NCBI GenBank assembly: GCA_965216325.1 | Contig: OZ244160.1 | Span: forward strand, 384,001 to 448,000 | From: Coraliomargarita sp. | GTDB taxonomy: Bacteria > Verrucomicrobiota > Verrucomicrobiia > Opitutales > Coraliomargaritaceae | Reading direction: 5' to 3' | DNA: 64,000 nucleotides | Shown: positions 1-64,000 of the stretch, one piece after another | Layout of the letters: the number at the start of each line of letters is the position of its first letter | How positions within the stretch are numbered: the stretch's first letter is position 1 | Notes under the pieces: model-generated | What the model saw: the letters and a program-made list of their open reading frames with translations, nothing else | Databases searched by the model: none | Told to the model about the DNA's origin: nothing | Program-made: the position numbers and the translations under genes

Positions 1-608
1 CCTTCTGAACCTTTCAGAGCCTGAGCCTTATCCCCTTCCACCCACATGCAAAGCGGCAGCAGCCAGGGTGTCAAAAAACCTGCTCCTGAATAGATGAGCT
101 GTCGCCATTTGAACAGGTGGGTACGCTCATCATAGTCTGTTGTCATCTCGTACCCCATGGCGATATGGGGAACGTTAAACATGGTATACCCCATTGCATA
201 GAGGAGGCTGATCATAACGGCCAGATAGATGAATATGGACCAGATCCATTCGTCACCGTTAGGGCCGGCAGCGACCGGGGGGTGCCAGATCGTCATGGTT
301 AAAATTGCCGATACAATCAGGCCGGCCAGCATCCAGGGGCGCCTCCGTCCCCAACGAGATCTGGTGTTGTCCGACAGATACCCGATAATGGGATCCGATA
401 TGGCATCGAATATTCGAGGCAGCGCAACCGCGAGGCCGACCATTGCAGCACTGAAATGTAGACCATTGACGTAAATGACACTTACCAGGCTTACCGTTCC
501 GTAGATGATGATATGGTCAGTAAATCCCCCCATCCCCCACATAACCCTCTTACTGGTGGATACATTCTCGCGAGATTCTCGTTCTTTGCTTATTTCATCT
601 TCTATCAT
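1..608 (-). CDS. GPH-family (MelB-like) MFS sugar:cation symporter, 5' part; runs off window start
   Basis: Not in ORF track. Manual translation from ATG at 608: MIEDEISKERE...PRIFDAISDPIIGYLSDNTRSRWGRRRPW...YTMFNVPHIAMGYEMTTDYDERT, carrying the GPH signature DPxxGxxSDxTRSRWGRRRPW. Confidence 0.9.
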   Translation of the reverse strand, partial: MIEDEISKERESRENVSTSKRVMWGMGGFTDHIIIYGTVSLVSVIYVNGLHFSAAMVGLAVALPRIFDAISDPIIGYLSDNTRSRWGRRRPWMLAGLIVSAILTMTIWHPPVAAGPNGDEWIWSIFIYLAVMISLLYAMGYTMFNVPHIAMGYEMTTDYDERTHLFKWRQLIYSGAGFLTPWLLPLCMWVEGDKAQALKGSE

Positions 609-650
609 ATATTTAACCTATCGGTATTTAACTTAGTGATTTAATCACAA

Positions 651-2915
651 TTAATCCATCCACAGTTCAGCACATACGGCTATTCCATCAAACCCTTCTT
701 CAATGGTTACCTTCTCTATCAGTTCGGGCTCCATTTCATCGGTACAGGCCACCGGCTGATTGGAAAGAGGGATTTCGGCCCCCCGTTTCACAAACAAGGG
801 CATCCGGTGTAATGGGCTTTGCAGATCTCGAATCCAGGTTTGACCCGTCATAGGTTTGCCTGTCCAGAAATCGATCCATTCGCCCGCAGGCAGGTACACA
901 TCCCGGCACCCCAGATCATTCATTACCGGCGCAACCATAAACGCTTCGCCAAACATATACTGATCATCGATATGCCAGCATGTTGGATCATTCTCATCTT
1001 CCATCACCAGTGCGCGCAACAGAGGCATCCCTGCTTGAGAGGCGATCTCTGCCTGTTCCACGATGTAGGGAATCATGGCATAGCGCAGTTTCCACCAACT
1101 CCTAACGGTATCGGCAACATTGGGGTACTCATAGGGTTCCCGCGGAGAGGTCCCATGATAACGGAAATGAGATGAAAAGACGCCAAACTGGGTCCAGCGC
1201 ACATACAGCTCATCCGAAGGCCAACTGTTCATAAAATCGGGCGTGCCATGAAAGCCAGGCACATCGTGCGACCAATAGGTAAAACCAGACAAGCCCAGGT
1301 GCAAGCCACCCTTGAGTGAACCAGCCATCCCCTCCCAGGAGCTTTCCGCGTCACCTCCCCAATGCAAGGGATAGCGCTGGCATCCAGCCCAGCCGGCTCT
1401 GGCCCAAACTAAGGATTGGCCCTCACCATAAACTTCCTGAGTGACTTCAAAAGCATTTTTTTGGTAAAGCAGGGCATAGAGGTTACGCAATTTTTCGGCG
1501 GGAATAGAATGGTAATCAGCTTCCATGATTATATTTTCGCCGAAATCTGTTTTTATCGCTGCAGTGCCCATCTTAAGTAAAGGCTTTAAGAGTTCGTTTC
1601 TATACCACTTACAGGCTTCGGGATTGCTGAAATCTATTTGACCAATGAGTTCCTGCATGGAGAAATCAGAGCCGGATTCTCCAGTATCGTTTAATTGAGG
1701 GACATATCCTTCTTCTTGTGCAAGAGGAGCTCTGTCACTTTTTGAAGAAATATCAGGGGTTTGCCATAGTGTGACACGATAACCTTGATCTTTTAGGTCT
1801 TTGATAAACTGGCTTGGGTTTGGAAAACGCTCTGCACTGAATTTCCATTCACAAACCCAGTCTTTTTCAAACCACCCAGTGTCGATGTGTAGGACATCAC
1901 AGGGGAAGTCCTCTCTACGTAAACGTTGGCCGATCGTGGTGATCTCATCTGCAGAAAAATAGCTCATGCGACTCATCCAGATGCCGTAACTCCACAATGG
2001 CAACTGTGGTGAAAAACCGGTTATACCGCAGTAATTGCGAAGAATATTTTTGAGATTTCCACCACCTATAATAAATAAATCGAGTTCACTATCTTCAATC
2101 AAACCCTGTGCGGAACGGGTTGAGATATCGGCTAAAGATAAGTGGGTTTTAGAACTCGTGTGAACAAATAGGCCATAGGGGCGGTTGGACATGTAAAATG
2201 GGATATTTTTATAAGTCCTGTGGGAGTTAACACCCAAGCCATCGGTGTTTTCTAAGGTGATCGTCTTCCCAGCTAAATCCATTTTGGAAAAGCGTTCGCC
2301 GGTGCCAACAAAACACTCATTATGCCGAGCCTCAAATGAAAAGGTAGTACGTATGATTTTACCATTTTTCTCAACATAAGCAAGAGGCAGTGAATCGCTT
2401 GAGCCATGGGCAAACATATCATAAGATTTAAAGGGGACAGCTACTTTACCGTCAGGGATCCACTCAATTTCCAGTGATTTTTCTCTTGCAGGAAGTAAGT
2501 CGCTCCAATGTTTGGTGGCAATCTGCTTGCAATTTATTTTTGCACGAATGTTTTGGTGGCTATCTATGATTTCGAATCCGGTAGAGGTCTCTACTACTGA
2601 CAGCTTGACTTTACTTGCCATAGTCGCCGGGTTTAGCATGTCGGAGTTGTCACTCATACTTTGAGTAGACGAAAGAGATATTCTTAGGCAGTCGTGGCCA
2701 TAGGCACTCACACATAAGAATTGTATGATCGGCTGAGTTGACTCGTTTCTAGAAAGGCAAGTATTACCAGAAATTGCTTTTACTGTGTATTCATTAAATG
2801 GAACCTCTATAATAACACTGTCGTTTTGCTCATAAACCCTTTGGGGGACATCTCCAACGCGCAGTTTTTCTGTTTTATCTAATTCGAGAAATGATTTCAT
2901 AACATTTATTTGCAT
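651..2915 (-). CDS. GH31 alpha-xylosidase (YicI-like)
   Basis: Motifs YKNIPFYMS, IKTDFGE (nucleophile), HWGGD (acid/base), WSHDVPGF, YVRWTQFG, DQYMFG. Confidence 0.9.
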   Translation of the reverse strand: MQINVMKSFLELDKTEKLRVGDVPQRVYEQNDSVIIEVPFNEYTVKAISGNTCLSRNESTQPIIQFLCVSAYGHDCLRISLSSTQSMSDNSDMLNPATMASKVKLSVVETSTGFEIIDSHQNIRAKINCKQIATKHWSDLLPAREKSLEIEWIPDGKVAVPFKSYDMFAHGSSDSLPLAYVEKNGKIIRTTFSFEARHNECFVGTGERFSKMDLAGKTITLENTDGLGVNSHRTYKNIPFYMSNRPYGLFVHTSSKTHLSLADISTRSAQGLIEDSELDLFIIGGGNLKNILRNYCGITGFSPQLPLWSYGIWMSRMSYFSADEITTIGQRLRREDFPCDVLHIDTGWFEKDWVCEWKFSAERFPNPSQFIKDLKDQGYRVTLWQTPDISSKSDRAPLAQEEGYVPQLNDTGESGSDFSMQELIGQIDFSNPEACKWYRNELLKPLLKMGTAAIKTDFGENIIMEADYHSIPAEKLRNLYALLYQKNAFEVTQEVYGEGQSLVWARAGWAGCQRYPLHWGGDAESSWEGMAGSLKGGLHLGLSGFTYWSHDVPGFHGTPDFMNSWPSDELYVRWTQFGVFSSHFRYHGTSPREPYEYPNVADTVRSWWKLRYAMIPYIVEQAEIASQAGMPLLRALVMEDENDPTCWHIDDQYMFGEAFMVAPVMNDLGCRDVYLPAGEWIDFWTGKPMTGQTWIRDLQSPLHRMPLFVKRGAEIPLSNQPVACTDEMEPELIEKVTIEEGFDGIAVCAELWMD

Positions 2916-3070
2916 ACTGGGATAAGCCTTCTTTCCCTTTTAGGGTGTACCTCAGAATTATTACTTTTGACTGGGTTAGAATAGGCCAAAATGTGAGTGA
3001 CAACCTTAACGATTCTCCAAAAAAACAGCATTATATGAACATAGAAAAAAGGGCAATTTATTGGCCTCAG

Positions 3071-3537
3071 TGAGCCGGTCTGGTAACGTTGGATAGGCTG
3101 CGACGACTAAATTAAGGTAAGCAACCAATGAAAAAGAGACGTAAATTGGGGGATGTCGCTACGCTTGGGGACACCGCAGATTTCAAAAGCAAAGTGGCGC
3201 TGAAGCGCTGTGCGAGCAACAGCCGATTCACGTACCGAGGAGCTTGCGACGACAAATCCGCAGGGCCCAATCGCGAAGCGCTATCAGATCCATCCGACTC
3301 AAGTGACCGAGTGGAAGAAGGCGTTGCAGGGCAACGCCAGTAGTGTCTTTGAAAGCACGAGCGCTAAGTACGATGAGGCGTTCAAGCAGAAGCTCAAAGA
3401 AGACCGTTTATTAAAGCAGATTGGCCAGCTCACACAACACAATCAACCCATCTCCGCAGTTTGGACTTCCATCCGGAACTCCTCCAGACTACATCTAAAC
3501 AATCGCCGCGACCTGTCCAAGGTTCAGGGCCAGCTCA
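3071..3537 (+). mobile_element. Internally deleted IS3-family derivative (MITE-like, 467 bp) with broken orfA and no orfB
   Basis: Left IR TGAGCCGGTCTGGTAACGTTGGATA (3071-3095); right IR revcomp TGAGCTGGCCCTGAACCTTGGACA (3514-3537); CAG target duplication at 3068-3070 and 3538-3540; orfA remnants MKKRRK..TADFKSKVAL and IAKRYQIHPTQVTEWKK..LLKQIGQLT in different frames. Confidence 0.85.
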
Positions 3538-3580
3538 CAGATCAAAGCTCTGACTTAGAGGAGTAAGCGGGTAATTAGGC

Positions 3581-4471
3581 TTAAATTCGCTTGTGTTTTT
3601 GCCTATATTGCCGCGGTGACTGACCGTTGATTTTTTTAAAATGTCTAGTGAAATAGTTACTGTCATTAAAGCCGATATTATAGGCGATTTCGGTAATTTG
3701 CATATTTGTGCTTCTTAAAAGGCCCATTGCTTTTTGAATGCGTAAATGAATGAGATAGTCAATGGGAGATTGCTCAGTGGCTTCTTTGAAAATACGCATG
3801 AGGTTACCTTCAGACATGCAAGCGATTTTGGCTAATTCAGCTAATTTCCATTGCTTTTGGTAATTGCCTTCAATTTCTCCTATAACTTCCGTGACTCTTT
3901 GCAATGATTGACCGCGAGCACCAGTATCCATGTGAGCATATTGACGAGAAAGATAAACAATGAGTTCAATAAGTTTAAAATAAAGACTTGCCTCAAAGCC
4001 TTGGTTTTTCTGCTGAGCTTCGGCAATCATTCCGTCCAAAATTGTTTGAACATAGGCTAATCGTTTGCGAGAAAGGTGAAGCATATTCTCATATTTCTGT
4101 TTTAGACTGGATTTAGGAGATAGAATGAACATGGCATGGTAGCCAGGGATTTTTTTCAATTCATCAATGGGCAGTTTGAGTTCATCGACTTTGAACATGA
4201 CATTATAAAAAATGAGTTCATTAAGTTCTTTGAAGTAATGCTCTTGATTACCCTGAACGAGTAGGACATCTCCTGACGTGACGGGAAACTCAATGCCTTC
4301 GACCCAGTGAATACCATCTCCACTGAGAATGATGACTAACTCATGAAAATTATGTGAGTGCTTCTTTTCGGTTAAATCTCGTTCCTCATTAGGATCTCTA
4401 TCAACAACTTTCTTTAAAGTAATGTGATAATTTGTGTCACAAAAGTAATTTTGTCCATTAGCCTGTTGCAT
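3581..4471 (-). CDS. AraC-family transcriptional regulator (RhaS/RhaR-like, cupin plus double HTH)
   Basis: HSHNFHELVIILSGDGIH cupin; C-terminal LAELAKIACMSEGNLMRIFKE and ITEIAYNIGFNDSNYFTRHFKK. Confidence 0.95.
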   Translation of the reverse strand: MQQANGQNYFCDTNYHITLKKVVDRDPNEERDLTEKKHSHNFHELVIILSGDGIHWVEGIEFPVTSGDVLLVQGNQEHYFKELNELIFYNVMFKVDELKLPIDELKKIPGYHAMFILSPKSSLKQKYENMLHLSRKRLAYVQTILDGMIAEAQQKNQGFEASLYFKLIELIVYLSRQYAHMDTGARGQSLQRVTEVIGEIEGNYQKQWKLAELAKIACMSEGNLMRIFKEATEQSPIDYLIHLRIQKAMGLLRSTNMQITEIAYNIGFNDSNYFTRHFKKINGQSPRQYRQKHKRI

Positions 4472-4564
4472 AGAGTTTTAAACCTCTCTTTTAGAATTGC
4501 TTATGTACCATGATGTGTCCTGAGAAAAATGGACATGGGATTCTCTTAAGTAGAGGATCACATC

Positions 4565-4855
4565 ATGCAAAGATGACGATACACTGCCGAGTTTAAAAAC
4601 GAGGCCGTAAAGATGCTATTAATCGAGGGGCTCTCCGTGAAGGAGGTCTCTGAACAACTCGGGGTTCCGAAGGGGATGCTGTATGCCTGGAAGGCGAAGC
4701 ATCTCGACGATCTGGAAGCACAGACTCCAGAAGGAGCTCAAAGTCCGAAGGCCTTGGCCGCAGAGAACGATCAGCTGCGCAAGGAACTGGCCAAGCAGAA
4801 GCGGATGAATGAGATACTAAAAAAAACGGTCGGCTACTTCAGCAACCCCGAGTGA
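4565..4855 (+). pseudogene. IS3 transposase OrfA with nonsense codon at codon 4
   Basis: ATG CAA AGA TGA CGA TAC ACT GCC GAG TTT AAA reads MQR*RYTAEFKNEAVKML, in frame with track ORF 4613..4855, after a GAGGA RBS. Confidence 0.85.
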
Positions 4856-5772
4856 TGCGTTACCGCTGTATTGATAAAGAGAGGGTTCGTTTCGGAGTCG
4901 ACGAACTGTGCGAGTGCTTCGGCCTGGCTCGTAGTGGCTATTACGACTGGCAGGTTCGGGGGCCGAGTGCACGCAGTCTGCAAGACGCGGCCTTCAAAGA
5001 GCGCATCGTAGAGATCCACAAGCTGGCGCGTGGTCGTTACGGACATCGACCGATCCATGATCATCTCAAGGACGAAGAGCTGGACTGCGGTCGGGACAGA
5101 ACACTTAGACTCATGAAGGAACTGGGTATCGAAGGTAAGCAGCAGAAAGGCTTCAAACCACTTGGAACGAACAGTAAGCACAACTTTGGCTATAGTCCGA
5201 ACCTCTTGAAGCAACTCGGAGCACCCACGCGCTGCGATCAAGTCTGGGTTGCGGACACGACCTATCTTCGGGTGCAACACGGCTGGTGTTATCTGGCTAC
5301 AGTAATGGACCTGTATAGTCGCCGGATCATCGGCTGGAGTGTCTCTTCGCGCAATGACTCAAAGTTGGTTTGCCAAGCGCTACAGGCTGCCGTGCTGACC
5401 CGCGGCGGCGAACTGCCAAAGGGACTGATCCATCACAGTGACCGTGGAAGCACGTATGCCAGCTACGATTACGAAGCCATGTTGAAGTGCTTCGGAATCG
5501 AGCAGAGCATGAGCGCTAAAGGCAACTGCTATGACAATGCCGCTCAGGAATCCTTCTATGGTCGATACAAGACATCAACAGTCGGCGATGAAGTCTTCTT
5601 CGACGAAAATGCTGCCCGCAGCAACGCCTTCGAGTATATCGAAGTGTTCTATAACCGCTTCCGGAAACACTCTTCGCTGGGCTATAAAACCCCGATTCAG
5701 TTCGAGGAAAAATCCGCGCCCCCCATGGGGGGCATCAACACAAGCCTAACGGCTTGCATCAATTACAACTAG
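4852..5772 (+). CDS. IS3 transposase OrfB (DDE integrase core)
   Basis: WVADTTY, DLYSRRIIGW, HHSDRGSTY, SAKGNCYDNAAQESFY, FYNRFRKHSSLGY. Confidence 0.97.
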   Translation: MMRYRCIDKERVRFGVDELCECFGLARSGYYDWQVRGPSARSLQDAAFKERIVEIHKLARGRYGHRPIHDHLKDEELDCGRDRTLRLMKELGIEGKQQKGFKPLGTNSKHNFGYSPNLLKQLGAPTRCDQVWVADTTYLRVQHGWCYLATVMDLYSRRIIGWSVSSRNDSKLVCQALQAAVLTRGGELPKGLIHHSDRGSTYASYDYEAMLKCFGIEQSMSAKGNCYDNAAQESFYGRYKTSTVGDEVFFDENAARSNAFEYIEVFYNRFRKHSSLGYKTPIQFEEKSAPPMGGINTSLTACINYN

Positions 5773-5833
5773 TCCATAAGCACCAACCATCAAAATAACG
5801 GAATCCTCTGTCCAACAATCTCAGGGCACATCA

Positions 5834-6718
5834 GAAACCTATTACCAGGCGGATCATCAGCACAGCTGTTCGGTAATCAACGGAATTGGCCGTATCGGAT
5901 ATATGTGGGGCGGTAAGTCTGCATTGTGGAATGATGAAACGATGGCCGATGAATTTGTTAATCAGGCAAAGAAATATATATCTTCAAAAAAGGATAAGCC
6001 GTTCTTTCTCTACTTTTCATCACAGGATATTCATGTGCCACGCGCACCGCATCCTCGTTTTCAGGGCAAGACAAAGCTCAGTCACCGTGGCGATGCGATG
6101 GTCCAGTTTGACTGGAGTGTCGGCGAAATTATGAGATCCCTCGAGGAAAATGGCATCAAAGATAATACCATTGTAATCTTCTCAAGTGATAACGGCCCGG
6201 TTTACGATGACGGATACAAAGACGGAACAACAGTTCGCACGTCAACTAAGGAGTCAGATGGCGGCCATGACGGATCGCGCCCATACCGTAGCGGAAAGTA
6301 CCAGATCTATGAAGGTGGTACCCGTGTGCCGTTTATTATCAGCTGGCCGGCTCAAATAAAACCAGGTAAATCATCGGCATTGGTTAATCAGATCGATTTT
6401 ATGGCTTCTCTGGGGAAACTGATCGGCGTTGAACTTGCTGATAACGAAGCGCGTGACAGCCGCGATATTCTGGGCACGTTTCTTGGAAAGAATGAGACAG
6501 GAGTTCCATATATGATTGAAGAAGCAAATGGGCTTGCTCTCCGCCGTGGTGACTGGAAATATATTGCCCCAAGGGGAGGGGGAAAGAATAAAGGACAAGG
6601 TCAGCTTTATAACCTCGGGTCTGATATTGGTGAGCGGAATAATATAATCAAAAGCAATCCGGAAGTTGCCAAAGAGATGTCAAGCATTTTGGAGAAGATT
6701 AAAAAAGAGGGGTATTAG
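5834..6718 (+). pseudogene. 5'-truncated S1 sulfatase (C-terminal half only)
   Basis: Frame opens right at the IS end (ETYYQADHQHSCSVINGIGRIGYMWGG...); has PFFLYFS, HVP, FSSDNGP, YEGGTRVPFI, LYNL; no signal peptide and no CxPxR motif. Confidence 0.9.
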
Positions 6719-6915
6719 TAGCTCTTTCAGGTCGTTTCTATTATTTACCATGACTGGTGAATAATACAAATAATTACAATAGGTAAACCTCCGGGTCTCC
6801 CGGAGGACTAACAGAGTTTTACTTATGCGGCAGTGTTCAATTTTATTAAATAAAGATTGAAAATTACTTTTAACCACGCGCTACGCCTCGAACGCCGGAC
6901 TGGAAATGGACATCG

Positions 6916-7030
6916 AAAAGCGGTTTCGAAAACCGCACTCCAAAGCGAACGTTGTTCGCCATTCCCATGGACGTACAGATTTTGCTGAGCGAAGCGAGGC
7001 TTTGGAGTGCGCGTGCTACGCACCGCTTTT
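6916..7030. repeat. Inverted pair of REP-like palindromes (REPIN-like doublet)
   Basis: 6916-6946 revcomp GCTTTGGAGTGCGGTTTTCGAAACCGCTTTT versus 6999-7030 GCTTTGGAGTGCGCGTGCTACGCACCGCTTTT; each copy has an internal hairpin; lies between convergent genes. Confidence 0.75.
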
Positions 7031-7068
7031 AGATACATACCCGACTGTTTTTAGCCGCACCCCAAAAA

Positions 7069-7269
7069 TCACTTTTGGGTGGCCTTCTTCTTTTTAAAGT
7101 AACGCACGTAATCGATTTCGTAACGGGCTTTCTGTAGCTTGGGATCGATTGTACCACCCCAGGCGCCGCCCATGGCCAGATTGAGTAAGAGGTAGGGAGG
7201 CTTGCGAAAGGGATTGGAACCATCGGCTTGATTGGCGAGCTCGTTGCCAGTTTTTTGAACCCGCCTCAT
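7069..7269 (-). pseudogene. GH16 C-terminal remnant
   Basis: NPFRKPPYLLLNLAMGGAWGG...YEIDYVRYFK is the GH16 C-terminal motif; the catalytic ExDxxE segment is absent; only 66 aa. Confidence 0.8.
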
Positions 7270-7280
7270 AAACCTCCAAC

Positions 7281-10805
<3,525 letters not shown>

Positions 10806-10965
10806 TTAGATGGGGATGTCCCATCCAAACACCTTATAGTCTAAATATTTCATTTTTACTTGGAAAGGGGCAGTACTTTTGCCCATTTGCAGTAATCCAT
10901 GAAATATTGTGCATTAAATTCCCCCGAGAGGGCTACCTACCGAAAAGCGGTAGATAGAGCTTGTT

Positions 10966-13900
10966 TTATTTAACTAACATTGGCTTGTCTTTGACAATGA
11001 ACTGACATTCGAGCCAAGGTGATTGTTTTTGTTCTTCAGCGTTGATGACGACACGGTTGTTTCCTTTTGCGGCAACAAAGGTGTTCTTTACAACCGGCAG
11101 ATCTTTGAGCTTATTCCAATTCTGGTCATAGACGCCAGCGCTTGATCCCCCCTTGAACCAAAGGTACTGATCCGTTTTAATACTGCCCTTGACCTGCAGG
11201 CTGCCTTTTCCGATCTTGATCTCCGGGTTCTTAAGTTCAGTTGCCTGCTCCACAAGTAATCTTAGATTGGATACTTGAATATCGATGTTTGTTTCTTTTG
11301 GAATCATTCCCAAGCCAAGGCTTACCTGGGAAACTGAAGCATAGTTCATATGCTTGGTTCCGAAGCGCCAACCCCATCGCAAATCACTCCAGGATACTTC
11401 ACCGCAGGGGATCACGACATCTTTCTTTCCTTTAAAATCTATGGGAACAATATAATCGCGATGGCCCCCGGCAAACACCTGTACCACCAGCACGGCTCCG
11501 CTTCCATCACCGTCAACGGTTAAGCCGATTCCACGTGCACCCCGCATACTACCGCTTGCCCGCCAACTTGGGAATTTTTCGTTCTTTATGACTTGGGATC
11601 TTTGATTGTTATAACGCAAGCGCAACGCATTGCCTGCATCCGAGAATTGATAGTCACCCAGATTTCTGATTTGTCTAGCCTTTGGCTGCAATGTGTAACT
11701 TGGAGAAACCGGTTGCATACTCACTTTGGGCCAGACGCTCTTCCCAAAGGTAGCAACAATATGGGCACCTTTCCATTTTGAATCATCGAATTTAATTTGA
11801 TTCCATTCACTCTGTGATTTTGAACTGGTCAACCAGGTCTTATCCGTAAGAAAACTAAGCGTTTCTTTACCGGTCTCGATCGTTATTGCACCAGTAAAGC
11901 AGCCATCTCCGGCAGTGTTGTGTACCTTGGCTGCAAGGAGATTATCCCCTTTTTTGAGGTATTTATGCACGTCCACTATATATCCGGATTCCCACCCACC
12001 CATATGGGTAGCTTGATGTCCATTTACAAATACTTCTACGGAATCATCGGCATGAAAAAACAAAAAGCCTGACACGGGTTGCTCTTTTAGGGTGAATTTT
12101 TTCCTCATCCAGCAATGACCCACTTTAGGTTCACCGCCAGCGACCCAGATATGCTTCGCGCTTTCAAGTGGGTGCCGTTCCTTTTTCAGTCCGGCTCCGA
12201 TATTATAGGTGCTAATCGCATCATTTGCTTTTTTATTAATCTCTTGTCTTTTTTGAGGCGAATTAGTTTGACCCTCTCCTTGTGCGGGAAGCACTCGAAC
12301 AATAACTTCTGGCTCGGACTCTGGATATGGATTGTTCAGCTCCAAGGCGTCTCCGGACTGCACGTATTGTCGGGGAGTTATCGCGCCGAATTCTGAGCCT
12401 GTGGCCCATGGAATTTCAATCCCCTCACGACGCATCAATTGTTTGGGAGTGATTGCATATCCAAGGTCAGTCTTGTCGATATCAAAAATTTCATGGGTAG
12501 CAGATCGATGATAAAGTACTTCTCGCTTGCTTAGAATTCGTTTGCGCTGGGTGTCGTCCAGAAGCTTAGTTGCTTTTTTCCAGTGGTTTTGTTTTTCTAT
12601 AAACGTATCTACTAATCCATGGCTGGAAAGAATGTCACGGGTGATACCGAACATGGGCTCATTCTTCTGCATCGAATATGTCAGTTGTCCGTGAGCCGCG
12701 GCGGCAGACCATGTTGGACTATTGTCATATGGCCCGGTAGACACACGAGCATGATAGTCAAGGTTTATGCCGAACGTTGAGCCTGTGCGGTTTTTCACAA
12801 CGCCCTGGGATGACCGGAATTTATACTCCATTTGGCTGGGCATTGGACCACCTCCGGAGTTATTGCTGGTCACCATATGGCCAAGGTTCTTATAGACGTA
12901 CTCGGTAAATTTATGATACCCCCAGGGGTTTTCTGCACGATGCACTTCCCCTCCATCCTGTTCGCAATGAGTGACACCGTTGCGCTCACAGAATTCTGCA
13001 TAGCGTCTGGCGACCTCTTCGACCAAATCGGTGTCATTGCCGGGGACAAAAACAATACCGTATGACTTGAGTAAGCCCTTTGCTTTTGTCCCGACCTTAT
13101 GCTCAGAGGCTTTTGTATGATAACTACCGCGGTTGCAGTTATTCAATTTCCAAACACCGGTATCTGTCTCGGAAAAACTCTTTACTGCTATAAGCTCATC
13201 CCCAATCTGAAAGGTGTTGATATTGTTCCAGGGCTCAACACTTTCAGGACCTGCTATTGCTCTTTCAATAGTCGGCAACTCTGAACCAGGAGGTGCTTTG
13301 AAGTAAAGTGTTTTGTCGGTCGCAGAAGCTGGTTTTGCCAGTGTGCCGTTGATCCAACCTGCAAGTCTCGGGTCTATCGTAGGCTTGATATAGTCCGGGT
13401 CGGCATTGGCAATAGGACAGCTGAGAGTGTGAATGGCTAAACCTATGTTTTTTTCTTTTAAATATCCTGAGAAACGTTGAAAATCTTTTTCCCCATTAGG
13501 AAATATTTTGGGGTTAACGGTTAAAAAACCTCTTTGGGTGGGCCAGTATTCATCTCGCCAGGTATCTGTGTGCAGGTAGATCTCTTTCATGTCGAGTTGT
13601 TCTGCCTTATCTGCAAGATAAAAGAGGTCATCCATGGAATGGGCCGTTAGAAGAAAACGGCTCCGGTCCATATTTTTTTTCTGCCATTCTTTCACCCATT
13701 GTTTTGACCTTTCAACGGTCCACTCTCCTTTTATTTTGGGGTGAGGCAGGTTTTCCTTCACCCAGATATGGTGAAGCGCTTCATCGTATTCATCATCTGT
13801 TGCTGCAGGTATAAATGCGAAACCACCACGGGGAAGGTCTTTCCCTGTGGCCCACATCCATTTCCATCTGACGTGAGCTTCCCCCCAGGGTTTTTTTTCG

Positions 13901-14910
13901 CAATCGGTCATGTAGTCGAGCGGAAAGAGATTGGCAGCCCGTTCGAGATGACTGGAGAAGCCGAAAGTTGTTAAATCACTGCTATGGAAGCCCTTTGTAT
14001 TTAGGATTTTAAATGCAAGGTAATGCTCTTCTGCTTTTACTTCAAAGAGCACAGCAAATGGGCCATTCGTAAGTAAAAGTTTACCGTTTTTAAATTGGGC
14101 ATTGCCAAGTCGATAGTTTTCAAAGGCCTTAGTTTCATGATTAAATCCGCTGACTTGGAATTCAGGTAAATCCTTGTTCTTTTTAATTAATTCTTTTCCG
14201 CCATACTTAAATGATGTGAATTGACCATTATTACTGATTTCCAGGGAGTACCTACTTGTTTCTATACGGATGGGGTCTGCCTTGGATTTTACTACTTTTT
14301 GTACTTTTTTATACCATTTACCTTTCACCAACTTTGCCTTGAGGTCATTCCACTTTGCTTTGCCCGGCACCTTAATACTTTGTGAGCTTGGAATCAGTGC
14401 AAAGCTACCCATTGGAACCGTTTCACTTCTTTTCCATAACCAGGGCAGGGATACTTCTATACCCTTCTCAGCCTTATCACATTCTGTTACATAGTCGAGG
14501 GGGACTGCTTTAAGCGATGCGTCACAGTTAAGTCCCAATTTCAGCCAGAGTTGATTTTTCTTTGAAAGCCCTTGCACGCGTTTTACACTAAAAACAAGTC
14601 CACCATGCTTTTCTGTCACTTCAATCGTGATGCTGATGTGGTTATTTTTTGCTATTAAGTTGCTACCATCGTAGCTTAGTTGATTGAGATGAATGCTTAG
14701 TGGGCGAAACTCGTTGTACGCAAAACCACACACTTCAAACCCTTTACCAGGATCACGAACATTGAGTAATTCTTTGCCATGGTGGGTGAGGGACTCTGGC
14801 TTACCATCTGACGCAAATTTCATCGTCATATTTGCCGTTTTTATTTCAGTGGCATTGACGTATGAGAACGCCATAGCGATCATTGCGAGTTGTAATAGTA
14901 ATCTTTTCAT
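10966..14910 (-). CDS. Large secreted protein of an unassigned GH-like family (paralogue 1), with duplicated N-terminal domain and inserted jelly-roll domain
   Basis: Signal peptide; shares PHPKxxGEWTVER, YxHxxTW, FQIGDELI, DGxEVH and GDGSGAxLVV blocks with 29898..32942 and 61697..64000. Confidence 0.75.
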   Translation of the reverse strand: MKRLLLQLAMIAMAFSYVNATEIKTANMTMKFASDGKPESLTHHGKELLNVRDPGKGFEVCGFAYNEFRPLSIHLNQLSYDGSNLIAKNNHISITIEVTEKHGGLVFSVKRVQGLSKKNQLWLKLGLNCDASLKAVPLDYVTECDKAEKGIEVSLPWLWKRSETVPMGSFALIPSSQSIKVPGKAKWNDLKAKLVKGKWYKKVQKVVKSKADPIRIETSRYSLEISNNGQFTSFKYGGKELIKKNKDLPEFQVSGFNHETKAFENYRLGNAQFKNGKLLLTNGPFAVLFEVKAEEHYLAFKILNTKGFHSSDLTTFGFSSHLERAANLFPLDYMTDCEKKPWGEAHVRWKWMWATGKDLPRGGFAFIPAATDDEYDEALHHIWVKENLPHPKIKGEWTVERSKQWVKEWQKKNMDRSRFLLTAHSMDDLFYLADKAEQLDMKEIYLHTDTWRDEYWPTQRGFLTVNPKIFPNGEKDFQRFSGYLKEKNIGLAIHTLSCPIANADPDYIKPTIDPRLAGWINGTLAKPASATDKTLYFKAPPGSELPTIERAIAGPESVEPWNNINTFQIGDELIAVKSFSETDTGVWKLNNCNRGSYHTKASEHKVGTKAKGLLKSYGIVFVPGNDTDLVEEVARRYAEFCERNGVTHCEQDGGEVHRAENPWGYHKFTEYVYKNLGHMVTSNNSGGGPMPSQMEYKFRSSQGVVKNRTGSTFGINLDYHARVSTGPYDNSPTWSAAAAHGQLTYSMQKNEPMFGITRDILSSHGLVDTFIEKQNHWKKATKLLDDTQRKRILSKREVLYHRSATHEIFDIDKTDLGYAITPKQLMRREGIEIPWATGSEFGAITPRQYVQSGDALELNNPYPESEPEVIVRVLPAQGEGQTNSPQKRQEINKKANDAISTYNIGAGLKKERHPLESAKHIWVAGGEPKVGHCWMRKKFTLKEQPVSGFLFFHADDSVEVFVNGHQATHMGGWESGYIVDVHKYLKKGDNLLAAKVHNTAGDGCFTGAITIETGKETLSFLTDKTWLTSSKSQSEWNQIKFDDSKWKGAHIVATFGKSVWPKVSMQPVSPSYTLQPKARQIRNLGDYQFSDAGNALRLRYNNQRSQVIKNEKFPSWRASGSMRGARGIGLTVDGDGSGAVLVVQVFAGGHRDYIVPIDFKGKKDVVIPCGEVSWSDLRWGWRFGTKHMNYASVSQVSLGLGMIPKETNIDIQVSNLRLLVEQATELKNPEIKIGKGSLQVKGSIKTDQYLWFKGGSSAGVYDQNWNKLKDLPVVKNTFVAAKGNNRVVINAEEQKQSPWLECQFIVKDKPMLVK

Positions 14911-14916
14911 TTTTGA

Positions 14917-16217
14917 GGCTATTCGTAAAATCTTGTGAAGGAAGCGGTATAGATGTTCAAGACAGAGATGACATCACAGGAAGAACACTACGAGCAACTA
15001 TTGGGTTTGAGCGGAGCTTGGAAGGTATCCGCAGTGCAATTGGATTTAGGAGCTAAGCGTGTAGTGGTCGAGATTTACTATGACTTGTCACAGTCGCTGG
15101 AGTGTCCTGAGTGCGGAGGAGTCTGCCCTCACTATGACGACCGGGAGATGCGTGAATGGCGTCACCTGGACACAATGCAGTTTGAAACGATCCTGCGCTG
15201 TGAGGTGCCTCGCTGCAATTGCCCGGAACATGGCGTGAAGACCGTTCGTGTGCCTTGGGCAGGGAAAGGCTCAAGATTTACTCTGCTGTTCGAGTCCTTT
15301 GCCATAGACGTGCTTCAGGCCTGTTCGAGCGTGAAGGCCGCAGCTGAGTCAATGGGGCTAAACTGGCATCAGGTAAATGAGATCAGGCGTCGTGCAGTGG
15401 CCAGGGGGCTGGAGCGAAGACAGGCCGTGCCAGTCAATTACTTGGGCATTGATGAGAAGAGTTTTCGCAAGGGACACAACTACATCAGTCTGTTGACCGA
15501 TCTGGATCGCAGTCGGGTTCTGGATGTCGCCGAAGGTCGCGACGAGTCGGCATGCGACAAGCTCTTTGAGGGGCTAACCGAAGAGCAGCTAAAGGTAGTC
15601 AAAGCAGTCGCTATGGATATGTGGCGTGCCTATATCAAGGCCGCTGAATCCCACTTACCCGATGCGGACATCGTGCATGACCGCTTCCACATCAGCGCGC
15701 ACCTGAATCAGGCAATCGACAAGGTGCGTCGGCAAGAACACAAAGTCCTCTCCAGCCAGAACGACGACACGCTCAAGAAGAGTAAATATCTCTGGCTGAC
15801 GGGCTTTGAGAACCTCAGCGAAGAGATGCAGGTTCGCTTTGACCAGCTGCAGTCGCTCGGGTTGAAGGTGGGTCGTGCCTACGCGATCAAGGAAACCTTC
15901 GACCACTTTTGGGACTACACGTATCCGGCCTGCGCACGGAAGTTCTTTAACAAGTGGTATGGGTGGGCTCGCCGCAGCAAACTCGACCCCGTCAAACGCG
16001 TCGCCAAAATGATCAAAGAACACTTCGAGAACATCATCACCTATCTGAAACACCGAATCACCAATGCGGCAACAGAAGGCTTTAACGGTGTTATCCAAAG
16101 CATCAAAGCAAACGCCAGAGGCTTCAGGAGCTTTGAGAACTACAGAGTCGCCATCCTGTTCCAATGCGGAAAACTAGACCTCAACCCCTGATTCCTCACA
16201 GGAATTTACGAAGAACC
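14917..16217 (+). mobile_element. ISL3-family insertion sequence, intact
   Basis: IRL GGCTATTCGTAAAATCTTGTGAAGGAA; IRR revcomp GGTTCTTCGTAAATTCCTGTGAGGAA; 8-bp target duplication ATTTTTGA at 14909-14916 and 16218-16225. Confidence 0.96.
14953..16191 (+). CDS. ISL3-family transposase
   Basis: Zinc finger CPECG...CPEHG, LGIDEKSF, AMDMW, HDRFH, TNAATEGFN, ARGFRSF. Confidence 0.97.
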   Translation: MFKTEMTSQEEHYEQLLGLSGAWKVSAVQLDLGAKRVVVEIYYDLSQSLECPECGGVCPHYDDREMREWRHLDTMQFETILRCEVPRCNCPEHGVKTVRVPWAGKGSRFTLLFESFAIDVLQACSSVKAAAESMGLNWHQVNEIRRRAVARGLERRQAVPVNYLGIDEKSFRKGHNYISLLTDLDRSRVLDVAEGRDESACDKLFEGLTEEQLKVVKAVAMDMWRAYIKAAESHLPDADIVHDRFHISAHLNQAIDKVRRQEHKVLSSQNDDTLKKSKYLWLTGFENLSEEMQVRFDQLQSLGLKVGRAYAIKETFDHFWDYTYPACARKFFNKWYGWARRSKLDPVKRVAKMIKEHFENIITYLKHRITNAATEGFNGVIQSIKANARGFRSFENYRVAILFQCGKLDLNP

Positions 16218-16307
16218 ATTTTTGATTACCCTCAGGTGGTCTCATTCTTTAGACAGGCGACCCCTGCGTTGCCTTTTGTTTAATGGAAGGGGAGGCTGTC
16301 AGTTAAC

Positions 16308-18377
16308 TTAAAAGTCGCCCTTTGGGAATAGCGTGGTCCGCAGTAAGGTGGCGCCTGAGGGTTCGAGTGTGAGTTCTACTTGCGCACTCTCCACTTCGAG
16401 AGAGGTGGGGAAATCCGTGGCAATCGCACCTTTATTCAGTCCCCATGCTTGATCGCCTTCACCAAGCTCCCAGTTGGTCACTTTTCGGGCGGGCACGTTG
16501 ATTTGAATGGGGGATTGGCCGAAATCCCATGGATATCCCTGTCGCGGTGATTGGATGACTGTTATGTCGTCTGGGGTGAGCGTTGAGGAAAGCGCATAGG
16601 CCCAACCCACAGGATTCACCGGTAGGTATTGATAGGCCGGAAACTGAGGGCTTGCTTTACCCGCTGGAGAGTCCGTGGTGACGATCTGCTTGGCAGGTAC
16701 GGGATAGGAGAAAACCAGAGGGCCATAATTGATCGCCTGACCACGGCCAATGCGGTCGATGACGGGTGCTGCCTCAAACGCGATTGCCACTTGATCGCCG
16801 GCTTTGAAGACTCGCTTCAGTTCCGCAAAAAAGCTGCTTTCTTTGCCGCTAAGGATCGTTTTGCCGTTTAGGTTGATACTGTAGGATTCAGCCCAGCCAG
16901 GAACTCTGAGTGCCAGGGTGATCTCATTGGCTGGCGCATGATCGATTGCGATATTCACCGTGTGCTCAAAAGGATAATTGGTTTTCTGAGTCAGGGTCAG
17001 TTTGCCTTGTGGCATCGGTAGCTCGACCGTGCTTGGCAGGTAGAGTGCGACACTGGCACGATCGCCTTCGACCAGGCACATACGGTTGAGGAAGGTGGGG
17101 AACATACGGTGCACATTCCCGGTGCAGCACTCGGTATCATGGCCGGGGCGGTAACACATGCGACCTTGCCCCAACTTGCCCCAACCAGAGTCATTATTAT
17201 AGAAACTTGAGTCGTTTCTGCTGATGGGGACATTGGGGGTGCCGTAGTATTGGTGCGCCTTAAAATCGCTGGTGATGGAGCCAAATCCGGCGTTGTAGAG
17301 CACCTTCTCCATTTTATCCGCATACTTGGCATCTCCAGTCGCGAGCAAGGCATAGCCGGCACTCCAGTTGAAGTCGATGGCATTGCAGAGTTCGTGTGCT
17401 TGAATGGGGCTTTTGCCGCTTAATTCCTCAGTCGCGCTCGATAAGCCACATGCCAATTCATGTTGCTCGCTGAGCATCTCGAACGCGCGCTCGAATCCTT
17501 TGCGGTAGATCTCTTTGCCTGTAGCAGTGTAGAGAATCGCGGGAAGCTTTAGGAATTCGTGATAGGTAACCGCGTGTCCTTCCGGATCGACACCCTCCGC
17601 CATACCTTTGGCCGTCACCGTTGCGAGATCGGGGCCCGCTGTATGATAGAGGCGCTCCGCTGCATCGATATAAAACCTGTCCTGTGTAATTTCGAACAGC
17701 GTGCACAGGTGCTCAACATGGAGCAGCGCACGGGCATTGAAATCAAGCTTCTCCACCTTTCTGAAACTGGCGTTACGACTGTAGACCGTGCGATAGTGTT
17801 TTTCGATGGCAGCAAGGAGTTCTGAATCTTGAGTGTTTGCATATTCCTCAAACAAGATCCGCATAAAGACAACCATCGGCCACCAGTCATCCTCGATATT
17901 TTCGGCTCTCAGGGTTCCGTCCGCATCGGCATGATCCAGCACATAACGGATATTTTTTCGGACTCTTTCGAGCATTTCCGGCGACTCGTTTATATAGCCG
18001 CAGCGCAGTGCGCCATCGAGATAGTAACCGGTCTGTTCATAGGGCCACCAGCCGGATCCATATTGGCCGAACTCGCGATCTGCGACGTCCATGGGGCCGG
18101 TCCACATGCCGGTGTTGAACGGAAAGCCACTCTGCTCCGGGTGACCGGTGAGGCCGTCTTCCTGGCGCTGCATGAACTCCTTGGCCCAGCCATGCAGTCG
18201 AATCGAGCTGCTCTTCAGGTCATGACGTTTTGTGACCGTCTGTTCATTTTCTTTGTCTGATGTATTTGTCGTCGAACATGCCACAAAAAATGAAGCGCAT
18301 GTAGTGATTACAATTGAGGCTAGAGTTGCACTTGTTTTGAGGAAGCGACGGGGTGTGCGTGTGGGCGATGGATTCAT
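16308..18377 (-). CDS. GH127/GH146-like (DUF1680) glycoside hydrolase, probable lipoprotein
   Basis: WWPYEQTGY, GHAVT, HELCN, YADKMEKVLYNA, TECCTGNVHR, TNYPF, LRVPGWA, YGPLVF; FVAC lipobox-like motif. Confidence 0.85.
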   Translation of the reverse strand: MNPSPTRTPRRFLKTSATLASIVITTCASFFVACSTTNTSDKENEQTVTKRHDLKSSSIRLHGWAKEFMQRQEDGLTGHPEQSGFPFNTGMWTGPMDVADREFGQYGSGWWPYEQTGYYLDGALRCGYINESPEMLERVRKNIRYVLDHADADGTLRAENIEDDWWPMVVFMRILFEEYANTQDSELLAAIEKHYRTVYSRNASFRKVEKLDFNARALLHVEHLCTLFEITQDRFYIDAAERLYHTAGPDLATVTAKGMAEGVDPEGHAVTYHEFLKLPAILYTATGKEIYRKGFERAFEMLSEQHELACGLSSATEELSGKSPIQAHELCNAIDFNWSAGYALLATGDAKYADKMEKVLYNAGFGSITSDFKAHQYYGTPNVPISRNDSSFYNNDSGWGKLGQGRMCYRPGHDTECCTGNVHRMFPTFLNRMCLVEGDRASVALYLPSTVELPMPQGKLTLTQKTNYPFEHTVNIAIDHAPANEITLALRVPGWAESYSINLNGKTILSGKESSFFAELKRVFKAGDQVAIAFEAAPVIDRIGRGQAINYGPLVFSYPVPAKQIVTTDSPAGKASPQFPAYQYLPVNPVGWAYALSSTLTPDDITVIQSPRQGYPWDFGQSPIQINVPARKVTNWELGEGDQAWGLNKGAIATDFPTSLEVESAQVELTLEPSGATLLRTTLFPKGDF

Positions 18378-18386
18378 GTTTTTTCT

Positions 18387-18462
18387 AGACTACAGAAGCA
18401 TTCCCATCCTGTAAATACGGCCAATCGACCGTGTTTACAATATGACTTGTTGGGTGTAATCT
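18387..18462. promoter_or_regulatory. Operator palindrome 1 (18415-18434) inside a bidirectional sigma70-type promoter
   Basis: ATACGGCCAATCGACCGTGT; rightward TTTACA-17-TAATCT; leftward (minus strand) TTTACA-17-TAGTCT. Confidence 0.8.
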
Positions 18463-18674
18463 TCGTGGTAATTTTGGAATCCAAGTAATTAATTATGAAA
18501 AATACGACGCGCTCGAACGCGCGCTGCCACAACGACCTTTTCCGAGGTGCTTCCAACTCTAACGCGGCGATGCAGTCGATCCCCCGTCGGGCATTCATTA
18601 AAGCTGCTGCTGCCGCTACGGGCGCTTTCGTCCTGCCGCGCTTCAGTATCGGCCAACCCGGCCCGGCTGCCAAC
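18387..18674 (+). repeat. 288-bp promoter+RBS+Tat-leader cassette, copy 1
   Basis: Ungapped match to 21428-21715 with about 12 mismatches counted by eye. Confidence 0.95.
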
Positions 18675-19931
18675 AGCAAGATCAACCTAGCCTGGGTGGG
18701 TTTCAACAACATGGGCTTTTATGATCTGAATATCTGCGCCCACGGAAACAATGTGGTGGCCCTTTGCGACGTGGATCAAGAGGTTTTAGAGAAAGGAAAG
18801 AAGAAGTATCCCAATGCAAAGGTCTATACGGACTTCCGCAAGATGCTGACAGAGATGGACAACCAGATCGATGCCGTCGGTATAGCAACACCAGACCACA
18901 CCCATTTTGCCATCACGGCCATGGCCATGGGCATGGGCAAACACGTGTTCGTAGAAAAGCCCTTGGCTCACTCCGTGAGCGAGGTCAACGCCCTCAAAAA
19001 GCTGGCGACTGAAAAGCAGGTCGTCACTACAATGGGCAATCAGGGACACGCCTTCGAAGGGGCCTTTATGACCAAGGAGTGGTACGAAGCTGGTTTGATA
19101 GGCGAAGTACGCGAGGTGGTGTGTTGGACCAATCGTCCCGCAAATGGATATGGGTTCAGGATGGGGGACTGGAAGGGGTATCCCGAGGCAACCCCTGTGC
19201 CAAACCACCTCGACTGGGATCTTTGGAAAGGCCCTGTGACCAAAGATATCCCCTACAACGGTGCATTTCACCCCGGGTTCTGGAGGGGCTGGTGGGACTT
19301 CGGCTGCGGCGCCCTTGGGGATATCGGTTGCCATACCATCGACGCCCCCTACTGGGCATTGGGTTTGGATCAACCCGAAAGGATCGAGGTCGAGATGGAC
19401 GGAGAGCCCAACCCCTTCTTCACCCCAGCTGGTTCCATCGTAACCTACCACTTCCCGGCCCGGGGCAAGCAGCCTCCCGTCAAAGTCAAATGGTTCGAGG
19501 GCCCAAAACGACCACCTAAACCACCGGGATTCACCGGCAAAATGTCGCACGAAGGCGGTATGTTCATGCTGGGCTCAAAGGGCATGATCTTCCATAACGG
19601 CATGAGGCCACAAAGCGTTCGCTTATACCCCGATGATTTTTGGCAGGAGTATCGCACCAACGTTTCCAAGCAGGTTCCCAAAACCCTCAAGCGGATCCGA
19701 GGAGGCATCCACGGCCACTGGTTAGACTGTATCCGATACGGTGGCACCGCCCACTCCGACTTCAGCTATACCGCTCCCCTCACCGACATCATCATCAAGG
19801 GGACCTTGGCAATCCGAACCGGAAAAGGCATCAAAGTCGCTCCCGATGGAACCATCAGCGGTAATCCTCAAGCTGAGGCTCTGGTGGATGTTCCCGCCCG
19901 CAAAGGTTGGAGATTGGAAGACTTGGTTTAG
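18495..19931 (+). CDS. Gfo/Idh/MocA oxidoreductase, Tat-exported (paralogue 1)
   Basis: PRRAFIK Tat motif; ALCDVD, ATPDHTH, HVFVEKPL, MGNQGH, WRGWWDFGCGALGDIGCH. Confidence 0.95.
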   Translation: MKNTTRSNARCHNDLFRGASNSNAAMQSIPRRAFIKAAAAATGAFVLPRFSIGQPGPAANSKINLAWVGFNNMGFYDLNICAHGNNVVALCDVDQEVLEKGKKKYPNAKVYTDFRKMLTEMDNQIDAVGIATPDHTHFAITAMAMGMGKHVFVEKPLAHSVSEVNALKKLATEKQVVTTMGNQGHAFEGAFMTKEWYEAGLIGEVREVVCWTNRPANGYGFRMGDWKGYPEATPVPNHLDWDLWKGPVTKDIPYNGAFHPGFWRGWWDFGCGALGDIGCHTIDAPYWALGLDQPERIEVEMDGEPNPFFTPAGSIVTYHFPARGKQPPVKVKWFEGPKRPPKPPGFTGKMSHEGGMFMLGSKGMIFHNGMRPQSVRLYPDDFWQEYRTNVSKQVPKTLKRIRGGIHGHWLDCIRYGGTAHSDFSYTAPLTDIIIKGTLAIRTGKGIKVAPDGTISGNPQAEALVDVPARKGWRLEDLV

Positions 19932-19942
19932 GGGGAACGATC

Positions 19943-20671
19943 ATGAGAAACTGGCTTGTGGCGATGGTTGTGAGCGTGAGCATCATCATGCCGATGACTC
20001 TTACGGCGACTGAAAAAGACGAAGCTTGGGTCGATCTACTGGAGGATGGACTGAACGCATGGGGAGATTCACGGGGCTGGACCACGGCAGACGAGGTCGT
20101 GGTCAACCCAGACCATGAACAACAGCTGAAGGTGACCAAGGCCGGCAAATCCATAGCGGTGGTGGCAAAGAAAAGCCGAGCTGCCTACTTGCTGACGAAG
20201 GAGATGCATGGAGACCTTGAAGCAAAGATCGAGTTTATGGTACCGAAAGGTTCGAACTCTGGAATCTACTTCATGGGCCGATACGAGGTTCAGATTTTTG
20301 ACAGCTTTGGCAAAAAGAATGTCAATCACAGTGACTGCGGCGGAATCTATCAACGTTGGGGCAAGCACCGCGATAACGGTCATCCACCGAGAGTCAACGC
20401 ATCTAGCGCCCCTGGAACTTGGCAAAGCTATGAAGTGATCTTCCGCGCACCCCGCTTTGATACCAAGGGCAAGAAGACCGAGAACGCAAAGTTCATCAAG
20501 GTGGTGCACAACGGCAAAGTGATCCACGAAAACGTAGAGGTCACTGGACCTACTCGGTCGGCCATGAAAGAGATGGAACCAGAAGAAGCAAAAGGCCCCA
20601 TCCGAATCCAGGGCGATCACGGCCCCGTCGCTTTTCGCCTATTCAAGATTCGTCATATCCAATCAGACTGA
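19943..20671 (+). CDS. DUF1080 (3-keto-disaccharide hydrolase-like) protein
   Basis: Signal peptide from ATG 19943; NSGIYFMGRYEVQIFDS, PGTWQSYEVIFRAPRF, GPIRIQGDHGPVAFR. Confidence 0.92.
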   Translation: MRNWLVAMVVSVSIIMPMTLTATEKDEAWVDLLEDGLNAWGDSRGWTTADEVVVNPDHEQQLKVTKAGKSIAVVAKKSRAAYLLTKEMHGDLEAKIEFMVPKGSNSGIYFMGRYEVQIFDSFGKKNVNHSDCGGIYQRWGKHRDNGHPPRVNASSAPGTWQSYEVIFRAPRFDTKGKKTENAKFIKVVHNGKVIHENVEVTGPTRSAMKEMEPEEAKGPIRIQGDHGPVAFRLFKIRHIQSD

Positions 20672-21064
20672 AGGCTTTTTCATCTCTCACAGTATCTCTA
20701 TCGTCTTAAAATCACTATTTTCTATGACATAGTTGGTACCTTGTCGGTGATTTTGATGTAAGAACTATTAAACCCGAGCAAATCGGTTTCAATCCAGAAG
20801 CTCAGGGCATGGATCAGTAGGTCATCGGGGGCCAGGTGCACCTCGAAAGGATCGATTGCCACGAGATACAATCCATCTGGAGGAGTATGATATCACCACC
20901 GAAACGACTCACCCCTTGGCACCTAATGTCTATATTGAAAAGGGAGTGTCCTTTTCGCTGCTAGACAGGGCAGAGGGCAAAAAGTCGTCTTTAAGCTCTT
21001 TCGAGTGAATACGCCAGGAAGATAGGTTGATTAATTTGGTACAACTTCTCTTATAAGCAAAATC

Positions 21065-21347
21065 CTATCCTTTTATACCCTTCTCCCGCGAAACCACTTT
21101 GCTTCTAGAGCCCGTGGTTCTGGGATTCGATTGGGTCGAGGGGCGGATTGAAGGCCGAGTCGGCTTAATGGCTGAGGGCCTTTCCATTTTCTTTTTAGGA
21201 GTGATATTGCTTGTGGTGGCTGAAGATATGCTAGTTGGTTCTCGAGGCTCATCATCCTTAACCTCAAGGACAAAAGAATGCCCGCAAGCCTTGCATGTCA
21301 CACTCTGTCCAAGCCATGACGATTTGATTTGGTGGATTTTTTGGCAC
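21065..21347 (-). pseudogene. Zinc-ribbon protein remnant
   Basis: Minus frame reads CQKIHQIKSSWLGQSVTCKACGHSF followed by a Pro/Ser/Thr-rich linker; the 5' end is replaced by a sulfatase-derived patch. Confidence 0.5.
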
Positions 21348-21427
21348 TGGGGAAGCTCACATGTACAAGACTGCGATATCCTGATCTTGCAGCGCTTTAA
21401 ACTATGGGTGTCCTTGTTTCCTTTCCC

Positions 21428-21503
21428 AGACTACAGAAGCATTCCCATCCTGTAAACACGGCCAATCGACCGTGTTTACAATATGACTTTTGGGGTGTAG
21501 TCT
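21428..21503. promoter_or_regulatory. Operator palindrome 2 (21456-21475) inside a bidirectional promoter
   Basis: TGTAAACACGGCCAATCGACCGTGTTTACA; TTTACA-17-TAGTCT on both strands. Confidence 0.8.
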
Positions 21504-21715
21504 TCGTGGTAATTTTGGAAGCCAAGTAATTAATTATGAAAAGTACGACACACTCGAACGCGCGCTGCCACAACGACCTTTTCCGAGGTGCTTCCCACTC
21601 TAACACGGCGATGCAGTCGATCCCCCGTCGGGCATTCATTAAAGCTGCTGCTGCCGCTACGGGTGCCTTCGTCCTGCCGCGCTTCAGTATCGGCCAACCC
21701 GGCCCGGCTGCCAAC
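21428..21715 (+). repeat. 288-bp promoter+RBS+Tat-leader cassette, copy 2
   Basis: Matches 18387-18674 at offset 3041. Confidence 0.95.
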
Positions 21716-22972
21716 GGTAAGTTGAATCTCGCATGGATTGGTTTAGGGGGGCAAGGTTCGCGTGATATCCGCGCTTGCGCAAATGGTAATAATGTGGTGG
21801 CCTTAGTGGATGTGGACCCCAGAGCCTTAGAAAAAGCAAAGGCTGCCTTTCCGAAGGCCAAATTCTACCAGGATTTCCGTGTCATGTTTGAGGAAATGGG
21901 AGATTCCATAGATGCTGTCGGCGTCGGGACCCCGGATCACACTCACTTCGCTGCCACCTATATGGCCATGAGTATGGGGATGCATGTCTTTGTGCAGAAG
22001 CCGCTGGTTCATACGATTCAGCAGGCCCGCATTTTGCAGGAGCTGGCAATTGATAAAAAGCTGGTGACCCAGATGGGTAATCAGGGGCATGCCTCGGGGG
22101 GAGCCCGCCTGGTCAAAGAATGGTATGAGGCTGGCCTGATCGGCGAGGTTCGAGAGGTCGTGGCATGGACCATTCGGCCTAGTCATGGTTATGGATTCGG
22201 CGGGAAGGTTCAAACTGCTTTTCCGGCGGCTGAACCCATTCCCGAAGGAATGGACTGGAATCTCTGGTTGGGGCCATGTGACAAGGAGATCGCATTCAAT
22301 CGCTCGTTCCACCCAAGGGGATGGCGAAAGTGGTGGGATTTCGGCTCCGGTGGACTCGGTGATATTGGTTGCCACACCATCGATACGGCCTACTGGGCGC
22401 TCGGTCTCGGTGCACCTGATAGCGTTGACGTGGAGATGCATGACGAGGTGAATCCAATCTTCACGCCCTATGGGTCTGTTGTCCATTTCAACTTCCCCGC
22501 ACGCGGCAAGCAACCACCCGTCACGGTAAAGTGGTATGAGGGGCCGACCCGCCCGCCGCTTCCTGAAGGCTATGACCAGGGATTGGAAGGAGAGGGTGGA
22601 TTGATGATTGTTGGTGAAAAGGGCGGAATTTGTCATCACGGGATGCGTCCAGATAGTCCAAGGCTCTATCCGCAGGAAAAATGGGACGCATACAAGGCGA
22701 ACCCTGAGCTCCGCGTCGCCAAGACACTCCCACGAACAAAAGGGATTTATCGAGATTGGATCGATGGCATCAAGAACGGTAAGGAAACATGCTCAGATTT
22801 CAGCTACGCAGCACCGTTGACCGAGACGATTCTACTCGGTACCCTTGCTATTAGAACCGGGCAAAAACTCACGTGGAATGCGAGTGATATGACAATCCGC
22901 GACAACGAAGCTGCTTCGAAGTTGATCAACCCTGAAGCACGTAAAGGTTGGCGCATTGAAGACCTCGCCTAG
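21536..22972 (+). CDS. Gfo/Idh/MocA oxidoreductase, Tat-exported (paralogue 2)
   Basis: PRRAFIK; IGLGGQG, GTPDHTH, HVFVQKPL, QMGNQGH, WWDFGSGGLGDIGCH. Confidence 0.95.
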   Translation: MKSTTHSNARCHNDLFRGASHSNTAMQSIPRRAFIKAAAAATGAFVLPRFSIGQPGPAANGKLNLAWIGLGGQGSRDIRACANGNNVVALVDVDPRALEKAKAAFPKAKFYQDFRVMFEEMGDSIDAVGVGTPDHTHFAATYMAMSMGMHVFVQKPLVHTIQQARILQELAIDKKLVTQMGNQGHASGGARLVKEWYEAGLIGEVREVVAWTIRPSHGYGFGGKVQTAFPAAEPIPEGMDWNLWLGPCDKEIAFNRSFHPRGWRKWWDFGSGGLGDIGCHTIDTAYWALGLGAPDSVDVEMHDEVNPIFTPYGSVVHFNFPARGKQPPVTVKWYEGPTRPPLPEGYDQGLEGEGGLMIVGEKGGICHHGMRPDSPRLYPQEKWDAYKANPELRVAKTLPRTKGIYRDWIDGIKNGKETCSDFSYAAPLTETILLGTLAIRTGQKLTWNASDMTIRDNEAASKLINPEARKGWRIEDLA

Positions 22973-22994
22973 AGTTCGGGGAGGCCGCGATCGG

Positions 22995-24515
22995 ATGAAA
23001 ACTTCTCATCACTGCGTCATCTCGACCTGGCTTGCATCCACTATTTGGGTCTGTGGTGTTAGCTTCGCTGAAACGAACATGGAGGGCGTGCCTAACATCG
23101 CAACAGTGCCTTCTCCCAATATCATTGTTATCGTAGCTGATGATATGGGGTGGGGGGACACTGGCTATAACGGCAATCAAATACAGCAGACCCCAGCTCT
23201 GGACCAAATGGCCCAGGAAGGCATCCGGTTCGACCGCTTTTACGCCGCGAGCACAGTCTGTGCTCCGACCAGGGCCTCGATTATGACTGGGCAGAACGGT
23301 GCGCGCTTGGGGATTTGGCACTGGGGAAGCTCACATGTACAAGACCGCGATATCCTGATCTCACGTACGCTAAAAGAAAAAGGCTATATCACGGGGCATT
23401 TCGGAAAATGGCATCTGGGCCTGCTCGATGAAGCGGGCACACACGACTATACCAGTGGGCCGCGCACCCATGAAAAAGACTTCAGCCCGCCATGGCGGAA
23501 CGGGTTTGACATCTGTTTTAGCACCGAGAACGTCACCCCGACGTGGGATCCTATGATACTCCCGGATCAGGGGAAGTGGGGGGATCCCAGACGCGAGGCG
23601 ACTGGGCTTTGGGGTAATAACTACTGGAATGAGAAAGGTGAGATGATTGATCATGACGATAATCTCTCAGGCGACGACAGTCGAGTGATCATGGATCGCG
23701 TGATCCCCTTCGTGGAAGCACAATCCAAAACACCTAGCCCTTTCTTTGCCTATATCTGCTTTCATACGCCTCACACTCCAACCGTCAGTGGCGGCAAATA
23801 TCTAGAAATGTATGAAGGCCATGAAGGGCGCCACCATTATGGTGCCATTACTGCGATGGACGAGCAAATCGGACGTTTGCGCCAGACCTTACATGAACTA
23901 GGTGTCGAGAAGAATACCCTGATCTGGTTTGTTTCAGATAATGGAGCCGCTAAAAACAATAGCAAACACTTTGGTGAATACGGCGGTTTCGGATCAAATG
24001 GACCATACCGTGGATGGAAATGTTCGTTATACGAAGGAGGAATACGAGTGCCGTCAATCTTAGTGTATCCGAAGCGTTTCAAGCAACCTTCTGTGGTAAA
24101 AATGCCGTGTGTAACGTCGGATATGTTCCCTACAATAGCGACAATTCTCGGCGATTCGCAAACGCCACGCAGTCAACCCCAGGACGGCATAGATATACTG
24201 CCCGCAATAGATGGGACAATGAATTACCGGAAAGAACCGATCGGGTTTGCCTATGAAAAGAAAGCTGTCTGGATGACCCAGCAGTATAAACTTGTTGTCG
24301 CTCCCGGTAATAATACCGACCTCACTGAGCTGTACGATCTGAAGAACGACCCCTATGAAACAACTGACCTTGCCGGTAAATATCCTAAAAAAGTATCGCA
24401 GATGAAAAATGAACTCACCAAGTGGATACAATCCTGCAACCGCAGCAGCGGCACCCGCTACAAACACCTGTCATTGCCAAAAGATCCTCAGATAGGGGGA
24501 GACAATAACTTATGA
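22995..24515 (+). CDS. S1 (formylglycine-dependent) sulfatase
   Basis: PNIIVIVADDMG, CAPTRASIMTG, GKWHLG, VSDNGA, YEGGIRVP; ATG 22995 preferred because it follows a GGAGG RBS. Confidence 0.95.
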   Translation: MKTSHHCVISTWLASTIWVCGVSFAETNMEGVPNIATVPSPNIIVIVADDMGWGDTGYNGNQIQQTPALDQMAQEGIRFDRFYAASTVCAPTRASIMTGQNGARLGIWHWGSSHVQDRDILISRTLKEKGYITGHFGKWHLGLLDEAGTHDYTSGPRTHEKDFSPPWRNGFDICFSTENVTPTWDPMILPDQGKWGDPRREATGLWGNNYWNEKGEMIDHDDNLSGDDSRVIMDRVIPFVEAQSKTPSPFFAYICFHTPHTPTVSGGKYLEMYEGHEGRHHYGAITAMDEQIGRLRQTLHELGVEKNTLIWFVSDNGAAKNNSKHFGEYGGFGSNGPYRGWKCSLYEGGIRVPSILVYPKRFKQPSVVKMPCVTSDMFPTIATILGDSQTPRSQPQDGIDILPAIDGTMNYRKEPIGFAYEKKAVWMTQQYKLVVAPGNNTDLTELYDLKNDPYETTDLAGKYPKKVSQMKNELTKWIQSCNRSSGTRYKHLSLPKDPQIGGDNNL

Positions 24516-27500
24516 AAAACATATTTTATCAGGTGTGCCTCGCCACGCTTCTCTTGCTAGTCGTCACCGCTACGGCGGCTGACAATAAAATGGAGGAAGC
24601 TTCAAAAGAGAATCAGTTTCAGGTAGTAAGCTCAAATCTTTTACAAGAATACGTGAAGCGTTTTAACGCAGATGATGAGGAGCTCTACTCGAACATCAAA
24701 AACAAGGATGCCTTTGAATACCTTAACAACAATATTCCGCTGTTTGAATGCCCGGATGAGGATTTTCAGCGCAACTGGTATTTCCGCTGGTGGACCTTTC
24801 GTAAGCATATAAAGTCTACACCGGATGGTTATGTTGTCACCGAATTTCTACCCAAAGTACCTTGGTCGGGAAAATATAACACAATCAGTTGTCCGGCGGG
24901 GCATCAATACTATGAAGGTCGCTGGCTTCATGACACCAAAATCCTGGATGACTACTCATCATTCTGGTTGCGCAAGGGCGGAGAGCCGCGACGCTACAGT
25001 TTCTGGATCGCCGACTCATTTTATAAGCGTCACCTTGTGACTCCGAACAAGGACTTTATTATCGGTTTTCTGGATGATTTAATTAAAAATTATCAGGCAT
25101 GGGAAAAATCTCATAAAAAAGGCAACGTGCTATTTGCTCAATCCGCAGACAGAGATGGCATGGAAATGGCAATTGGCGGCGACGGGTTCAGACCGACGAT
25201 CAACTCCTATATGTACGGTGATGCTCTAGCTATTGCTGAAATTGCCAAGCTTGCTGGCAAAACTGATATCTCACAAGAATACAAGGCTAAAGCTTTAGAG
25301 ATTAAGCATGAAGTTCAGGCGAAACTCTGGGATAATGACGCAAAGTTCTTTAAAGTTCTGCGACCTCATAAAAATCAATTAGAAAAAGTTCGTGAGCTTC
25401 ACGGCTACACTCCGTGGTACTTCAATCTGCCGGACAAAAACAAGGGCTACGAAACGGCTTGGGAGCAACTGATGGATGCCAAGGGATTTTACGCACCCTA
25501 TGGTCCAACCAGCGCAGAGCAACGTCATCCTGGATTTCAAATATCCTACAGGGGTCATGAATGTCAGTGGAATGGACCGTCATGGCCATTTGCAACATCT
25601 CAAACTTTAACAGCTCTCGCCAACGTGCTGAATCATTACCCGCAGAATGTAGTATCTAAAGAGGACTACTTCGAAACCTTGAAGATCTACACCAAAAGCC
25701 ACCAATTTAAGCGAGAAGACGGAGAGGTGGTTTCGTGGATTGACGAGAACCTGAATCCATACACAGGTGATTGGATCTCCAGAACAAGGTTAAAGCAATG
25801 GAACAACGGAACCTGGGATAAAGGCAAAGGTGGCAAGGAACGCGGCAAGGATTATAATCACTCTACTTATAATGACTTGATCATCACTGGATTGGTGGGG
25901 CTGCGCCCCCGTGCTGACAATGTGATAGAAGTAAATCCCTTGCTGCCAGAGAATACCTGGGACTATTTTTGTTTGGATAATGTCCGCTATCACGACCGAA
26001 TCCTCACGATCATCTGGGATAAGACCGGAGAGAAGTATGGCAAAGGAAAAGGACTTTCCGTATATGCAAACGGTGAAAAGATCGCGGCAGCCCCAACCCT
26101 GACAAAGCTTACGGGAACGCTTGACGGTATCGCGCCTATTCCCTACGCGCAAAGAGCTCCTATTGCCACGGATGACTCCACTCATTTGAAAGTGCTGGCG
26201 GTAAGAGCTTCGCATACAAACCCAAGTGACACGACAAGCGGTCTGATCCAAAACAGTATCCCCTATGGCTCAGGTGACGAGAGCATCAAACGATGGACCT
26301 CATGGCCGCAGACAGGCAAAAGCCAGTGGGTAGAGTTGGATCTCGGCGACAAAGCATCGGTTAAATCGCTCGGGGTATTCTGGTTTCAGGACAATGCTGG
26401 TGTCAAAGTTCCTGCGTCGTGGCATGTCGAAGCTTCTGATGATCAGGCCGGCCCATGGGTTAAAGTGCCCTCGACTGGTGGTGACTTCGGCGTCAAGCTG
26501 GATGTCTATAATACCGTTCAATTCGGAGGAACACTAAAGTATCGCTATGTGCGCATCGTCATGAAACCCACCAAGGGTAAAGCACTCGGGATTCTATCAA
26601 TAGATGTTACGGGAACGCCTGACGGTACTGCGGTTATTCCATACTTGCAAAAAAAAACTGTTGCCGCGGATCGACCTAACATCGTCATCATTCTCGCTGA
26701 TGATGCGGGATTCTCGGATCTCGGCTGTTTCGGTGGAGAGATAGAGACCCCCAACCTTGACTCCCTGGCGGCCAACGGACTTCGCTTCACCGAGTTTTAT
26801 AACTCGGCACGCTGTTGGCCGACACGAGCTAACCTCATGACCGGACGTTATGACAATTTTCTCAATAAAAACAGTATCACCATACCTCAGGTTCTTAAGA
26901 CAGCAGGATATAATACGGCCATGGTTGGAAAATGGCACCTCGGGGGGCATACATTTGATCCAAACGGTCCGAACGCTCCGATTAATCGGGGGTTCGATGA
27001 CTTTTACGGCACCCTGCATGGAGCTGGCTCCTACTATGATCCAATGACTCTGACTCGCAATAGAAAGAGCATTGAGCCCGATAATGAGAGTTTCTACTAC
27101 ACCGACAAGATCGGCGAGGAGGCTGTTCGCCAGATAAAAGCTCTGGCCAAGGCAGAGAAACCCTTCTTCCAATACGTTGCCTTCACTGCACCACATTGGC
27201 CCATTCACGCTCCGGAAAAAACCATTCAGAAGTATATCAAACGATACGAGGGTGGCTGGGAGAAACTGCGCCAAGACAGGTATGCGCGCATGCTCAAGAT
27301 GGGGATCATCGATGAAAAGCGCTTCCCTCTGCCGCCGATGGAGCCGAACGTCAAACCATGGAATGAGGTGGATCATAAACCCTGGCGTATCCGCAACATG
27401 GCAGTCTACGCCGCAATGGTTGACCATATGGACCAGGCTATCGGCCGAATCATTGATGCTCTGAAAAGCTCCGGACAGTTTGACAACACACTCATCTTCT

Positions 27501-28636
27501 ATGCTTCCGACAACGGTGCCTGTCCTGAAGTACTTCACGGAAAAGGCTGGGGTACTGCCGACAACATCCTGGCTAAGGCCAAACAACAGGGCAAAAAAGT
27601 TGCCGTGGGTAATGTTTACAGTGTCCCGATGGGGGGACCGTTGACCTACGGCAGTGTGGGGCCGAATTGGGCCTGCGCCCAGAACACTCCGATGCGCCGT
27701 TACAAGAAGAACGTCCACAATGGCGGCGCATGCACACCCGCAATCATGCACTGGCCCGTCGGTCTAAAGACGGAACCTGGCTCCATCTCCCGGCAAAGGG
27801 GGCATGTGGTCGACTTGATGGCTACCTGCCTTGAGCTTGCAGACGCCAAGTATCCCGAAACGCTTAACGGAATTCCCCTCAAGCCGCACGCAAGCCTCTC
27901 TCTGGTTCCTGCCATCGTCGGCAAGGACCTGCCGCGGGATCATGCTTATTTCTTTAATCACGAGGGCACGCACGCCGTTGTAAAAGGCAATTACAAGATT
28001 GTTCGCGAACCCAATAGCGCCTGGGAGCTCTATGACCTGTCTGAAAACCGAACCGAGACCAAGAATATTGCGCAGAAACACCCTGAAGTTGTCAGTGAAC
28101 TCTCCAAGCTATGGGAACGCTGGTCCAAGGGGAAAAAAACTCCCGTTGCCGCGGCTAACCGGGACGTGCAAAAAGCTCCTGCTGCCGCGGATAAATCCAC
28201 TCATTTGAAAGTGGTGGCGGTAAGAGCTTCGCATACAAACACAAGTGACACGACAAGCGGTCTGATCCAAAACAGTACCCCCTATGGATCAGGTGACGAG
28301 AGCATCAAGCGATGGACCTCATGGCCGCAGACAGGCAAAAGCCAGTGGGTAGAGTTGGATCTCGGCGACAAAGCATCGGTTAAATCGCTCGGGGTATTCT
28401 GGTTTCAGGACAATGCTGGTGTCAAAGTTCCTGCGTCGTGGCATGTCGAAGCTTCTGATGATCAGGCCGGCCCATGGGTTAAAGTGCCCTCCTCTGATGG
28501 TAAGTTCGGCGTCAAGCTGGATGTCTATAATACCGTTCAGTTCGGAGGAACACTAAAGTATCGCTATGTGCGCATCGTTATGACACCAACTGAGGGTAAA
28601 GCACTCGGAATTCTATCAATAAAAATAAAGGAGTAG
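24512..28636 (+). CDS. Fusion: MGH1/GH63-like glycoside hydrolase + discoidin-like domain + S1 sulfatase + duplicated discoidin-like domain
   Basis: N-terminal YFRWW, DRDGME, RPTINSY, CQWNGPSWPF, DYNHSTY; central RPNIVIILADD, CWPTRANLMTG, GKWHLG; two copies of VRASHT...QWVELDLG...LGILSI. Confidence 0.88.
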   Translation: MKNIFYQVCLATLLLLVVTATAADNKMEEASKENQFQVVSSNLLQEYVKRFNADDEELYSNIKNKDAFEYLNNNIPLFECPDEDFQRNWYFRWWTFRKHIKSTPDGYVVTEFLPKVPWSGKYNTISCPAGHQYYEGRWLHDTKILDDYSSFWLRKGGEPRRYSFWIADSFYKRHLVTPNKDFIIGFLDDLIKNYQAWEKSHKKGNVLFAQSADRDGMEMAIGGDGFRPTINSYMYGDALAIAEIAKLAGKTDISQEYKAKALEIKHEVQAKLWDNDAKFFKVLRPHKNQLEKVRELHGYTPWYFNLPDKNKGYETAWEQLMDAKGFYAPYGPTSAEQRHPGFQISYRGHECQWNGPSWPFATSQTLTALANVLNHYPQNVVSKEDYFETLKIYTKSHQFKREDGEVVSWIDENLNPYTGDWISRTRLKQWNNGTWDKGKGGKERGKDYNHSTYNDLIITGLVGLRPRADNVIEVNPLLPENTWDYFCLDNVRYHDRILTIIWDKTGEKYGKGKGLSVYANGEKIAAAPTLTKLTGTLDGIAPIPYAQRAPIATDDSTHLKVLAVRASHTNPSDTTSGLIQNSIPYGSGDESIKRWTSWPQTGKSQWVELDLGDKASVKSLGVFWFQDNAGVKVPASWHVEASDDQAGPWVKVPSTGGDFGVKLDVYNTVQFGGTLKYRYVRIVMKPTKGKALGILSIDVTGTPDGTAVIPYLQKKTVAADRPNIVIILADDAGFSDLGCFGGEIETPNLDSLAANGLRFTEFYNSARCWPTRANLMTGRYDNFLNKNSITIPQVLKTAGYNTAMVGKWHLGGHTFDPNGPNAPINRGFDDFYGTLHGAGSYYDPMTLTRNRKSIEPDNESFYYTDKIGEEAVRQIKALAKAEKPFFQYVAFTAPHWPIHAPEKTIQKYIKRYEGGWEKLRQDRYARMLKMGIIDEKRFPLPPMEPNVKPWNEVDHKPWRIRNMAVYAAMVDHMDQAIGRIIDALKSSGQFDNTLIFYASDNGACPEVLHGKGWGTADNILAKAKQQGKKVAVGNVYSVPMGGPLTYGSVGPNWACAQNTPMRRYKKNVHNGGACTPAIMHWPVGLKTEPGSISRQRGHVVDLMATCLELADAKYPETLNGIPLKPHASLSLVPAIVGKDLPRDHAYFFNHEGTHAVVKGNYKIVREPNSAWELYDLSENRTETKNIAQKHPEVVSELSKLWERWSKGKKTPVAAANRDVQKAPAAADKSTHLKVVAVRASHTNTSDTTSGLIQNSTPYGSGDESIKRWTSWPQTGKSQWVELDLGDKASVKSLGVFWFQDNAGVKVPASWHVEASDDQAGPWVKVPSSDGKFGVKLDVYNTVQFGGTLKYRYVRIVMTPTEGKALGILSIKIKE
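26177..26602 (+). repeat. 426-bp intragenic domain repeat, copy 1
   Basis: Near-identical to 28196-28621 at offset 2019. Confidence 0.95.
28196..28621 (+). repeat. 426-bp intragenic domain repeat, copy 2
   Basis: Near-identical to 26177-26602. Confidence 0.95.
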
Positions 28637-28638
28637 AG

Positions 28639-29772
28639 ATGAAACGGTTTATAGCATTAGCAATGGCTGGAGTACTTGTTACAGGGTGCACCACGACAAA
28701 ACAGAGTGGTAGTTTAAAACTGAACAAGGCAGAGTTTGTAAAAACTATCGACGGCAAGAAGACAAATCTGTATATACTGAAAAACAGCAACGGCGTAGAA
28801 GTTGCTGTAACCAACTACGGAGCCCGTACAGTCGGTATATCTGTTCCCGATAAAAATGGTCAATTCGAGGATGTTATCAGCGGTTTTAATACCCTCGATG
28901 AATACATCAACTGCCCGGAGCCTTTTCACGGTCCCATAGTAGGTCGTGTAGGCAACCGTATTGCCCGAGGTAAATTCAAGCTAGACGGCAAAGAATACAA
29001 TGTGTCGATCAACAACGGGCCAAATCATCTGCACGGCGGCCTCAAAGGGTTCCACCATCGTGTCTGGGATGTAAAAAGTGTGAGCGATAAGGCAATCGCC
29101 CTGCACTACCTGTCAAAAGATGGTGAGATGGGCTATCCCGGTAACCTCAGCGTCGATGTACGCTACGCCCTCAACGATAAAAATGAATTGTCCATATCCT
29201 ATAAAGCAACAACGGATAAGAAAACAGTCGTCAACCTGACCTGGCACCCCTTCTTCAATCTTGCAGGAGAAGGGACGACCATCAATGATCACATCATGGA
29301 AATCAATGCCGATGCCTATACTCCGGTTGATGAAACTCTGATTCCTTTCGGGGAAAATGTGACCGTGAAAAATACTCCTTTCGATTTTCGCAAACCAAAG
29401 GCCATCGGCCGTGACCTGGATCAGCAGAAAAACAACACACAGCTCCAACACGGTGCCGGGTATGATCATAACTGGGTACTTAAGCGCCCTGATGACAAGT
29501 CTATGGCATTTGCCGCACGTATAACGGAACCACAAAGCGGACGAGTTATGGAGATCTACACTCAGGAACCTGGACTCCAGTTTTACGGAGGAAACTTTTT
29601 CGATGGAAAGACGAATGGTAAAAACGGAAAGCCGCAGATCCATCGCGGAGCAATGGCACTTGAAACACAAAAGTTCCCCGATGCACCGAATCAGCCGAAT
29701 TTTCCGTCAGTCGTTTTGAAACCGGGCGAAGTATACGAAACCAGCTCTATCTATCGCTTTTCGGTTAGGTAG
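28639..29772 (+). CDS. galM: Aldose 1-epimerase (mutarotase), lipoprotein
   Basis: LVTGC lipobox; GRVGNRIA, NHLHGG, GYPGNL, NLTWHPFFNL, GYDHNW, PGLQFYGGNF, ALETQKFPD. Confidence 0.95.
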   Translation: MKRFIALAMAGVLVTGCTTTKQSGSLKLNKAEFVKTIDGKKTNLYILKNSNGVEVAVTNYGARTVGISVPDKNGQFEDVISGFNTLDEYINCPEPFHGPIVGRVGNRIARGKFKLDGKEYNVSINNGPNHLHGGLKGFHHRVWDVKSVSDKAIALHYLSKDGEMGYPGNLSVDVRYALNDKNELSISYKATTDKKTVVNLTWHPFFNLAGEGTTINDHIMEINADAYTPVDETLIPFGENVTVKNTPFDFRKPKAIGRDLDQQKNNTQLQHGAGYDHNWVLKRPDDKSMAFAARITEPQSGRVMEIYTQEPGLQFYGGNFFDGKTNGKNGKPQIHRGAMALETQKFPDAPNQPNFPSVVLKPGEVYETSSIYRFSVR

Positions 29773-29897
29773 TCCCAGAGAAATTAACAAGAGCAGAATA
29801 AGACCCCAGTCAAATCCGGCTTAACTCTTGAGGCAAAGCCGTTACAATTAGCTTCAGCCCACCTCGCCCCAAAAATGAAATATCGCTCATAAATAAT

Positions 29898-32800
29898 ATG
29901 CTGAAAAGACTAACAGTCTTCACCCTGGCCTTGTTATGTGTCATCCGATTTTGCGCAGGTGCAATCAGCTTCGGAAACGAAAACTTAACGTTTTCGATCA
30001 CTGATGATGGATTGGTTCAGAGTGTTACCAGTAATGGAGAACATGTAAAGGGGGCACACGAAAGGTTAGGTCCTCTTTTTAAGGTCACGCTTTTAGAGAA
30101 TGTCTTTGGTCTAGATGAAGGCCGACGCAGGGAGGTCGGTCTACGCCCCATTTCTCAGGACAACCAGTTGATCACTCTGGCGCCAGAGAGAGGAGAACTC
30201 CCCCAGTTTACCTTCACGACCATTGATAAGGGGTCCTACTTTGTCCTCAAGCTGGTTTCCATGAGAAACCCTAAGGATGAACACGCTATTCAGCTAAAGA
30301 TGGGGAGGGTCAGCGGCACGGATTGGTTACCTCTTGATGACGTGACTAAGAAGACCTATCGTCGGGGAAACGAACCGCATTTCTTTGGTGTGTTACAGCG
30401 GTCTCCCAGTCTCCCCTTAGGGAGTATTGCGATGTGGGCGAATGGCGGGGATCACGATGAGAGGCTTTACCAGATTTGGACGACAGAAGACATACCACAT
30501 CCAAAGGTTGATGGTGAGTGGACTGTTGAACGAGCCAAGCAATGGAATGCGGAGTATGCCCGCGATGTTCGCAATGGTTATAAGAATATGATGATCATTG
30601 GTCCCCGTAAACCAGAGGATTTAAGGCCGCTGGTGGATATCGGTGAGAAATTTGGCATGAAGCAAATATACATGCACCTGAATACTTGGGGGGGTAGATA
30701 CTGGGCTTCGGATCGGGACAACCTAGACGTGAATAGGAACATCTTTCCTACGGGGACTGACGGGATGATCGATTTCGCTAACTATCTTGATCGCAAAGGG
30801 ATGCAGTTAACATTCAGGACAGTCAGTTACGCGCTGGGTGCGAAACACCCGGACTATCTTTCGGAAAAAAGGATCGATCCCCGGTTGGCTTCATGGTGGC
30901 AGGGGACTTTAGCGGAAGATGTGGATGCCCAGGCAACACAAATCAAGGTAGCTGAGGGGAGGGAGCATTTTACTCACTATAACGCAAACCGACGCTGGAA
31001 AGAGATCTTTGGCATGCGTTGTATGCAAATTGGCAATGAATTGATCACTTTCAAAGAGTATGCCAACAATGGTGATGGCACGTGGACTCTGAAGGGGTGC
31101 AAGCGCGGATTTGGTAGAACTGAAGCGAGCGCTCACCAGGGAGGTGTCATCGCGAAGGGGCTATACCGTATTTATGGGATCGCCTTTGCTCCGGATCCGG
31201 ATAGCAGCATGATGCATGAAATGGCGAAACGCTTTGGTGAATTTCATAATGAGGTGCATGCGGGAATCGTCAATTTTGATGCCATGGAAGTACAGGAAAT
31301 GATGTACTACTATGGTGACACGAAGTTTACCGGAGAGGTGTATCGTCACATCGACCACCCAGTGAATGGCAGTACGTCTGGACCTGCGCTGACCTGGGGA
31401 TATTATGAGCCGTTGTTTCATTCCGTGCGTAACAGCGGAGTGCAAAGCGATGTGGCAATACCGAAGACGATTCCTGCTGCCCGTGATATGAAGATTGGAC
31501 TGCACCAGAGCCATTGGTCCGCTAGTAGTCCTTACGCGTATGTGTGGGCGATTCCTGGTAATGCGGCAGCTGGTAGGGGGATTGACTTAAGTGCACAGGC
31601 GGGGTTTCATGATGTCACTATGGAGATGGTCAATCAACACGGACTGATTGATTATTACGCAAACGTCTTTCAGCAATGGAGTCAGTATGGCTCACAACTG
31701 CCAAAAGCAATAAAGCAGCGCATCTTCTCATCATTTATTCCCCATGGCCGTTATAGTCTGATTGATGAAGTGTTTCGATTTGAGGGGGAAGGAGATAACC
31801 TCAGTGTCGTGCCCTTTAGAGTCATGAAACGAGAGGGTGTTGATCGGGGGTGGACCTATCACCAAGAGCACGGCACAGTATATCCATACCAATACATTCG
31901 TCCTCGCAGTAATTCATTTTCTGGCAGCATCTTAAAGGTTAAGAACCCCTATAAAGCTCAGGTCCCAGAATTCATTATTCGCGTGATGCCTGACTTTAAT
32001 CGTGATATCACGACAGCTCGATCGACATCGAAGCGAGAGAGTCCACGCGACAAGGCATTCAACGATATGTTGGACAAGTTTCAGGCTGCCTCTGGAATCA
32101 CAATCGAGGAGCAGTCGGCTGACGAGATGAACGGGAGGCAGATCAGCTACAGGATTATGCCGGATCCCGATAAAGTAAATAACAAGCAGGGGCCGAATCG
32201 TTTTGTCGCAGTGGAACGGGGCGTCGGAATCGTCTGTACCAATGAGACTGATAAGCCACTTGCGCTTGTTCATGGCAACGGCAACAGCCTGCCATCCTAT
32301 CGAGTCAAGACCGACATTACCAAGGCTGGAGGATTGGGGCTGGTGGTTACTGGTGACGGCAGCGGCGCAATTCTTGTGGTGCGCATTGGCGGGCAGGGGA
32401 CGCGTGATTATGTCGTCCATCTTGATTTTAAAGGGAGGCGGTACATTGAAATTCCCAGTCCACAAGTGTCATGGGCGGATGCACGTTGGCCATTCTTTAA
32501 CGCGTATAAGCGCTGGAGAGGGAATGGCATTCGTACCATTTCGCTCGGAATCGACAGGGTAAAACCCAATAGCCAAGCGTCGGTACTGCTTGAAGACCTC
32601 AGGTTTCTGCCGGAGAAACCCTCCGCTTTGAACAATCCTCGTATTAATGTTGGCGAAGGCAGCCTTTCGATCCACGGGAGGATCCCTTCCGGGCACTACC
32701 TCTGGTATCAAGGAGGTGATCAAGTTGGCGTCTACGACTTAAACTGGAATAAGCTCACAGATTTGCCTGTAACGCTTCATGGCGCGACTGCGGCATCGGG

Positions 32801-32942
32801 CGACACTGCCATTTCTGTGACGAATTTTAATCCAGAGGGTGATCCATGGCTTGAAGTGCAGTTCTTTGCCAAGGATACGCCTTTGCCGGTGGCATCATAT
32901 TCAGGGGCAAAGACGAAACAGCAGCCTCTGACCACATTATAG
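29898..32942 (+). CDS. Large secreted protein of an unassigned GH-like family (paralogue 2)
   Basis: Signal peptide; PHPKVDGEWTVER, YMHLNTWGGRYW, MQIGNELI, NFDAMEVQE, GDGSGAILVV. Confidence 0.75.
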   Translation: MLKRLTVFTLALLCVIRFCAGAISFGNENLTFSITDDGLVQSVTSNGEHVKGAHERLGPLFKVTLLENVFGLDEGRRREVGLRPISQDNQLITLAPERGELPQFTFTTIDKGSYFVLKLVSMRNPKDEHAIQLKMGRVSGTDWLPLDDVTKKTYRRGNEPHFFGVLQRSPSLPLGSIAMWANGGDHDERLYQIWTTEDIPHPKVDGEWTVERAKQWNAEYARDVRNGYKNMMIIGPRKPEDLRPLVDIGEKFGMKQIYMHLNTWGGRYWASDRDNLDVNRNIFPTGTDGMIDFANYLDRKGMQLTFRTVSYALGAKHPDYLSEKRIDPRLASWWQGTLAEDVDAQATQIKVAEGREHFTHYNANRRWKEIFGMRCMQIGNELITFKEYANNGDGTWTLKGCKRGFGRTEASAHQGGVIAKGLYRIYGIAFAPDPDSSMMHEMAKRFGEFHNEVHAGIVNFDAMEVQEMMYYYGDTKFTGEVYRHIDHPVNGSTSGPALTWGYYEPLFHSVRNSGVQSDVAIPKTIPAARDMKIGLHQSHWSASSPYAYVWAIPGNAAAGRGIDLSAQAGFHDVTMEMVNQHGLIDYYANVFQQWSQYGSQLPKAIKQRIFSSFIPHGRYSLIDEVFRFEGEGDNLSVVPFRVMKREGVDRGWTYHQEHGTVYPYQYIRPRSNSFSGSILKVKNPYKAQVPEFIIRVMPDFNRDITTARSTSKRESPRDKAFNDMLDKFQAASGITIEEQSADEMNGRQISYRIMPDPDKVNNKQGPNRFVAVERGVGIVCTNETDKPLALVHGNGNSLPSYRVKTDITKAGGLGLVVTGDGSGAILVVRIGGQGTRDYVVHLDFKGRRYIEIPSPQVSWADARWPFFNAYKRWRGNGIRTISLGIDRVKPNSQASVLLEDLRFLPEKPSALNNPRINVGEGSLSIHGRIPSGHYLWYQGGDQVGVYDLNWNKLTDLPVTLHGATAASGDTAISVTNFNPEGDPWLEVQFFAKDTPLPVASYSGAKTKQQPLTTL

Positions 32943-32991
32943 ACAATTGATACATGACCAAAATCTAACGTTTTTCGAAAAGTTTCTAAAA

Positions 32992-35900
32992 ATGAACAGC
33001 CACTTACAACAGATTCCCTTACAGTACGACGAGACTCGCCGTGGATTCGCATTGGTTGTGTCTCTTAGTTTAATGGCGTTAGTGATGGTGATTGTTTTGG
33101 CCATGTCGAGTTTGGTCACTGTCGAGCTAAGAAGTTCGACAAATGAGATGACGATGAACGCTGCCCGCGCGAATGCCCGCATGGGCCTGATGCTGGCGCT
33201 TGGCGAGCTACAGCAGAATGCTGGTCCGGATACCCGTGTCACCGCGCCTGGCGATATTGTAGCTGGAGGTGATGGTAGCCATCGAGCCACTGGTGCGTGG
33301 AGGTCTTGGGAGGGGCTGGATCATGATGAGACCATCGGTCTTCCGGGTTATGACGCCAGCCTGGATGACCCTGGCACGCCAGAGCAAGAGGGCTCCATTG
33401 CTCCAGACTATTCGATCAAAACCGTCGACTATGATGCTGATAACCCGAAACAGGGCCGTTTCCTTGGGTGGTTGGTTTCCGAGCAGGGCAGCTGGAGCGC
33501 CACCACTGCCCCGCAGCTTGACGAGCGTGCCGACAGCGTGCCTCTGCTCGCAAGCGGCACTCTTGGAAATAACACGGAGTTTATTGATAGCGAGGGTGAA
33601 ACCATTTCCAATGAGATTCATGTCATCCCCACCCCGATCAATGCCAACGAGGGCAGTTTTGCTTGGTGGGTCAGCGGGGAAAATCAGAAAGCCAATCTCA
33701 GCGCCCCCGCAACCACCCCGAATAGTAACGAAGCGTGGGATCAACACCTCACTTCCGCAGGACAGCCGGATGCCACGTTTTTTGGCTTGTCCACCCCTGA
33801 CGAACTTAGTCACGCAGTCTCCAACGATAGCCTCGACCTGCTGTCAAAAGCGGCAGAGGCCCCAGGGAAGCTGGGAGGCGAAAACTTCCACCACCTAACG
33901 GTGCATTCCAAGGGCTTGCTGACCAACACCGCTACCGGAGGCTGGCGGAGGGATCTTTCGCTAATGACAGAACAGTGGGATGTCCTGCCTGACACCGGAC
34001 TACCGTTCTACACCATTAAACCAGGGGTGGAAAGCTCGGCCGTCAAAGCGGTTCAGGATTATACCACCAGAAATCATCTGATTTACCCTTGGGCCGAAAT
34101 GGTGACAAACTATAGGAGCGCTGGCGACTTCCAATCACGAAAATCGGATGCCGTGACCTCATGGAGTGGTCTGCGGGATTTTTGCGTGCAATATAAGAGC
34201 ATCACCAGTGGTGATGCCAATGGCCAAGTCGTGATGCCCGCCAACAGAGGTGGAAAGCCGCGTCAGAATAGATGGATTGCGAGTTATGATATTTACGAGA
34301 TCCGTGATCAGAGTGATCGCTTCCCGGTGTTGGCGCGCATGCACTGGGTGTTTTCCTACTCATCCAAGAGAAATCCGAATCAGCCGGATGCGACCGCAGA
34401 CAATGCCTACATTGCCTGTATCGTGGCGACTCCTGTTATTACGATGTGGAATCCATACAACGTAACCTTGGAAGCTCACGATATGTCTATCGCTGACAGG
34501 CAGATGTCGCCCCTTTCGATTAAGGTTCAGGTTGGTGGCACGTCTTATCCCGAATACCCGATTTCTACCTATTGTGCGATGGCCTCTGGGGGTAATATAA
34601 GATATGGTAGAGTGGACACTTCCCTAGAGGATGAAAGCGGGAATAAGACCATTGTCTTTAAGCCGGGGGAAACACATATATTTACGCCTTATCAAGGGCT
34701 GGATGACCAAACAGGGGGCGGTGGCATCGGGCTGACACTCAGAAGTGGCTATCGCACCCAGCAGGGCTATCGTTTTGAGCTGTCAAATCCGGATACCGAG
34801 CAGCTCATCACAGGTAGTGCCGGAGATACGTTCAAAGTAGAAGTGACTGCTCAGGGAAGGCTTTGGAGGGATAATACTAATAGAGATCGGCCCAGTCTTG
34901 ATGGGTGGCGTTTGGGTGCCGATATTGAGTTCTGGGCGAGGGCAACACCTGGCGGCAACAAACGGATCGCCGCGTGGTACCATTGCATAACCAGCAGTGG
35001 AGCTGCCAAGACCTACTGGCCGGATAAAGACTTGGAGCTGCGAAACAATGATGAAACATTAGGGAATCTCGTGGGGAGATCGGATGCTTTTGCCGCATCG
35101 CTCTTCGGCTACAGGCTCTCGAATAACCCCAACATTCCATCAAAAGGCGTGCTCCAATGCAACCCTGTGGCCAACCGCAGCTCAGGTGATTGGTACACTG
35201 GCGGTGGCAATAATACGTCTTCTGGCCATGGTAGCGGGCACCCCGTCAATTGGCCCTATGATTTTAAATTTGTGATGCTGAATGGCTGGAACGATCCGGG
35301 CTGCCCCTCTGGCATTACGGATGAAACAACGGGGTATATTGGCCCGTCTCATCAAGCCGGCGTTGCCTTGGACCGTCTGGTGATGGCGCATGCCCCCCTG
35401 CGTCCGATCCAGTCACTTGCCCAGCTACAGCATTTAAATCTCCACCAGGGCAATCCCGTTGGCCCATACCCGTACAACATCATTGGCAACAGTCATGCGC
35501 AACCTCTATTTGATCCTGATGCAACCTTGCCCCATCGTGTTAGCCAAGGGAGCAATGCGGTAAAATTGTCTTTCTATCACCAATACGATGACAGCTACAT
35601 CGCAAACCACCTGTTGTTTGATGACTGGTTTGTTTCTTCGATTGCTCCGGATACCCTCGCATATTCTGCTACAGAAGATCGAACTTTAACCCAGGTTTAT
35701 ACCGATCACCTCACCGGTGTCGCGGCCTTGCCCAATCACCGCTACTTGCCAGCCAATCCGCAGGCAGATGCTGCTATACAGGCTGCGGAGGACTTGACCA
35801 CTACCACTGATTGGAAGCCCTGGTATCACATCGCCTCCAAGCTGGAGGTGCACGGCATGTTTAACATAAATTCCACTTCAGTAGAGGCTTGGACAGCTCT

Positions 35901-36684
35901 TCTTCGCCATCTCAAGGATGCAAAAGCTCCCATCCTTGACCGTGAAGGATCCATCAGTCTGGATGGTGGAGATGGATATCCCATTGGGCGTGATGCCCTT
36001 GCGGGGGAAGCGGTTGCGGGAGGCGGTACCAACAATTCAGGATTCACTGAGGCCACGGAATACACCGGATACCGACGATTCACGGATGAACAGATAACTG
36101 CATTAGCAGAGCAAATCGTAGAGGAAATCAAGGCTCGGGGGCCTTTTCTCAGTCTGTCCGAGTTTATCAACCGGCGCTTAACTGCCGACCCGGGGGAAGA
36201 AAACTTGGCACGCGCCGGCGTTATTGAAGCCGCCTTGCTTCATTTGTCCGAGCAGGGGGCAAGCTCAGACAACCCTTATCGGGAATTGCAAATGCTAGCA
36301 GATGAAATTACCACCCTCCCACCTGGCGATCCTGGTTATAGATTCCCATATGCAGCTTTGGGCTCCACCGCCTACGGATTCCCGGGCTGGACTCGTCAAG
36401 CGGATGTGCTGCGCCCTCTGGCTCCCGTTCTTTCTGCCCGAGACGACACCTTTACCATCCGCGCTTATGGCGATGTTAAGGATTTAAATGGTAAGGTGGT
36501 CGCAAAGGCGTGGTGTGAAGCGATCGTGAAGCGAAGCGCGGATTACGTTGACTCCACAGATGCAAGCACAGATCTGCCGGGAGCCGTAGGAGCTGATGAT
36601 AAATCCGTAAACTCGGTGAATCAAGCATTTGGACGTCGTTTTGAGGTCGTGTCTTTCCGCTGGTTGTCGGAGGATGAAGTCTAA
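32992..36684 (+). CDS. PilX-N-terminal / Verru_Chthon cassette protein A-like large pilin-like protein
   Basis: Prepilin-type cleavage RRG|FALVVSLSLM; ARANARMGLMLALGELQQNAGPDTRVTA; C-terminal RGPFLSLSEFINRRL, LSARDDTFTIRAYG, FGRRFEVVSFRWL. Confidence 0.8.
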   Translation: MNSHLQQIPLQYDETRRGFALVVSLSLMALVMVIVLAMSSLVTVELRSSTNEMTMNAARANARMGLMLALGELQQNAGPDTRVTAPGDIVAGGDGSHRATGAWRSWEGLDHDETIGLPGYDASLDDPGTPEQEGSIAPDYSIKTVDYDADNPKQGRFLGWLVSEQGSWSATTAPQLDERADSVPLLASGTLGNNTEFIDSEGETISNEIHVIPTPINANEGSFAWWVSGENQKANLSAPATTPNSNEAWDQHLTSAGQPDATFFGLSTPDELSHAVSNDSLDLLSKAAEAPGKLGGENFHHLTVHSKGLLTNTATGGWRRDLSLMTEQWDVLPDTGLPFYTIKPGVESSAVKAVQDYTTRNHLIYPWAEMVTNYRSAGDFQSRKSDAVTSWSGLRDFCVQYKSITSGDANGQVVMPANRGGKPRQNRWIASYDIYEIRDQSDRFPVLARMHWVFSYSSKRNPNQPDATADNAYIACIVATPVITMWNPYNVTLEAHDMSIADRQMSPLSIKVQVGGTSYPEYPISTYCAMASGGNIRYGRVDTSLEDESGNKTIVFKPGETHIFTPYQGLDDQTGGGGIGLTLRSGYRTQQGYRFELSNPDTEQLITGSAGDTFKVEVTAQGRLWRDNTNRDRPSLDGWRLGADIEFWARATPGGNKRIAAWYHCITSSGAAKTYWPDKDLELRNNDETLGNLVGRSDAFAASLFGYRLSNNPNIPSKGVLQCNPVANRSSGDWYTGGGNNTSSGHGSGHPVNWPYDFKFVMLNGWNDPGCPSGITDETTGYIGPSHQAGVALDRLVMAHAPLRPIQSLAQLQHLNLHQGNPVGPYPYNIIGNSHAQPLFDPDATLPHRVSQGSNAVKLSFYHQYDDSYIANHLLFDDWFVSSIAPDTLAYSATEDRTLTQVYTDHLTGVAALPNHRYLPANPQADAAIQAAEDLTTTTDWKPWYHIASKLEVHGMFNINSTSVEAWTALLRHLKDAKAPILDREGSISLDGGDGYPIGRDALAGEAVAGGGTNNSGFTEATEYTGYRRFTDEQITALAEQIVEEIKARGPFLSLSEFINRRLTADPGEENLARAGVIEAALLHLSEQGASSDNPYRELQMLADEITTLPPGDPGYRFPYAALGSTAYGFPGWTRQADVLRPLAPVLSARDDTFTIRAYGDVKDLNGKVVAKAWCEAIVKRSADYVDSTDASTDLPGAVGADDKSVNSVNQAFGRRFEVVSFRWLSEDEV

Positions 36685-36703
36685 CCTTATACTGTTCTAT
36701 ATT

Positions 36704-37405
36704 ATGTTACGTTTATTTATTGTTCTGATCATTAGCGGCTGGGTGACCTTTGGTGCGCTGCATGCGGATCGTACGATTCGAGTGCTCCATTACGGAGCTC
36801 CGAAAGATTCTCAATTAAAAGAGGCCTACCTCTACGGAGGGGGGGGGGCGCCTATTCACGTAGAGCTAAATCGCCATAATTTCTCATCCCAGATCGCCAT
36901 CGACCAAGCAACGGTCACCCTCAGAGTCCTGCCTGAGTTGCTCGCGGAAGACCAAGCCTTTCCGCAAGATGCCCCCAGCGTCGATATCCCACCCGATTGG
37001 CAAGACACGCTGCTCATTTTCTTTCACCGACCAGATCAGCCTCTGATGCCGATCAAGATCCACAAAATCAACGCGAGTGCCGGGGTATTCAATCCAGGCG
37101 AATTTTACTGGATTAACATGAGCGATGTCTATGTCGGCGGCATCGTCGGCGGTCAGAAACTGAGAATTGGACCATGGGATTCCGCAGTGATGAAGTGCCC
37201 CGAGGGCGAAATTGAGTGTACCGTCAAACTAGATTATTTGGTCAAGGGGGAAACCAAAACACGGGGGCTGATTCGCCAGATGTGGGCGGTTGATAAAGAA
37301 ACGCGGCAAGTGGTCTTCATCCTCAAACGCCCACCCCCGCGATATGCATCCTACTACGTGTTGCCCTTCCGTGATCCGCCCAAACCAGCAGCAGCGGAAC
37401 AGTAA
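36704..37405 (+). CDS. Hypothetical secreted protein downstream of the pilin-like gene
   Basis: Signal peptide MLRLFIVLIISGWVTFGALHA; starts 20 bp after the upstream stop. Confidence 0.65.
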   Translation: MLRLFIVLIISGWVTFGALHADRTIRVLHYGAPKDSQLKEAYLYGGGGAPIHVELNRHNFSSQIAIDQATVTLRVLPELLAEDQAFPQDAPSVDIPPDWQDTLLIFFHRPDQPLMPIKIHKINASAGVFNPGEFYWINMSDVYVGGIVGGQKLRIGPWDSAVMKCPEGEIECTVKLDYLVKGETKTRGLIRQMWAVDKETRQVVFILKRPPPRYASYYVLPFRDPPKPAAAEQ

Positions 37406-37511
37406 GCGCACGACACCATTTTCTTCCTTCAATCTTTTCAGATTTCTTCTGTTGCGATCACCGATACGGCCAATCCCATAAAAAGAAGGACTGATACTTA
37501 AGTATGACCTT

Positions 37512-38930
37512 ATGAATAACGAAATTATGAATAATAAACCAATCAATAAAAACTCAATACAAACAAGTCGTCGTTCCTTTATGAAGAAGAGTGCCGCCAT
37601 CGGCGCCGGTGCTTTTATACTCCCTCGCTTTAGCATTGGCACGCCTGGGCAGTCGGCAAACAGCAAGGTCAACATTGCCATGATTGGGGCAGGGGGCATC
37701 GCCTCATTAGCCTACCAAGGATCTAAAGGTGAAAACATTGTAGCGCTTTGTGATGTCGACTCACGGGCACTCAATCGGAATAAAGCGAAAGAGGCGCCCG
37801 GTGCCCAGACCTTTAAAGACTTTCGTGTGATGCTCGACAAAATGGGTGATGAGATCGACATGGTCTGTGTCAACACCCCGGACCACACCCACTTTGCCGC
37901 TACCATCGCTGCGATGGAGCGGGGTATCCACGCGTTTACGCAAAAGCCGCTTACGCATAACATCTGGCAGGCACGCACGCTGAAAAAGGCCAAAGACCAC
38001 TACAAGGTGCACACCAACATGGGCAACCAGGGGCATACCGGGGCGGGCATTCGCGGGATGCGCGAATGGGTCGAGGCGGATGTTTTCGGGCAGATCACCG
38101 AGGTGCATTCATTCATCGATGGACCGAACTGGAATGGTTCTTACTTCAGACGTCCCAAACTCCCCCTCGAAGCGTCACCCGTGCCGGACTATCTGGATTA
38201 TGATTTATGGTTAGGTCAGAATGAGTTCGTGCCATACCACAAGCTCTATCACCCCGAGAAGTGGCGCGGCTTCAACCGTTTCGGCACTGGCACATTGGGG
38301 GACTGGTTCTGCCACGTAGCAGACGCGCCGGTGTGGGCCCTCGGCCTTTACGATCCGGTCTCTGTCGAAGCAATTGAGGTGAACGGAGGCTCGGACCTGC
38401 TGGTGGCCGATGGCATGACACTACGCTATGTGTTTCAAAAACGGGGCTCGAAAGAAGCCTGCGTGTTCTATTGGCACAATGGAATCACGAGCTTGATGCC
38501 CAGAGATGCGGCCGATTGGGATTGGGATGTTTCCAATAGTTTTCCAGAGAAAGGAACGCTCTATCGCGGGGAGAAGATGAACGGATATACGAATCATCGC
38601 TCCAATGACCCGCGAATCACGAATCGGGAAAAGATGATGGAATTTAAAAAGGCCGGCTATCCTGCACAGAAATACCCACGGGTTTCGGGCGGACCGATTC
38701 GTGAGCTGATCAATGTCGTGAAAGGAGATCTTAAGCAAGCCGGTGCCAACTTTGACTACGCCGCTCCGTTCACCGAGGTGATGCTGCTCGGACTGATTGC
38801 CTCACAGCATGGTGGCAAGATCGAGTGGGATGCCGCGAATATGCGTATCACCAACCGCCCGGAGTTGAACGTCTACCTAAAGGAACCGGTGCGAAAGGGC
38901 TGGGAGTATGGCGAAAGTCTCTGGATCTAA
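37512..38930 (+). CDS. Gfo/Idh/MocA oxidoreductase, Tat-exported (paralogue 3)
   Basis: SRRSFMK; IGAGG, NTPDHTH, TQKPLTH, MGNQGH, GTGTLGDWFCH. Confidence 0.95.
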   Translation: MNNEIMNNKPINKNSIQTSRRSFMKKSAAIGAGAFILPRFSIGTPGQSANSKVNIAMIGAGGIASLAYQGSKGENIVALCDVDSRALNRNKAKEAPGAQTFKDFRVMLDKMGDEIDMVCVNTPDHTHFAATIAAMERGIHAFTQKPLTHNIWQARTLKKAKDHYKVHTNMGNQGHTGAGIRGMREWVEADVFGQITEVHSFIDGPNWNGSYFRRPKLPLEASPVPDYLDYDLWLGQNEFVPYHKLYHPEKWRGFNRFGTGTLGDWFCHVADAPVWALGLYDPVSVEAIEVNGGSDLLVADGMTLRYVFQKRGSKEACVFYWHNGITSLMPRDAADWDWDVSNSFPEKGTLYRGEKMNGYTNHRSNDPRITNREKMMEFKKAGYPAQKYPRVSGGPIRELINVVKGDLKQAGANFDYAAPFTEVMLLGLIASQHGGKIEWDAANMRITNRPELNVYLKEPVRKGWEYGESLWI

Positions 38931-38973
38931 GATAAAAAGTTGTAAAACTTTGGACTGTTTTCTTAAGGGGACT

Positions 38974-39025
38974 TCTGAAAAACGCCTTTTGGTCGCCGGA
39001 GGCGACTCAAAAGGCGCTTTTCAGA
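38974..39025. terminator. Long hairpin downstream of Gfo paralogue 3 (possible terminator or REP-derived)
   Basis: TCTGAAAAACGCCTTTTG-GTCGCCGGAGGCGAC-T-CAAAAGGCGCTTTTCAGA. Confidence 0.5.
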
Positions 39026-39304
39026 TTTAATGTTGGTTCGAGAGTTCGATGGTGGTTGCTGAGAAGTGATTTTTTCGAGTCATTCGAAGTTAATGGGTGA
39101 GATCTGGCCGTTCTGAGCGGCCAGATCGCCTATCATCTACAGGGAAGGTGGATCCCGACTTGTCCGCCGTAGCTCGAAGAGCGAAGGAGGAAGCGATATG
39201 GAAGGATTCTCTGAACGAGCCTAGGCAGATTTTTGCTCCGGCTGGCTCAAATAACAGTAAAAACCCCTCCGTCCCCGCAGACGGGACCACCTCCCCTTCG
39301 TAGC

Positions 39305-39938
39305 ATATCCTTCTACATAAGTCAGAGAGAACATCTATTGGCCCCTCACCAATTTCGGGCGCATCGCATTGGCCGTGTCCAAGTGCTCATGCTCTGCATT
39401 TCCAGCATAGCTGGACGGAGCGCGAAAGCGCGTAGATGGCGAACCGCCCCGAAGGGGTGATGAACCGGGTGCCCTTTGGGCAGGTGAAGAACAGACCGCT
39501 TATTTCCGCTGATTTTACGCTTATGATGGGGAACCTGTATTCTGGTTCATCGTCAATTACCGAGAAAGAGGTGCATAATGCCACTGATTCATCTTGGAGG
39601 CACCACCGGAGCCCTTCGTGAACGCGGTTCGTCGTGAACGAAAATTTCCCAGTAATCTTAGGCTCAGCATTCTTTAACCACAGATAAATATTCTTCTTAT
39701 ATACGTCGTGCTGTTCCGAGGAGTCTTCGACGACATGACCGGATGCGAAGCAAACCGGACCATAAGCGTTCAATAAGCCGAAATAAGCGGTTCCCAGCTA
39801 TGCTGGGTTTGGGCTGAGCGGTTTCCGCGCAAAAGGCAAAAGTCGACCACTCCTCTGAATTGGAGAAACGTATTAAAAATGCCTTTAATTGATCTAACGA
39901 GCGTAAATTAACAAATACAAAGATATGTAGAAGGATAT
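39305..39938. mobile_element. Putative MITE-like segment bounded by a perfect 15-bp inverted repeat
   Basis: ATATCCTTCTACATA (39305-39319) and TATGTAGAAGGATAT (39924-39938); no recognisable transposase inside. Confidence 0.5.
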
Positions 39939-40082
39939 CCTTCGCAGCCGTCTTCGCTCTAACCGAGCTACGCCGAGCCAAGGGGGAGGAGCTTTAAATA
40001 GTCGATTAATTACGTTGATTTGATAATCTAAAATGTAAGGGAATATGTCTGGGTGTAGGGGGGGCGTAAATAAAAAGATTAA

Positions 40083-40130
40083 ACACGGTCGATTGGCCGT
40101 ATTGACCGGGCTGTTCGTACTCTCTATAAT
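40083..40130 (+). promoter_or_regulatory. Operator palindrome 3 (40083-40102) plus promoter
   Basis: ACACGGTCGATTGGCCGTAT; TTGACC-17-TATAAT. Confidence 0.85.
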
Positions 40131-40250
40131 GCAGCGAGTAGTCAAGCATTCGAAAGTTGAGGCAACCTAACCGAGATTAATAATTTAGTGATTAAAAGTA
40201 CGAGGCAATCGAACCTGCGCCGACAATGCGGTCTTTTTAGAGCTGCCCTG

Positions 40251-40976
40251 ATGCTTAAGAAATACGGGATTCTGTCCGCCTGTTTCTGCCTGCTACAAAC
40301 CGGTCAAGCGATGGAGATGCCCCCCAAAGTCTTGACCCCAGATGGCAAAGCACCGAGCGATGCGACCGTGGTCTTTTCCGGCGGCAGCAAGGAGGCTCTC
40401 GTCAATGGAGCTGGGGAGCGCCTGGGCTGGCCGGTTCAGGACGATGCACTGATCGTCAATGGTGAGATCGGTGCCTATACCAAACTCCATTTTTCGGATG
40501 CGCAAATCCATGTCGAGTTTGCTTGTCCGAACGACGGCAAGCAAGGTGAAAGTGCCGGTAATAGTGGACTGTACATTCACGGGCTCTACGAGCTTCAAAT
40601 TTACAACTCCTACGACCAGAAGATCAAACCCTCGGCGATGCTTGGTGCGATCTACGGACAGTACATCCCGCCAGTTAATGTGGCTCGGCCCGCCGAACAG
40701 TGGCAGGTGTATGATATCATTTTTCACGCCCCGCGGCGCAACGAAGCGGGGCAGGTGAGTGAGCCGGGACGTTTGACGGCCTTTCTCAATGGTGTGCTGC
40801 TGTACGATAACGTGGAAATCAAAGAGCCCACAGTATATGGCCCACTCCATCACCAACCGACGCCATATTCCAAGGAATTATATGACAAGATCAAGAAGAC
40901 CGGGTGTGGGCCGCTATTCTTTCAGGATCACCATAGCCCGGTTCGCTTTCGGAATATTTGGATCCGAACTTTGTAA
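40251..40976 (+). CDS. DUF1080 protein
   Basis: Signal peptide from ATG 40251 (MLKKYGILSAC...); APSDATVVF, GNSGLYIHGLYELQIYNS, WQVYDIIFHAPR, FQDHHSPVRFRNIWIR. Confidence 0.9.
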   Translation: MLKKYGILSACFCLLQTGQAMEMPPKVLTPDGKAPSDATVVFSGGSKEALVNGAGERLGWPVQDDALIVNGEIGAYTKLHFSDAQIHVEFACPNDGKQGESAGNSGLYIHGLYELQIYNSYDQKIKPSAMLGAIYGQYIPPVNVARPAEQWQVYDIIFHAPRRNEAGQVSEPGRLTAFLNGVLLYDNVEIKEPTVYGPLHHQPTPYSKELYDKIKKTGCGPLFFQDHHSPVRFRNIWIRTL

Positions 40977-41119
40977 TGAGGCGCTTCGCGGTGCTTACAG
41001 AACAGACGCGCGAGCCTCTGGAGGCATGGATGAAACAACAGGGGGACGACGGTGCATCGACTAACAATAAGGGTAGTAAAGCCCATTAATTAAACATACA
41101 TTTACTGCAACCATACACG

Positions 41120-43852
41120 ATGAATATGAAAACGAAAACTGTAATGATGGCGCTTATGTCCGTGCTATTGTGCGGCCTCGCCCAAGCTGAGAATAAACCC
41201 AATGATCAGGAACTGAAGCTATGGTATGACAAGCCCGCGGTGAAATGGGAACAAGAGGCCTTGCCATTGGGCAATGGTCGTATTGGTGTCATGTTTTTTG
41301 GAGGGGTAGAAAGCGAACAATTCACCATGAATGAAAAGAGTCTCTGGTCGGGCGGCCCGGGATCCATGGAAAATTATCATTACGGCAATACTGCGGGCCC
41401 CGGGGGGCATGTTGCCAGTCTTGAAGCGGTGCGCAAAAAAATAAACGCCAAAGACTGGAATGGTGCCAAGCATGGTATGCGCGCACTGCGAGGAACCGAA
41501 CAAAATATGGGTGCGTACCAGACCCTGGGAAACTTTTACCTCGATTTTGGAGGGAGAAGAGGGACTACGCAAGTGACCACCAGTTCCGAAAATGCTCCAA
41601 GGGAGACTGGCGCCATGTTGTTGGATAAGAATGCAAATACAAAATGGTTTACCGGAGCTGAGAACAACGCCCCTTTTTGGGTGCAGGTTAGTTTGACTGA
41701 GGCCCGAGCCTTGCCGGAGTATTCGTTTACATCCGCGAACGACTCGCCAGACCGGGATCCAGCGAACTGGACAGTAAAAGCATCGAATGATGGCAAGAGC
41801 TGGACTGTTATTGATACCAGGTCTGGAATCGATTTTCCTCGCAGGAAGCAGAAGCTGTCATTCACGACCTCGAGTAAGAAAGCTTATGTGCACTATCGGT
41901 TTGAGATGGAGAATAACAAAGGCACTGAGATGCAGTTGGCTGATATTGGTGGCTTTAAATCGGATGATAGCAGTAAAGATGGGATAAGTCATTACCGCAG
42001 AGAACTTGATATTGCAGAAGGTACAGGTCATGTGACCTATACTAAGAACGGCATCAACTACAGCCGTGAATATTTTGTCAGCTATCCTGACAATGTTTTC
42101 GTGATCCATTTGAAAGCGGATAAGCCTGGCTCTATTTCCTTTAAAACCCGTTTTGACTTTGCTCACAAGGTAAGCTCTTCAGTCAACGAGGGTGTGGTCA
42201 CATCTTCAGGCTCCTTAAAGAACAAGCTCCAGCATGAGACTCAATATAAAGTGATTGCCAACGGAGGTACAACGAAGGATCACGGCGCGGGTATTGAGGT
42301 CTCAGGAGCTGATTCTGCAACAATTATTCTGACCGCAGGGACCTCTTACGTTGATGTCTACCCAGATTATCAGGGGGAGCATCCACATGATAGAGTGACA
42401 AAGACTCTAGCCGCTGCCACAGCAAAAGGTCGCCAATTGCTCAAAGCAACGCACCAGAAAGACTACAAGGCATTGTTTGATCGCGTTCGTCTGAATCTCG
42501 ATCAAAAACCCCAATCCAAACCAACGAATGAGCAGAGAGCATCCTATAATGGGGATAATCGCGCCCTTGAAAGGTTGTTCTTCCAGTACGGTCGATACCT
42601 GCTGATCAGCTCATCCCGTAAAGGGACGCTGCCTGCCAATTTGCAGGGTATCTGGAACAATAGTAACAATCCCCCTTGGACTTCAGGCTACTGGTACAAC
42701 ATCAACCTTCAGATGAATTATTGGCCAGCTGAGATGACGAACTTAGGTGAATGTCATCTGCCGCTTTTTGATTTCATGAACGCTCAACTGGTACCTGGCA
42801 GAAAAACAGCGGCTCAGTTTGGTGCCAGAGGATTTATCGCGGGGCATGGACAGAGTGTTTGGGGTAAGACAGGGCTGAGTGATTATTTTAATGCCTTCTG
42901 GGCACCTGCAGGCGCGGCGTGGAATTGTCAGCATATCTGGCAGCATTACACCTTCAACCAAGACAAGAAATTCCTGAAGGAGCTAGGCTATCCGATCATG
43001 AAAGAGGCCTGCCTTTTCTGGGTCGATTTTCTGGTCACCGATCCGCGGGATGGCAAACTCGTTTCCTCGCCTTCATTTTCACCTGAACACGGTAGGCACA
43101 GCGCCGGGGCCAGTATGGACCAGCAAATTGTATTGGAACTGTTTGAAAACACCATTGCAGCAACCGAGGTGTTAGGGGTGGATGCCGCCTTTCGGGATAC
43201 TCTGAAAGCGAAGCTGGCTAAACTGGATCCCGGACTGCGGATCGGCCATTGGGGGCAATTGCAGGAGTGGAAAGAAGATTGGGATGGCCGAGGTAATAAA
43301 CATAGACACGTTTCGCATTTATTCGCATTACATCCTGGCAGACAGATTTCTCCAGCGCTGACACCTAAATATGCAGAGGCGGCAAGAATATCTCTCAACG
43401 CTCGTGGAGATGGCGGAACAGGCTGGAGTAAAGCTTGGAAAATTAATTTCTGGGCCCGCTTGGCCGATGGCGACAGGTCACACAGGCTCCTCTCAGAACT
43501 GATGAAGCATAGTGTGATGGCCAATTTGTTTGACACACACCCGCCATTTCAAATTGACGGAAACTTCGGTGCGACCTCAGGCATAACAGAAATGCTTCTC
43601 CAATCACACATGGGTGAGGTGCACATGCTTCCAGCTTTACCTTCCAAATGGTCCAAAGGCAGTGTGAAGGGCTTGAAAGCTCAGGGCAATTTTGAAGTGG
43701 ATATAGCATGGGATGAGGGGAAGTTGACTTCTGCGACGGTAAGATCTCTTTCCGGTCTGAAACCCTTGCTGCGAATTTCTGGTACTGCCGTTGCCCTTGA
43801 TGACCCAAGGTTAACTGTTACTGGGATCACAAAGGATTTCAGTACCAATTGA
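41120..43852 (+). CDS. GH95 alpha-L-fucosidase-like enzyme with inserted F5/8-type domain
   Basis: [68 protein letters not shown]. Confidence 0.93.
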
Positions 43853-43878
43853 GAAAAATTCAAAAAAGGTGATACTCC

Positions 43879-44175
43879 ATGATTACCCAAAAAAGAAAAA
43901 CCATTCTAACGTTAGCTGCCCTGGCCTTTGCCGGTCAATTGTCAGCCGCGGAAACTGCCGGCACTTCTCCTAACGTTATCGTCATTTTCACCGATGATAT
44001 GGGCTATGCCGATGCGGGTTGCTACGGCGCGCAAGATATCAATCCCCCCAACTTCGACGGCCGCGTCAGCTGGATCAAAGATTTAAACAGGGAAGTGAGT
44101 GCTTTCCCGACTTCAACACTCGACTGGAACGGACTCGATCGCGCCTGGCGTAAACTCAAAGAACTGGAGAACTGA
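43879..44175 (+). pseudogene. Chimeric sulfatase N-terminal fragment
   Basis: Signal peptide plus [24 protein letters not shown], then an unrelated 38-aa tail; no CxPxR motif. Confidence 0.85.
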
Positions 44176-44176
44176 A

Positions 44177-46951
44177 ATGAATAAAATCTTTAGCCTCATC
44201 CTTCTGCTGGCAATGCCTCTCACTGCCGCAGACTACTATGTCTCACCGCAGGGCAGCGACAGCGGCACCGGCAGTGCCGAAAACCCCTTCAAAAGTATTG
44301 CCAAAGCCAAGGAAGCCGCGCGCGGCGGCGGAGCCGATACGATCATCCTCAAAGGCGGCATACACTATCTGCCAGAAACCCTGGTTCTCGAAAGTGCCGA
44401 TTCCAATCTTCACATCAAGGCCGCCGACGGCGAAGAGCCCGTTATCAGCGGCGGACTCAGCCTGGATCTGACATGGCAGCCGTGGAAAGACGGAATTTTC
44501 ATGGCAAACACTCCGGCAGGCCTCGATATCGATCAGTTTTTCTGCAACGGCAAGCGCCAGCACATGGCCCGCTACCCCGATTACGATGCCAATGCCTTCC
44601 CCTATAACGGGGCCGCGGCCGATGCCTTCAGTCCGCAGCGGGCGGCTCGCTGGAAATCTCCGGCCGGCGGCTTCATCCACGCCATGCACCGGGCCCGCTG
44701 GGGCGGCTACCACTACCGCATCACAGGTAAAGACAGTCAGCACAAAGTCAAATATGAAGGCGGCTGGCAGAACAACCGCCAGATGGGCATGCACGGGGCG
44801 CATCGTTTTGTCGAAAACATCTTTGAAGAGCTCAATGCCCCCGGCGAGTGGTTTCACGACAAGACCGCCGCCAAGATCTATTTCAAGCCGCCGGCCGGGA
44901 CTGATCTCAACAGTGCCACATTTGAAATTGCCCGTCTGGCTCACCTCGTTGAATTGCGCGGCACCCAGCAGCTGCCGGTCAAGAATATCACTTTCAGCGG
45001 CATCACTTTCCGCCACGCCGCCCGTACCTTCATGGACTCCAAAGAGCCTTTACTGCGCAGCGACTGGACAATTTACCGAGGCGGCGCCTTTTTTCTCACG
45101 GGGACGGAGGACTGTCTGATTGACAAGTGCGAATTCGATCAGCTCGGCGGCAATGTCATCTTCGCCAGCAACTACAACCGCCGCCTCACTATCCGCGGCT
45201 GCCACATCCACGGCGCCGGCGCCAGCGCCATCTGCTTTGTCGGCGACCCAGCCGCCGTCCGCAATCCGCTTTTCGAGTATCACCAGAGGCAGGAATACAG
45301 CGATATCGATCGGACTCCCGGCCCCAAAACCGACAACTACCCGGCTGACTCACTGGTGCAAGATTGCCTGATTCACGACATCGGCATTGTTGAAAAGCAG
45401 GCCGCCGGAGTCCAGGTCTCGATGGCGGCACGGATCACCATCCGCCACTGTTCAATCTACGATGTCGGCCGCGCCGGCATCAACTTCAGTGAAGGGACCT
45501 TCGGCGGTCACATCATCGAATTCTGTGATGTTTTCGACACAGTTCGCGAGACCCATGACCACGGCAGCTTCAACAGCTGGGGGCGCGACCGTTTCTGGCA
45601 CCTCAAGGGGGCTCCGGCAGAGGAGCTGCCGCAACTGGCACTGCTCGACTGCGAAAAAAATATCATCCGCAACAGCCGCTGGCGCTGTGATCACGGCTGG
45701 GATGTCGATCTCGACGACGGCTCCTCAAATTATGACATCTACAACAACCTCTTTCTCAAGGGTGGCCTAAAATTGCGCGAAGGATTCAAGCGCCGCGTCT
45801 GGAACAACATCGCCCTCAATAATACCCTGCACCCGCACGTCTGGTACAAAAACTCCGGAGACATCATCGAGAAAAACATCTGGATGCGCCCCTACGCCTC
45901 AATCCAAGCCACCATGACGCCGTTGGTCGATAAGAACTTCTTCACCAGTGAGAGTGACATGAAAAAATTTCAACATCAGGGTGCGGACCGGAATTCCGCC
46001 TTCGGCGATCCGCTGTTCATCGACCCGGCCAATGGCGACTTCCGCGTCAGAGAAAACTCCCCGGCCTTGAAAACCGGCTTCAAAAACTTCCCGATGGATC
46101 AGTTCGGCGTCAGCAGCCCCCGCCTCAAAGCTCTGGCGCGCACTCCGGAAATCCCCCCGCTCAATCTCAGTGCAGACAAAACAGACAAAGCGCCCCTCCG
46201 AAAAATGCCCTTTTACTGGCAGGGTGCCCGACTCGAAGAACTCAAGGGCGAAGCCTACTCGGCCTTCGGCGTTAGTAAAGAGGCGGGCGGTCTACAAATC
46301 ATCGCTCTCAGCGAACACTCTCCCGCCGCTGCAGCCGGCCTTAAAGAAGGCGACCTCATTCTCAAAATCAATGAGCAAAATATCAAAAAGCTGACAGACC
46401 TGCGCCAGGTCATCGGCGCTCAATTTCAAATCGCTTACGTCCGCGATCAGGCGAACCACAAACTTGAGTTCAAAGGGATGAGCATCAGCGTTGCAACCGA
46501 CGATCAGGCTCCTGTACTCAATAGCCGCAGCGAAATTGCCGCTTTCACAGCTGTTCCGGCAACATCGAATCAGCCGCTGAGTTCACTCAAAGACGGAAAA
46601 ATTCAAGAAAATTACGGCCCGATTTTTGCCAATGGCGTCAACAACGGCCTCTACATCGCCTCCTTCAAAGAGGAAAAGAGCATCCGCCGGATAAGCAGCA
46701 GCTCATTCAACATGGGAGGCAGTCGCGGGGCTCAGTTTTACACACTTTACGCAGCTGCCGGTCCGGAAAAACCGCGGTCGCTGAAAAACCTCATCGCGCT
46801 CTGCACTGTCGACAGCCGTGCTCAAAACGGCAAATTCACGCAGACTGTTGTTGAGTTAGCGACGGCAGTCAAAGCCCGTCATCTCGTCTGGGCCGTTCAT
46901 GCTCCCAACGGCCACGAGAATAGTGCTTATCAGGAATTCAGCGCCGAGTGA
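44177..46951 (+). CDS. Right-handed beta-helix glycoside hydrolase (GH141-like) with PDZ domain and C-terminal domain X
   Basis: YYVSPQGSD...NPFKSI, ENIFEELNAPGEW, DHGSFNSWGRDR, HGWDVDLDDGSS; PDZ SPAAAAGLKEGDLILKIN; ATG 44177 gives a signal peptide. Confidence 0.75.
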   Translation: MNKIFSLILLLAMPLTAADYYVSPQGSDSGTGSAENPFKSIAKAKEAARGGGADTIILKGGIHYLPETLVLESADSNLHIKAADGEEPVISGGLSLDLTWQPWKDGIFMANTPAGLDIDQFFCNGKRQHMARYPDYDANAFPYNGAAADAFSPQRAARWKSPAGGFIHAMHRARWGGYHYRITGKDSQHKVKYEGGWQNNRQMGMHGAHRFVENIFEELNAPGEWFHDKTAAKIYFKPPAGTDLNSATFEIARLAHLVELRGTQQLPVKNITFSGITFRHAARTFMDSKEPLLRSDWTIYRGGAFFLTGTEDCLIDKCEFDQLGGNVIFASNYNRRLTIRGCHIHGAGASAICFVGDPAAVRNPLFEYHQRQEYSDIDRTPGPKTDNYPADSLVQDCLIHDIGIVEKQAAGVQVSMAARITIRHCSIYDVGRAGINFSEGTFGGHIIEFCDVFDTVRETHDHGSFNSWGRDRFWHLKGAPAEELPQLALLDCEKNIIRNSRWRCDHGWDVDLDDGSSNYDIYNNLFLKGGLKLREGFKRRVWNNIALNNTLHPHVWYKNSGDIIEKNIWMRPYASIQATMTPLVDKNFFTSESDMKKFQHQGADRNSAFGDPLFIDPANGDFRVRENSPALKTGFKNFPMDQFGVSSPRLKALARTPEIPPLNLSADKTDKAPLRKMPFYWQGARLEELKGEAYSAFGVSKEAGGLQIIALSEHSPAAAAGLKEGDLILKINEQNIKKLTDLRQVIGAQFQIAYVRDQANHKLEFKGMSISVATDDQAPVLNSRSEIAAFTAVPATSNQPLSSLKDGKIQENYGPIFANGVNNGLYIASFKEEKSIRRISSSSFNMGGSRGAQFYTLYAAAGPEKPRSLKNLIALCTVDSRAQNGKFTQTVVELATAVKARHLVWAVHAPNGHENSAYQEFSAE

Positions 46952-47102
46952 CAGCAGTCACCCTGAATCTTTACAATCCCACATCCTTTGATGCTGAGGT
47001 AAAGGTTCTGGTTGAATCGGATCGCATTGCGAAAGATCCCATTGCGATTGCAGTCAGCGCAAATGACCAAATTTTTGTTAAACAAACAACAGGGAACACA
47101 AA

Positions 47103-49142
47103 ATGATAAAAACACTCATATTCACAGTAATTGCCCTGACCATGACAGGTTAGTTGTCAGCCGCCGAAACAGCTACCAAAAAAACAAACGTGATGTTCAT
47201 CTTTGCCGATGATCAGACCTATGAGTCGATCGGTGCGTACGGAGAATTGAATATAAAAACTCCGAATCTTGACCGTTTGGTGAAACGTGGGGTGTCGTTT
47301 ACCCATACCTATAATATGGGGTCTTGGAAAGGAGCAGTATGTGTTGCCAGCCGGGCCATGCTCAACTCGGGCCGCTTTGTTAACCGGGCCGAGAAAGGTG
47401 TCAAACAGTACCCGCACTGGTCTCAAATCATGAATAGCGCCGGCTATACCACGTACATGACAGGTAAATGGCACGTACACGCTAACCCGCGTTTTGACGT
47501 AAAGAAGGATGTACGTGGTGGTATGCCGAACCAGACACCTGCACGCTACAAGCGTACCTTTAAGCCGGAGCTCTATGAGAGCGAGTGGTTGCCCTGGGAC
47601 AAAAGACAGCAAGGGTTTTGGAGAGGGGGGACCCACTGGACTCAGGTGGTGGCCGATAATACCCTTACGTTCTTTGACAAGGTCAAGAATGATGACAAGC
47701 CCTTCTTCATGTACCTGGCCTTCAATGCTCCGCACGACCCGCGTCAGGCGCCAAAAGAGTATGTGGATATGTACCCGCTTGATTCTATCAAAATCCCGGA
47801 GAACTATATGCCTGAGTACCCGTATGCAGCAGAGATTTGCGGAAAAAAACTACGAGACGAAGTTCTGGCCCCCTATCCTCGAACGGAGTATGCGGTAAAG
47901 CGCAACCGTCAGGAGTACTATGCATCAATCACCTATATGGATCACCATATCGGGCGCATGCTGGATGCTTTGGAAGCGAGTGGAAAAGCGGACAACACCT
48001 ACATTATCTTTACTGCGGACCACGGTCTGGCGGTAGGCCATCACGGTTTGATGGGCAAACAGAGTATGTATGAACACTCGATGCGTCCTCCCTTTATTAT
48101 TGTCGGACCGGGAATCAAGCCAAATTCCAAAATTGATACGCCAATCTACCTTCAGGATGCGATGGCTACAGCAATTGAGATTGCTGGTGTCGAAAAACCG
48201 GACCATGTGGAGTTCAAAAGTTTGATGCCCTTGATCAGGGGAGAGAAGACGGTTCAGTACGACCGTATTTACGGCAAGTATATGGATACACAGCGTATGA
48301 TTCTGAAGGATAACTGGAAACTGATCTTCTATCCGAATGCGGCAAAAAAAATGCGCCTGTTCAACATTAAGAACGATCCGGCAGAGATGAATGATTTAAT
48401 CGATAATCCTGAGTACGCCACAAAGATTAATGAGTTAAAGAGAGAATTTGTTGAACTTCAGAAAGAGATGGGAGATCCACTCGATGTTGATAAGCCCGGT
48501 AAACTGGTTACTTGGGAGTCACAAAACAAAGGATCCGCTGACAAATTGACGAGCCATTGGGCTGCAAATAAAGGGCATCATGGTCCGGCTAGTCACCCAA
48601 AGGTAAAGCCTTTCATCATCGAAGGAGCCTCGATAAGCATCGAAGCATCGTCAAAAAGAGACGGATTTAAGAAAATCTCAGCCCCAAGGGCATCTGAATA
48701 TCAGGTGCACTCAAATCAGCCAACGAACAATGACCCCGTTGCGACTTTGACCGATGGTAAGCTTAGTGATGTCTTCGGTCCCATTTTTGGCAATGGCATC
48801 CACAATGGAGCTTACAAAATGGATCTTGGCACGGTTAAAGAAGTGTCTGCTATTACGAGTTGGTCGGCGAATAAAAAGAATGTTCGCGGCGCACAAAAAT
48901 TAGTGATCTATGCGAGTCGCTCGGAGACCGACCCCGGTTGGGATCTAAGCAAGTACAGCATATTGGGAACCATCGATACAGGTAAGGCGAAAGAGAACTT
49001 CGTCGCTGCATCTTTGCGGGCATCCGCTAAGCAATCTCTCGGAAGCTACCGCTGGATTGTGTGGGCCGTATCCCCTGTCACCACAGCGGGTGGCGGTGAA
49101 AATACCGCGTTTCAAGAATTCTCGGTTGAAACCGTAAAATAA
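47103..49142 (+). pseudogene. S1 sulfatase with domain X; amber stop in signal peptide
   Basis: ATG 47103 reads MIKTLIFTVIALTMTG*LSAAETA (TAG at 47151-47153), in frame with track ORF 47154; NVMFIFADD, CVASRAML, GKWH, TADHG, GKQSMYE. Confidence 0.85.
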
Positions 49143-49428
49143 GCGGCAGCCTACTACAGTTCACCGACTCGAGTGATTCACTGCTATTTTTGGCAACTTT
49201 CACGCTCGCACCCCCGCCTGAACACGGCCGATTGGCCGTATTGCCAGTCTGTTTCTGGTCCTTTAAACTGCATGCAGTTTCAGCTAATAGTCTCTGATTT
49301 AACAGGCTCAGCACCACCACTTGTTGCACCTAAATTATCATAATAATGAAAAGAATATCCAAATTATTTCCGGTCGTTGCCCTTTTTACCGGCCTTAGCC
49401 TCTGCACGACGCATGCCGTCGATGTGAT
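48576..49428 (+). repeat. ~850-bp direct repeat copy 1 (domain X + stop + promoter + signal peptide)
   Basis: Near-identical to 50966-51806, with one 12-bp indel in the 5' UTR. Confidence 0.97.
49222..49269 (+). promoter_or_regulatory. Operator palindrome 4 (49222-49241) plus promoter
   Basis: ACACGGCCGATTGGCCGTAT; TTGCCA-17-TAAACT. Confidence 0.85.
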
Positions 49429-51532
49429 CGTTCAATCGAAAGTGGCCGAATCGGTAACGCCGGAGAATGCCTTGCCCGTGTACGACGGCAGTTGGGAAGC
49501 ACTGCAAGAGATGCCGGTTCCCGCGTGGTTTGATGACGGTAAGATCGGGATCTTCATTCACTGGGGGCCTTATAGTGTGATTGGCTACCACAAGAACGGA
49601 CGCGGCTATGCCGAACATATACCCAAGATGATTTACAGGGATAAGCATAATTACTACGGCTATATGAAAAAGCGCTGGGGCAGTAAGCCTCCAGAATTCG
49701 GATACAAGGACATTATTCCCGAGTTCAAGGCCGAAAAATGGGATCCCGACGCGTGGGCTAAACTGTTCAAGGATGTCGGCGCTAAATATGTGGTACTGAC
49801 GGCAGAGCACCATGACGGCTGGGCCAACTGGGATTCCGACCTTACCCCGTGGAATGCCGTCGATAGAGGTCCGAAACGGGACATTGTCGGCGACCTGGGC
49901 GAAGCGGTGAAAAAACTGGGACTCAAATATGCGCCTTCTTATCACCGTGAGCGGCACCAGACTTTCTTTGCGAAGAAATCTTATATGGTGCATGCGGAGC
50001 CTGATCCGGATATTGCGGAGGAAATAAGGCGCGTGCCAGAAGCAGCCTCCCTCTATGGCCCTTTTGGCGTAACGAAAGCGTTTGTCGATGACTACGTGGC
50101 GCGTTGGAAGGAAATTCAGGAGAAATACCATCCCGACTTTCTGTGGATGGATGACTTCCCGATCTATACCCGTGATGGCAACAATGTGCGAGCAGGAGTC
50201 GCTAGACCGGAGGTCAAATATTTCGACGACCAGGTCCGAGGCATGATCACCGACTTTATGAACCACGGCGCTGCGCGCGGACAGGCGGTCTACGTAAATA
50301 ACAAGGGTGCCAACCGCAACTGGCCAGATGGGGTCGGGTGTCTCGAGAAGGACAACCTGAAGCTCAGGGTGATCGGTCCAAAGTGGCAAAGCTGCACCAC
50401 CTTCGGCACCTCTTTTGGCTACCTCGAAAATGATCACTATAAATCTATCGAAAACATTATCCACGAGATGATCGAGGTCATCAGTCGCAACGGAAACTTC
50501 CTGGTCAACATCGGGCCGAAAGCCGATGGGACGATTCCGGAGCCGCAGATGGAGCGTTTGCGCGCCATGGGCGAGTGGTTAAAAATCAATGCAGCTGCTA
50601 TTTATGGTAGTCGTTACTGGAAAGTCAGTGGTCAGAAGCGTGAGCATATCGCCTTCACCACCAACGGAAAGAAGCTCTACGCCATCAAGATGGCCCGGCC
50701 GACGACGCCCTTTGTGATTCAGGCCACCGCCGGTTGGGAAGCTGGCAAGATTGATTCGGTGAAGCTGCTGGGCTCCGACGCGGACATACCTTGGGAGATG
50801 ACCGCGGCCGGGCTGAAGATCACGCCGCCCGCAGACTTGGGCACGAGCATGTACGCATGGTCTTTTGAGATCATGACTGACGAGGAGCAGCACACGCCCA
50901 ACGTGATCGTCAAGAACGCTGCGATAGCCCTGAAGGGAACGAAGCAGGTCGACCTTGACGGGTATCATCATGGCCCGATTCGTCACCCAAAGGTAAAGCC
51001 TTTCATCATCGAAGGAGCCTCGATAAGTATCGAAGCATCGTCAAAAAGAGATGGATTTAAGACAATATCAGCCCCAAAGGCATCTGACTATCAGGTGTAC
51101 TCAAATCAGCCAACGAACAATGACCCCGTTGCGACTTTGACTGATGGTAAGCTTAGTGATGCCTTCGGTCCCATTTTTGGCAATGGCATCCACAATGGAG
51201 CATACAAAATGGATCTTGGCACGGTTAAAGAAGTGTCTGCTATTACGAGTTGGTCGGCGAATAAAAAGAATGTTCGCGGCGCACAAAAATTAGTGATCTA
51301 TGCGAGTCGCTCGGAGACCGACCCCGGTTGGGATCTAAGCAAATACACCGTATTGGGAACCATCGATACAGGTAAGGCGAAAGAGAACTTCGTCGCTGCA
51401 TCCTTGCGGGCATCCGCTAAGCAATCTCTCGGAAGCTACCGCTGGATTGTGTGGGCCGTATCCCCTGTCACCACAGCGGGTGGCGGAGAAAATACCGCGT
51501 TTCAAGAATTCTCGGTTGAAACCGTAAAATAA
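49346..51532 (+). CDS. GH29 alpha-L-fucosidase with C-terminal domain X
   Basis: WFDDGKIGIFIHWG, GAKYVVLTAEHHDG, LWMD, SRNGNFLVNIGPKADGTIP. Confidence 0.93.
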   Translation: MKRISKLFPVVALFTGLSLCTTHAVDVIVQSKVAESVTPENALPVYDGSWEALQEMPVPAWFDDGKIGIFIHWGPYSVIGYHKNGRGYAEHIPKMIYRDKHNYYGYMKKRWGSKPPEFGYKDIIPEFKAEKWDPDAWAKLFKDVGAKYVVLTAEHHDGWANWDSDLTPWNAVDRGPKRDIVGDLGEAVKKLGLKYAPSYHRERHQTFFAKKSYMVHAEPDPDIAEEIRRVPEAASLYGPFGVTKAFVDDYVARWKEIQEKYHPDFLWMDDFPIYTRDGNNVRAGVARPEVKYFDDQVRGMITDFMNHGAARGQAVYVNNKGANRNWPDGVGCLEKDNLKLRVIGPKWQSCTTFGTSFGYLENDHYKSIENIIHEMIEVISRNGNFLVNIGPKADGTIPEPQMERLRAMGEWLKINAAAIYGSRYWKVSGQKREHIAFTTNGKKLYAIKMARPTTPFVIQATAGWEAGKIDSVKLLGSDADIPWEMTAAGLKITPPADLGTSMYAWSFEIMTDEEQHTPNVIVKNAAIALKGTKQVDLDGYHHGPIRHPKVKPFIIEGASISIEASSKRDGFKTISAPKASDYQVYSNQPTNNDPVATLTDGKLSDAFGPIFGNGIHNGAYKMDLGTVKEVSAITSWSANKKNVRGAQKLVIYASRSETDPGWDLSKYTVLGTIDTGKAKENFVAASLRASAKQSLGSYRWIVWAVSPVTTAGGGENTAFQEFSVETVK

Positions 51533-51806
51533 GCGGCAGCCTACTACAGTTCACCGACTCGAGTGATTCACTGCTATTTTTGGCAACTTTAGCGCTCGCA
51601 CCCCCGCCTGAACACGGCCGATTGGCCGTGTTGCCAGACTGTTTCTGGTCCTTTATACTGCAGGCAGTTTCAGCTAATTGCCTCTGATTTAACAGGCTCA
51701 GTTGCACCTAAATTATCATAATAATGAAAAGAATATCCAAATTATTTCCGGTCGTTGCCCTTTTTACCGGCCTTAGCCTCTGCACGACGCATGCCGTCGA
51801 TGTGAT
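50966..51806 (+). repeat. ~850-bp direct repeat copy 2
   Basis: Near-identical to 48576-49428. Confidence 0.97.
51612..51659 (+). promoter_or_regulatory. Operator palindrome 5 (51612-51631) plus promoter
   Basis: ACACGGCCGATTGGCCGTGT; TTGCCA-17-TATACT. Confidence 0.85.
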
Positions 51807-53484
51807 TCCCGAAACCGATGCGGCCTATCAAGAGCGGATGCAATGGTTCGACGATGCGAAGTTCGGTCTGTTTATCCATTTTGGCGTCTATTCGACACTG
51901 GGAGGGAAGTGGAACGGCAAATCCGTTCAAGGGTATGCCGAATGGATTCAGGCCTCAGGTCAGATCACACCGGAAGAATATATTCCACTGGCGGCGAACT
52001 TTATCCCCGATGCTTTCGATGCCGATCAGTGGGTTTCCGATGCAAAAAAAGCGGGTATGAAGTATGTGGTCATCACCACCAAGCACCATGACGGCTTCTG
52101 TCTGTGGGACAGCGAGTTCACTGAATACGATACCGGTGAGGCCACGACCTTTGATCGTGATATCCTGGCCGAACTGAGTGCGGCCTGTAAAAAGCACGGC
52201 CTGAAGTTTGGTACCTACTATTCACACATCGATTGGCACCATCCCTCCCAGCGTGCACAACGCTCGATACAGTTCACGAAAATCAAAAGCGAGGAACACA
52301 AAGCTGAGTATGTAGCCTATATGAAAGCCCAGCTGAAAGAACTGATCACCAAGTATGATACAGATATGATGTGGTTCGATGCAGAATGGGTACACTGGTG
52401 GAGCATGGAGGACGGAATCGATCTGTATAACTATCTGCGTGAGCTTAAGCCAGATATGATTATCAATAACCGCGTCGCCAAGCGGAAGCGTTTCAAAAAG
52501 GATTTCGGCACACCGGAAAACAGCACGCCGGGTGCCGCGCTCGATCATCGCTGGGAAGCCTGCTGGACCATCAATCACTCGTGGGGCTATAAAATCAGCG
52601 ACAAACGATGGAAATCCACCAAGCAATTGATCCAGAAGCAGATCGATATCAACGCCAAGGGTGGCAATCTTCTGCTCAATGTCGGACCAAAACCTGACGG
52701 AACCTGGCCCGAGGCATGTATTCAGCGACTTCACGATATGGGCAAGTGGAACGATGCGCATCAAGAAGCGGTGTACGGATCCCGATTCTTTGATGCCTAC
52801 ATGCAGGACTGGGGCCGCATTGTTCAGGCCAACGATAGCACAGAAACAGAGGGGACCCTGTTTGCCTCAGTATTTGACTGGCCTGATAACAATCAGATCG
52901 AGATCCAGGGCGTGCGGTTTCACTCAGCCAACTGCGAGACCTTTGCAGGTCAGCCGCTCGAAAGTTCGATTGTGAAAGGTAAGCTTGTCATCAAACTGCC
53001 CTCAACTCCATTGGATGAGAACGCCAGTGTCATCCGCGTTCACTATAAAGACGGAAACAAAATCTTACCACATGTGGATGGTCTTGAATTAAACGGTGAT
53101 GAAATCATCCTGCAGGCAAAGCAAGCCAAGCTGCCATCAGGCACGTTCAAGCTGATGAAAAATTCGTATATCGGATACTGGACCAACCCGAAGGATAAAG
53201 CCGGGTGGGAGATCAATGTTCCCGCGCCAGGTAATTACAAGGTGTCGCTGCTGTATTCCTGTGATAAAGCTTATAGCGGCAGTGATGTGGTATTCGCGAT
53301 TAACGGCCAGACTCTGACGCAACAGGTGCAACCAACGAGCGGTTGGGAGAAATTCTCGATCATGGAACTTGGTACCCTTACGATCAACAAAGTTGGCAAT
53401 ACTACCTGCAGCATCGGATTTGGCGAAAAGAAGGGCAAGGCACTCATGAACCTGAAAACCATTGTCCTGGCCCCTTCCGAATGA
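51724..53484 (+). CDS. GH29 alpha-L-fucosidase with C-terminal CBM6/35-like beta-sandwich
   Basis: WFDDAKFGLFIHFG, AGMKYVVITTKHHDGF, MWFD, GGNLLLNVGP; tail IGYWTNPKDKAGW...TSGWEKF. Confidence 0.93.
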   Translation: MKRISKLFPVVALFTGLSLCTTHAVDVIPETDAAYQERMQWFDDAKFGLFIHFGVYSTLGGKWNGKSVQGYAEWIQASGQITPEEYIPLAANFIPDAFDADQWVSDAKKAGMKYVVITTKHHDGFCLWDSEFTEYDTGEATTFDRDILAELSAACKKHGLKFGTYYSHIDWHHPSQRAQRSIQFTKIKSEEHKAEYVAYMKAQLKELITKYDTDMMWFDAEWVHWWSMEDGIDLYNYLRELKPDMIINNRVAKRKRFKKDFGTPENSTPGAALDHRWEACWTINHSWGYKISDKRWKSTKQLIQKQIDINAKGGNLLLNVGPKPDGTWPEACIQRLHDMGKWNDAHQEAVYGSRFFDAYMQDWGRIVQANDSTETEGTLFASVFDWPDNNQIEIQGVRFHSANCETFAGQPLESSIVKGKLVIKLPSTPLDENASVIRVHYKDGNKILPHVDGLELNGDEIILQAKQAKLPSGTFKLMKNSYIGYWTNPKDKAGWEINVPAPGNYKVSLLYSCDKAYSGSDVVFAINGQTLTQQVQPTSGWEKFSIMELGTLTINKVGNTTCSIGFGEKKGKALMNLKTIVLAPSE

Positions 53485-53885
53485 TCCGAAACGATGCCCC
53501 CAGAGAAACGATGACTGATTTGACTGGGTACTAAATACATTAATAAGGGAACACTATGCGTAGACGACTAAAAATTTCAGGGTCTTCGTCGTTTACTGGG
53601 AAGTGGGTGCATAGAACCACTGATGCAGTTCCATGGCACAAGCGATCCCATGACGTGCGTGCTTGTTATTCTGCCCTTGGGTGCGGATGAACCTAAAGCT
53701 TCCAGCAATCTCAGGTTGTGTTCTGTGCGGTGGATGAGCCTCGGGTTTCCGCGTCGTAGCAAAGCCGCATGAGACGAAATCTTTTACGCGGTGTGAGAAT
53801 GGCGTCGTGCCGGTCTTTGTGTCTGGTTATTGAGCAAACATCCGTAGAGGAAGGGCGATAGATGTCATCCATGGCATGCAAGCAG

Positions 53886-53933
53886 GCACGGTTGATTGAC
53901 CGTGTATGCAGGAATGTTTTCTTTTGTTAGCAT
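53886..53933 (+). promoter_or_regulatory. Operator palindrome 6 (53886-53905) plus weak promoter
   Basis: GCACGGTTGATTGACCGTGT; TATGCA-17-TAGCAT. Confidence 0.7.
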
Positions 53934-54033
53934 GGGTAAGCTGAGTGGGGATAAATCATGGTGCTTTGGGTGGTTGCTAAGGTGCGCCTCATCCGTTGAG
54001 CTTACCGAGGTATTCCACTTTCAACTGACTGAT

Positions 54034-56268
54034 ATGAGATTTAATTCAAATGCGATCACTATGATTCATCAAAGAAAATTCGTTACACTCCTAGCATCGA
54101 TTGGGGTTTGTATGCAGTGTGCTGTTTTTGCAGGTGAGGCAGCCAAGCCGCTTCCCAATATCGTTCACATTATGATAGATGATCTTGGCTGGCAGGATGT
54201 CGCGTCACACAAAATAGATGGCAAGCCTGTGTATGAAACGCCTCATATGGATGCGCTCACTACAGAGGGATTACGTTTTACACAAGCATACTCACCTGCA
54301 CCTACCTGTGCTCCATCGCGCACGGCATTCTTGCGTGGTCAGTATCCCGCGAATACGGGTATCTATCACGTGAGTGGGGGTAACATTCCTAGGGCGAACA
54401 GCAATGCAGACAAACTGCACTCGCCGTTTTATAACTATGGGCTGAACAAAGATGTGCCAACCATTGCCCGGACCCTGAAGCAGGCGGGTTACACCACCGC
54501 TCATATTGGAAAATGGCACGCAACAGGAAAGTCAGAAGGCTACCCTTATCCCACATTTATCGGATTTGATTTCAGCTTTGCAGAAAGCAAACAATCGCTC
54601 AATAAATTCTATAATGACCCAGATCTGTGGGACTGGAAAAATAAGAAGGATTTCTTCTTTGGTTCATGGGCAAGAATTCATCCGGATCGTCTTTCTGATT
54701 TTGCGACTGCGGATCCGAATGACAAGTTTCAGCTCGATGAGGACGGGCGTCCATTTGATAAACCGCTGGACCTGGCACTCGGCTTTATGGACAAGCATAA
54801 AGATCAACCGTTCTTTCTCAACTACGCGACCTATTATGTGCATGGGCCGATTGGTACCAGAGACAAAAAGCGTTTGAATCTTTACCTGAACAAAATGGGC
54901 TATGACTTCCCTACAGATCCGGGTGTTATTAATGCAGGTAAGGATGGCCAATCCAATCCCTATTACGCGAGTATGGTTGATACTGTGGACTGGATGATCG
55001 GGGAGGTCGTTGAGTACCTTAAGGTAACGGATGATCCACGCAATCCAGGGCATGCATTGATTGACAATACCTATATCGTGATCGATTCAGATAATGGTGG
55101 TTGGATCGGTAGTCCAAACGAAGCGATTACTGACAACGCACCGTTAAGGGAGGGGAAGTCTACAACCTATGAAGGTGGCCTCCGTATTCCATTTATCGTT
55201 GTTGGACCCGGCGTGCCACAGGGAGCGATCTGTGACGTGCCCATCAACCTGATTGACCTCTACCCAACATTTATGGCGATGGCTGGCATGCGGCCGGATC
55301 CCTCACTCAAACTGGATGGTTGTAATATTTTGCCGCTCTTTGAGGGGAGGGCAGAGAAGGCCTACTTTGCAGATGGCACCGCCCGTGATACAATTTTCTG
55401 GTACTACCCAGCGGAGAGTCACATGTCCGCTGTCATCCGCAAAGGCGGATGGAAGTTGATTAAAAACTTTGGTGTTGGGATGGGCAACCGAACGGATACC
55501 GAGCTGTTCAAGCTCTACAATGAAGACGGCAGTGTGAACGATCTGAGCGAGGCGAATAATCTTGCGAAGAAAGACCCTGAGCGTACCCAGGCGATGCTTG
55601 CAGAGCTCAACGCTTTTTTGGAAACGGCTGATGTGGAGCTTCCGTACCGTAATCTGCCTGCAGCGAGCACGGCTGATAAAGAAAAAGCACCCAAGGTTCA
55701 AGCGATCGGCAGTGACGCGGATACAGTCTGGGCCGAGTTTGACACAGAGGGCAAGAATGAACTCGTTGATGCACTCTTCCTGTATACTCTGAATCCAAAA
55801 CTGCTCGATGCGACGAAGGGGCAGCGTGAGGAATGGTTCTCCATTCCTGTTGAAATCGTCGACGGTCGCGTGGAGGCGGCCATGCCGCCAGGTGCCACAC
55901 ACGGTACTTTTGTGCTGAGAGATTCAGAAAACTTTATGATCCGCTCTGAGCCAATGCCGACCTACCGAGAGAAGGGTGGCCAGTTCAAGGGCAGCACCCT
56001 TCTGGCGAATGGCTATGCGTATAAACCGGGCCTGTTCGCACTGATCCAATATGGTAAAAAAGCTGCGACCTCAGCAGGAGAGGGAAAGTCAAAGAATCTA
56101 AACGACACGCTTAAACAGGCAGAGAAGCTTTACGCGATGGAAAAAGCATCCGATGAAGAATACTGCGATGTGATTCGCCAGCTGCGCCGTCAGATTATCG
56201 ATCTCGGTGTTGAGGAGTCAAAAGCCGAAGTACTCGACCGCTTTGCCACCGACAGCAAATTCAACTAG
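54034..56268 (+). CDS. S1 sulfatase with C-terminal extension (start 54034 or 54061)
   Basis: PNIVHIMIDDLGW, CAPSRTAFLRG, GKWH, DSDNGG, YEGGLRIP. Confidence 0.93.
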   Translation: MRFNSNAITMIHQRKFVTLLASIGVCMQCAVFAGEAAKPLPNIVHIMIDDLGWQDVASHKIDGKPVYETPHMDALTTEGLRFTQAYSPAPTCAPSRTAFLRGQYPANTGIYHVSGGNIPRANSNADKLHSPFYNYGLNKDVPTIARTLKQAGYTTAHIGKWHATGKSEGYPYPTFIGFDFSFAESKQSLNKFYNDPDLWDWKNKKDFFFGSWARIHPDRLSDFATADPNDKFQLDEDGRPFDKPLDLALGFMDKHKDQPFFLNYATYYVHGPIGTRDKKRLNLYLNKMGYDFPTDPGVINAGKDGQSNPYYASMVDTVDWMIGEVVEYLKVTDDPRNPGHALIDNTYIVIDSDNGGWIGSPNEAITDNAPLREGKSTTYEGGLRIPFIVVGPGVPQGAICDVPINLIDLYPTFMAMAGMRPDPSLKLDGCNILPLFEGRAEKAYFADGTARDTIFWYYPAESHMSAVIRKGGWKLIKNFGVGMGNRTDTELFKLYNEDGSVNDLSEANNLAKKDPERTQAMLAELNAFLETADVELPYRNLPAASTADKEKAPKVQAIGSDADTVWAEFDTEGKNELVDALFLYTLNPKLLDATKGQREEWFSIPVEIVDGRVEAAMPPGATHGTFVLRDSENFMIRSEPMPTYREKGGQFKGSTLLANGYAYKPGLFALIQYGKKAATSAGEGKSKNLNDTLKQAEKLYAMEKASDEEYCDVIRQLRRQIIDLGVEESKAEVLDRFATDSKFN

Positions 56269-56289
56269 GTTGAAAAATAAGATTATAAA

Positions 56290-56581
56290 ATGATTAAAAC
56301 AAAAACTGTACTGGCTCAGGCGGCAATAGTGTCCGCGGGTGTAATGGTCTCCATGTCTGCGGCAGAACTGAGCACAGCCGAAAACTCGAAACCGAACATT
56401 GTTTTGATCATGGCCAGATGATCTGGGCTATGAGTGTATCAGTGCAAACGGTTGTGAAGACTACAAAACGCCCCACATCGATAAACTGGCAGCAGAGGGT
56501 GTTCGCTTTGAGCAGTGCTTTGCCAACCCGCTGTGTACACCGTCGCGAGTCAAGATCATGACCGGCCAGTACAATGTTAGG
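56290..56581 (+). pseudogene. Frameshifted, 3'-truncated sulfatase
   Basis: MIKTKTVLA...KPNIVLIMA, then a +1 shift at about 56416, then [12 protein letters not shown]...TPHIDKLA...[16 protein letters not shown]; ends at the 28-bp repeats. Confidence 0.9.
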
Positions 56582-56690
56582 GCTGTTTTTAGGGACAGGC
56601 TATAATAAGGCTGTTTTTAGGGACAGGCTATAATAAGAGTCCAGCGGAGCTGGAGACCGCTAGGCTGTTTTCAGGGACAGGCTATAAAAA
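56581..56690 (+). repeat. Three copies of a 28-bp unit
   Basis: GGCTGTTTTYAGGGACAGGCTATAAWAA at 56581, 56609 (tandem) and 56663. Confidence 0.9.
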
Positions 56691-56789
56691 GAGGCCTGCG
56701 GGGATGCTGGATGCAGAACGTATAATTACAAGATGACTCAGCTGACCTCTTTTTTGGGTTTGTTTGATTTTGCGTGCCAATGTAATCAA

Positions 56790-56836
56790 ACACGGTCGAT
56801 TGGCCGTGTTGTCGGCTGCCCTTTATCTGCTATTAT
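56790..56836 (+). promoter_or_regulatory. Operator palindrome 7 (56790-56809) plus promoter
   Basis: ACACGGTCGATTGGCCGTGT; TTGTCG-16-TATTAT with a TGn extension. Confidence 0.75.
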
Positions 56837-56848
56837 AAGCCACCTATG

Positions 56849-57020
56849 GGAACCTCCCCTGAACTGTTGAATTTTTTCATGTATAACCTTTGTAGCGTTT
56901 GATAGCATCTATTGTTTAAACATGAAATACCGTAATCCCAAGAAAGATAATGACCTGTTCAGCATGATTGATCACCCGCAGGAGGTGATGCGCACAGTCA
57001 AGGGCATCAATAAAATCTAA
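56849..57020 (+). mobile_element. Probable IS5-family left-end remnant
   Basis: GGAACCTCCCCTGAAC end-like sequence and short ORF 56922-57020 MKYRNPKKDNDLFSMIDHPQEVMRTVKGINKI, resembling an IS5 transposase N-terminus (from memory, unverified). Confidence 0.45.
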
Positions 57021-57078
57021 AAATCAGACACTCCAACCATTCGAAAACCGAATCCAACCGAACCAGGCTCAATTTAGT

Positions 57079-58500
57079 ATGAAAAATACGAAACAACCTA
57101 ACCCGCGCCGTCAAAACGGTCTTTTCAGAGGTGCTTCCATACAACGTAGAAACTTCCTTAAAACCGCAGCAGCCGCCAGTGCGGGTGCCTTTGTATTGCC
57201 ACGCTTCTCTATTGGCCAGCCTGGCCCGTCGGCGAATAGCAAACTGAACATCGCGCATATCGGTGCCGGTAACATCGCTAATATGGCGTATGGCTGTACT
57301 CGTGTCGAGAATGTCGTGGCGCTGTGCGATATTGATAGTCGTATGTTTCCCGATTGGGCTGCCTCCAATAACATACCTACGTTTGCCGACTACCGTGAGA
57401 TGCTCGACAAGCTCGGCAAAGAGATTGACGGCGTCTGCATCAACACTCCCGATCATACTCACTTTAATGCGACACTGGCTTGCATGGAACGCGGTATCCA
57501 CGTCTGCACGCAAAAGCCGTTGACGCATAACGTCTGGCAAGCGCGCACGCTGCGTAAGGCTAAGGATAAATATAAGGTGGTCACCAATATGGCCAATCAA
57601 GGCCACACCTTCGATGGCATTCGCAAGATGCGCGAGATGTATGAAGCAGATTGCTTCGGGCAGGTTCGAGAAGTGCACCTCGGTTTTAACGGACCCGATT
57701 GGAACTCTAGATTCTTCAAGAAACAGAAGTCTATGCCTTTAAGCGGCGAACCAGTTCCAGCTGAGGTGAACTGGGATCTATGGCTGGGCCCAGCTCAAGA
57801 ACATCCTTATAATCGCGATTTGCATCCCCTGAGCTGGCGTGGCTTTTACGATTTTGGCACCGGGCAATTTGGTGACTGGTTTTGTCATATCGGAGATGGC
57901 GCTGTCTGGGTGCTTGATTTGTATGAGCCCACGGTGATCGAATGCGTTGAGCGTGGGCCTGCGATGGAGGGAATGATTCCGGATTACAGTATCGTGCGCT
58001 TTGATTTCCCTGCGCGTGGCAACAAGGCTGCGTGCTCAATGACTTGGTATGATGGTACGAACAACGGTGGCACGCCGATCAAATCACCGGATGATTGGGG
58101 ATGGGGCAGGGTGCCGAATAAGGGCTCTTTCTGGTATGCTGACAAAGGCAATGCCTTCCTGGATCAATACTCCAACAATCCTCGATTTGCTGTTAAAGAG
58201 CAGATGGTTGCCTTTAAAGAGAGCGGCGGTGTCGCAGAGAAATATGCCCGCGTCAAAGGCGGCCCACACAGAGAGTGGATGCGCGCGATTAAGGGAGATA
58301 TTTCTGAATGTGGATCGAACTTTGATTACGCCGCTCCGATGACGGAGGTTGCTTTGCTGGGTGTGCTCGCGCAGCGCTTCGGCGGCCGGATTGAGTGGGA
58401 TAGCAAAAACATGCGTATCACCAATCGCCCCGAGCTGAATGTATTTATTAAGGAGCCTGTTCGCGCAGGCTGGGAGGCCGGTCAAGATCTTTGGTCTTAA
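57079..58500 (+). CDS. Gfo/Idh/MocA oxidoreductase, Tat-exported (paralogue 4)
   Basis: QRRNFLK; IGAGN, NTPDHTH, TQKPLTH, MANQGH, GTGQFGDWFCH. Confidence 0.95.
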   Translation: MKNTKQPNPRRQNGLFRGASIQRRNFLKTAAAASAGAFVLPRFSIGQPGPSANSKLNIAHIGAGNIANMAYGCTRVENVVALCDIDSRMFPDWAASNNIPTFADYREMLDKLGKEIDGVCINTPDHTHFNATLACMERGIHVCTQKPLTHNVWQARTLRKAKDKYKVVTNMANQGHTFDGIRKMREMYEADCFGQVREVHLGFNGPDWNSRFFKKQKSMPLSGEPVPAEVNWDLWLGPAQEHPYNRDLHPLSWRGFYDFGTGQFGDWFCHIGDGAVWVLDLYEPTVIECVERGPAMEGMIPDYSIVRFDFPARGNKAACSMTWYDGTNNGGTPIKSPDDWGWGRVPNKGSFWYADKGNAFLDQYSNNPRFAVKEQMVAFKESGGVAEKYARVKGGPHREWMRAIKGDISECGSNFDYAAPMTEVALLGVLAQRFGGRIEWDSKNMRITNRPELNVFIKEPVRAGWEAGQDLWS

Positions 58501-58519
58501 TTTGTGGTCTGTAATACGT

Positions 58520-59689
58520 ATGAAAAAATACCTCATTCTTCTTTCCGTAGTCTGGATTGGTCTATCCTCACATACTGTCTTTGCTGATGGCGCATTTTTT
58601 GGCGATCCACCAGACGCGCATCATCCCTGGGCGGTGCACGATGAGAATCGTCCGCAACCGCCGCGTGTGGAGCCTGCGGCAACAGTGGGCGGTGCACCTT
58701 CGGATGCAGTCGTGCTTTTTGATGGCTCTGAACGTTCATTTAAAAGCAATTGGCGACATGCAAGTCCGAGCGACGAACGTAAGGCCGATTGGGCGGTGTG
58801 TGATGGCTATATGCTCGCTGTTCGCGGCGCAGGTTATATCGAGACGCAGGCACAGTTCGGAGATTGCCAGGTGCACATCGAGTGGTCGCACGAAAAGCGG
58901 CTTCCCGGCTCGGGGCAGGGACGCGGTAATAGCGGCGTGTTCTTACCTGGTGGGATCGAAGTGCAGGTGCTGGATAATTATAACAACCGCAGCTACGCGG
59001 ACGGCTCCGCGGGGGCGGTTTACGGTGTGATGCCACCTGCGGTGAATGCACTGCACGCTCCGGGGCAGTGGCAGAGCTACGATATTATTTTCCGTCGCCC
59101 GATCGTGCGCGACGGCGTATTAATTGATGAAGGCTCGATGACGGTGATGGTCAATGGAGTCGTGGTGCAAGACAGCACCCCGCTGGATGGCGGAGGCGGT
59201 CATAAAAAGCGCAAGGCGCTGAATCATGCATATCCGGATGCGGGGCCGTTGCGCTTACAGGATCATGGCGACCCGGTGCGCTTCCGTAATATCTGGGTGC
59301 GTGCCTTGCGTCCACGGCCTGCCGATGGAGGCACCGATGGGCGACTTTCAGCTGAGGCCACTACGGCGAAACGTGCTGAAATCGCCGAGGATGTGCGCAG
59401 GAGTGCGGCGGATTTGCAGGGCTATGATCGGGTGCTGCGCCTGTTGGAAGCTTATATGTATGATAACAATCCTGAAGCGTGGACTGAGTGCGATGCATTG
59501 GTCACTGCCTCTGTGGTAGGTTTGAAAGATCTGTCCGCGGCTGATTTGGAGCAGCAGCGCCGAGCGTTGACTAAGTTACGCAATGCGCTCAACTTCTTAC
59601 AGCGCTTTGCGATGATTCCAAATGATTATGCGCCTGAACAAGAACTGAAGCGTATCGCAGTCGCGCAGGGGTGGTTGAAGAAGCGCTAG
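58520..59689 (+). CDS. DUF1080 protein with helical C-terminal extension
   Basis: ATG 58520 signal peptide; APSDAVVLFDG, GNSGVFL, EVQVLDNY, WQSYDIIFRRP, LQDHGDPVRFRNIWVR. Confidence 0.92.
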   Translation: MKKYLILLSVVWIGLSSHTVFADGAFFGDPPDAHHPWAVHDENRPQPPRVEPAATVGGAPSDAVVLFDGSERSFKSNWRHASPSDERKADWAVCDGYMLAVRGAGYIETQAQFGDCQVHIEWSHEKRLPGSGQGRGNSGVFLPGGIEVQVLDNYNNRSYADGSAGAVYGVMPPAVNALHAPGQWQSYDIIFRRPIVRDGVLIDEGSMTVMVNGVVVQDSTPLDGGGGHKKRKALNHAYPDAGPLRLQDHGDPVRFRNIWVRALRPRPADGGTDGRLSAEATTAKRAEIAEDVRRSAADLQGYDRVLRLLEAYMYDNNPEAWTECDALVTASVVGLKDLSAADLEQQRRALTKLRNALNFLQRFAMIPNDYAPEQELKRIAVAQGWLKKR

Positions 59690-59764
59690 TTTGTTCGTAT
59701 TTCAGTTTTCTTTGTGCGTGGCTTTACCAGAACCTGGCAAATGGATTGTCAGCGCAAGCTCCCT

Positions 59765-59797
59765 CCAAAAGTGACTGCGATGCGCGGTCACTTTTGG
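59765..59797. terminator. Hairpin after the Gfo/DUF1080 pair
   Basis: CCAAAAGTGAC-N11-GTCACTTTTGG. Confidence 0.45.
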
Positions 59798-59931
59798 GAC
59801 GGTTTGTCTGTGATCAAGGGGCTACGTCGGGATGTCTTATAGTGAGTATATAGATAGCTTGCTCTGCCTAACGCCTAAATAGTCCGCATTCGCCTACCAT
59901 TTACAAAAAAATCCTAGCAATCTAGCTATCC

Positions 59932-61018
59932 ATGAAAAAAATCACTGCTCGTATGGGGCATCTGTCTCGTCCTGCTCTTACCAATTACCACTTCCGCAGC
60001 CACCTACCATGTGGATGCGGAGGGCGGCAACGACACTAACAGCGGAACATCACCTGCGGCCGCTTGGCACTCGCTCGCGCATGCCAGTGCGCAGACCTTT
60101 GCGCCGGGCGATCAGATTCTGCTGCAGCGTGGCGATACCTTTCTCGGCACACTAATACTGGACAACGAGAGCGGCACGCAAGCTGAACCCATTATCGTGG
60201 GAGCTTACGGCACAGGCGATCTGCCCGTGATTGATGCCGCCGGTTACCTGGCGGGAGTGAATATCCGTGATGTCGAATACATTGAGGTGCAGGATCTCGA
60301 AATTACATCCAATGGTGGCCCCGTGTTGGATGGCTCCGCAGGCCTCGCCGAAAAGGACGAGTGGAACGCCGATAAAGCACGCTACGGCGTCTACGTCAAT
60401 GGCATCACGGGCACTGCGGTGGGACATGTGACGCTGCGCAACCTCTACATCCATGACATCTTCCCCACTAGCGATCGGGCCACCGAAGGTGCCAACCCGA
60501 CGACCTCCTACACCGTTTCGGGACTCGACCTGAGTCGTTACGGTGGCGCATTCGGCGAAACACTTGTATTTGACGTTACATATACTCAAACTGGCGGAAC
60601 CGAAGTTGTATTCAACTCAACTGGGCGTGTCGGAGTCGCCAATATTACTGGTCTAGATAGCCAGATAGATGAGAATGAAGCACTGACGGCTGCTGTTGAC
60701 TTCAATGAGGGTGCCTCAACATTCAGCGGAGATTTTGCTAACCTTTCGATTGGCTTCACCAGAGTAGCTCCGGGTGGGGTAAATGACGGCGAAACATGGG
60801 AGGTGACTCACGGTTCAGCGCCGACCACCATCAGTCGAGCCTACAGCAGCCGGATTGCCACGTTTGCAAGCTCTGACTATTTCACTATTAGTAACGTTTC
60901 TGGTGCAATGAACCTAGGGGCGGTGGATGTTGAAATTGTTGACATCCCCGAGCCTTCCTTCTGCGCCGCGCTTCTCGGTCTTGGCTGTCTCACGCTGATC
61001 CTCCGCCGTCGTCAATAA
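59932..61018 (+). pseudogene. Chimeric beta-helix N-terminus / PEP-CTERM protein with frameshift in an A7 tract after the ATG
   Basis: Removing one A from 59935-59941 gives MKKSLLVWGICLVLLLPITTSAATYHVDAEGGND..., in frame with track ORF 60011; ends IPEPSFCAALLGLGCLTLILRRRQ. Confidence 0.8.
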
Positions 61019-61050
61019 GGCTAGGATGGCTATCTATCACTAAGACCTAC

Positions 61051-61179
61051 AAAGCCATCCGGTATACTCTGAATCATTGGGTGAAACTATGTCGATATGT
61101 CTATTACAGCGATGCAGGTATTGACAATAATGCCGCTGAAAGGGCCGTGCGCCCGACTAAGCTTGGCATGAAGAATTGC
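61051..61179 (+). mobile_element. IS66-family transposase (TnpC) internal fragment
   Basis: KAIRYTLNHWVKLCRY...IDNNAAERAVRPTKLGMKN. Confidence 0.85.
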
Positions 61180-61453
61180 CGCTTACCCACTGAAGACTTA
61201 TTTTAAATCGCTAGGTTTTAACTTGGAACTTCAGGCGGAAGACAGTGATGAAGGTTTTCGTGCAGTCCATGATGACAAGGATTACCTTTCCAATCTGGAA
61301 TACGACGAGGAGGACGCTAGTGACCTAAAATGAAAATACATAAGTCCAGGTAAGGGGATGAGTTCTCCCAGTCAGCGCTCTATAGTCTTCAATTGACAGA
61401 CAAAAAACAACTTATCTCGAAGAACCATAATAGTATTCATTCTAGACTGAGAG

Positions 61454-61500
61454 ACACGGTCGATTGACCGTGTTTACATGATGATTTTTTTAGATATAGT
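61454..61500 (+). promoter_or_regulatory. Operator palindrome 8 (61454-61473) plus promoter
   Basis: ACACGGTCGATTGACCGTGT; TTTACA-16-TATAGT. Confidence 0.8.
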
Positions 61501-61696
61501 TTCAATAGTCTCAAAATAGCCCCTACATTTCCTGCCCCTTTCTTTTTGCCTAAGCTAACCTGATCGTACGTAATACAGAGGTAGTTGCTAGTGGCTTGTT
61601 TGAAAGATGTTACTCGGGGAATTAATAAATATCCTAACGTCATCTAGCTGTCAGGGGCGATGCCTGACTGTGTAATCCAACTCTGAATCGATCAAG

Positions 61697-64000
61697 ATGA
61701 AATTGTTGAAATCTGATTTAAAAAACATACTAATTGCCTACGTTTTATTTTGTATATCGATGCTAGGCAACACTCTTGTCGCGCAAGAGTACTCGTTTGG
61801 TAATGAGCGTTTAACTCTGACCATAGGCGCCGATGGCTTGCTGAAGAATGCAAGCTCTTATGGAACTAATTTGTCCGGAGATTTCAGTGAACTTGGTTCG
61901 CTTTTTCGAGTTGAACTATTGGAGAACGTTTACGGTCTTGAGGATGGAACACGCAGAACACTCGACCTACGGCCGATTGCGGAAGACAATGGGGTGATCA
62001 CTCTCGTACCCGAGACGGAGAGTTTGCCGCAGTTTACGTTCACAACCATCGATAAGGGGGCCTATTTTGTGCTGGAGCTTACCTCCATGCAGAATCCCAC
62101 GCAGGAGCATGCAATCGAACTGACCATGGTGGATATTGACGGTACCTATTGGCTGCCTCTTGACAGCGTAACTAAGAAGACCACCAGACGGGGAAACAAT
62201 CCCACTTTCATGGGTGTCCTGCAAAGAAGTCCACAGAACCCACTGGGCAGCATTGCGATGTGGACTCCAGGTGAGGATTGGGATGACGTTCTTTATCAAA
62301 TCTGGACGACAGAAGACATCCCGCATCCGAAAGTTGATGGAGAATGGACCATTGAACGGGCACAAGAGTGGATTGCTGAATATATAAGCGTCATACGCGG
62401 GGAGTCTGCCAACGAGTCAGCTTCTCAAGGCAATGTCGGTTATCACAACCAGATGATCATCGGACCTAAAGCACCCGAAGATCTCCAGCCGCTTGTTGAT
62501 GTAGCTACAGCATTTGGTATGAATTATATATATATGCATCTGAACTCCTGGGCGGGTAGATATTGGCCCAGTGACAGGGATAACTGGGATGTGAATCTGG
62601 ATGTTTTCTCCGGAGGTCAACAGGATATGTTCAACTTTGCAGACAGTCTTCAAAGTGAGGGTAAACGGCTCACGTACAGGACACTCAGTTACGGACTGGG
62701 CCTAGAACACCCGGAATACCTGGCGAAGGATAATATCAACACGAACCTGGCTTCCTGGTGGCAGGGTACTTTGGCCGGGGATATAGACACCAGTGCGACG
62801 GAAATTACGGTGGCACAGGGCAACGAACACTTCACGCATTATGATGCGGACCGCCGTTGGTCGGAAATTTTCAACATGAAGCTCATGCAGATTGGCAATG
62901 AACTTGTTACTTTTCAATCGTACGTGAATAATGGGGACGGGACGTGGACACTGCATGGGTGTGTGCGTGGAATTGGTAGAACAGAGGCGGTCGCCCACAC
63001 GGGTGGTGAGGTCGCGAAAGGACTCTATCGAATCTACGGTCAGGCACTTGCTCCGGATCCCGACAGCATCTTGCTGGAGGAGATGGCCCAGCGTCATGCT
63101 CAATTCCTGAATGACACCAAAGCAGCTGAGGCGAGTTTTGATGGCGTGGAAGTGCACGAAATGATGTATTATTATGGGGACACGAAGTATACAGGAGAAG
63201 TATACAGCCGCCTGGACCACCCGGTTTTAGGCTCCACTTCCGGAGCTCAGTTAACCTGGGGGTTCTACGAGACCTTATTCAATGCCGTCAGAGATGTGGA
63301 TAACACCGGCGGTCTTGAGATTCCCATAGGAATACCATACGCCGCAGACATGAAGATCGGTCTGCATCAAAGCCACTGGAATGCGAGTAGCCCGTATGCT
63401 TATGCATGGGCAATTCCTGCAAATGCCGCCGCAGGTAATGCAATTCAACTCTCCGGACAGGATGGTTTTCAAAACGTAACCATGGAGATGATCAATAACC
63501 ATGGGCTTGTTGACCATTATGCACAAGTATGTAATCAGTGGAGCAGGTGGGGTTCAGACCTTCCAACAGAGATCAAGGAACGGATATTCTCATCATGGCG
63601 TGCGTTACCTGGCCAGAGATATAGCTTGGTTGACGAAACATTCCGTTTTGAAGGGGAAGAGGACAACCTCTATATCGTTCCATTCAGGATGTTGATGCAG
63701 ACGAACGGACTCGATAAAACCTGGACCTATTTTCAGGAGCACGGAACCGTTTACCCCTATCAATATTTCCGCCCGGGGCAGAGTGAGACCATGGTCGTCC
63801 ATAATCCCTATCACTGTCAGAACCCCGAGTTTATTATACGGGTGATGTCGGACTTTGACCGGGAGATCACTGAAGGCAGTAGTCATCTGATTACCCCTGA
63901 TCCGTCGGCAATTGTAAACAAGGGGATCCACTCCTTTGACCCGGATGGAGCCGGAGTCAGGATTTCGGTGACGAATGATGCAAGCGAAGTTTTGACGGTG
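61697..64000 (+). CDS. Large secreted protein of an unassigned GH-like family (paralogue 3), runs off window end
   Basis: Not in ORF track. Manual translation MKLLKSDLKNILIAYVLFCISMLGNTLVAQEYSFGNERL...PHPKVDGEWTIER...YMHLNSWAGRYW...SFDGVEVHE is collinear with 29898..32942. Confidence 0.85.
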   Translation, partial: MKLLKSDLKNILIAYVLFCISMLGNTLVAQEYSFGNERLTLTIGADGLLKNASSYGTNLSGDFSELGSLFRVELLENVYGLEDGTRRTLDLRPIAEDNGVITLVPETESLPQFTFTTIDKGAYFVLELTSMQNPTQEHAIELTMVDIDGTYWLPLDSVTKKTTRRGNNPTFMGVLQRSPQNPLGSIAMWTPGEDWDDVLYQIWTTEDIPHPKVDGEWTIERAQEWIAEYISVIRGESANESASQGNVGYHNQMIIGPKAPEDLQPLVDVATAFGMNYIYMHLNSWAGRYWPSDRDNWDVNLDVFSGGQQDMFNFADSLQSEGKRLTYRTLSYGLGLEHPEYLAKDNINTNLASWWQGTLAGDIDTSATEITVAQGNEHFTHYDADRRWSEIFNMKLMQIGNELVTFQSYVNNGDGTWTLHGCVRGIGRTEAVAHTGGEVAKGLYRIYGQALAPDPDSILLEEMAQRHAQFLNDTKAAEASFDGVEVHEMMYYYGDTKYTGEVYSRLDHPVLGSTSGAQLTWGFYETLFNAVRDVDNTGGLEIPIGIPYAADMKIGLHQSHWNASSPYAYAWAIPANAAAGNAIQLSGQDGFQNVTMEMINNHGLVDHYAQVCNQWSRWGSDLPTEIKERIFSSWRALPGQRYSLVDETFRFEGEEDNLYIVPFRMLMQTNGLDKTWTYFQEHGTVYPYQYFRPGQSETMVVHNPYHCQNPEFIIRVMSDFDREITEGSSHLITPDPSAIVNKGIHSFDPDGAGVRISVTNDASEVLTV

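Follow-up and report, generated by a model that had tools for sequence, protein, structure and literature searches.

A 20-bp palindrome recurs upstream of gene starts in a glycan-degradation island of Coraliomargarita sp., which raises the question of what this element does and which protein recognizes it. In the window, the 64,000-nucleotide stretch analyzed (contig OZ244160.1, positions 384,001 to 448,000), a pattern scan allowing up to 3 mismatches returned eight sites, at 18415, 21456, 40083, 49222, 51612, 53886, 56790 and 61454. These are exactly the positions given in the earlier note, with the same 0–2 deviating bases in all eight, plus an additional weak match (3 mismatches) at 35240 within a coding frame. 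The 17 strand-matches compare with 0.04 expected, and none of 100 shuffles reached 17. The consensus, (a)ACACGGYCRWTYGRCCGTGT(t), has an 8-4-8 layout with the half-site CACGGTC. Two pairs are duplicates (18415/21456 and 49222/51612), while the remaining four contexts have unrelated flanks. The answer we favor, and consider reasonably probable, is that the palindrome is the predicted operator of one dimeric factor, most likely the NarL/LuxR-type regulator of the island, acting by putative class II-type activation. The sites and their genes are, from left to right:

16308..18377, minus strand: GH127-like glycoside hydrolase of 689 aa (Pfam Glyco_hydro127M 2.5e-20, GH127 catalytic domain 3.9e-17), behind the leftward promoter of 18415
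18387..18462, both strands: operator 18415-18434 (ATACGGCCAATCGACCGTGT) common to two divergent promoters; on the plus strand -35 TTTACA 18434-18439 and -10 TAATCT 18457-18462, with the Gfo ORF start 60 nt beyond the palindrome; on the minus strand -35 TTTACA 18415-18410 and -10 TAGTCT 18392-18387, with the GH127-like ORF start 37 nt beyond it
18495..20671, plus strand: Gfo/Idh/MocA oxidoreductase (478 aa) and DUF1080/3-keto-disaccharide hydrolase (254 aa), by Pfam
21428..21503: operator 21456-21475 (ACACGGCCAATCGACCGTGT), duplicate of the 18415 cassette, with -35 TTTACA 21475-21480 and -10 TAGTCT 21498-21503; its leftward promoter copy faces no ORF
21536..38930, plus strand: long unit of eight genes, a putative operon judging from same-strand packing, encoding a Gfo oxidoreductase, a sulfatase, a fusion of MGH1-like GH, sulfatase and F5/8-type-C domains (1374 aa), an aldose 1-epimerase, a 1014-aa unknown protein, a 1245-aa Verru_Chthon-A/GspK-like protein, a 258-aa unknown protein and a Gfo oxidoreductase
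40083..40130, plus strand: operator 40083-40102 (ACACGGTCGATTGGCCGTAT) with -35 TTGACC 40102-40107 and -10 TATAAT 40125-40130; 40102-40130, with 11 of 12 consensus matches, is the top promoter match in 40–60 kb
40188..49142, plus strand: DUF1080 protein, GH95 (910 aa), beta-helix/PDZ protein (950 aa) and sulfatase (662 aa), by Pfam
49222..49269, plus strand: operator 49222-49241 with -35 TTGCCA and -10 TAAACT, predicted to drive the GH29 alpha-L-fucosidase at 49346-51532
51612..51659, plus strand: operator 51612-51631, duplicate cassette with -35 TTGCCA and -10 TATACT, predicted to drive the GH29 alpha-L-fucosidase at 51724-53484
53886..53933, plus strand: operator 53886-53905 (GCACGGTTGATTGACCGTGT, deviating at 2 positions) with -35 TATGCA, the weakest of all, and -10 TAGCAT, predicted to drive the sulfatase ending at 56268
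56790..56836, plus strand: operator 56790-56809 with -35 TTGTCG, a 16-bp spacer and the extended -10 TGcTATTAT; behind it Gfo 57079-58500, DUF1080 58439-59689 and a PEP-CTERM-like 335-aa protein 60011-61018
61454..61500, plus strand: operator 61454-61473 (ACACGGTCGATTGACCGTGT) with -35 TTTACA and -10 TATAGT; behind it a 2712-aa surface-type protein starting at 61697 and continuing past the window end

Pfam confirmed the earlier assignments of the downstream genes as Gfo/Idh/MocA oxidoreductases, DUF1080 (3keto-disac_hyd) with GH95, both GH29s and a sulfatase. The gene after 61454 had been taken for an unassigned GH-like family; this was rejected, since the 2712-aa protein carries InlB B-repeat (Flg_new_2) domains. 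The degradation genes of the island comprise GH29, GH95, GH127-like and MGH1-like enzymes, at least six sulfatases and Gfo/DUF1080 pairs, and its surface proteins comprise about eight PEP-CTERM proteins and three proteins of 1819–2712 aa. Judging from this gene content, the substrate would be a sulfated, fucose-containing glycan.

A whole-genome scan gave a total of 20 sites, all within C1:402,415-496,418 (window 18,415 to window-equivalent 112,418), a 94-kb island; the reversed-pattern control gave 0 matches. Position weight matrix scores were 21–35.5 bits for the 20 island sites versus 15.3 for the top match elsewhere in the genome. A survey of about 460 further genomes from the phylum did not find the palindrome as a repeated element. 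One island site, 470,463, is flanked by convergent genes, with no credible ORF in front of it.

The position of the palindrome relative to the predicted promoters is nearly constant. A -35-like hexamer (at least 4 of 6 matches to TTGACA) begins at the last T of the palindrome on the gene-facing side at 19 of the 20 sites, with 5 of 6 matches at 15, and 16 have TAnnnT at a 16- to 18-bp spacer from this hexamer; both features occur together at random positions with a frequency of 0.00086. Several sites have an extended -10 (TGn), and an independent consensus scan of 40–60 kb rated 4/5 sites promoter-like. All -35 hexamers (TTTACA, TTGACC, TTGCCA, TATGCA, TTGTCG) and -10 hexamers (TAATCT, TAGTCT, TATAAT, TAAACT, TATACT, TAGCAT, TATTAT, TATAGT) listed previously were recovered, with spacers of 16–17 bp. 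An ORF start follows 37–269 nt downstream in 21 of the 24 promoter orientations, including one for each window site. Since the final T of the operator doubles as the first base of the -35, the operator would cover about -54 to -35, with its center near -44.5 relative to the predicted start sites. The classical class II activator position, -41.5, is 3 bp closer to the start, which counts against class II activation.

The earlier note's remark that the window contains no evident cognate regulator is literally true: a histidine kinase and a NarL/LuxR-type response regulator, the probable pair, lie at window-equivalent 70,216-72,834, 6.2 kb past the window end, flanking site 457,115. The response regulator (215 aa, C1:454,216-454,863) has a REC domain (1.6e-21) and a GerE HTH (5.6e-15), and the adjacent kinase (655 aa) has HisKA_3 and HATPase_c domains. 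The top NCBIfam models of the regulator are NarL-like, but with a NarL score of 105 bits against a cut-off of 250, and all equivalog cut-offs far missed, it is orthologous to none of the named regulators. Among the ORFs scanned with Pfam, this pair and the HipB-like HTH of a HipBA module are the sole transcription-factor genes in the motif span. The kinase gene starts 281 bp downstream of site 457,115; on the side of the kinase-regulator operon, no promoter-like sequence was found, and thus there is no sign of autoregulation. The modeled periplasmic part of the kinase (pLDDT 84.9, pTM 0.85) consists of tandem CBM32/discoidin-like domains and matches the tandem CBM32 of ZmpB, neuropilin b1b2, factor VIII C domains and single CBM32 domains (TM 0.57–0.61 on target). 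Because of this predicted module, the model suggests that the kinase senses a glycan or oligosaccharide.

The arrangement is conserved in relatives. In eight marine metagenome contigs with 70–94% nucleotide identity, the palindrome and the -35 phase are kept while the spacers diverge. Contig L181 retains the site beside the kinase gene, and locus L201 retains both the orthologue of site 53886 and the palindrome of site 56790, identical at 20/20 positions next to a diverged spacer. Synteny breaks in these relatives coincide with promoter cassettes; in L201, homology to 440,664-440,811 and to 477,142-477,311 joins inside the palindrome.

Each kinase homologue examined is followed by a regulator homologue (35–60% identity), and paralogous pairs with their own related palindrome at the -35 occur elsewhere in the genome of the island, in two further genomes of the genus and in a different genus. 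In G006, TTTTGGTCAATTGACCATAT followed by TTGGCA-17-TAGTAT precedes a kinase of 41% identity by 213 bp, and its inner 12-mer is identical to that of the island operator. In the same-genus genomes, CCACGCAYAWWTRTGCG[GT]GT, a motif containing …CCGCAYAWWTRTGCGG…, occurs at no fewer than 13 sites in G002 and at least seven in G001, the last T of the palindrome starting TTGnnn or TTTACA; such sites lie about 110–130 bp upstream of kinase paralogues in G002 (C43 and C18), and in G001 (C9) the kinase is preceded, at 130 bp, by a variant palindrome. In G000, the genome of the island itself, a second, paralogous system at 2,404,813-2,407,494 is surrounded by 9 matches to CATCGCACRTATGWGCGATG within 2,382,962-2,423,161, versus 2 for the control. 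The recognition helix varies with the half-site group, being Y-T-x-x-I-Y in the GGTC-type and [YH]-[VI]-R in the GCAC-type, a link drawn from a small number of systems that share common descent. The three same-genus genomes lacked both the island motif and any kinase exceeding 36% identity. No recurrent palindrome turned up around the closest kinase homologue (G385, 43%), around G006:C11 or around G151, so the association with this kinase family is frequent but not universal in the searches made.

The proposal of the earlier note, that a dimeric factor next to RNA polymerase co-regulates the island, is supported in silico by the island-only sites, the fixed -35/-10 phase, the conservation and the recurring geometry. 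In the proposed mechanism, the HisKA_3 kinase would phosphorylate the adjacent NarL/LuxR-type regulator in response to a putative glycan signal. One dimer would bind each 20-bp palindrome directly upstream of sigma region 4 and activate transcription in the class II manner, as LuxR does at the lux box. The same factor would control about 22 sigma-70-type promoters driving nearly all transcription units of the 94-kb island.

The same operator and regulator might instead serve repression, which we regard as unlikely: the dimer would occlude the -35/UP-element region, possibly joined by a third subunit bound to the -35-like hexamer that follows the proximal half-site 9 bp downstream, and would leave the DNA upon the glycan signal. 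The near-consensus -35 elements noted above, the many good -10 elements and the occasional TGn are not what strictly activator-dependent promoters usually show and would fit repression, as promoters with these elements could fire without an activator. Moreover, the proximal half-site TTGACCG resembles the next -35 (TTGACGG, TTGACCG) at a 9-bp offset, a possible third half-site over the -35, and TTGTGCG is likewise repeated in G002. However, repressor operators within one regulon usually vary in position among promoters, whereas here the position is invariant over unrelated contexts and paralogous regulons. The second G000 regulon has weak -35-like sequences after the palindrome, as activator-dependent promoters do, and substrate-sensing two-component systems of catabolic loci are mostly activators. 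That the operator belongs to a different factor, the two-component system being a mere neighbor, is quite improbable. An AraC-family gene (window 3581-4471) is found 14 kb to the left of the first site, AraC-type activators also bind beside the -35, and small island proteins are candidates as well, several 75- to 100-aa ORFs in the PEP-CTERM part being without family assignment or unscanned. Yet the AraC gene adjoins GH31 and MFS genes outside the motif island, with no site nearby and two IS elements in between. AraC monomers have two HTH motifs and usually recognize long direct or asymmetric repeats rather than a perfect 8-4-8 palindrome. Against any such factor, palindromes of this kind accompany kinase-regulator pairs at four further loci, and the recognition helix tracks the half-site.

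Still less credible, indeed very improbable, is a structural or mobile role of the palindromes as hairpin terminators or insulators, REP/MITE-like repeats or cassette-shuffling recombination sites. Each palindrome can form an 8- to 10-bp hairpin (-12 to -16 kcal/mol), many unrelated metagenome matches to the pattern are terminators with an A-run, hairpin and T-run, and synteny breaks at the promoter cassettes, as in L201. However, a terminator-like T tail follows 1/5 palindromes in 40–60 kb, and the sequence is conserved beyond pairing (positions 7/14 read CA in 2/20 sites and TG in 3/20). The sites are placed non-randomly, facing gene starts, with no copies outside the island; terminal repeats and target duplications were not seen, and Rfam gave no match. 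The breakpoints are necessarily intergenic, where the sites are.

The activator reading, with the kinase-regulator pair as its agent, has its closest parallels in LuxR at the lux box (Vibrio fischeri) and TraR at tra boxes. These are 20-bp or 18-bp inverted repeats bound by a dimer with a LuxR/GerE-type HTH; they abut the -35 or overlap part of it, are centered near -42 and support class II-type activation. The candidate island regulator shares this HTH and its predicted operator is likewise an inverted repeat at the -35; with the center at about -44.5, it would abut the -35 with one shared base, whereas lux and tra boxes overlap it by several. The sequences are unrelated, and LuxR and TraR are switched by acyl-homoserine lactone on the N-terminal domain, whereas the island regulator has a phospho-receiver and a membrane kinase. 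In this respect, the island pair resembles the NarL/FixJ family (REC and GerE HTH with a HisKA_3 kinase partner), whose operators include the 7-2-7 heptamer pairs of NarL/NarP and the 20-bp DosR/DevR box and RcsB box just upstream of the -35. These are also palindromes with half-sites of 7–10 bp, some directly upstream of the -35. To our knowledge, the half-site ACACGGTCAA matches no described operator, and its 12-mer cores were not found in the bacterial literature searched. The island kinase is predicted to have the tandem CBM32/discoidin-like module in place of a four-helix-bundle sensor. Polysaccharide utilization loci of Bacteroidota use single-chain hybrid two-component systems with a beta-propeller/Y_Y_Y sensor and AraC-type output. 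As predicted here, a kinase that senses the glycan in the periplasm is encoded in the degradation locus and turns it on, but the island kinase and regulator are separate proteins, with a CBM32-like sensor and LuxR-type output. The kinase-regulator family is enlarged in glycan specialists, one genome having up to 27 first-look candidates.

The pattern ACACGGYCRATYGRCCGTRT recovered all eight sites that the earlier note had placed, with 0–2 deviations, at window 18415, 21456, 40083, 49222, 51612, 53886, 56790 and 61454. It gave 17 strand-matches in the window as compared to 0.04 expected, with none of 100 shuffles coming close; an extra weak match with 3 mismatches at window 35240 falls within a coding frame. 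Scanning the whole Coraliomargarita genome (3.06 Mb, single contig, with the window at 384,001–448,000) with up to 2 mismatches yielded 19 sites and 0 for the reversed-pattern control. In a 20th site, at 483,517, a G run has replaced the left end. With a weight matrix built from the sites, these 20 scored 21.1–35.5 bits, against 15.3 bits for the best sequence elsewhere in the genome. All of them lie within 402,415–496,418, so the regulon begins in the window and continues 48 kb past its end. The G+C content of this 94-kb glycan-degradation island is 51.3%, versus 53.3% for the genome. The palindrome is commonly 22 bp long (aACACGG…CCGTGTt), positions 7/14 read CA at two sites and TG at three, which is not a Watson-Crick pair, and at the center stands in most cases the non-palindromic tetramer GATT. 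It is therefore the sequence itself that is conserved and not pairing alone. The palindrome is very probably the operator of a dimeric factor. The two pairs already recognized as duplicates go back to recent tandem duplications at window 18415–22972 and 49222–53484. In both cases operator, promoter and gene were copied together as one cassette, which gave rise to the two Gfo genes of 478 aa and to the two GH29 genes, the upstream regions being nearly identical.

To score the phasing of the palindrome to the promoter, each site was oriented toward the gene start closest to it. The final T of the palindrome proved to be the first base of a -35-like hexamer matching TTGACA at 4/6 positions or better in 19 of the 20 sites, and at 5/6 in 15, so that the weak -35 boxes indicative of activator dependence are not a feature of the island. 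A TAnnnT hexamer follows 16–18 bp past the -35 in 16/20 sites, many of the spacers being T-rich and ending in cTGcTAnnnT (an extended -10), while both features together occur at random genomic positions with a frequency of 0.00086. The sites with a deviating -10 are the following:

463,359: a T11 run lengthens the spacer to 19 bp
457,115: -10 hexamer CATTAT
489,321: -10 hexamer TATTAG
470,463: orphan site with no credible gene

An independent promoter-consensus scan of the 40–60 kb region found 4 of its 5 sites promoter-like, with 40102–40130 as the best match of the region. The fixed position of the site abutting the -35 across the regulon corresponds to a class II arrangement, its place relative to the true start being a prediction: with transcription starting about 7 nt past the -10, the operator would span about -54 to -35 with its center near -44.5. 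Promoter-like sequence is present on both sides of 402,415 and 405,456, and probably also of 496,399, so that divergent units would be served.

The sites also lie upstream of gene starts, as had been claimed, with an ORF start 37–269 nt past the palindrome in 21 of 24 promoter orientations. No such start is present for the leftward copy at 405,456 or for either side of the orphan site at 470,463 (window-equivalent 86,463–86,482). This orphan is located between a convergent PEP-CTERM-like gene and the 3′ end of a ThuA gene, with no credible ORF on either side and a poor -10, and its core is that of site 473,892. For the GH127-like gene on the minus strand, only 37 nt separate the palindrome from the ATG (window 18377–18415), which puts the ATG about 2 nt past the predicted transcription start; the transcript could lack a leader, or translation could begin at a codon further in.

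Some promoters of PEP-CTERM and GH127 genes contain homopolymers (T10, T11, T11 and G8) within the -35/-10 spacer or next to it:

window-equivalent 77,815–77,865: homopolymer promoter (genome 461,815)
window-equivalent 79,359–79,410: homopolymer promoter (genome 463,359)
window-equivalent 89,892–89,940: homopolymer promoter (genome 473,892)
window-equivalent 89,600–89,646: homopolymer promoter (genome 473,646)

The spacers at these promoters are 16–19 bp long, and the tract length varies among paralogous copies and metagenome relatives (T6–T8). Phase variation through the spacer homopolymers is possible. Comparison of the 460–475 kb region with assembled contigs of four DNA runs revealed just graph forks at the repeated cassettes and unchanged homopolymer lengths.

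A site precedes nearly all transcription units of the island, the exceptions being the kinase-regulator operon described below and the HipBA module. One operator corresponds to approximately 22 promoters and roughly 45 genes. Pfam and NCBIfam scans assigned the units behind the sites as follows:

four sets of Gfo/Idh/MocA and DUF1080 (3-keto-disaccharide hydrolase)
two GH29 fucosidases and one GH95
two GH127-like enzymes
two MGH1-like hydrolases, one fused to a sulfatase
at least six sulfatases
an aldose epimerase, ThuA and a xylose-isomerase-like TIM barrel
a beta-helix/PDZ protein
two Verru_Chthon-A/GspK-like proteins
about eight small PEP-CTERM proteins
three proteins of 1819–2712 aa with InlB B-repeats

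The gene after window 61454, previously taken for a member of a GH-like family, is one of the three large InlB B-repeat proteins according to the same scans. The gene content points to a sulfated, fucose-containing glycan as the substrate. Through the operator, the PEP-CTERM proteins and the very large surface proteins are linked to the signal of the fucosidases and sulfatases. Two IS elements are present at the left border of the island, one with an rve-type transposase (window 4852–6718), in or beside a 5′-truncated sulfatase gene, and one with an ISL3-family transposase (window 14953–16191). A toxin-antitoxin pair of a HipB-like HTH protein and a HipA kinase is placed among the PEP-CTERM genes (window-equivalent 91,285–92,842; genome 475,285–476,842).

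Palindromes in front of genes might also be read as intrinsic terminators. A terminator-like T tail was seen in only one of the five palindromes of the 40–60 kb region, and on the minus strand only; the palindrome tails read TTTACA or TTGACN and not T runs, which makes this reading unlikely. Random genome-wide placement or membership in a mobile repeat, raised in the earlier note as an argument against an operator, is not what was found: there are no copies outside the 94-kb island and the sites are phased to genes, with 21/24 orientations facing an ORF start. A dispersed repeat of the REP/MITE type or a mobile repeat is unlikely on these grounds, namely the restriction to the island and the gene phasing. 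A known RNA family was excluded, with 0 Rfam matches at the gathering threshold across the whole window.

The candidate for the factor reading the palindrome is encoded within the island, at 454,216–456,834 on the minus strand (window-equivalent 70,216–72,834), where a gene for a 655-aa histidine kinase is followed by one for a 215-aa response regulator. The kinase consists of a signal peptide, about 430 periplasmic residues, one membrane helix, HisKA_3 (1.1e-5; 26.4 bits with a cut-off of 24) and HATPase_c (1.1e-7). The regulator combines a receiver domain (Response_reg, 1.6e-21) with a LuxR-type HTH (GerE, 5.6e-15), and the acidic pair, the LLDLNLP aspartate and the T and K positions of the receiver can be recognized by eye in its translation. 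It shares with the NarL/FixJ family the receiver, the GerE/LuxR HTH and an adjoining HisKA_3-type kinase and is NarL-like by NCBIfam, but is not an orthologue of any named member: all NCBIfam equivalog scores (NarL, UhpA, RcsB, GacA and others) were far under their cut-offs, the best being 115 bits versus a cut-off of 242. Site 457,115 is 281 bp upstream of the kinase start and is oriented away from it, toward a sulfatase. Among the ORFs scanned with Pfam in the motif span, a set without several ORFs of 75–100 aa, the HipB-like antitoxin is the only other DNA-binding protein; an AraC-family gene at window 3581–4471 is outside the span, beside GH31 and MFS genes. Co-location, co-absence, recurrence across the family and differences in the recognition helix (see below) all point indirectly to this pair, and the island NarL-type regulator is likely to be the factor that reads the operator. 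That the palindrome is read by a factor encoded elsewhere appears improbable.

The periplasmic part of the kinase had no match in Pfam. Its model, built from a 13-sequence alignment (pLDDT 84.9, pTM 0.85), is predicted to have the beta-sandwich fold of CBM32/discoidin (F5/8 type C) domains. With a probability of 1.00, Foldseek matched it to the tandem CBM32 of ZmpB as well as to single CBM32 domains, the latter at a target TM of 0.57–0.61 and an rmsd of about 3 Å over 108–133 columns. Further matches of the model were neuropilin b1b2, factor VIII C domains and CBM32 modules attached to GH29 fucosidases. A weak lead to F5/8 type C from the ESM Atlas (0.86) was later in agreement with the fold search. 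Given these CBM32-like matches, a glycan-binding sensor is plausible for the modelled domain.

Full-length homologues of the kinase (E ≤ 1e-20) were present in 29 of 400 other genomes of the phylum (30/401 together with the island genome), often in multiple copies, one genome reaching as many as 27 first-look candidates. In 13 of 13 homologous loci examined, the kinase was followed by a homologue of the regulator (35–60% identity). In one of the compared genomes, G006, the palindrome TTTTGGTCAATTGACCATAT, with the inner 12-mer in common with the island motif, is followed by TTGGCA-17-TAGTAT and is located 213 bp upstream of a kinase with 41% identity. Two genomes of the same genus, G002 and G001, contain at least 13 and at least 7 sites, respectively, of the type CCACGCAYAWWTRTGCG[GT]GT. 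As in the island, the last T opens TTGnnn or TTTACA; nine of these sites have TAnnnT at 16–17 bp and most others a -10-like hexamer near that distance. Such sites are found about 110–130 bp upstream of kinases on G002 contigs C43 and C18, and a variant palindrome is present 130 bp upstream of a kinase on G001 contig C9. Sites of this third operator family occur on G002 contigs C15, C18, C39, C43, C44, C71, C76, C112 and C163, on G001 contigs C7 and C41, and in the loci L233, L235 and L240–L251, often beside sulfatase genes and kinase paralogues; TTGTGCG recurs 9 bp downstream of its proximal half-site.

The Coraliomargarita genome itself encodes a paralogous kinase-regulator pair at 2,404,813–2,407,494. 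Around it (2,382,962–2,423,161), another 20-bp palindrome, CATCGCACRTATGWGCGATG, had 9 matches as compared to 2 in the reversed control, the one at 2,418,598 with a degenerate half-site. Its -10-like boxes are at a distance similar to that in the island, and its -35-like sequences are weak. This region forms a second, separate regulon of the genome, covered in part by the loci L223 and L224. The rule of a palindrome fused to the -35 beside a kinase-regulator pair of this family found further regulons at three other loci, so that it might be of use for annotating genomes across the phylum.

Regulators with the recognition helix Y-T-x-x-I-Y go with GGTC-type cores (the island and G006 contig C30; the compared genomes G385 and G151 have the same helix and were assigned to this core type without an operator), and those with [YH]-[VI]-R go with GCAC-type cores (G002, G001 and the paralogue of the island genome). 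Because the sample is small and the helix groups are also clades, this split is consistent with the model and is not proof of it. A de novo search for recurrent palindromes in 40–120 kb around the kinase homologues of G385, G006 and G151 gave nothing convincing, with no recurrent palindrome near the closest homologue (G385), G006 contig C11 or G151. CCCCGAC-N2-GTCGGGG of G385 looks like terminators and TTCCA-N5-TGGAA of G151 is mostly in coding DNA, and both were rejected as operators. The 12-mer core GGTCAATTGACC was enriched over the control in G006, G012, G170, G385 and G151 (e.g., 13 vs. 3); its matches were likewise rejected, only the one beside the G006 kinase being promoter-like among six contexts.

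Within the genomes searched, the repeated motif is limited to the island genome. Among 60 relatives it had a maximum of 2 matches per genome, no more than the reversed-pattern control, and among 400 genomes sampled across the phylum it had one match each in 29 and never more. Three genomes of the same genus are without the motif, and their kinases have at most 36% identity to the island kinase. Across species’ contigs, the loose pattern ACACGGYCNNNNGRCCGTGT gave at least 117 single scattered matches in unrelated phyla, which is chance level. A stricter pattern gave 37 loci in metagenomes, eight of which (L181, L187, L197, L199, L201, L205, L206 and L209) align to the island with 70–94% nucleotide identity and a rearranged gene order. 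All eight keep the palindrome and its phase to the -35, with diverged spacers and flanks. In L201, for instance, the palindrome is identical to that of site 440,790 at 20/20 positions, with -35 TTGACC versus TTGTCG and -10 CATAAT versus TATTAT. In L181 the site is kept beside the kinase gene, the N-terminus of which is 69% identical over 59 aa. Many of the remaining 29 loci are terminator look-alikes (A-run, hairpin, T-run) in unrelated G+C contexts. The synteny of the relatives with the island jumps between island segments exactly at the cassettes in L201 (4834–4853), L205 (915–958) and L187/L199 (3056–3127); the operator-promoter cassettes therefore behave as module boundaries. L206 (927–1082, minus strand) carries the remnant of a GerE-type HTH, 42% identical to the C-terminus of the regulator and with an in-frame stop, 57 bp from an operator copy.

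Overall, the reading we tend to prefer is that of a glycan-sensing kinase, a regulator dimer on the palindrome and joint activation. A glycan-derived signal would bind the CBM32-like sensor, the kinase would phosphorylate the regulator, and the regulator dimer would dock on the palindrome directly upstream of sigma region 4 and switch on all island promoters together. In this it would resemble LuxR at the lux box or the NarL-family boxes beside the -35. The sign of control is the less settled part, with the balance tilting toward activation, since the operator position is invariant over unrelated promoters and paralogous regulons, since weak -35 sequences are found in the paralogous regulon, and since regulators of the NarL type usually activate. 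Against activation, 15 of the 20 island -35 hexamers are near consensus. The proximal half-site TTGACCG also resembles the -35 that follows 9 bp later, as TTGTGCG is repeated in G002; this could mean a third binding position, on the -35 itself, which would repress.

Verrucomicrobiota are major consumers of sulfated algal glycans, and to our knowledge, how they switch on very large enzyme sets is essentially unstudied. Judged by title and abstract, text searches of the literature yielded no work that deals with how verrucomicrobial glycan loci are regulated or with kinase sensors of the CBM32 type. A match to an already described operator, which the earlier note had considered as removing novelty, did not emerge either: within the library searched, the 12-mer cores occurred in no bacterial paper, only in plant papers. 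Two features are worth pursuing, the CBM32-like sensor and the family-wide operator-to-promoter module; in concept this is a two-component system with a palindromic operator. The island offers an unusually clean and complete regulon with a specific candidate for its sensor-regulator pair. It opens the hypotheses that the CBM32-like sensor binds a glycan, that the regulator is activating and that the paralogous systems are separate glycan regulons.

A broader reading, speculative and rather doubtful with all its parts taken together, would make the island one case of a phylum-wide, undescribed regulatory system of Verrucomicrobiota glycan degraders. This system would comprise kinases with tandem CBM32-like glycan sensors, forming a family that is large and diversifying, each kinase with its LuxR-type regulator, and a fixed module of distal half-site, proximal half-site and then the -35 at a 9-bp offset. 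The proximal half-site is itself -35-like (TTGACC in the island, TTGTGC in G002). Since their HTH folds are related, the regulator dimer and sigma region 4 would together recognize an array of three parts along a single face of the DNA. The cassettes may be points of island gene shuffling and may be phase-variable through the T/G runs of their spacers. If this is true, a code of recognition helix and half-site would make regulons, and hence glycan specificities, predictable from sequence across the phylum.

Unrelated to the island operator are three other palindromic dyads strongly over-represented across the Coraliomargarita genome, GGCAATG-N6-CATTGCC (about 41 times), GGGCGC-N8-GCGCCC (about 42 times) and ACAGGC-N5-GCCTGT (about 40 times), which may be REP-like or attC-like elements.

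Follow-up and report, generated by a model that had tools for sequence, protein, structure and literature searches.

A putative sugar dehydrogenase gene of Coraliomargarita is probably a chimera of its neighbour's promoter and leader and an older paralogous core

RESULTS

Gene A as a probable chimera

Two adjacent genes for Gfo/Idh/MocA oxidoreductases, here called A and B, open with an almost identical stretch of promoter and leader DNA and continue with diverged cores. We consider gene A to be most likely a chimera (probability roughly 0.8), with a front end that is a recent copy of that of B and a core that is an old, distinct paralog. All positions, unless given for the genome, refer to the window, that is, the whole 64,000-nt stretch of Coraliomargarita sp. 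DNA that was analyzed. The features at issue are the following.

18495..19931, plus strand: gene A, a 478-aa Gfo/Idh/MocA oxidoreductase; probable chimera in which codons 1-60 are a B-type leader and codon 61 onward an A-type core
21536..22972, plus strand: gene B, likewise a Gfo/Idh/MocA oxidoreductase of 478 aa; carries the native leader of its clade but a non-native promoter part
18381..18674, plus strand: shared block copy 1, running from the promoter/operator part (18381-~18483) through the last of the 5'UTR to codon 60 of gene A; differs from copy 2 at 14/294 positions
21422..21715, plus strand: shared block copy 2, again with the promoter/operator part and the last of the 5'UTR, followed by the first 60 codons of gene B
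18668..18674, plus strand: 3' junction, a 7-nt microhomology formed by Ala-Asn codons common to both leader types

Pfam detects the domains PF01408 and PF19051 in both proteins (71.3 bits, against a cut-off of 24, and 57.7 bits in A; 61.8 and 61 bits in B), which places them in the Gfo/Idh/MocA family, whose members combine an NAD(P)-binding Rossmann domain at the N-terminus (PF01408) with an alpha/beta domain at the C-terminus. The best-scoring named family for A, B and a third paralog, C, is NF058561 (NCBIfam, BT_2158 glycoside 3-dehydrogenase). The scores (A 327.9, B 346.2, C 305.1 bits, and 315.8 bits for the environmental protein P0121) are far below the equivalog cut-off of 750, so that A, B and C, at 305-346 bits, are relatives of this enzyme rather than equivalogs. 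The leader of A and B contains the Tat-like motif I-P-R-R-A-F-I-K followed by an Ala-rich stretch. Taking as the Tat signature an S/T-R-R-x-F-L-K-type motif plus a hydrophobic stretch, with TIGR01409 at 16.7 bits or more, A and B fall just below the cut-off (15.5 bits each) and C above it (19.1 bits). A and B are predicted to be periplasmic Tat-type sugar dehydrogenases related to glycoside 3-dehydrogenases. The true start of both is probably 25 codons upstream of the Met in the public calls. An extension of about 20 codons ahead of the signal is found on four different genes, including the following two.

57079..58500, plus strand: third paralog C, 38-40% identical (aa) to A and B, sharing their leader type and their N-terminal extension of ~20 codons
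40188..40976, plus strand: DUF1080 gene; its reading frame, too, opens with this extension of ~20 codons and continues into a Sec-type signal

Extent of the shared block and its breakpoint

The original prediction described 288 bp, shared with about 12 mismatches and running to ...GQPGPAAN. The description is accurate: exactly 12 of 288 bases differ between 18387-18674 and 21428-21715, and the shared codons are 1-60. A repeat search reports a single two-copy direct repeat, 18381-18680 against 21422-21721 (95%, spacing 3041), which blastn aligns without gaps at 284/300 identities. Twelve of the 16 mismatches fall within 18387-18674, two at 18384 and 18386, and two at 18675 and 18677. Since the last two sit in codon 61, already part of the core, the true block is 18381-18674. 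It comprises the entire 117-nt intergenic region, a 30-nt palindrome and the 60 leader codons. According to blastn, the 3,064,510-base genome contains only two full copies; the next-best match covers 68-83 nt at 75-79% identity in the leader of paralog C (window ~57071-57236).

The predicted abrupt end of identity at the start of the Rossmann domain is confirmed by the kind of recombination test that had been proposed for it. A maximum-chi-square scan of the ungapped alignment 18381-19580 places the breakpoint after 18674 (14/294 versus 361/906 mismatches, chi2 127); none of 1000 column permutations reached this value (best 17.5). PF01408 begins at residue 64 in both proteins, and the join falls on the Ala-Asn codons immediately before the first Rossmann strand. 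On the 3' side, identity drops to about 58-60% (545/906, 60%), with synonymous sites saturated. The 300 nt 5' of the block are identical at 63 positions (~21%), which is the random level. With such flanks the block does not have the form left by homology-flanked, canonical gene conversion.

Cores and leaders have different relatives

The cores of A and B share 57% amino acid identity, and four-fold degenerate sites are identical in 22/85 cases in the core versus 21/24 in the leader (Fisher p 6e-8), in agreement with the prediction of clearly diverged cores. We built a core tree from 40 proteins and 418 columns ('quick' IQ-TREE without a mixture model). In this tree A is sister to P0121 (SH-aLRT 100; 390/416 identical, 94%) and B to P0001 (SH-aLRT 100; 376/416 identical, 90%). 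A clade uniting A and B costs 484 lnL units, and the AU test rejects it (p 9e-78). B resembles proteins of other phyla (62-68%) as closely as it does A. The two cores are old paralogs that split long ago. No A- or B-type ortholog was found in the 40 relatives searched, which included three genomes of the same genus (76-99% complete), the best non-self match to A being 52%. A search of genome contigs with protein B gave a best match of 74% and no close locus. Within the genome itself there is neither a second A-type gene nor a remnant of a short leader, the best tblastn matches being the A and B leaders themselves.

The leaders group differently. At the nucleotide level the leader of A matches that of B at 173/180 positions (96.1%), that of L110 at 163/174 (93.7%) and that of L111 at 151/180 (83.9%). 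The corresponding values for B are 163/174 with L110 and 154/180 (85.6%) with L111, and its core matches theirs at 189/198 and 1153/1257 (91.7%) positions, respectively. The leader DNA of A thus nests inside the B-type leaders, with the B leader of the same genome as its nearest relative. In protein terms, the A leader is identical to that of B at 56/60 residues and to that of P0121, the sister of its core, at 14/62; A and B both have Arg10, a shared derived residue, where P0001 and P0151 have His. The 90% cluster of A-type proteins has nine members, of which one is the window's own and three end before the junction. All five informative environmental relatives carry a different, family-typical short leader. 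In the B-type cluster (20 members, 15 of which were listed) the long leader is present in all 14 listed non-window members, four of them called with the N-terminal extension. The short leader is also found in 28 of the 33 members of the A/B subfamily tree, including the nearest outgroups of A, P0122 and P0126, and leader type switches at least three times within this dehydrogenase subfamily.

Since the A leader is nested among B-type leaders and the A-type relatives have another leader, we infer that core A was joined behind a copy of the B front end. Congruent leader and core trees had been named as evidence against such an origin; the trees are incongruent, the core tree separating A from B (AU p 9e-78) and the leader of A being nearest to that of B. 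Gene A thus shows what is expected of a chimeric gene, namely significantly different phylogenies for the block and the remainder and a statistically supported breakpoint. Of the two processes originally invoked, recombination is supported by these trees, whereas conversion in its canonical form is not, given the absent 5' flanking homology and the 7-nt microhomology at the join. The description of the leader as a 'portable' cassette applies only inside this enzyme family: in a protein search, residues 1-60 match four protein clusters, and all four are Gfo/Idh/MocA proteins. Scanning genome contigs for the leader-peptide pattern gave no matches, and the same scan of metagenomes gave only two loci, both B-type.

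Both forms of gene A occur in metagenomes

An assembly artefact had been named as another way in which the prediction could fail, and independent metagenome contigs that bridge both junctions speak against it. Contigs from X1 (18381-18841) and X3 (18385-18739) run from the block into the A core; L110, L111 and an X10 contig join the leader to the B core. An unswapped form is present as well: contigs from X4 (1617 nt) and X10 (612 nt) match gene A only from 18668, and the 159 and 92 nt before that point are unlike it. The A core and hydrolase genes are spanned together by an X4 contig (18668-20125) and an X10 contig (19160-20125). The A core differs from the unswapped X4 form at 55/1458 positions (3.8%). 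In X10, one contig, 88% identical, covers the stretch from the start of the GH127-like gene to position 18438 inside the block. The block's 5' edge, 18381, is seen again in an X1 contig, in which GH127 is not covered.

These are Logan contigs, which are short and could be chimeric at repeats; for each form, two runs of different studies agree. Stretches left uncovered, such as 20877-21419 in the majority of runs or the GH127 gene in X1, were not counted as absence. Because the chimera is present in two metagenomes and the unswapped form in another two, we do not regard the chimera as an assembly artefact. Two joints in X1, 18848>21922 and 19061>22121, were considered as possible deletions and rejected; other letters lie between the sides and the flanks are short, so that we read them as other paralogs.

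Promoter part and neighborhood

The operator and the genes around the two block copies are as follows.

18410..18439, no strand: 30-nt palindrome with the operator core ATACGG-N8-CCGTGT at 18415-18434; overlaps hexamers resembling -35 and -10 elements
16308..18377, minus strand: GH127-like glycoside hydrolase gene (PF07944, PF20736), divergent from A; its start codon is 4 nt from the 5' edge of the block
19907..20671, plus strand: 3-keto-disaccharide hydrolase (DUF1080) gene (PF06439), the partner of core A, to which it remains linked in relatives
20672..21339, no strand: spacer separating the A cassette from block copy 2; has no recognizable gene and no match elsewhere in the genome
21340..21387, plus strand: sulfatase-gene fragment, 48 nt corresponding to 23314-23361 (47/48), 34 nt before block copy 2
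22956..24515, plus strand: sulfatase gene (PF00884) downstream of B; synteny kept in L111 (3304-4833)

The block is itself composite. Its 5' ~103 nt (18381-~18483) are not native to B-type genes and match the region upstream of GH127', a paralog of the GH127-like gene (92.5% identical, genome 471408-473457). The homology of L110 and L111 to B starts just ~10 nt ahead of the ATG, and their operator is ~200 nt upstream. The operator of the block, together with the operator's own 5' flank, aligns with the upstream region of GH127' (genome 473.6 kb), and the operator spacer variant is found only in A, B and GH127'; a pattern scan of genome contigs for this variant gave no matches. In copy 2 the operator is a perfect palindrome (21451-21480). 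Nineteen of the 21 genomic sites with at most one mismatch lie at 402-497 kb. A sigma-70 scan detected no convincing promoter in copy 1 and one 9/12 match within the palindrome of copy 2. There was no Rfam match at E<=1 in 18000-22000, and folding of 18465-18580 as RNA showed no sign of structure (z = 0.15). As X10 contains both the unswapped A core and the contig from the GH127 start to 18438 (88%), core A may already have stood behind this promoter part before the swap.

A and B lie in a fucose- and sulfate-rich glycan-degradation island, putatively controlled through one palindromic operator. Three pairs of near-identical front ends are present in it: A/B, two GH29 fucosidases and two small secreted proteins. 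The GH29 pair shares an 853-nt block that includes the 3' end of the upstream gene. In L111 there is no A gene upstream of the B-type gene. The 48-nt sulfatase fragment is likely a footprint of rearrangement. An ORF spanning the 3' end of the spacer (21099-21455) has no Pfam match. A transposase of the ISL3 type is encoded 2 kb away from the block.

Alternative explanations

Because a 300-bp repeat at 95% identity can mislead short-read assemblers, a collapsed or mis-joined repeat has to be considered. The genome is, however, one 3.06 Mb contig, the copies differ at 16 sites, contigs bridge the block to the A core (X1, X3) and the leader to the B core (L110, L111, X10), and four runs labeled with the organism's own name contain 94% of the sampled words; we give an artefact practically no weight. 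Equally negligible is the view that purifying selection on promoter and signal peptide alone maintains the identity of the block. Functional elements (operator, promoter, Tat motif) are indeed predicted there, but the B-type leader evolves faster than the core (B-L111 85.6% versus 91.7%), and the synonymous sites refute selection alone, 21/24 four-fold sites being identical in the leader against 22/85 in the core. The polarity might also be the reverse, the long leader being the original one of core A and the short one having replaced it in the relatives of A. Only five A-type relatives are informative, and since they are closely related to one another they may represent a single event. Against this stand the short leader in 28/33 subfamily members, P0122 and P0126 among them, Arg10 being common to A and B only, and the A leader DNA being sister to the B leader of its own genome, within the B-type leaders. 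We hold reversed polarity to be very improbable.

Slightly less improbable, yet still far from likely, are two further explanations. One is an old tandem duplication with ongoing concerted evolution (repeated gene conversion) restricted to the initial 300 bp. The two genes do lie side by side in the same orientation, both proteins have 478 aa, and a block of high identity in diverged paralogs is the classical signature of conversion. The original prediction already considered simple tandem duplication inadequate for so sharp a boundary, and the core tree (A and B not sisters, AU p 9e-78) and the other leader of the A-type relatives disfavor it too. B being equally close to proteins of other phyla (62-68%), L111 having no A gene beside its B-type gene and the lack of homology 5' of the block (63/300) also argue against duplication. 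Ongoing homogenization is not needed, as the divergence of the block (4.8%) is no smaller than that of the A core from the X4 form (3.8%). The other explanation treats the block as an independent mobile cassette that lands before genes by means of transposition or site-specific machinery of its own. The edge at 18381 does occur three times, next to GH127, next to the spacer preceding B and in the X1 contig; similar operator-promoter-signal-peptide blocks are seen in two other gene pairs of the island, and the ISL3 transposase is near. But the genome has just two full copies, the leader is confined to Gfo/Idh/MocA proteins (4/4 clusters), the block is composite, and its 3' join falls on a microhomology and keeps the register of the paralog alignment. 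Besides the internal operator palindrome there are no terminal (inverted) repeats, and no Rfam family matches; the block does not have the characteristics of an autonomous mobile element (IS, MITE or integron cassette).

Possible course of events

The chimeric origin of gene A might have involved two steps, the order of which, as well as the idea of template switching, we take from the anatomy of the locus alone. In the first, the GH127-side promoter would have been fused with a B-type leader, at a point about 11 nt ahead of the ATG. In the second, the promoter-leader unit would have been duplicated and a leaderless segment with the A core and the hydrolase would have come between both copies, either by duplication followed by core replacement or in one replicative template-switch event. 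The 48-nt sulfatase fragment upstream of copy 2 could be the footprint of this second event. The scheme does not account for the recurring 5' edge 4 nt from the GH127 start codon. As a consequence, identical operator-promoters would drive the transcription of A and B, the export of both would use one and the same signal, and the 294-nt direct repeats could delete the A cassette or allow its re-insertion.

DISCUSSION

Recombination of a gene body behind a copy of another gene's front end is a known route to chimeric genes, and the present case is well documented. It shows, with polarity and breakpoint, how one recombination step can rewire a bacterial enzyme gene, which ends up with the operator-promoter and export signal of its neighbor. 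The three front-end pairs, the at least three leader changes and the ~20-codon extension on four genes hint at a broader reading, which we put forward tentatively and consider rather doubtful: front ends (operator, promoter and signal peptide) may be exchangeable adaptors of the glycan regulon, with enzyme bodies repeatedly recombined behind them. If so, the A core and its 3-keto-hydrolase partner would form an excisable, re-insertable cassette between the 294-nt repeats, and a single step would recruit enzymes into both the regulon and the export route. Marine Verrucomicrobiota have glycan-degradation islands with numerous paralogous secreted enzymes. Should front ends be commonly exchanged there, gene trees of whole ORFs will mislead, signal peptides and promoters will say little about the ancestry of cores, and regulon membership could change faster than enzyme sequence.

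Several known systems resemble A and B in part. In partial gene conversion, as between tufA and tufB, a sharp-edged tract of near-identity lies inside diverged paralogs, and the canonical form needs homology on both sides. A and B have such a tract, but its 5' flank is unrelated (63/300), its 3' flank is about 58-60% identical and the tract is composite. Marconi, in 1996, and Akins, in 1999, reportedly saw a conserved upstream region plus leader peptide on different mature surface proteins and ascribed this to recombination. Those surface antigens have Sec/lipoprotein leaders, many prophage-plasmid copies and unrelated mature parts, whereas A and B are two chromosomal catabolic enzymes with a putative Tat-type leader, a repressor-type operator and homologous paralog cores. 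The name and subdivision of this antigen family are given in PMC12242104.

For the tandem lpl paralogs of Staphylococcus aureus, Tsuru and Kobayashi (2008, PMC2568036) describe a traveling unit that is not the ORF and incongruent 5' and 3' phylogenies. The same holds for A and B. In lpl, crossing over takes place within a long conserved region at the center, and the unit takes in the 3' end of the upstream ORF. A and B differ from lpl: they share nothing upstream of the intergenic region, the block beginning 4 nt beyond the GH127 start codon and so not reaching into the upstream ORF, and they are joined at a 7-nt microhomology. The GH29 pair, which does extend into the upstream ORF, fits the lpl pattern better. 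In terms of products there is a parallel in BT2158/BT2157 of Bacteroides thetaiotaomicron, for which Liu et al. (2021, PMC8121099) describe a Gfo-like dehydrogenase with a putative Tat signal that acts together with a DUF1080 3-keto-disaccharide hydrolase in the periplasm. A and B are likewise Gfo-like dehydrogenases, and A has a DUF1080 hydrolase as its partner, but they stand among fucosidases and sulfatases rather than in a disaccharide operon.

Genes A and B and their setting

Genes A and B are neighboring members of the Gfo/Idh/MocA family, and the window in which they lie is a glycan-degradation island.

18495-19931, gene A, 478 aa, Gfo/Idh/MocA oxidoreductase (PF01408 + PF19051)
21536-22972, gene B, 478 aa, Gfo/Idh/MocA oxidoreductase (PF01408 + PF19051)

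The island codes for two GH29 and one GH95 fucosidase-type enzymes, several sulfatases, and GH2, GH31 and GH127-like proteins, and it has two more dehydrogenase genes with DUF1080 genes at or close to both. Directly downstream, gene A has a 3-keto-disaccharide hydrolase (DUF1080) gene and gene B a sulfatase gene. For Bacteroides thetaiotaomicron, a dehydrogenase/DUF1080 pair is described as breaking down disaccharides via periplasmic 3-keto intermediates, and Tat export of the dehydrogenase, folded with bound cofactor, is proposed (PMC8121099). The top named NCBIfam model for A and B, the BT_2158 glycoside 3-dehydrogenase family, scores 328 and 346 bits, respectively, against a cut-off of 750, so both are relatives of that family and not equivalogs. 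Both have the twin-arginine motif (Tat model score 15.5 bits; cut-off 16.7).

The window also contains an ISL3-family transposase gene (14916-16228), of which two other stretches of the genome (137-138 kb and 1281-1282 kb) hold copies at 99.8% identity. A gene for an rve-type integrase (4852-5769) adjoins a truncated sulfatase ORF (5903-6715). In a 1374-aa ORF (24512-28633), an MGH1-like glycoside hydrolase is fused with a sulfatase and two F5/8-type C domains, and the ORF has an internal repeat (26145-26602 versus 28164-28621; 458 nt, 94.8%).

The shared block and its operator

A repeat search delineated a two-copy direct repeat (18381-18680 and 21422-21721; 95% identical, spacing 3041 nt). 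The copies align by blastn with 284/300 identities and no gaps, and are the only full ones in the genome, a single contig of 3,064,510 bases. This block comprises the whole 117-nt intergenic region, a 30-nt palindrome and codons 1-60 (the leader) of both genes. The original prediction gave 288 bp with about 12 mismatches; exactly 12 of the 16 mismatches fall in 18387-18674, two are at 18384 and 18386, and two are in codon 61, which is already core-like in its mismatch pattern. The predicted abrupt end of identity was recovered by a maximum-chi-square scan of the ungapped alignment 18381-19580: the break lies after 18674 (mismatches 14/294 to the left versus 361/906 to the right), and none of 1000 permutations reached the observed value. 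On the 5' side of the block identity is at random level (63/300 nt). There its neighbor is a divergently oriented GH127-like gene with a start codon that ends at 18377, 4 nt from the block edge.

The palindrome core, ACACGG-N8-CCGTGT, has 21 genome sites at no more than one mismatch, and its right arm usually continues into a TTGAC/TTTACA hexamer.

Palindrome sites: window 18415, 21456, 40083, 49222, 51612, 53886, 56790, 61454; genome sites up to 496399

As 19 of the 21 sites precede genes for secreted glycan-degradation proteins in the region 402-497 kb, the term regulon seems apt for this putative operator. An AraC-type gene is present at 3584-4471.

Old cores, young front ends

A and B are identical at 295/478 residues overall and at 238/417 in the core (codon 61 onward). 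At four-fold degenerate sites of residues that A and B share, third bases agree in 21/24 cases in the leader versus 22/85 in the core (Fisher p 6e-8). Database searches revealed relatives 89% identical to A (P0121) and 90% identical to B (P0001), the latter accompanied by many proteins of several phyla at 62-75%; each core thus has closer database relatives than the other core. In a core tree (40 proteins, 418 core columns, quick IQ-TREE, LG+G4, rooted on the subfamily of the third paralog, C), A groups with P0121 (390/416 identical) and B with P0001 (376/416), both with support 100. A forced A+B clade costs 484 log-likelihood units and is rejected at AU p 9e-78. The cores are indeed clearly diverged, as predicted. 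By these comparisons, the cores are old paralogs and the front ends young copies.

The leaders fall into two types, a long one (...LPRFSIGQPGPxAN) and a short, family-typical one (...ILPxxVFGAN). The A-type 90% cluster has nine members, including the window's own and three that end before the junction; the short leader is present in all five informative others. In the B-type cluster (20 members), the long leader is present in all 14 non-window members among the 15 listed. Leader DNA identity is 173/180 between A and B, 163/174 for either of them with metagenome contig L110, which bears a B-type gene, and 151/180 (A) and 154/180 (B) with a second such contig, L111. Judging by these identities, the leader of A nests within B-type leaders, beside the B of its own genome, in disagreement with the core phylogeny. 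A and B also have Arg10 in common, where P0001 and another relative, P0151, have His. Selection as the cause of the A-B leader identity is ruled out, because B-type leaders outpace their cores (B versus L111: leader 85.6%, core 91.7% identical). We conclude that the leader of B was most probably copied onto core A, not the opposite way. Thus, the observation is confirmed, and the breakpoint, the core tree, the leader identities and the relatives' leaders together support recombination as its probable origin.

Both forms in metagenomes

Contigs of four public metagenome runs (X1, X3, X4, X10) were compared with 17800-23200 at ≥80% likeness. Two contigs from different studies, 500 nt in X1 (18381-18841) and 355 nt in X3 (18385-18739), pass from the block into core A; the same 5' block edge reappears in the former, whose first 39 letters are unlike. 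In X4, the match of a 1617-nt contig is limited to 18668-20125 (55 differences) and preceded by 159 letters that do not match; in X10, a 612-nt contig likewise starts to match only at 18668, after 92 such letters. The chimera and the unswapped form (A-type core without B-type leader) therefore both occur in nature, which rules out an assembly artefact. The join falls in 18668-18674, seven bases at the Ala-Asn codons that the two leader types share. Since the X4 and X10 contigs extend beyond core A to the DUF1080 gene, core and hydrolase partner travel together. Another X10 contig extends from the GH127-like start into the block up to 18438 (88% identity), a hint that the unswapped A gene may have had the promoter part in front of it already.

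A composite block

L110 and L111 can be aligned with B only from ~10 nt before the ATG; farther upstream their sequence is unrelated, and their own operator lies ~200 nt from the ATG. The promoter part (18381-~18483) is thus foreign to B-type genes. The operator, ~20 nt of its 5' flank and the spacer variant CCAATCGA recur upstream of a GH127-like paralog at genome 473.6 kb, the only site besides A and B with this variant. The GH127-like gene itself is duplicated (window 16301-18351 versus genome 471408-473457; 92.5% over 2056 nt); in its second copy, the shared operator variant is ~165 nt farther from the start codon. We infer that the promoter part came from the GH127 side and the leader from the B side. 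A single fusion, ~11 nt before the ATG, would have united the two, with duplication of the resulting unit as the next step.

L111 keeps the sulfatase downstream of its B-type gene and has no A gene upstream, so the placement of A beside B is specific to this lineage. The sulfatase gene is also represented by a 48-nt fragment (21340-21387 = 23314-23361, 47/48) in the spacer, 34 nt before the second block copy. This fragment is compatible both with a tandem duplication from the block into the sulfatase gene, after which the first core would have been replaced, and with a single replicative event with several template switches. The order of events is likewise inferred, from this anatomy.

Compared with L111 3300-7363 (window 22952-24300 and 29803-32108), the window genome has ~5.5 kb extra after the sulfatase and before the next shared gene, which code for an aldose epimerase and for the hydrolase-sulfatase fusion described above. 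Where the window has the A cassette, L111 has a small transposase-like ORF upstream of its B-type gene (1252-1608, minus strand), whose motif presumably resembles the REP-associated/IS200 type.

Extent of front-end sharing

On the 40-protein tree the leader type changed at least four times, including three changes inside the A/B subfamily (A; the B+P0001 pair; the P0004+P0118 pair). In the C-type subfamily of relatives, the long leader prevails. P0004 matches one C-type leader at 26/41 residues; its core is identical to the same protein at 147/428 and to B at 311/417. Leader residues 1-60 as a query retrieved only four protein clusters, all Gfo/Idh/MocA. The predicted portability thus holds inside the family; this narrow range of hits, and the presence of just two full block copies in the genome, speak against a general cassette.

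Two more island gene pairs combine near-identical operator-promoter-signal-peptide blocks with diverged bodies, and a ~20-codon pre-signal extension occurs in exactly four genes of the genome.

48576-49428 and 50966-51806 (genome 432576-433428, 434966-435806), block of GH29 alpha-L-fucosidase pair, 853 nt, 95.4%
Genome 461667-461989 and 463211-463524 (locus L114, 461500-463700), block of small secreted protein pair, ~320 nt, 93.5%
18495-18569 (A), 21536-21610 (B), 57079-57138 (C), 40188-40250 (DUF1080 gene), extension

The GH29 block includes the operator and the 3' end of the upstream gene; the first 28 codons are identical and the cores 32% identical. The block of the small secreted pair spans operator, promoter and the first 17 codons, and outside the last ~70 residues the bodies are unrelated. 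The extension (M-K-N/S-T ... N-x-R ... L-F-R-G/A-A) precedes a Tat or Sec signal; three relatives have C-type orthologs that lack it. Synonymous changes, together with a 6-nt indel that keeps the frame in relatives, suggest translation of the extension. In public gene calls, A and B are 453 aa long, with Met26 as the start.

Comparison with known systems

No account of a comparable swap, either in Tat-leader enzymes or in these dehydrogenases, came up in a full-text search of a limited literature collection. Front-end sharing among different mature proteins is already known, and A/B is a further case. In Borrelia, upstream-homology-box and Elp lipoprotein genes have front ends common to different mature proteins. 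The other known system is the tandem lpl paralog cluster of Staphylococcus aureus (Tsuru and Kobayashi 2008, PMC2568036), in which a long central conserved region serves for the crossovers. Unlike the known systems, the A/B case involves catabolic enzymes in a verrucomicrobial glycan island, a Tat-type leader (by its motif) with a repressor-type operator, and a composite block, and its join is at microhomology rather than in a long conserved region.
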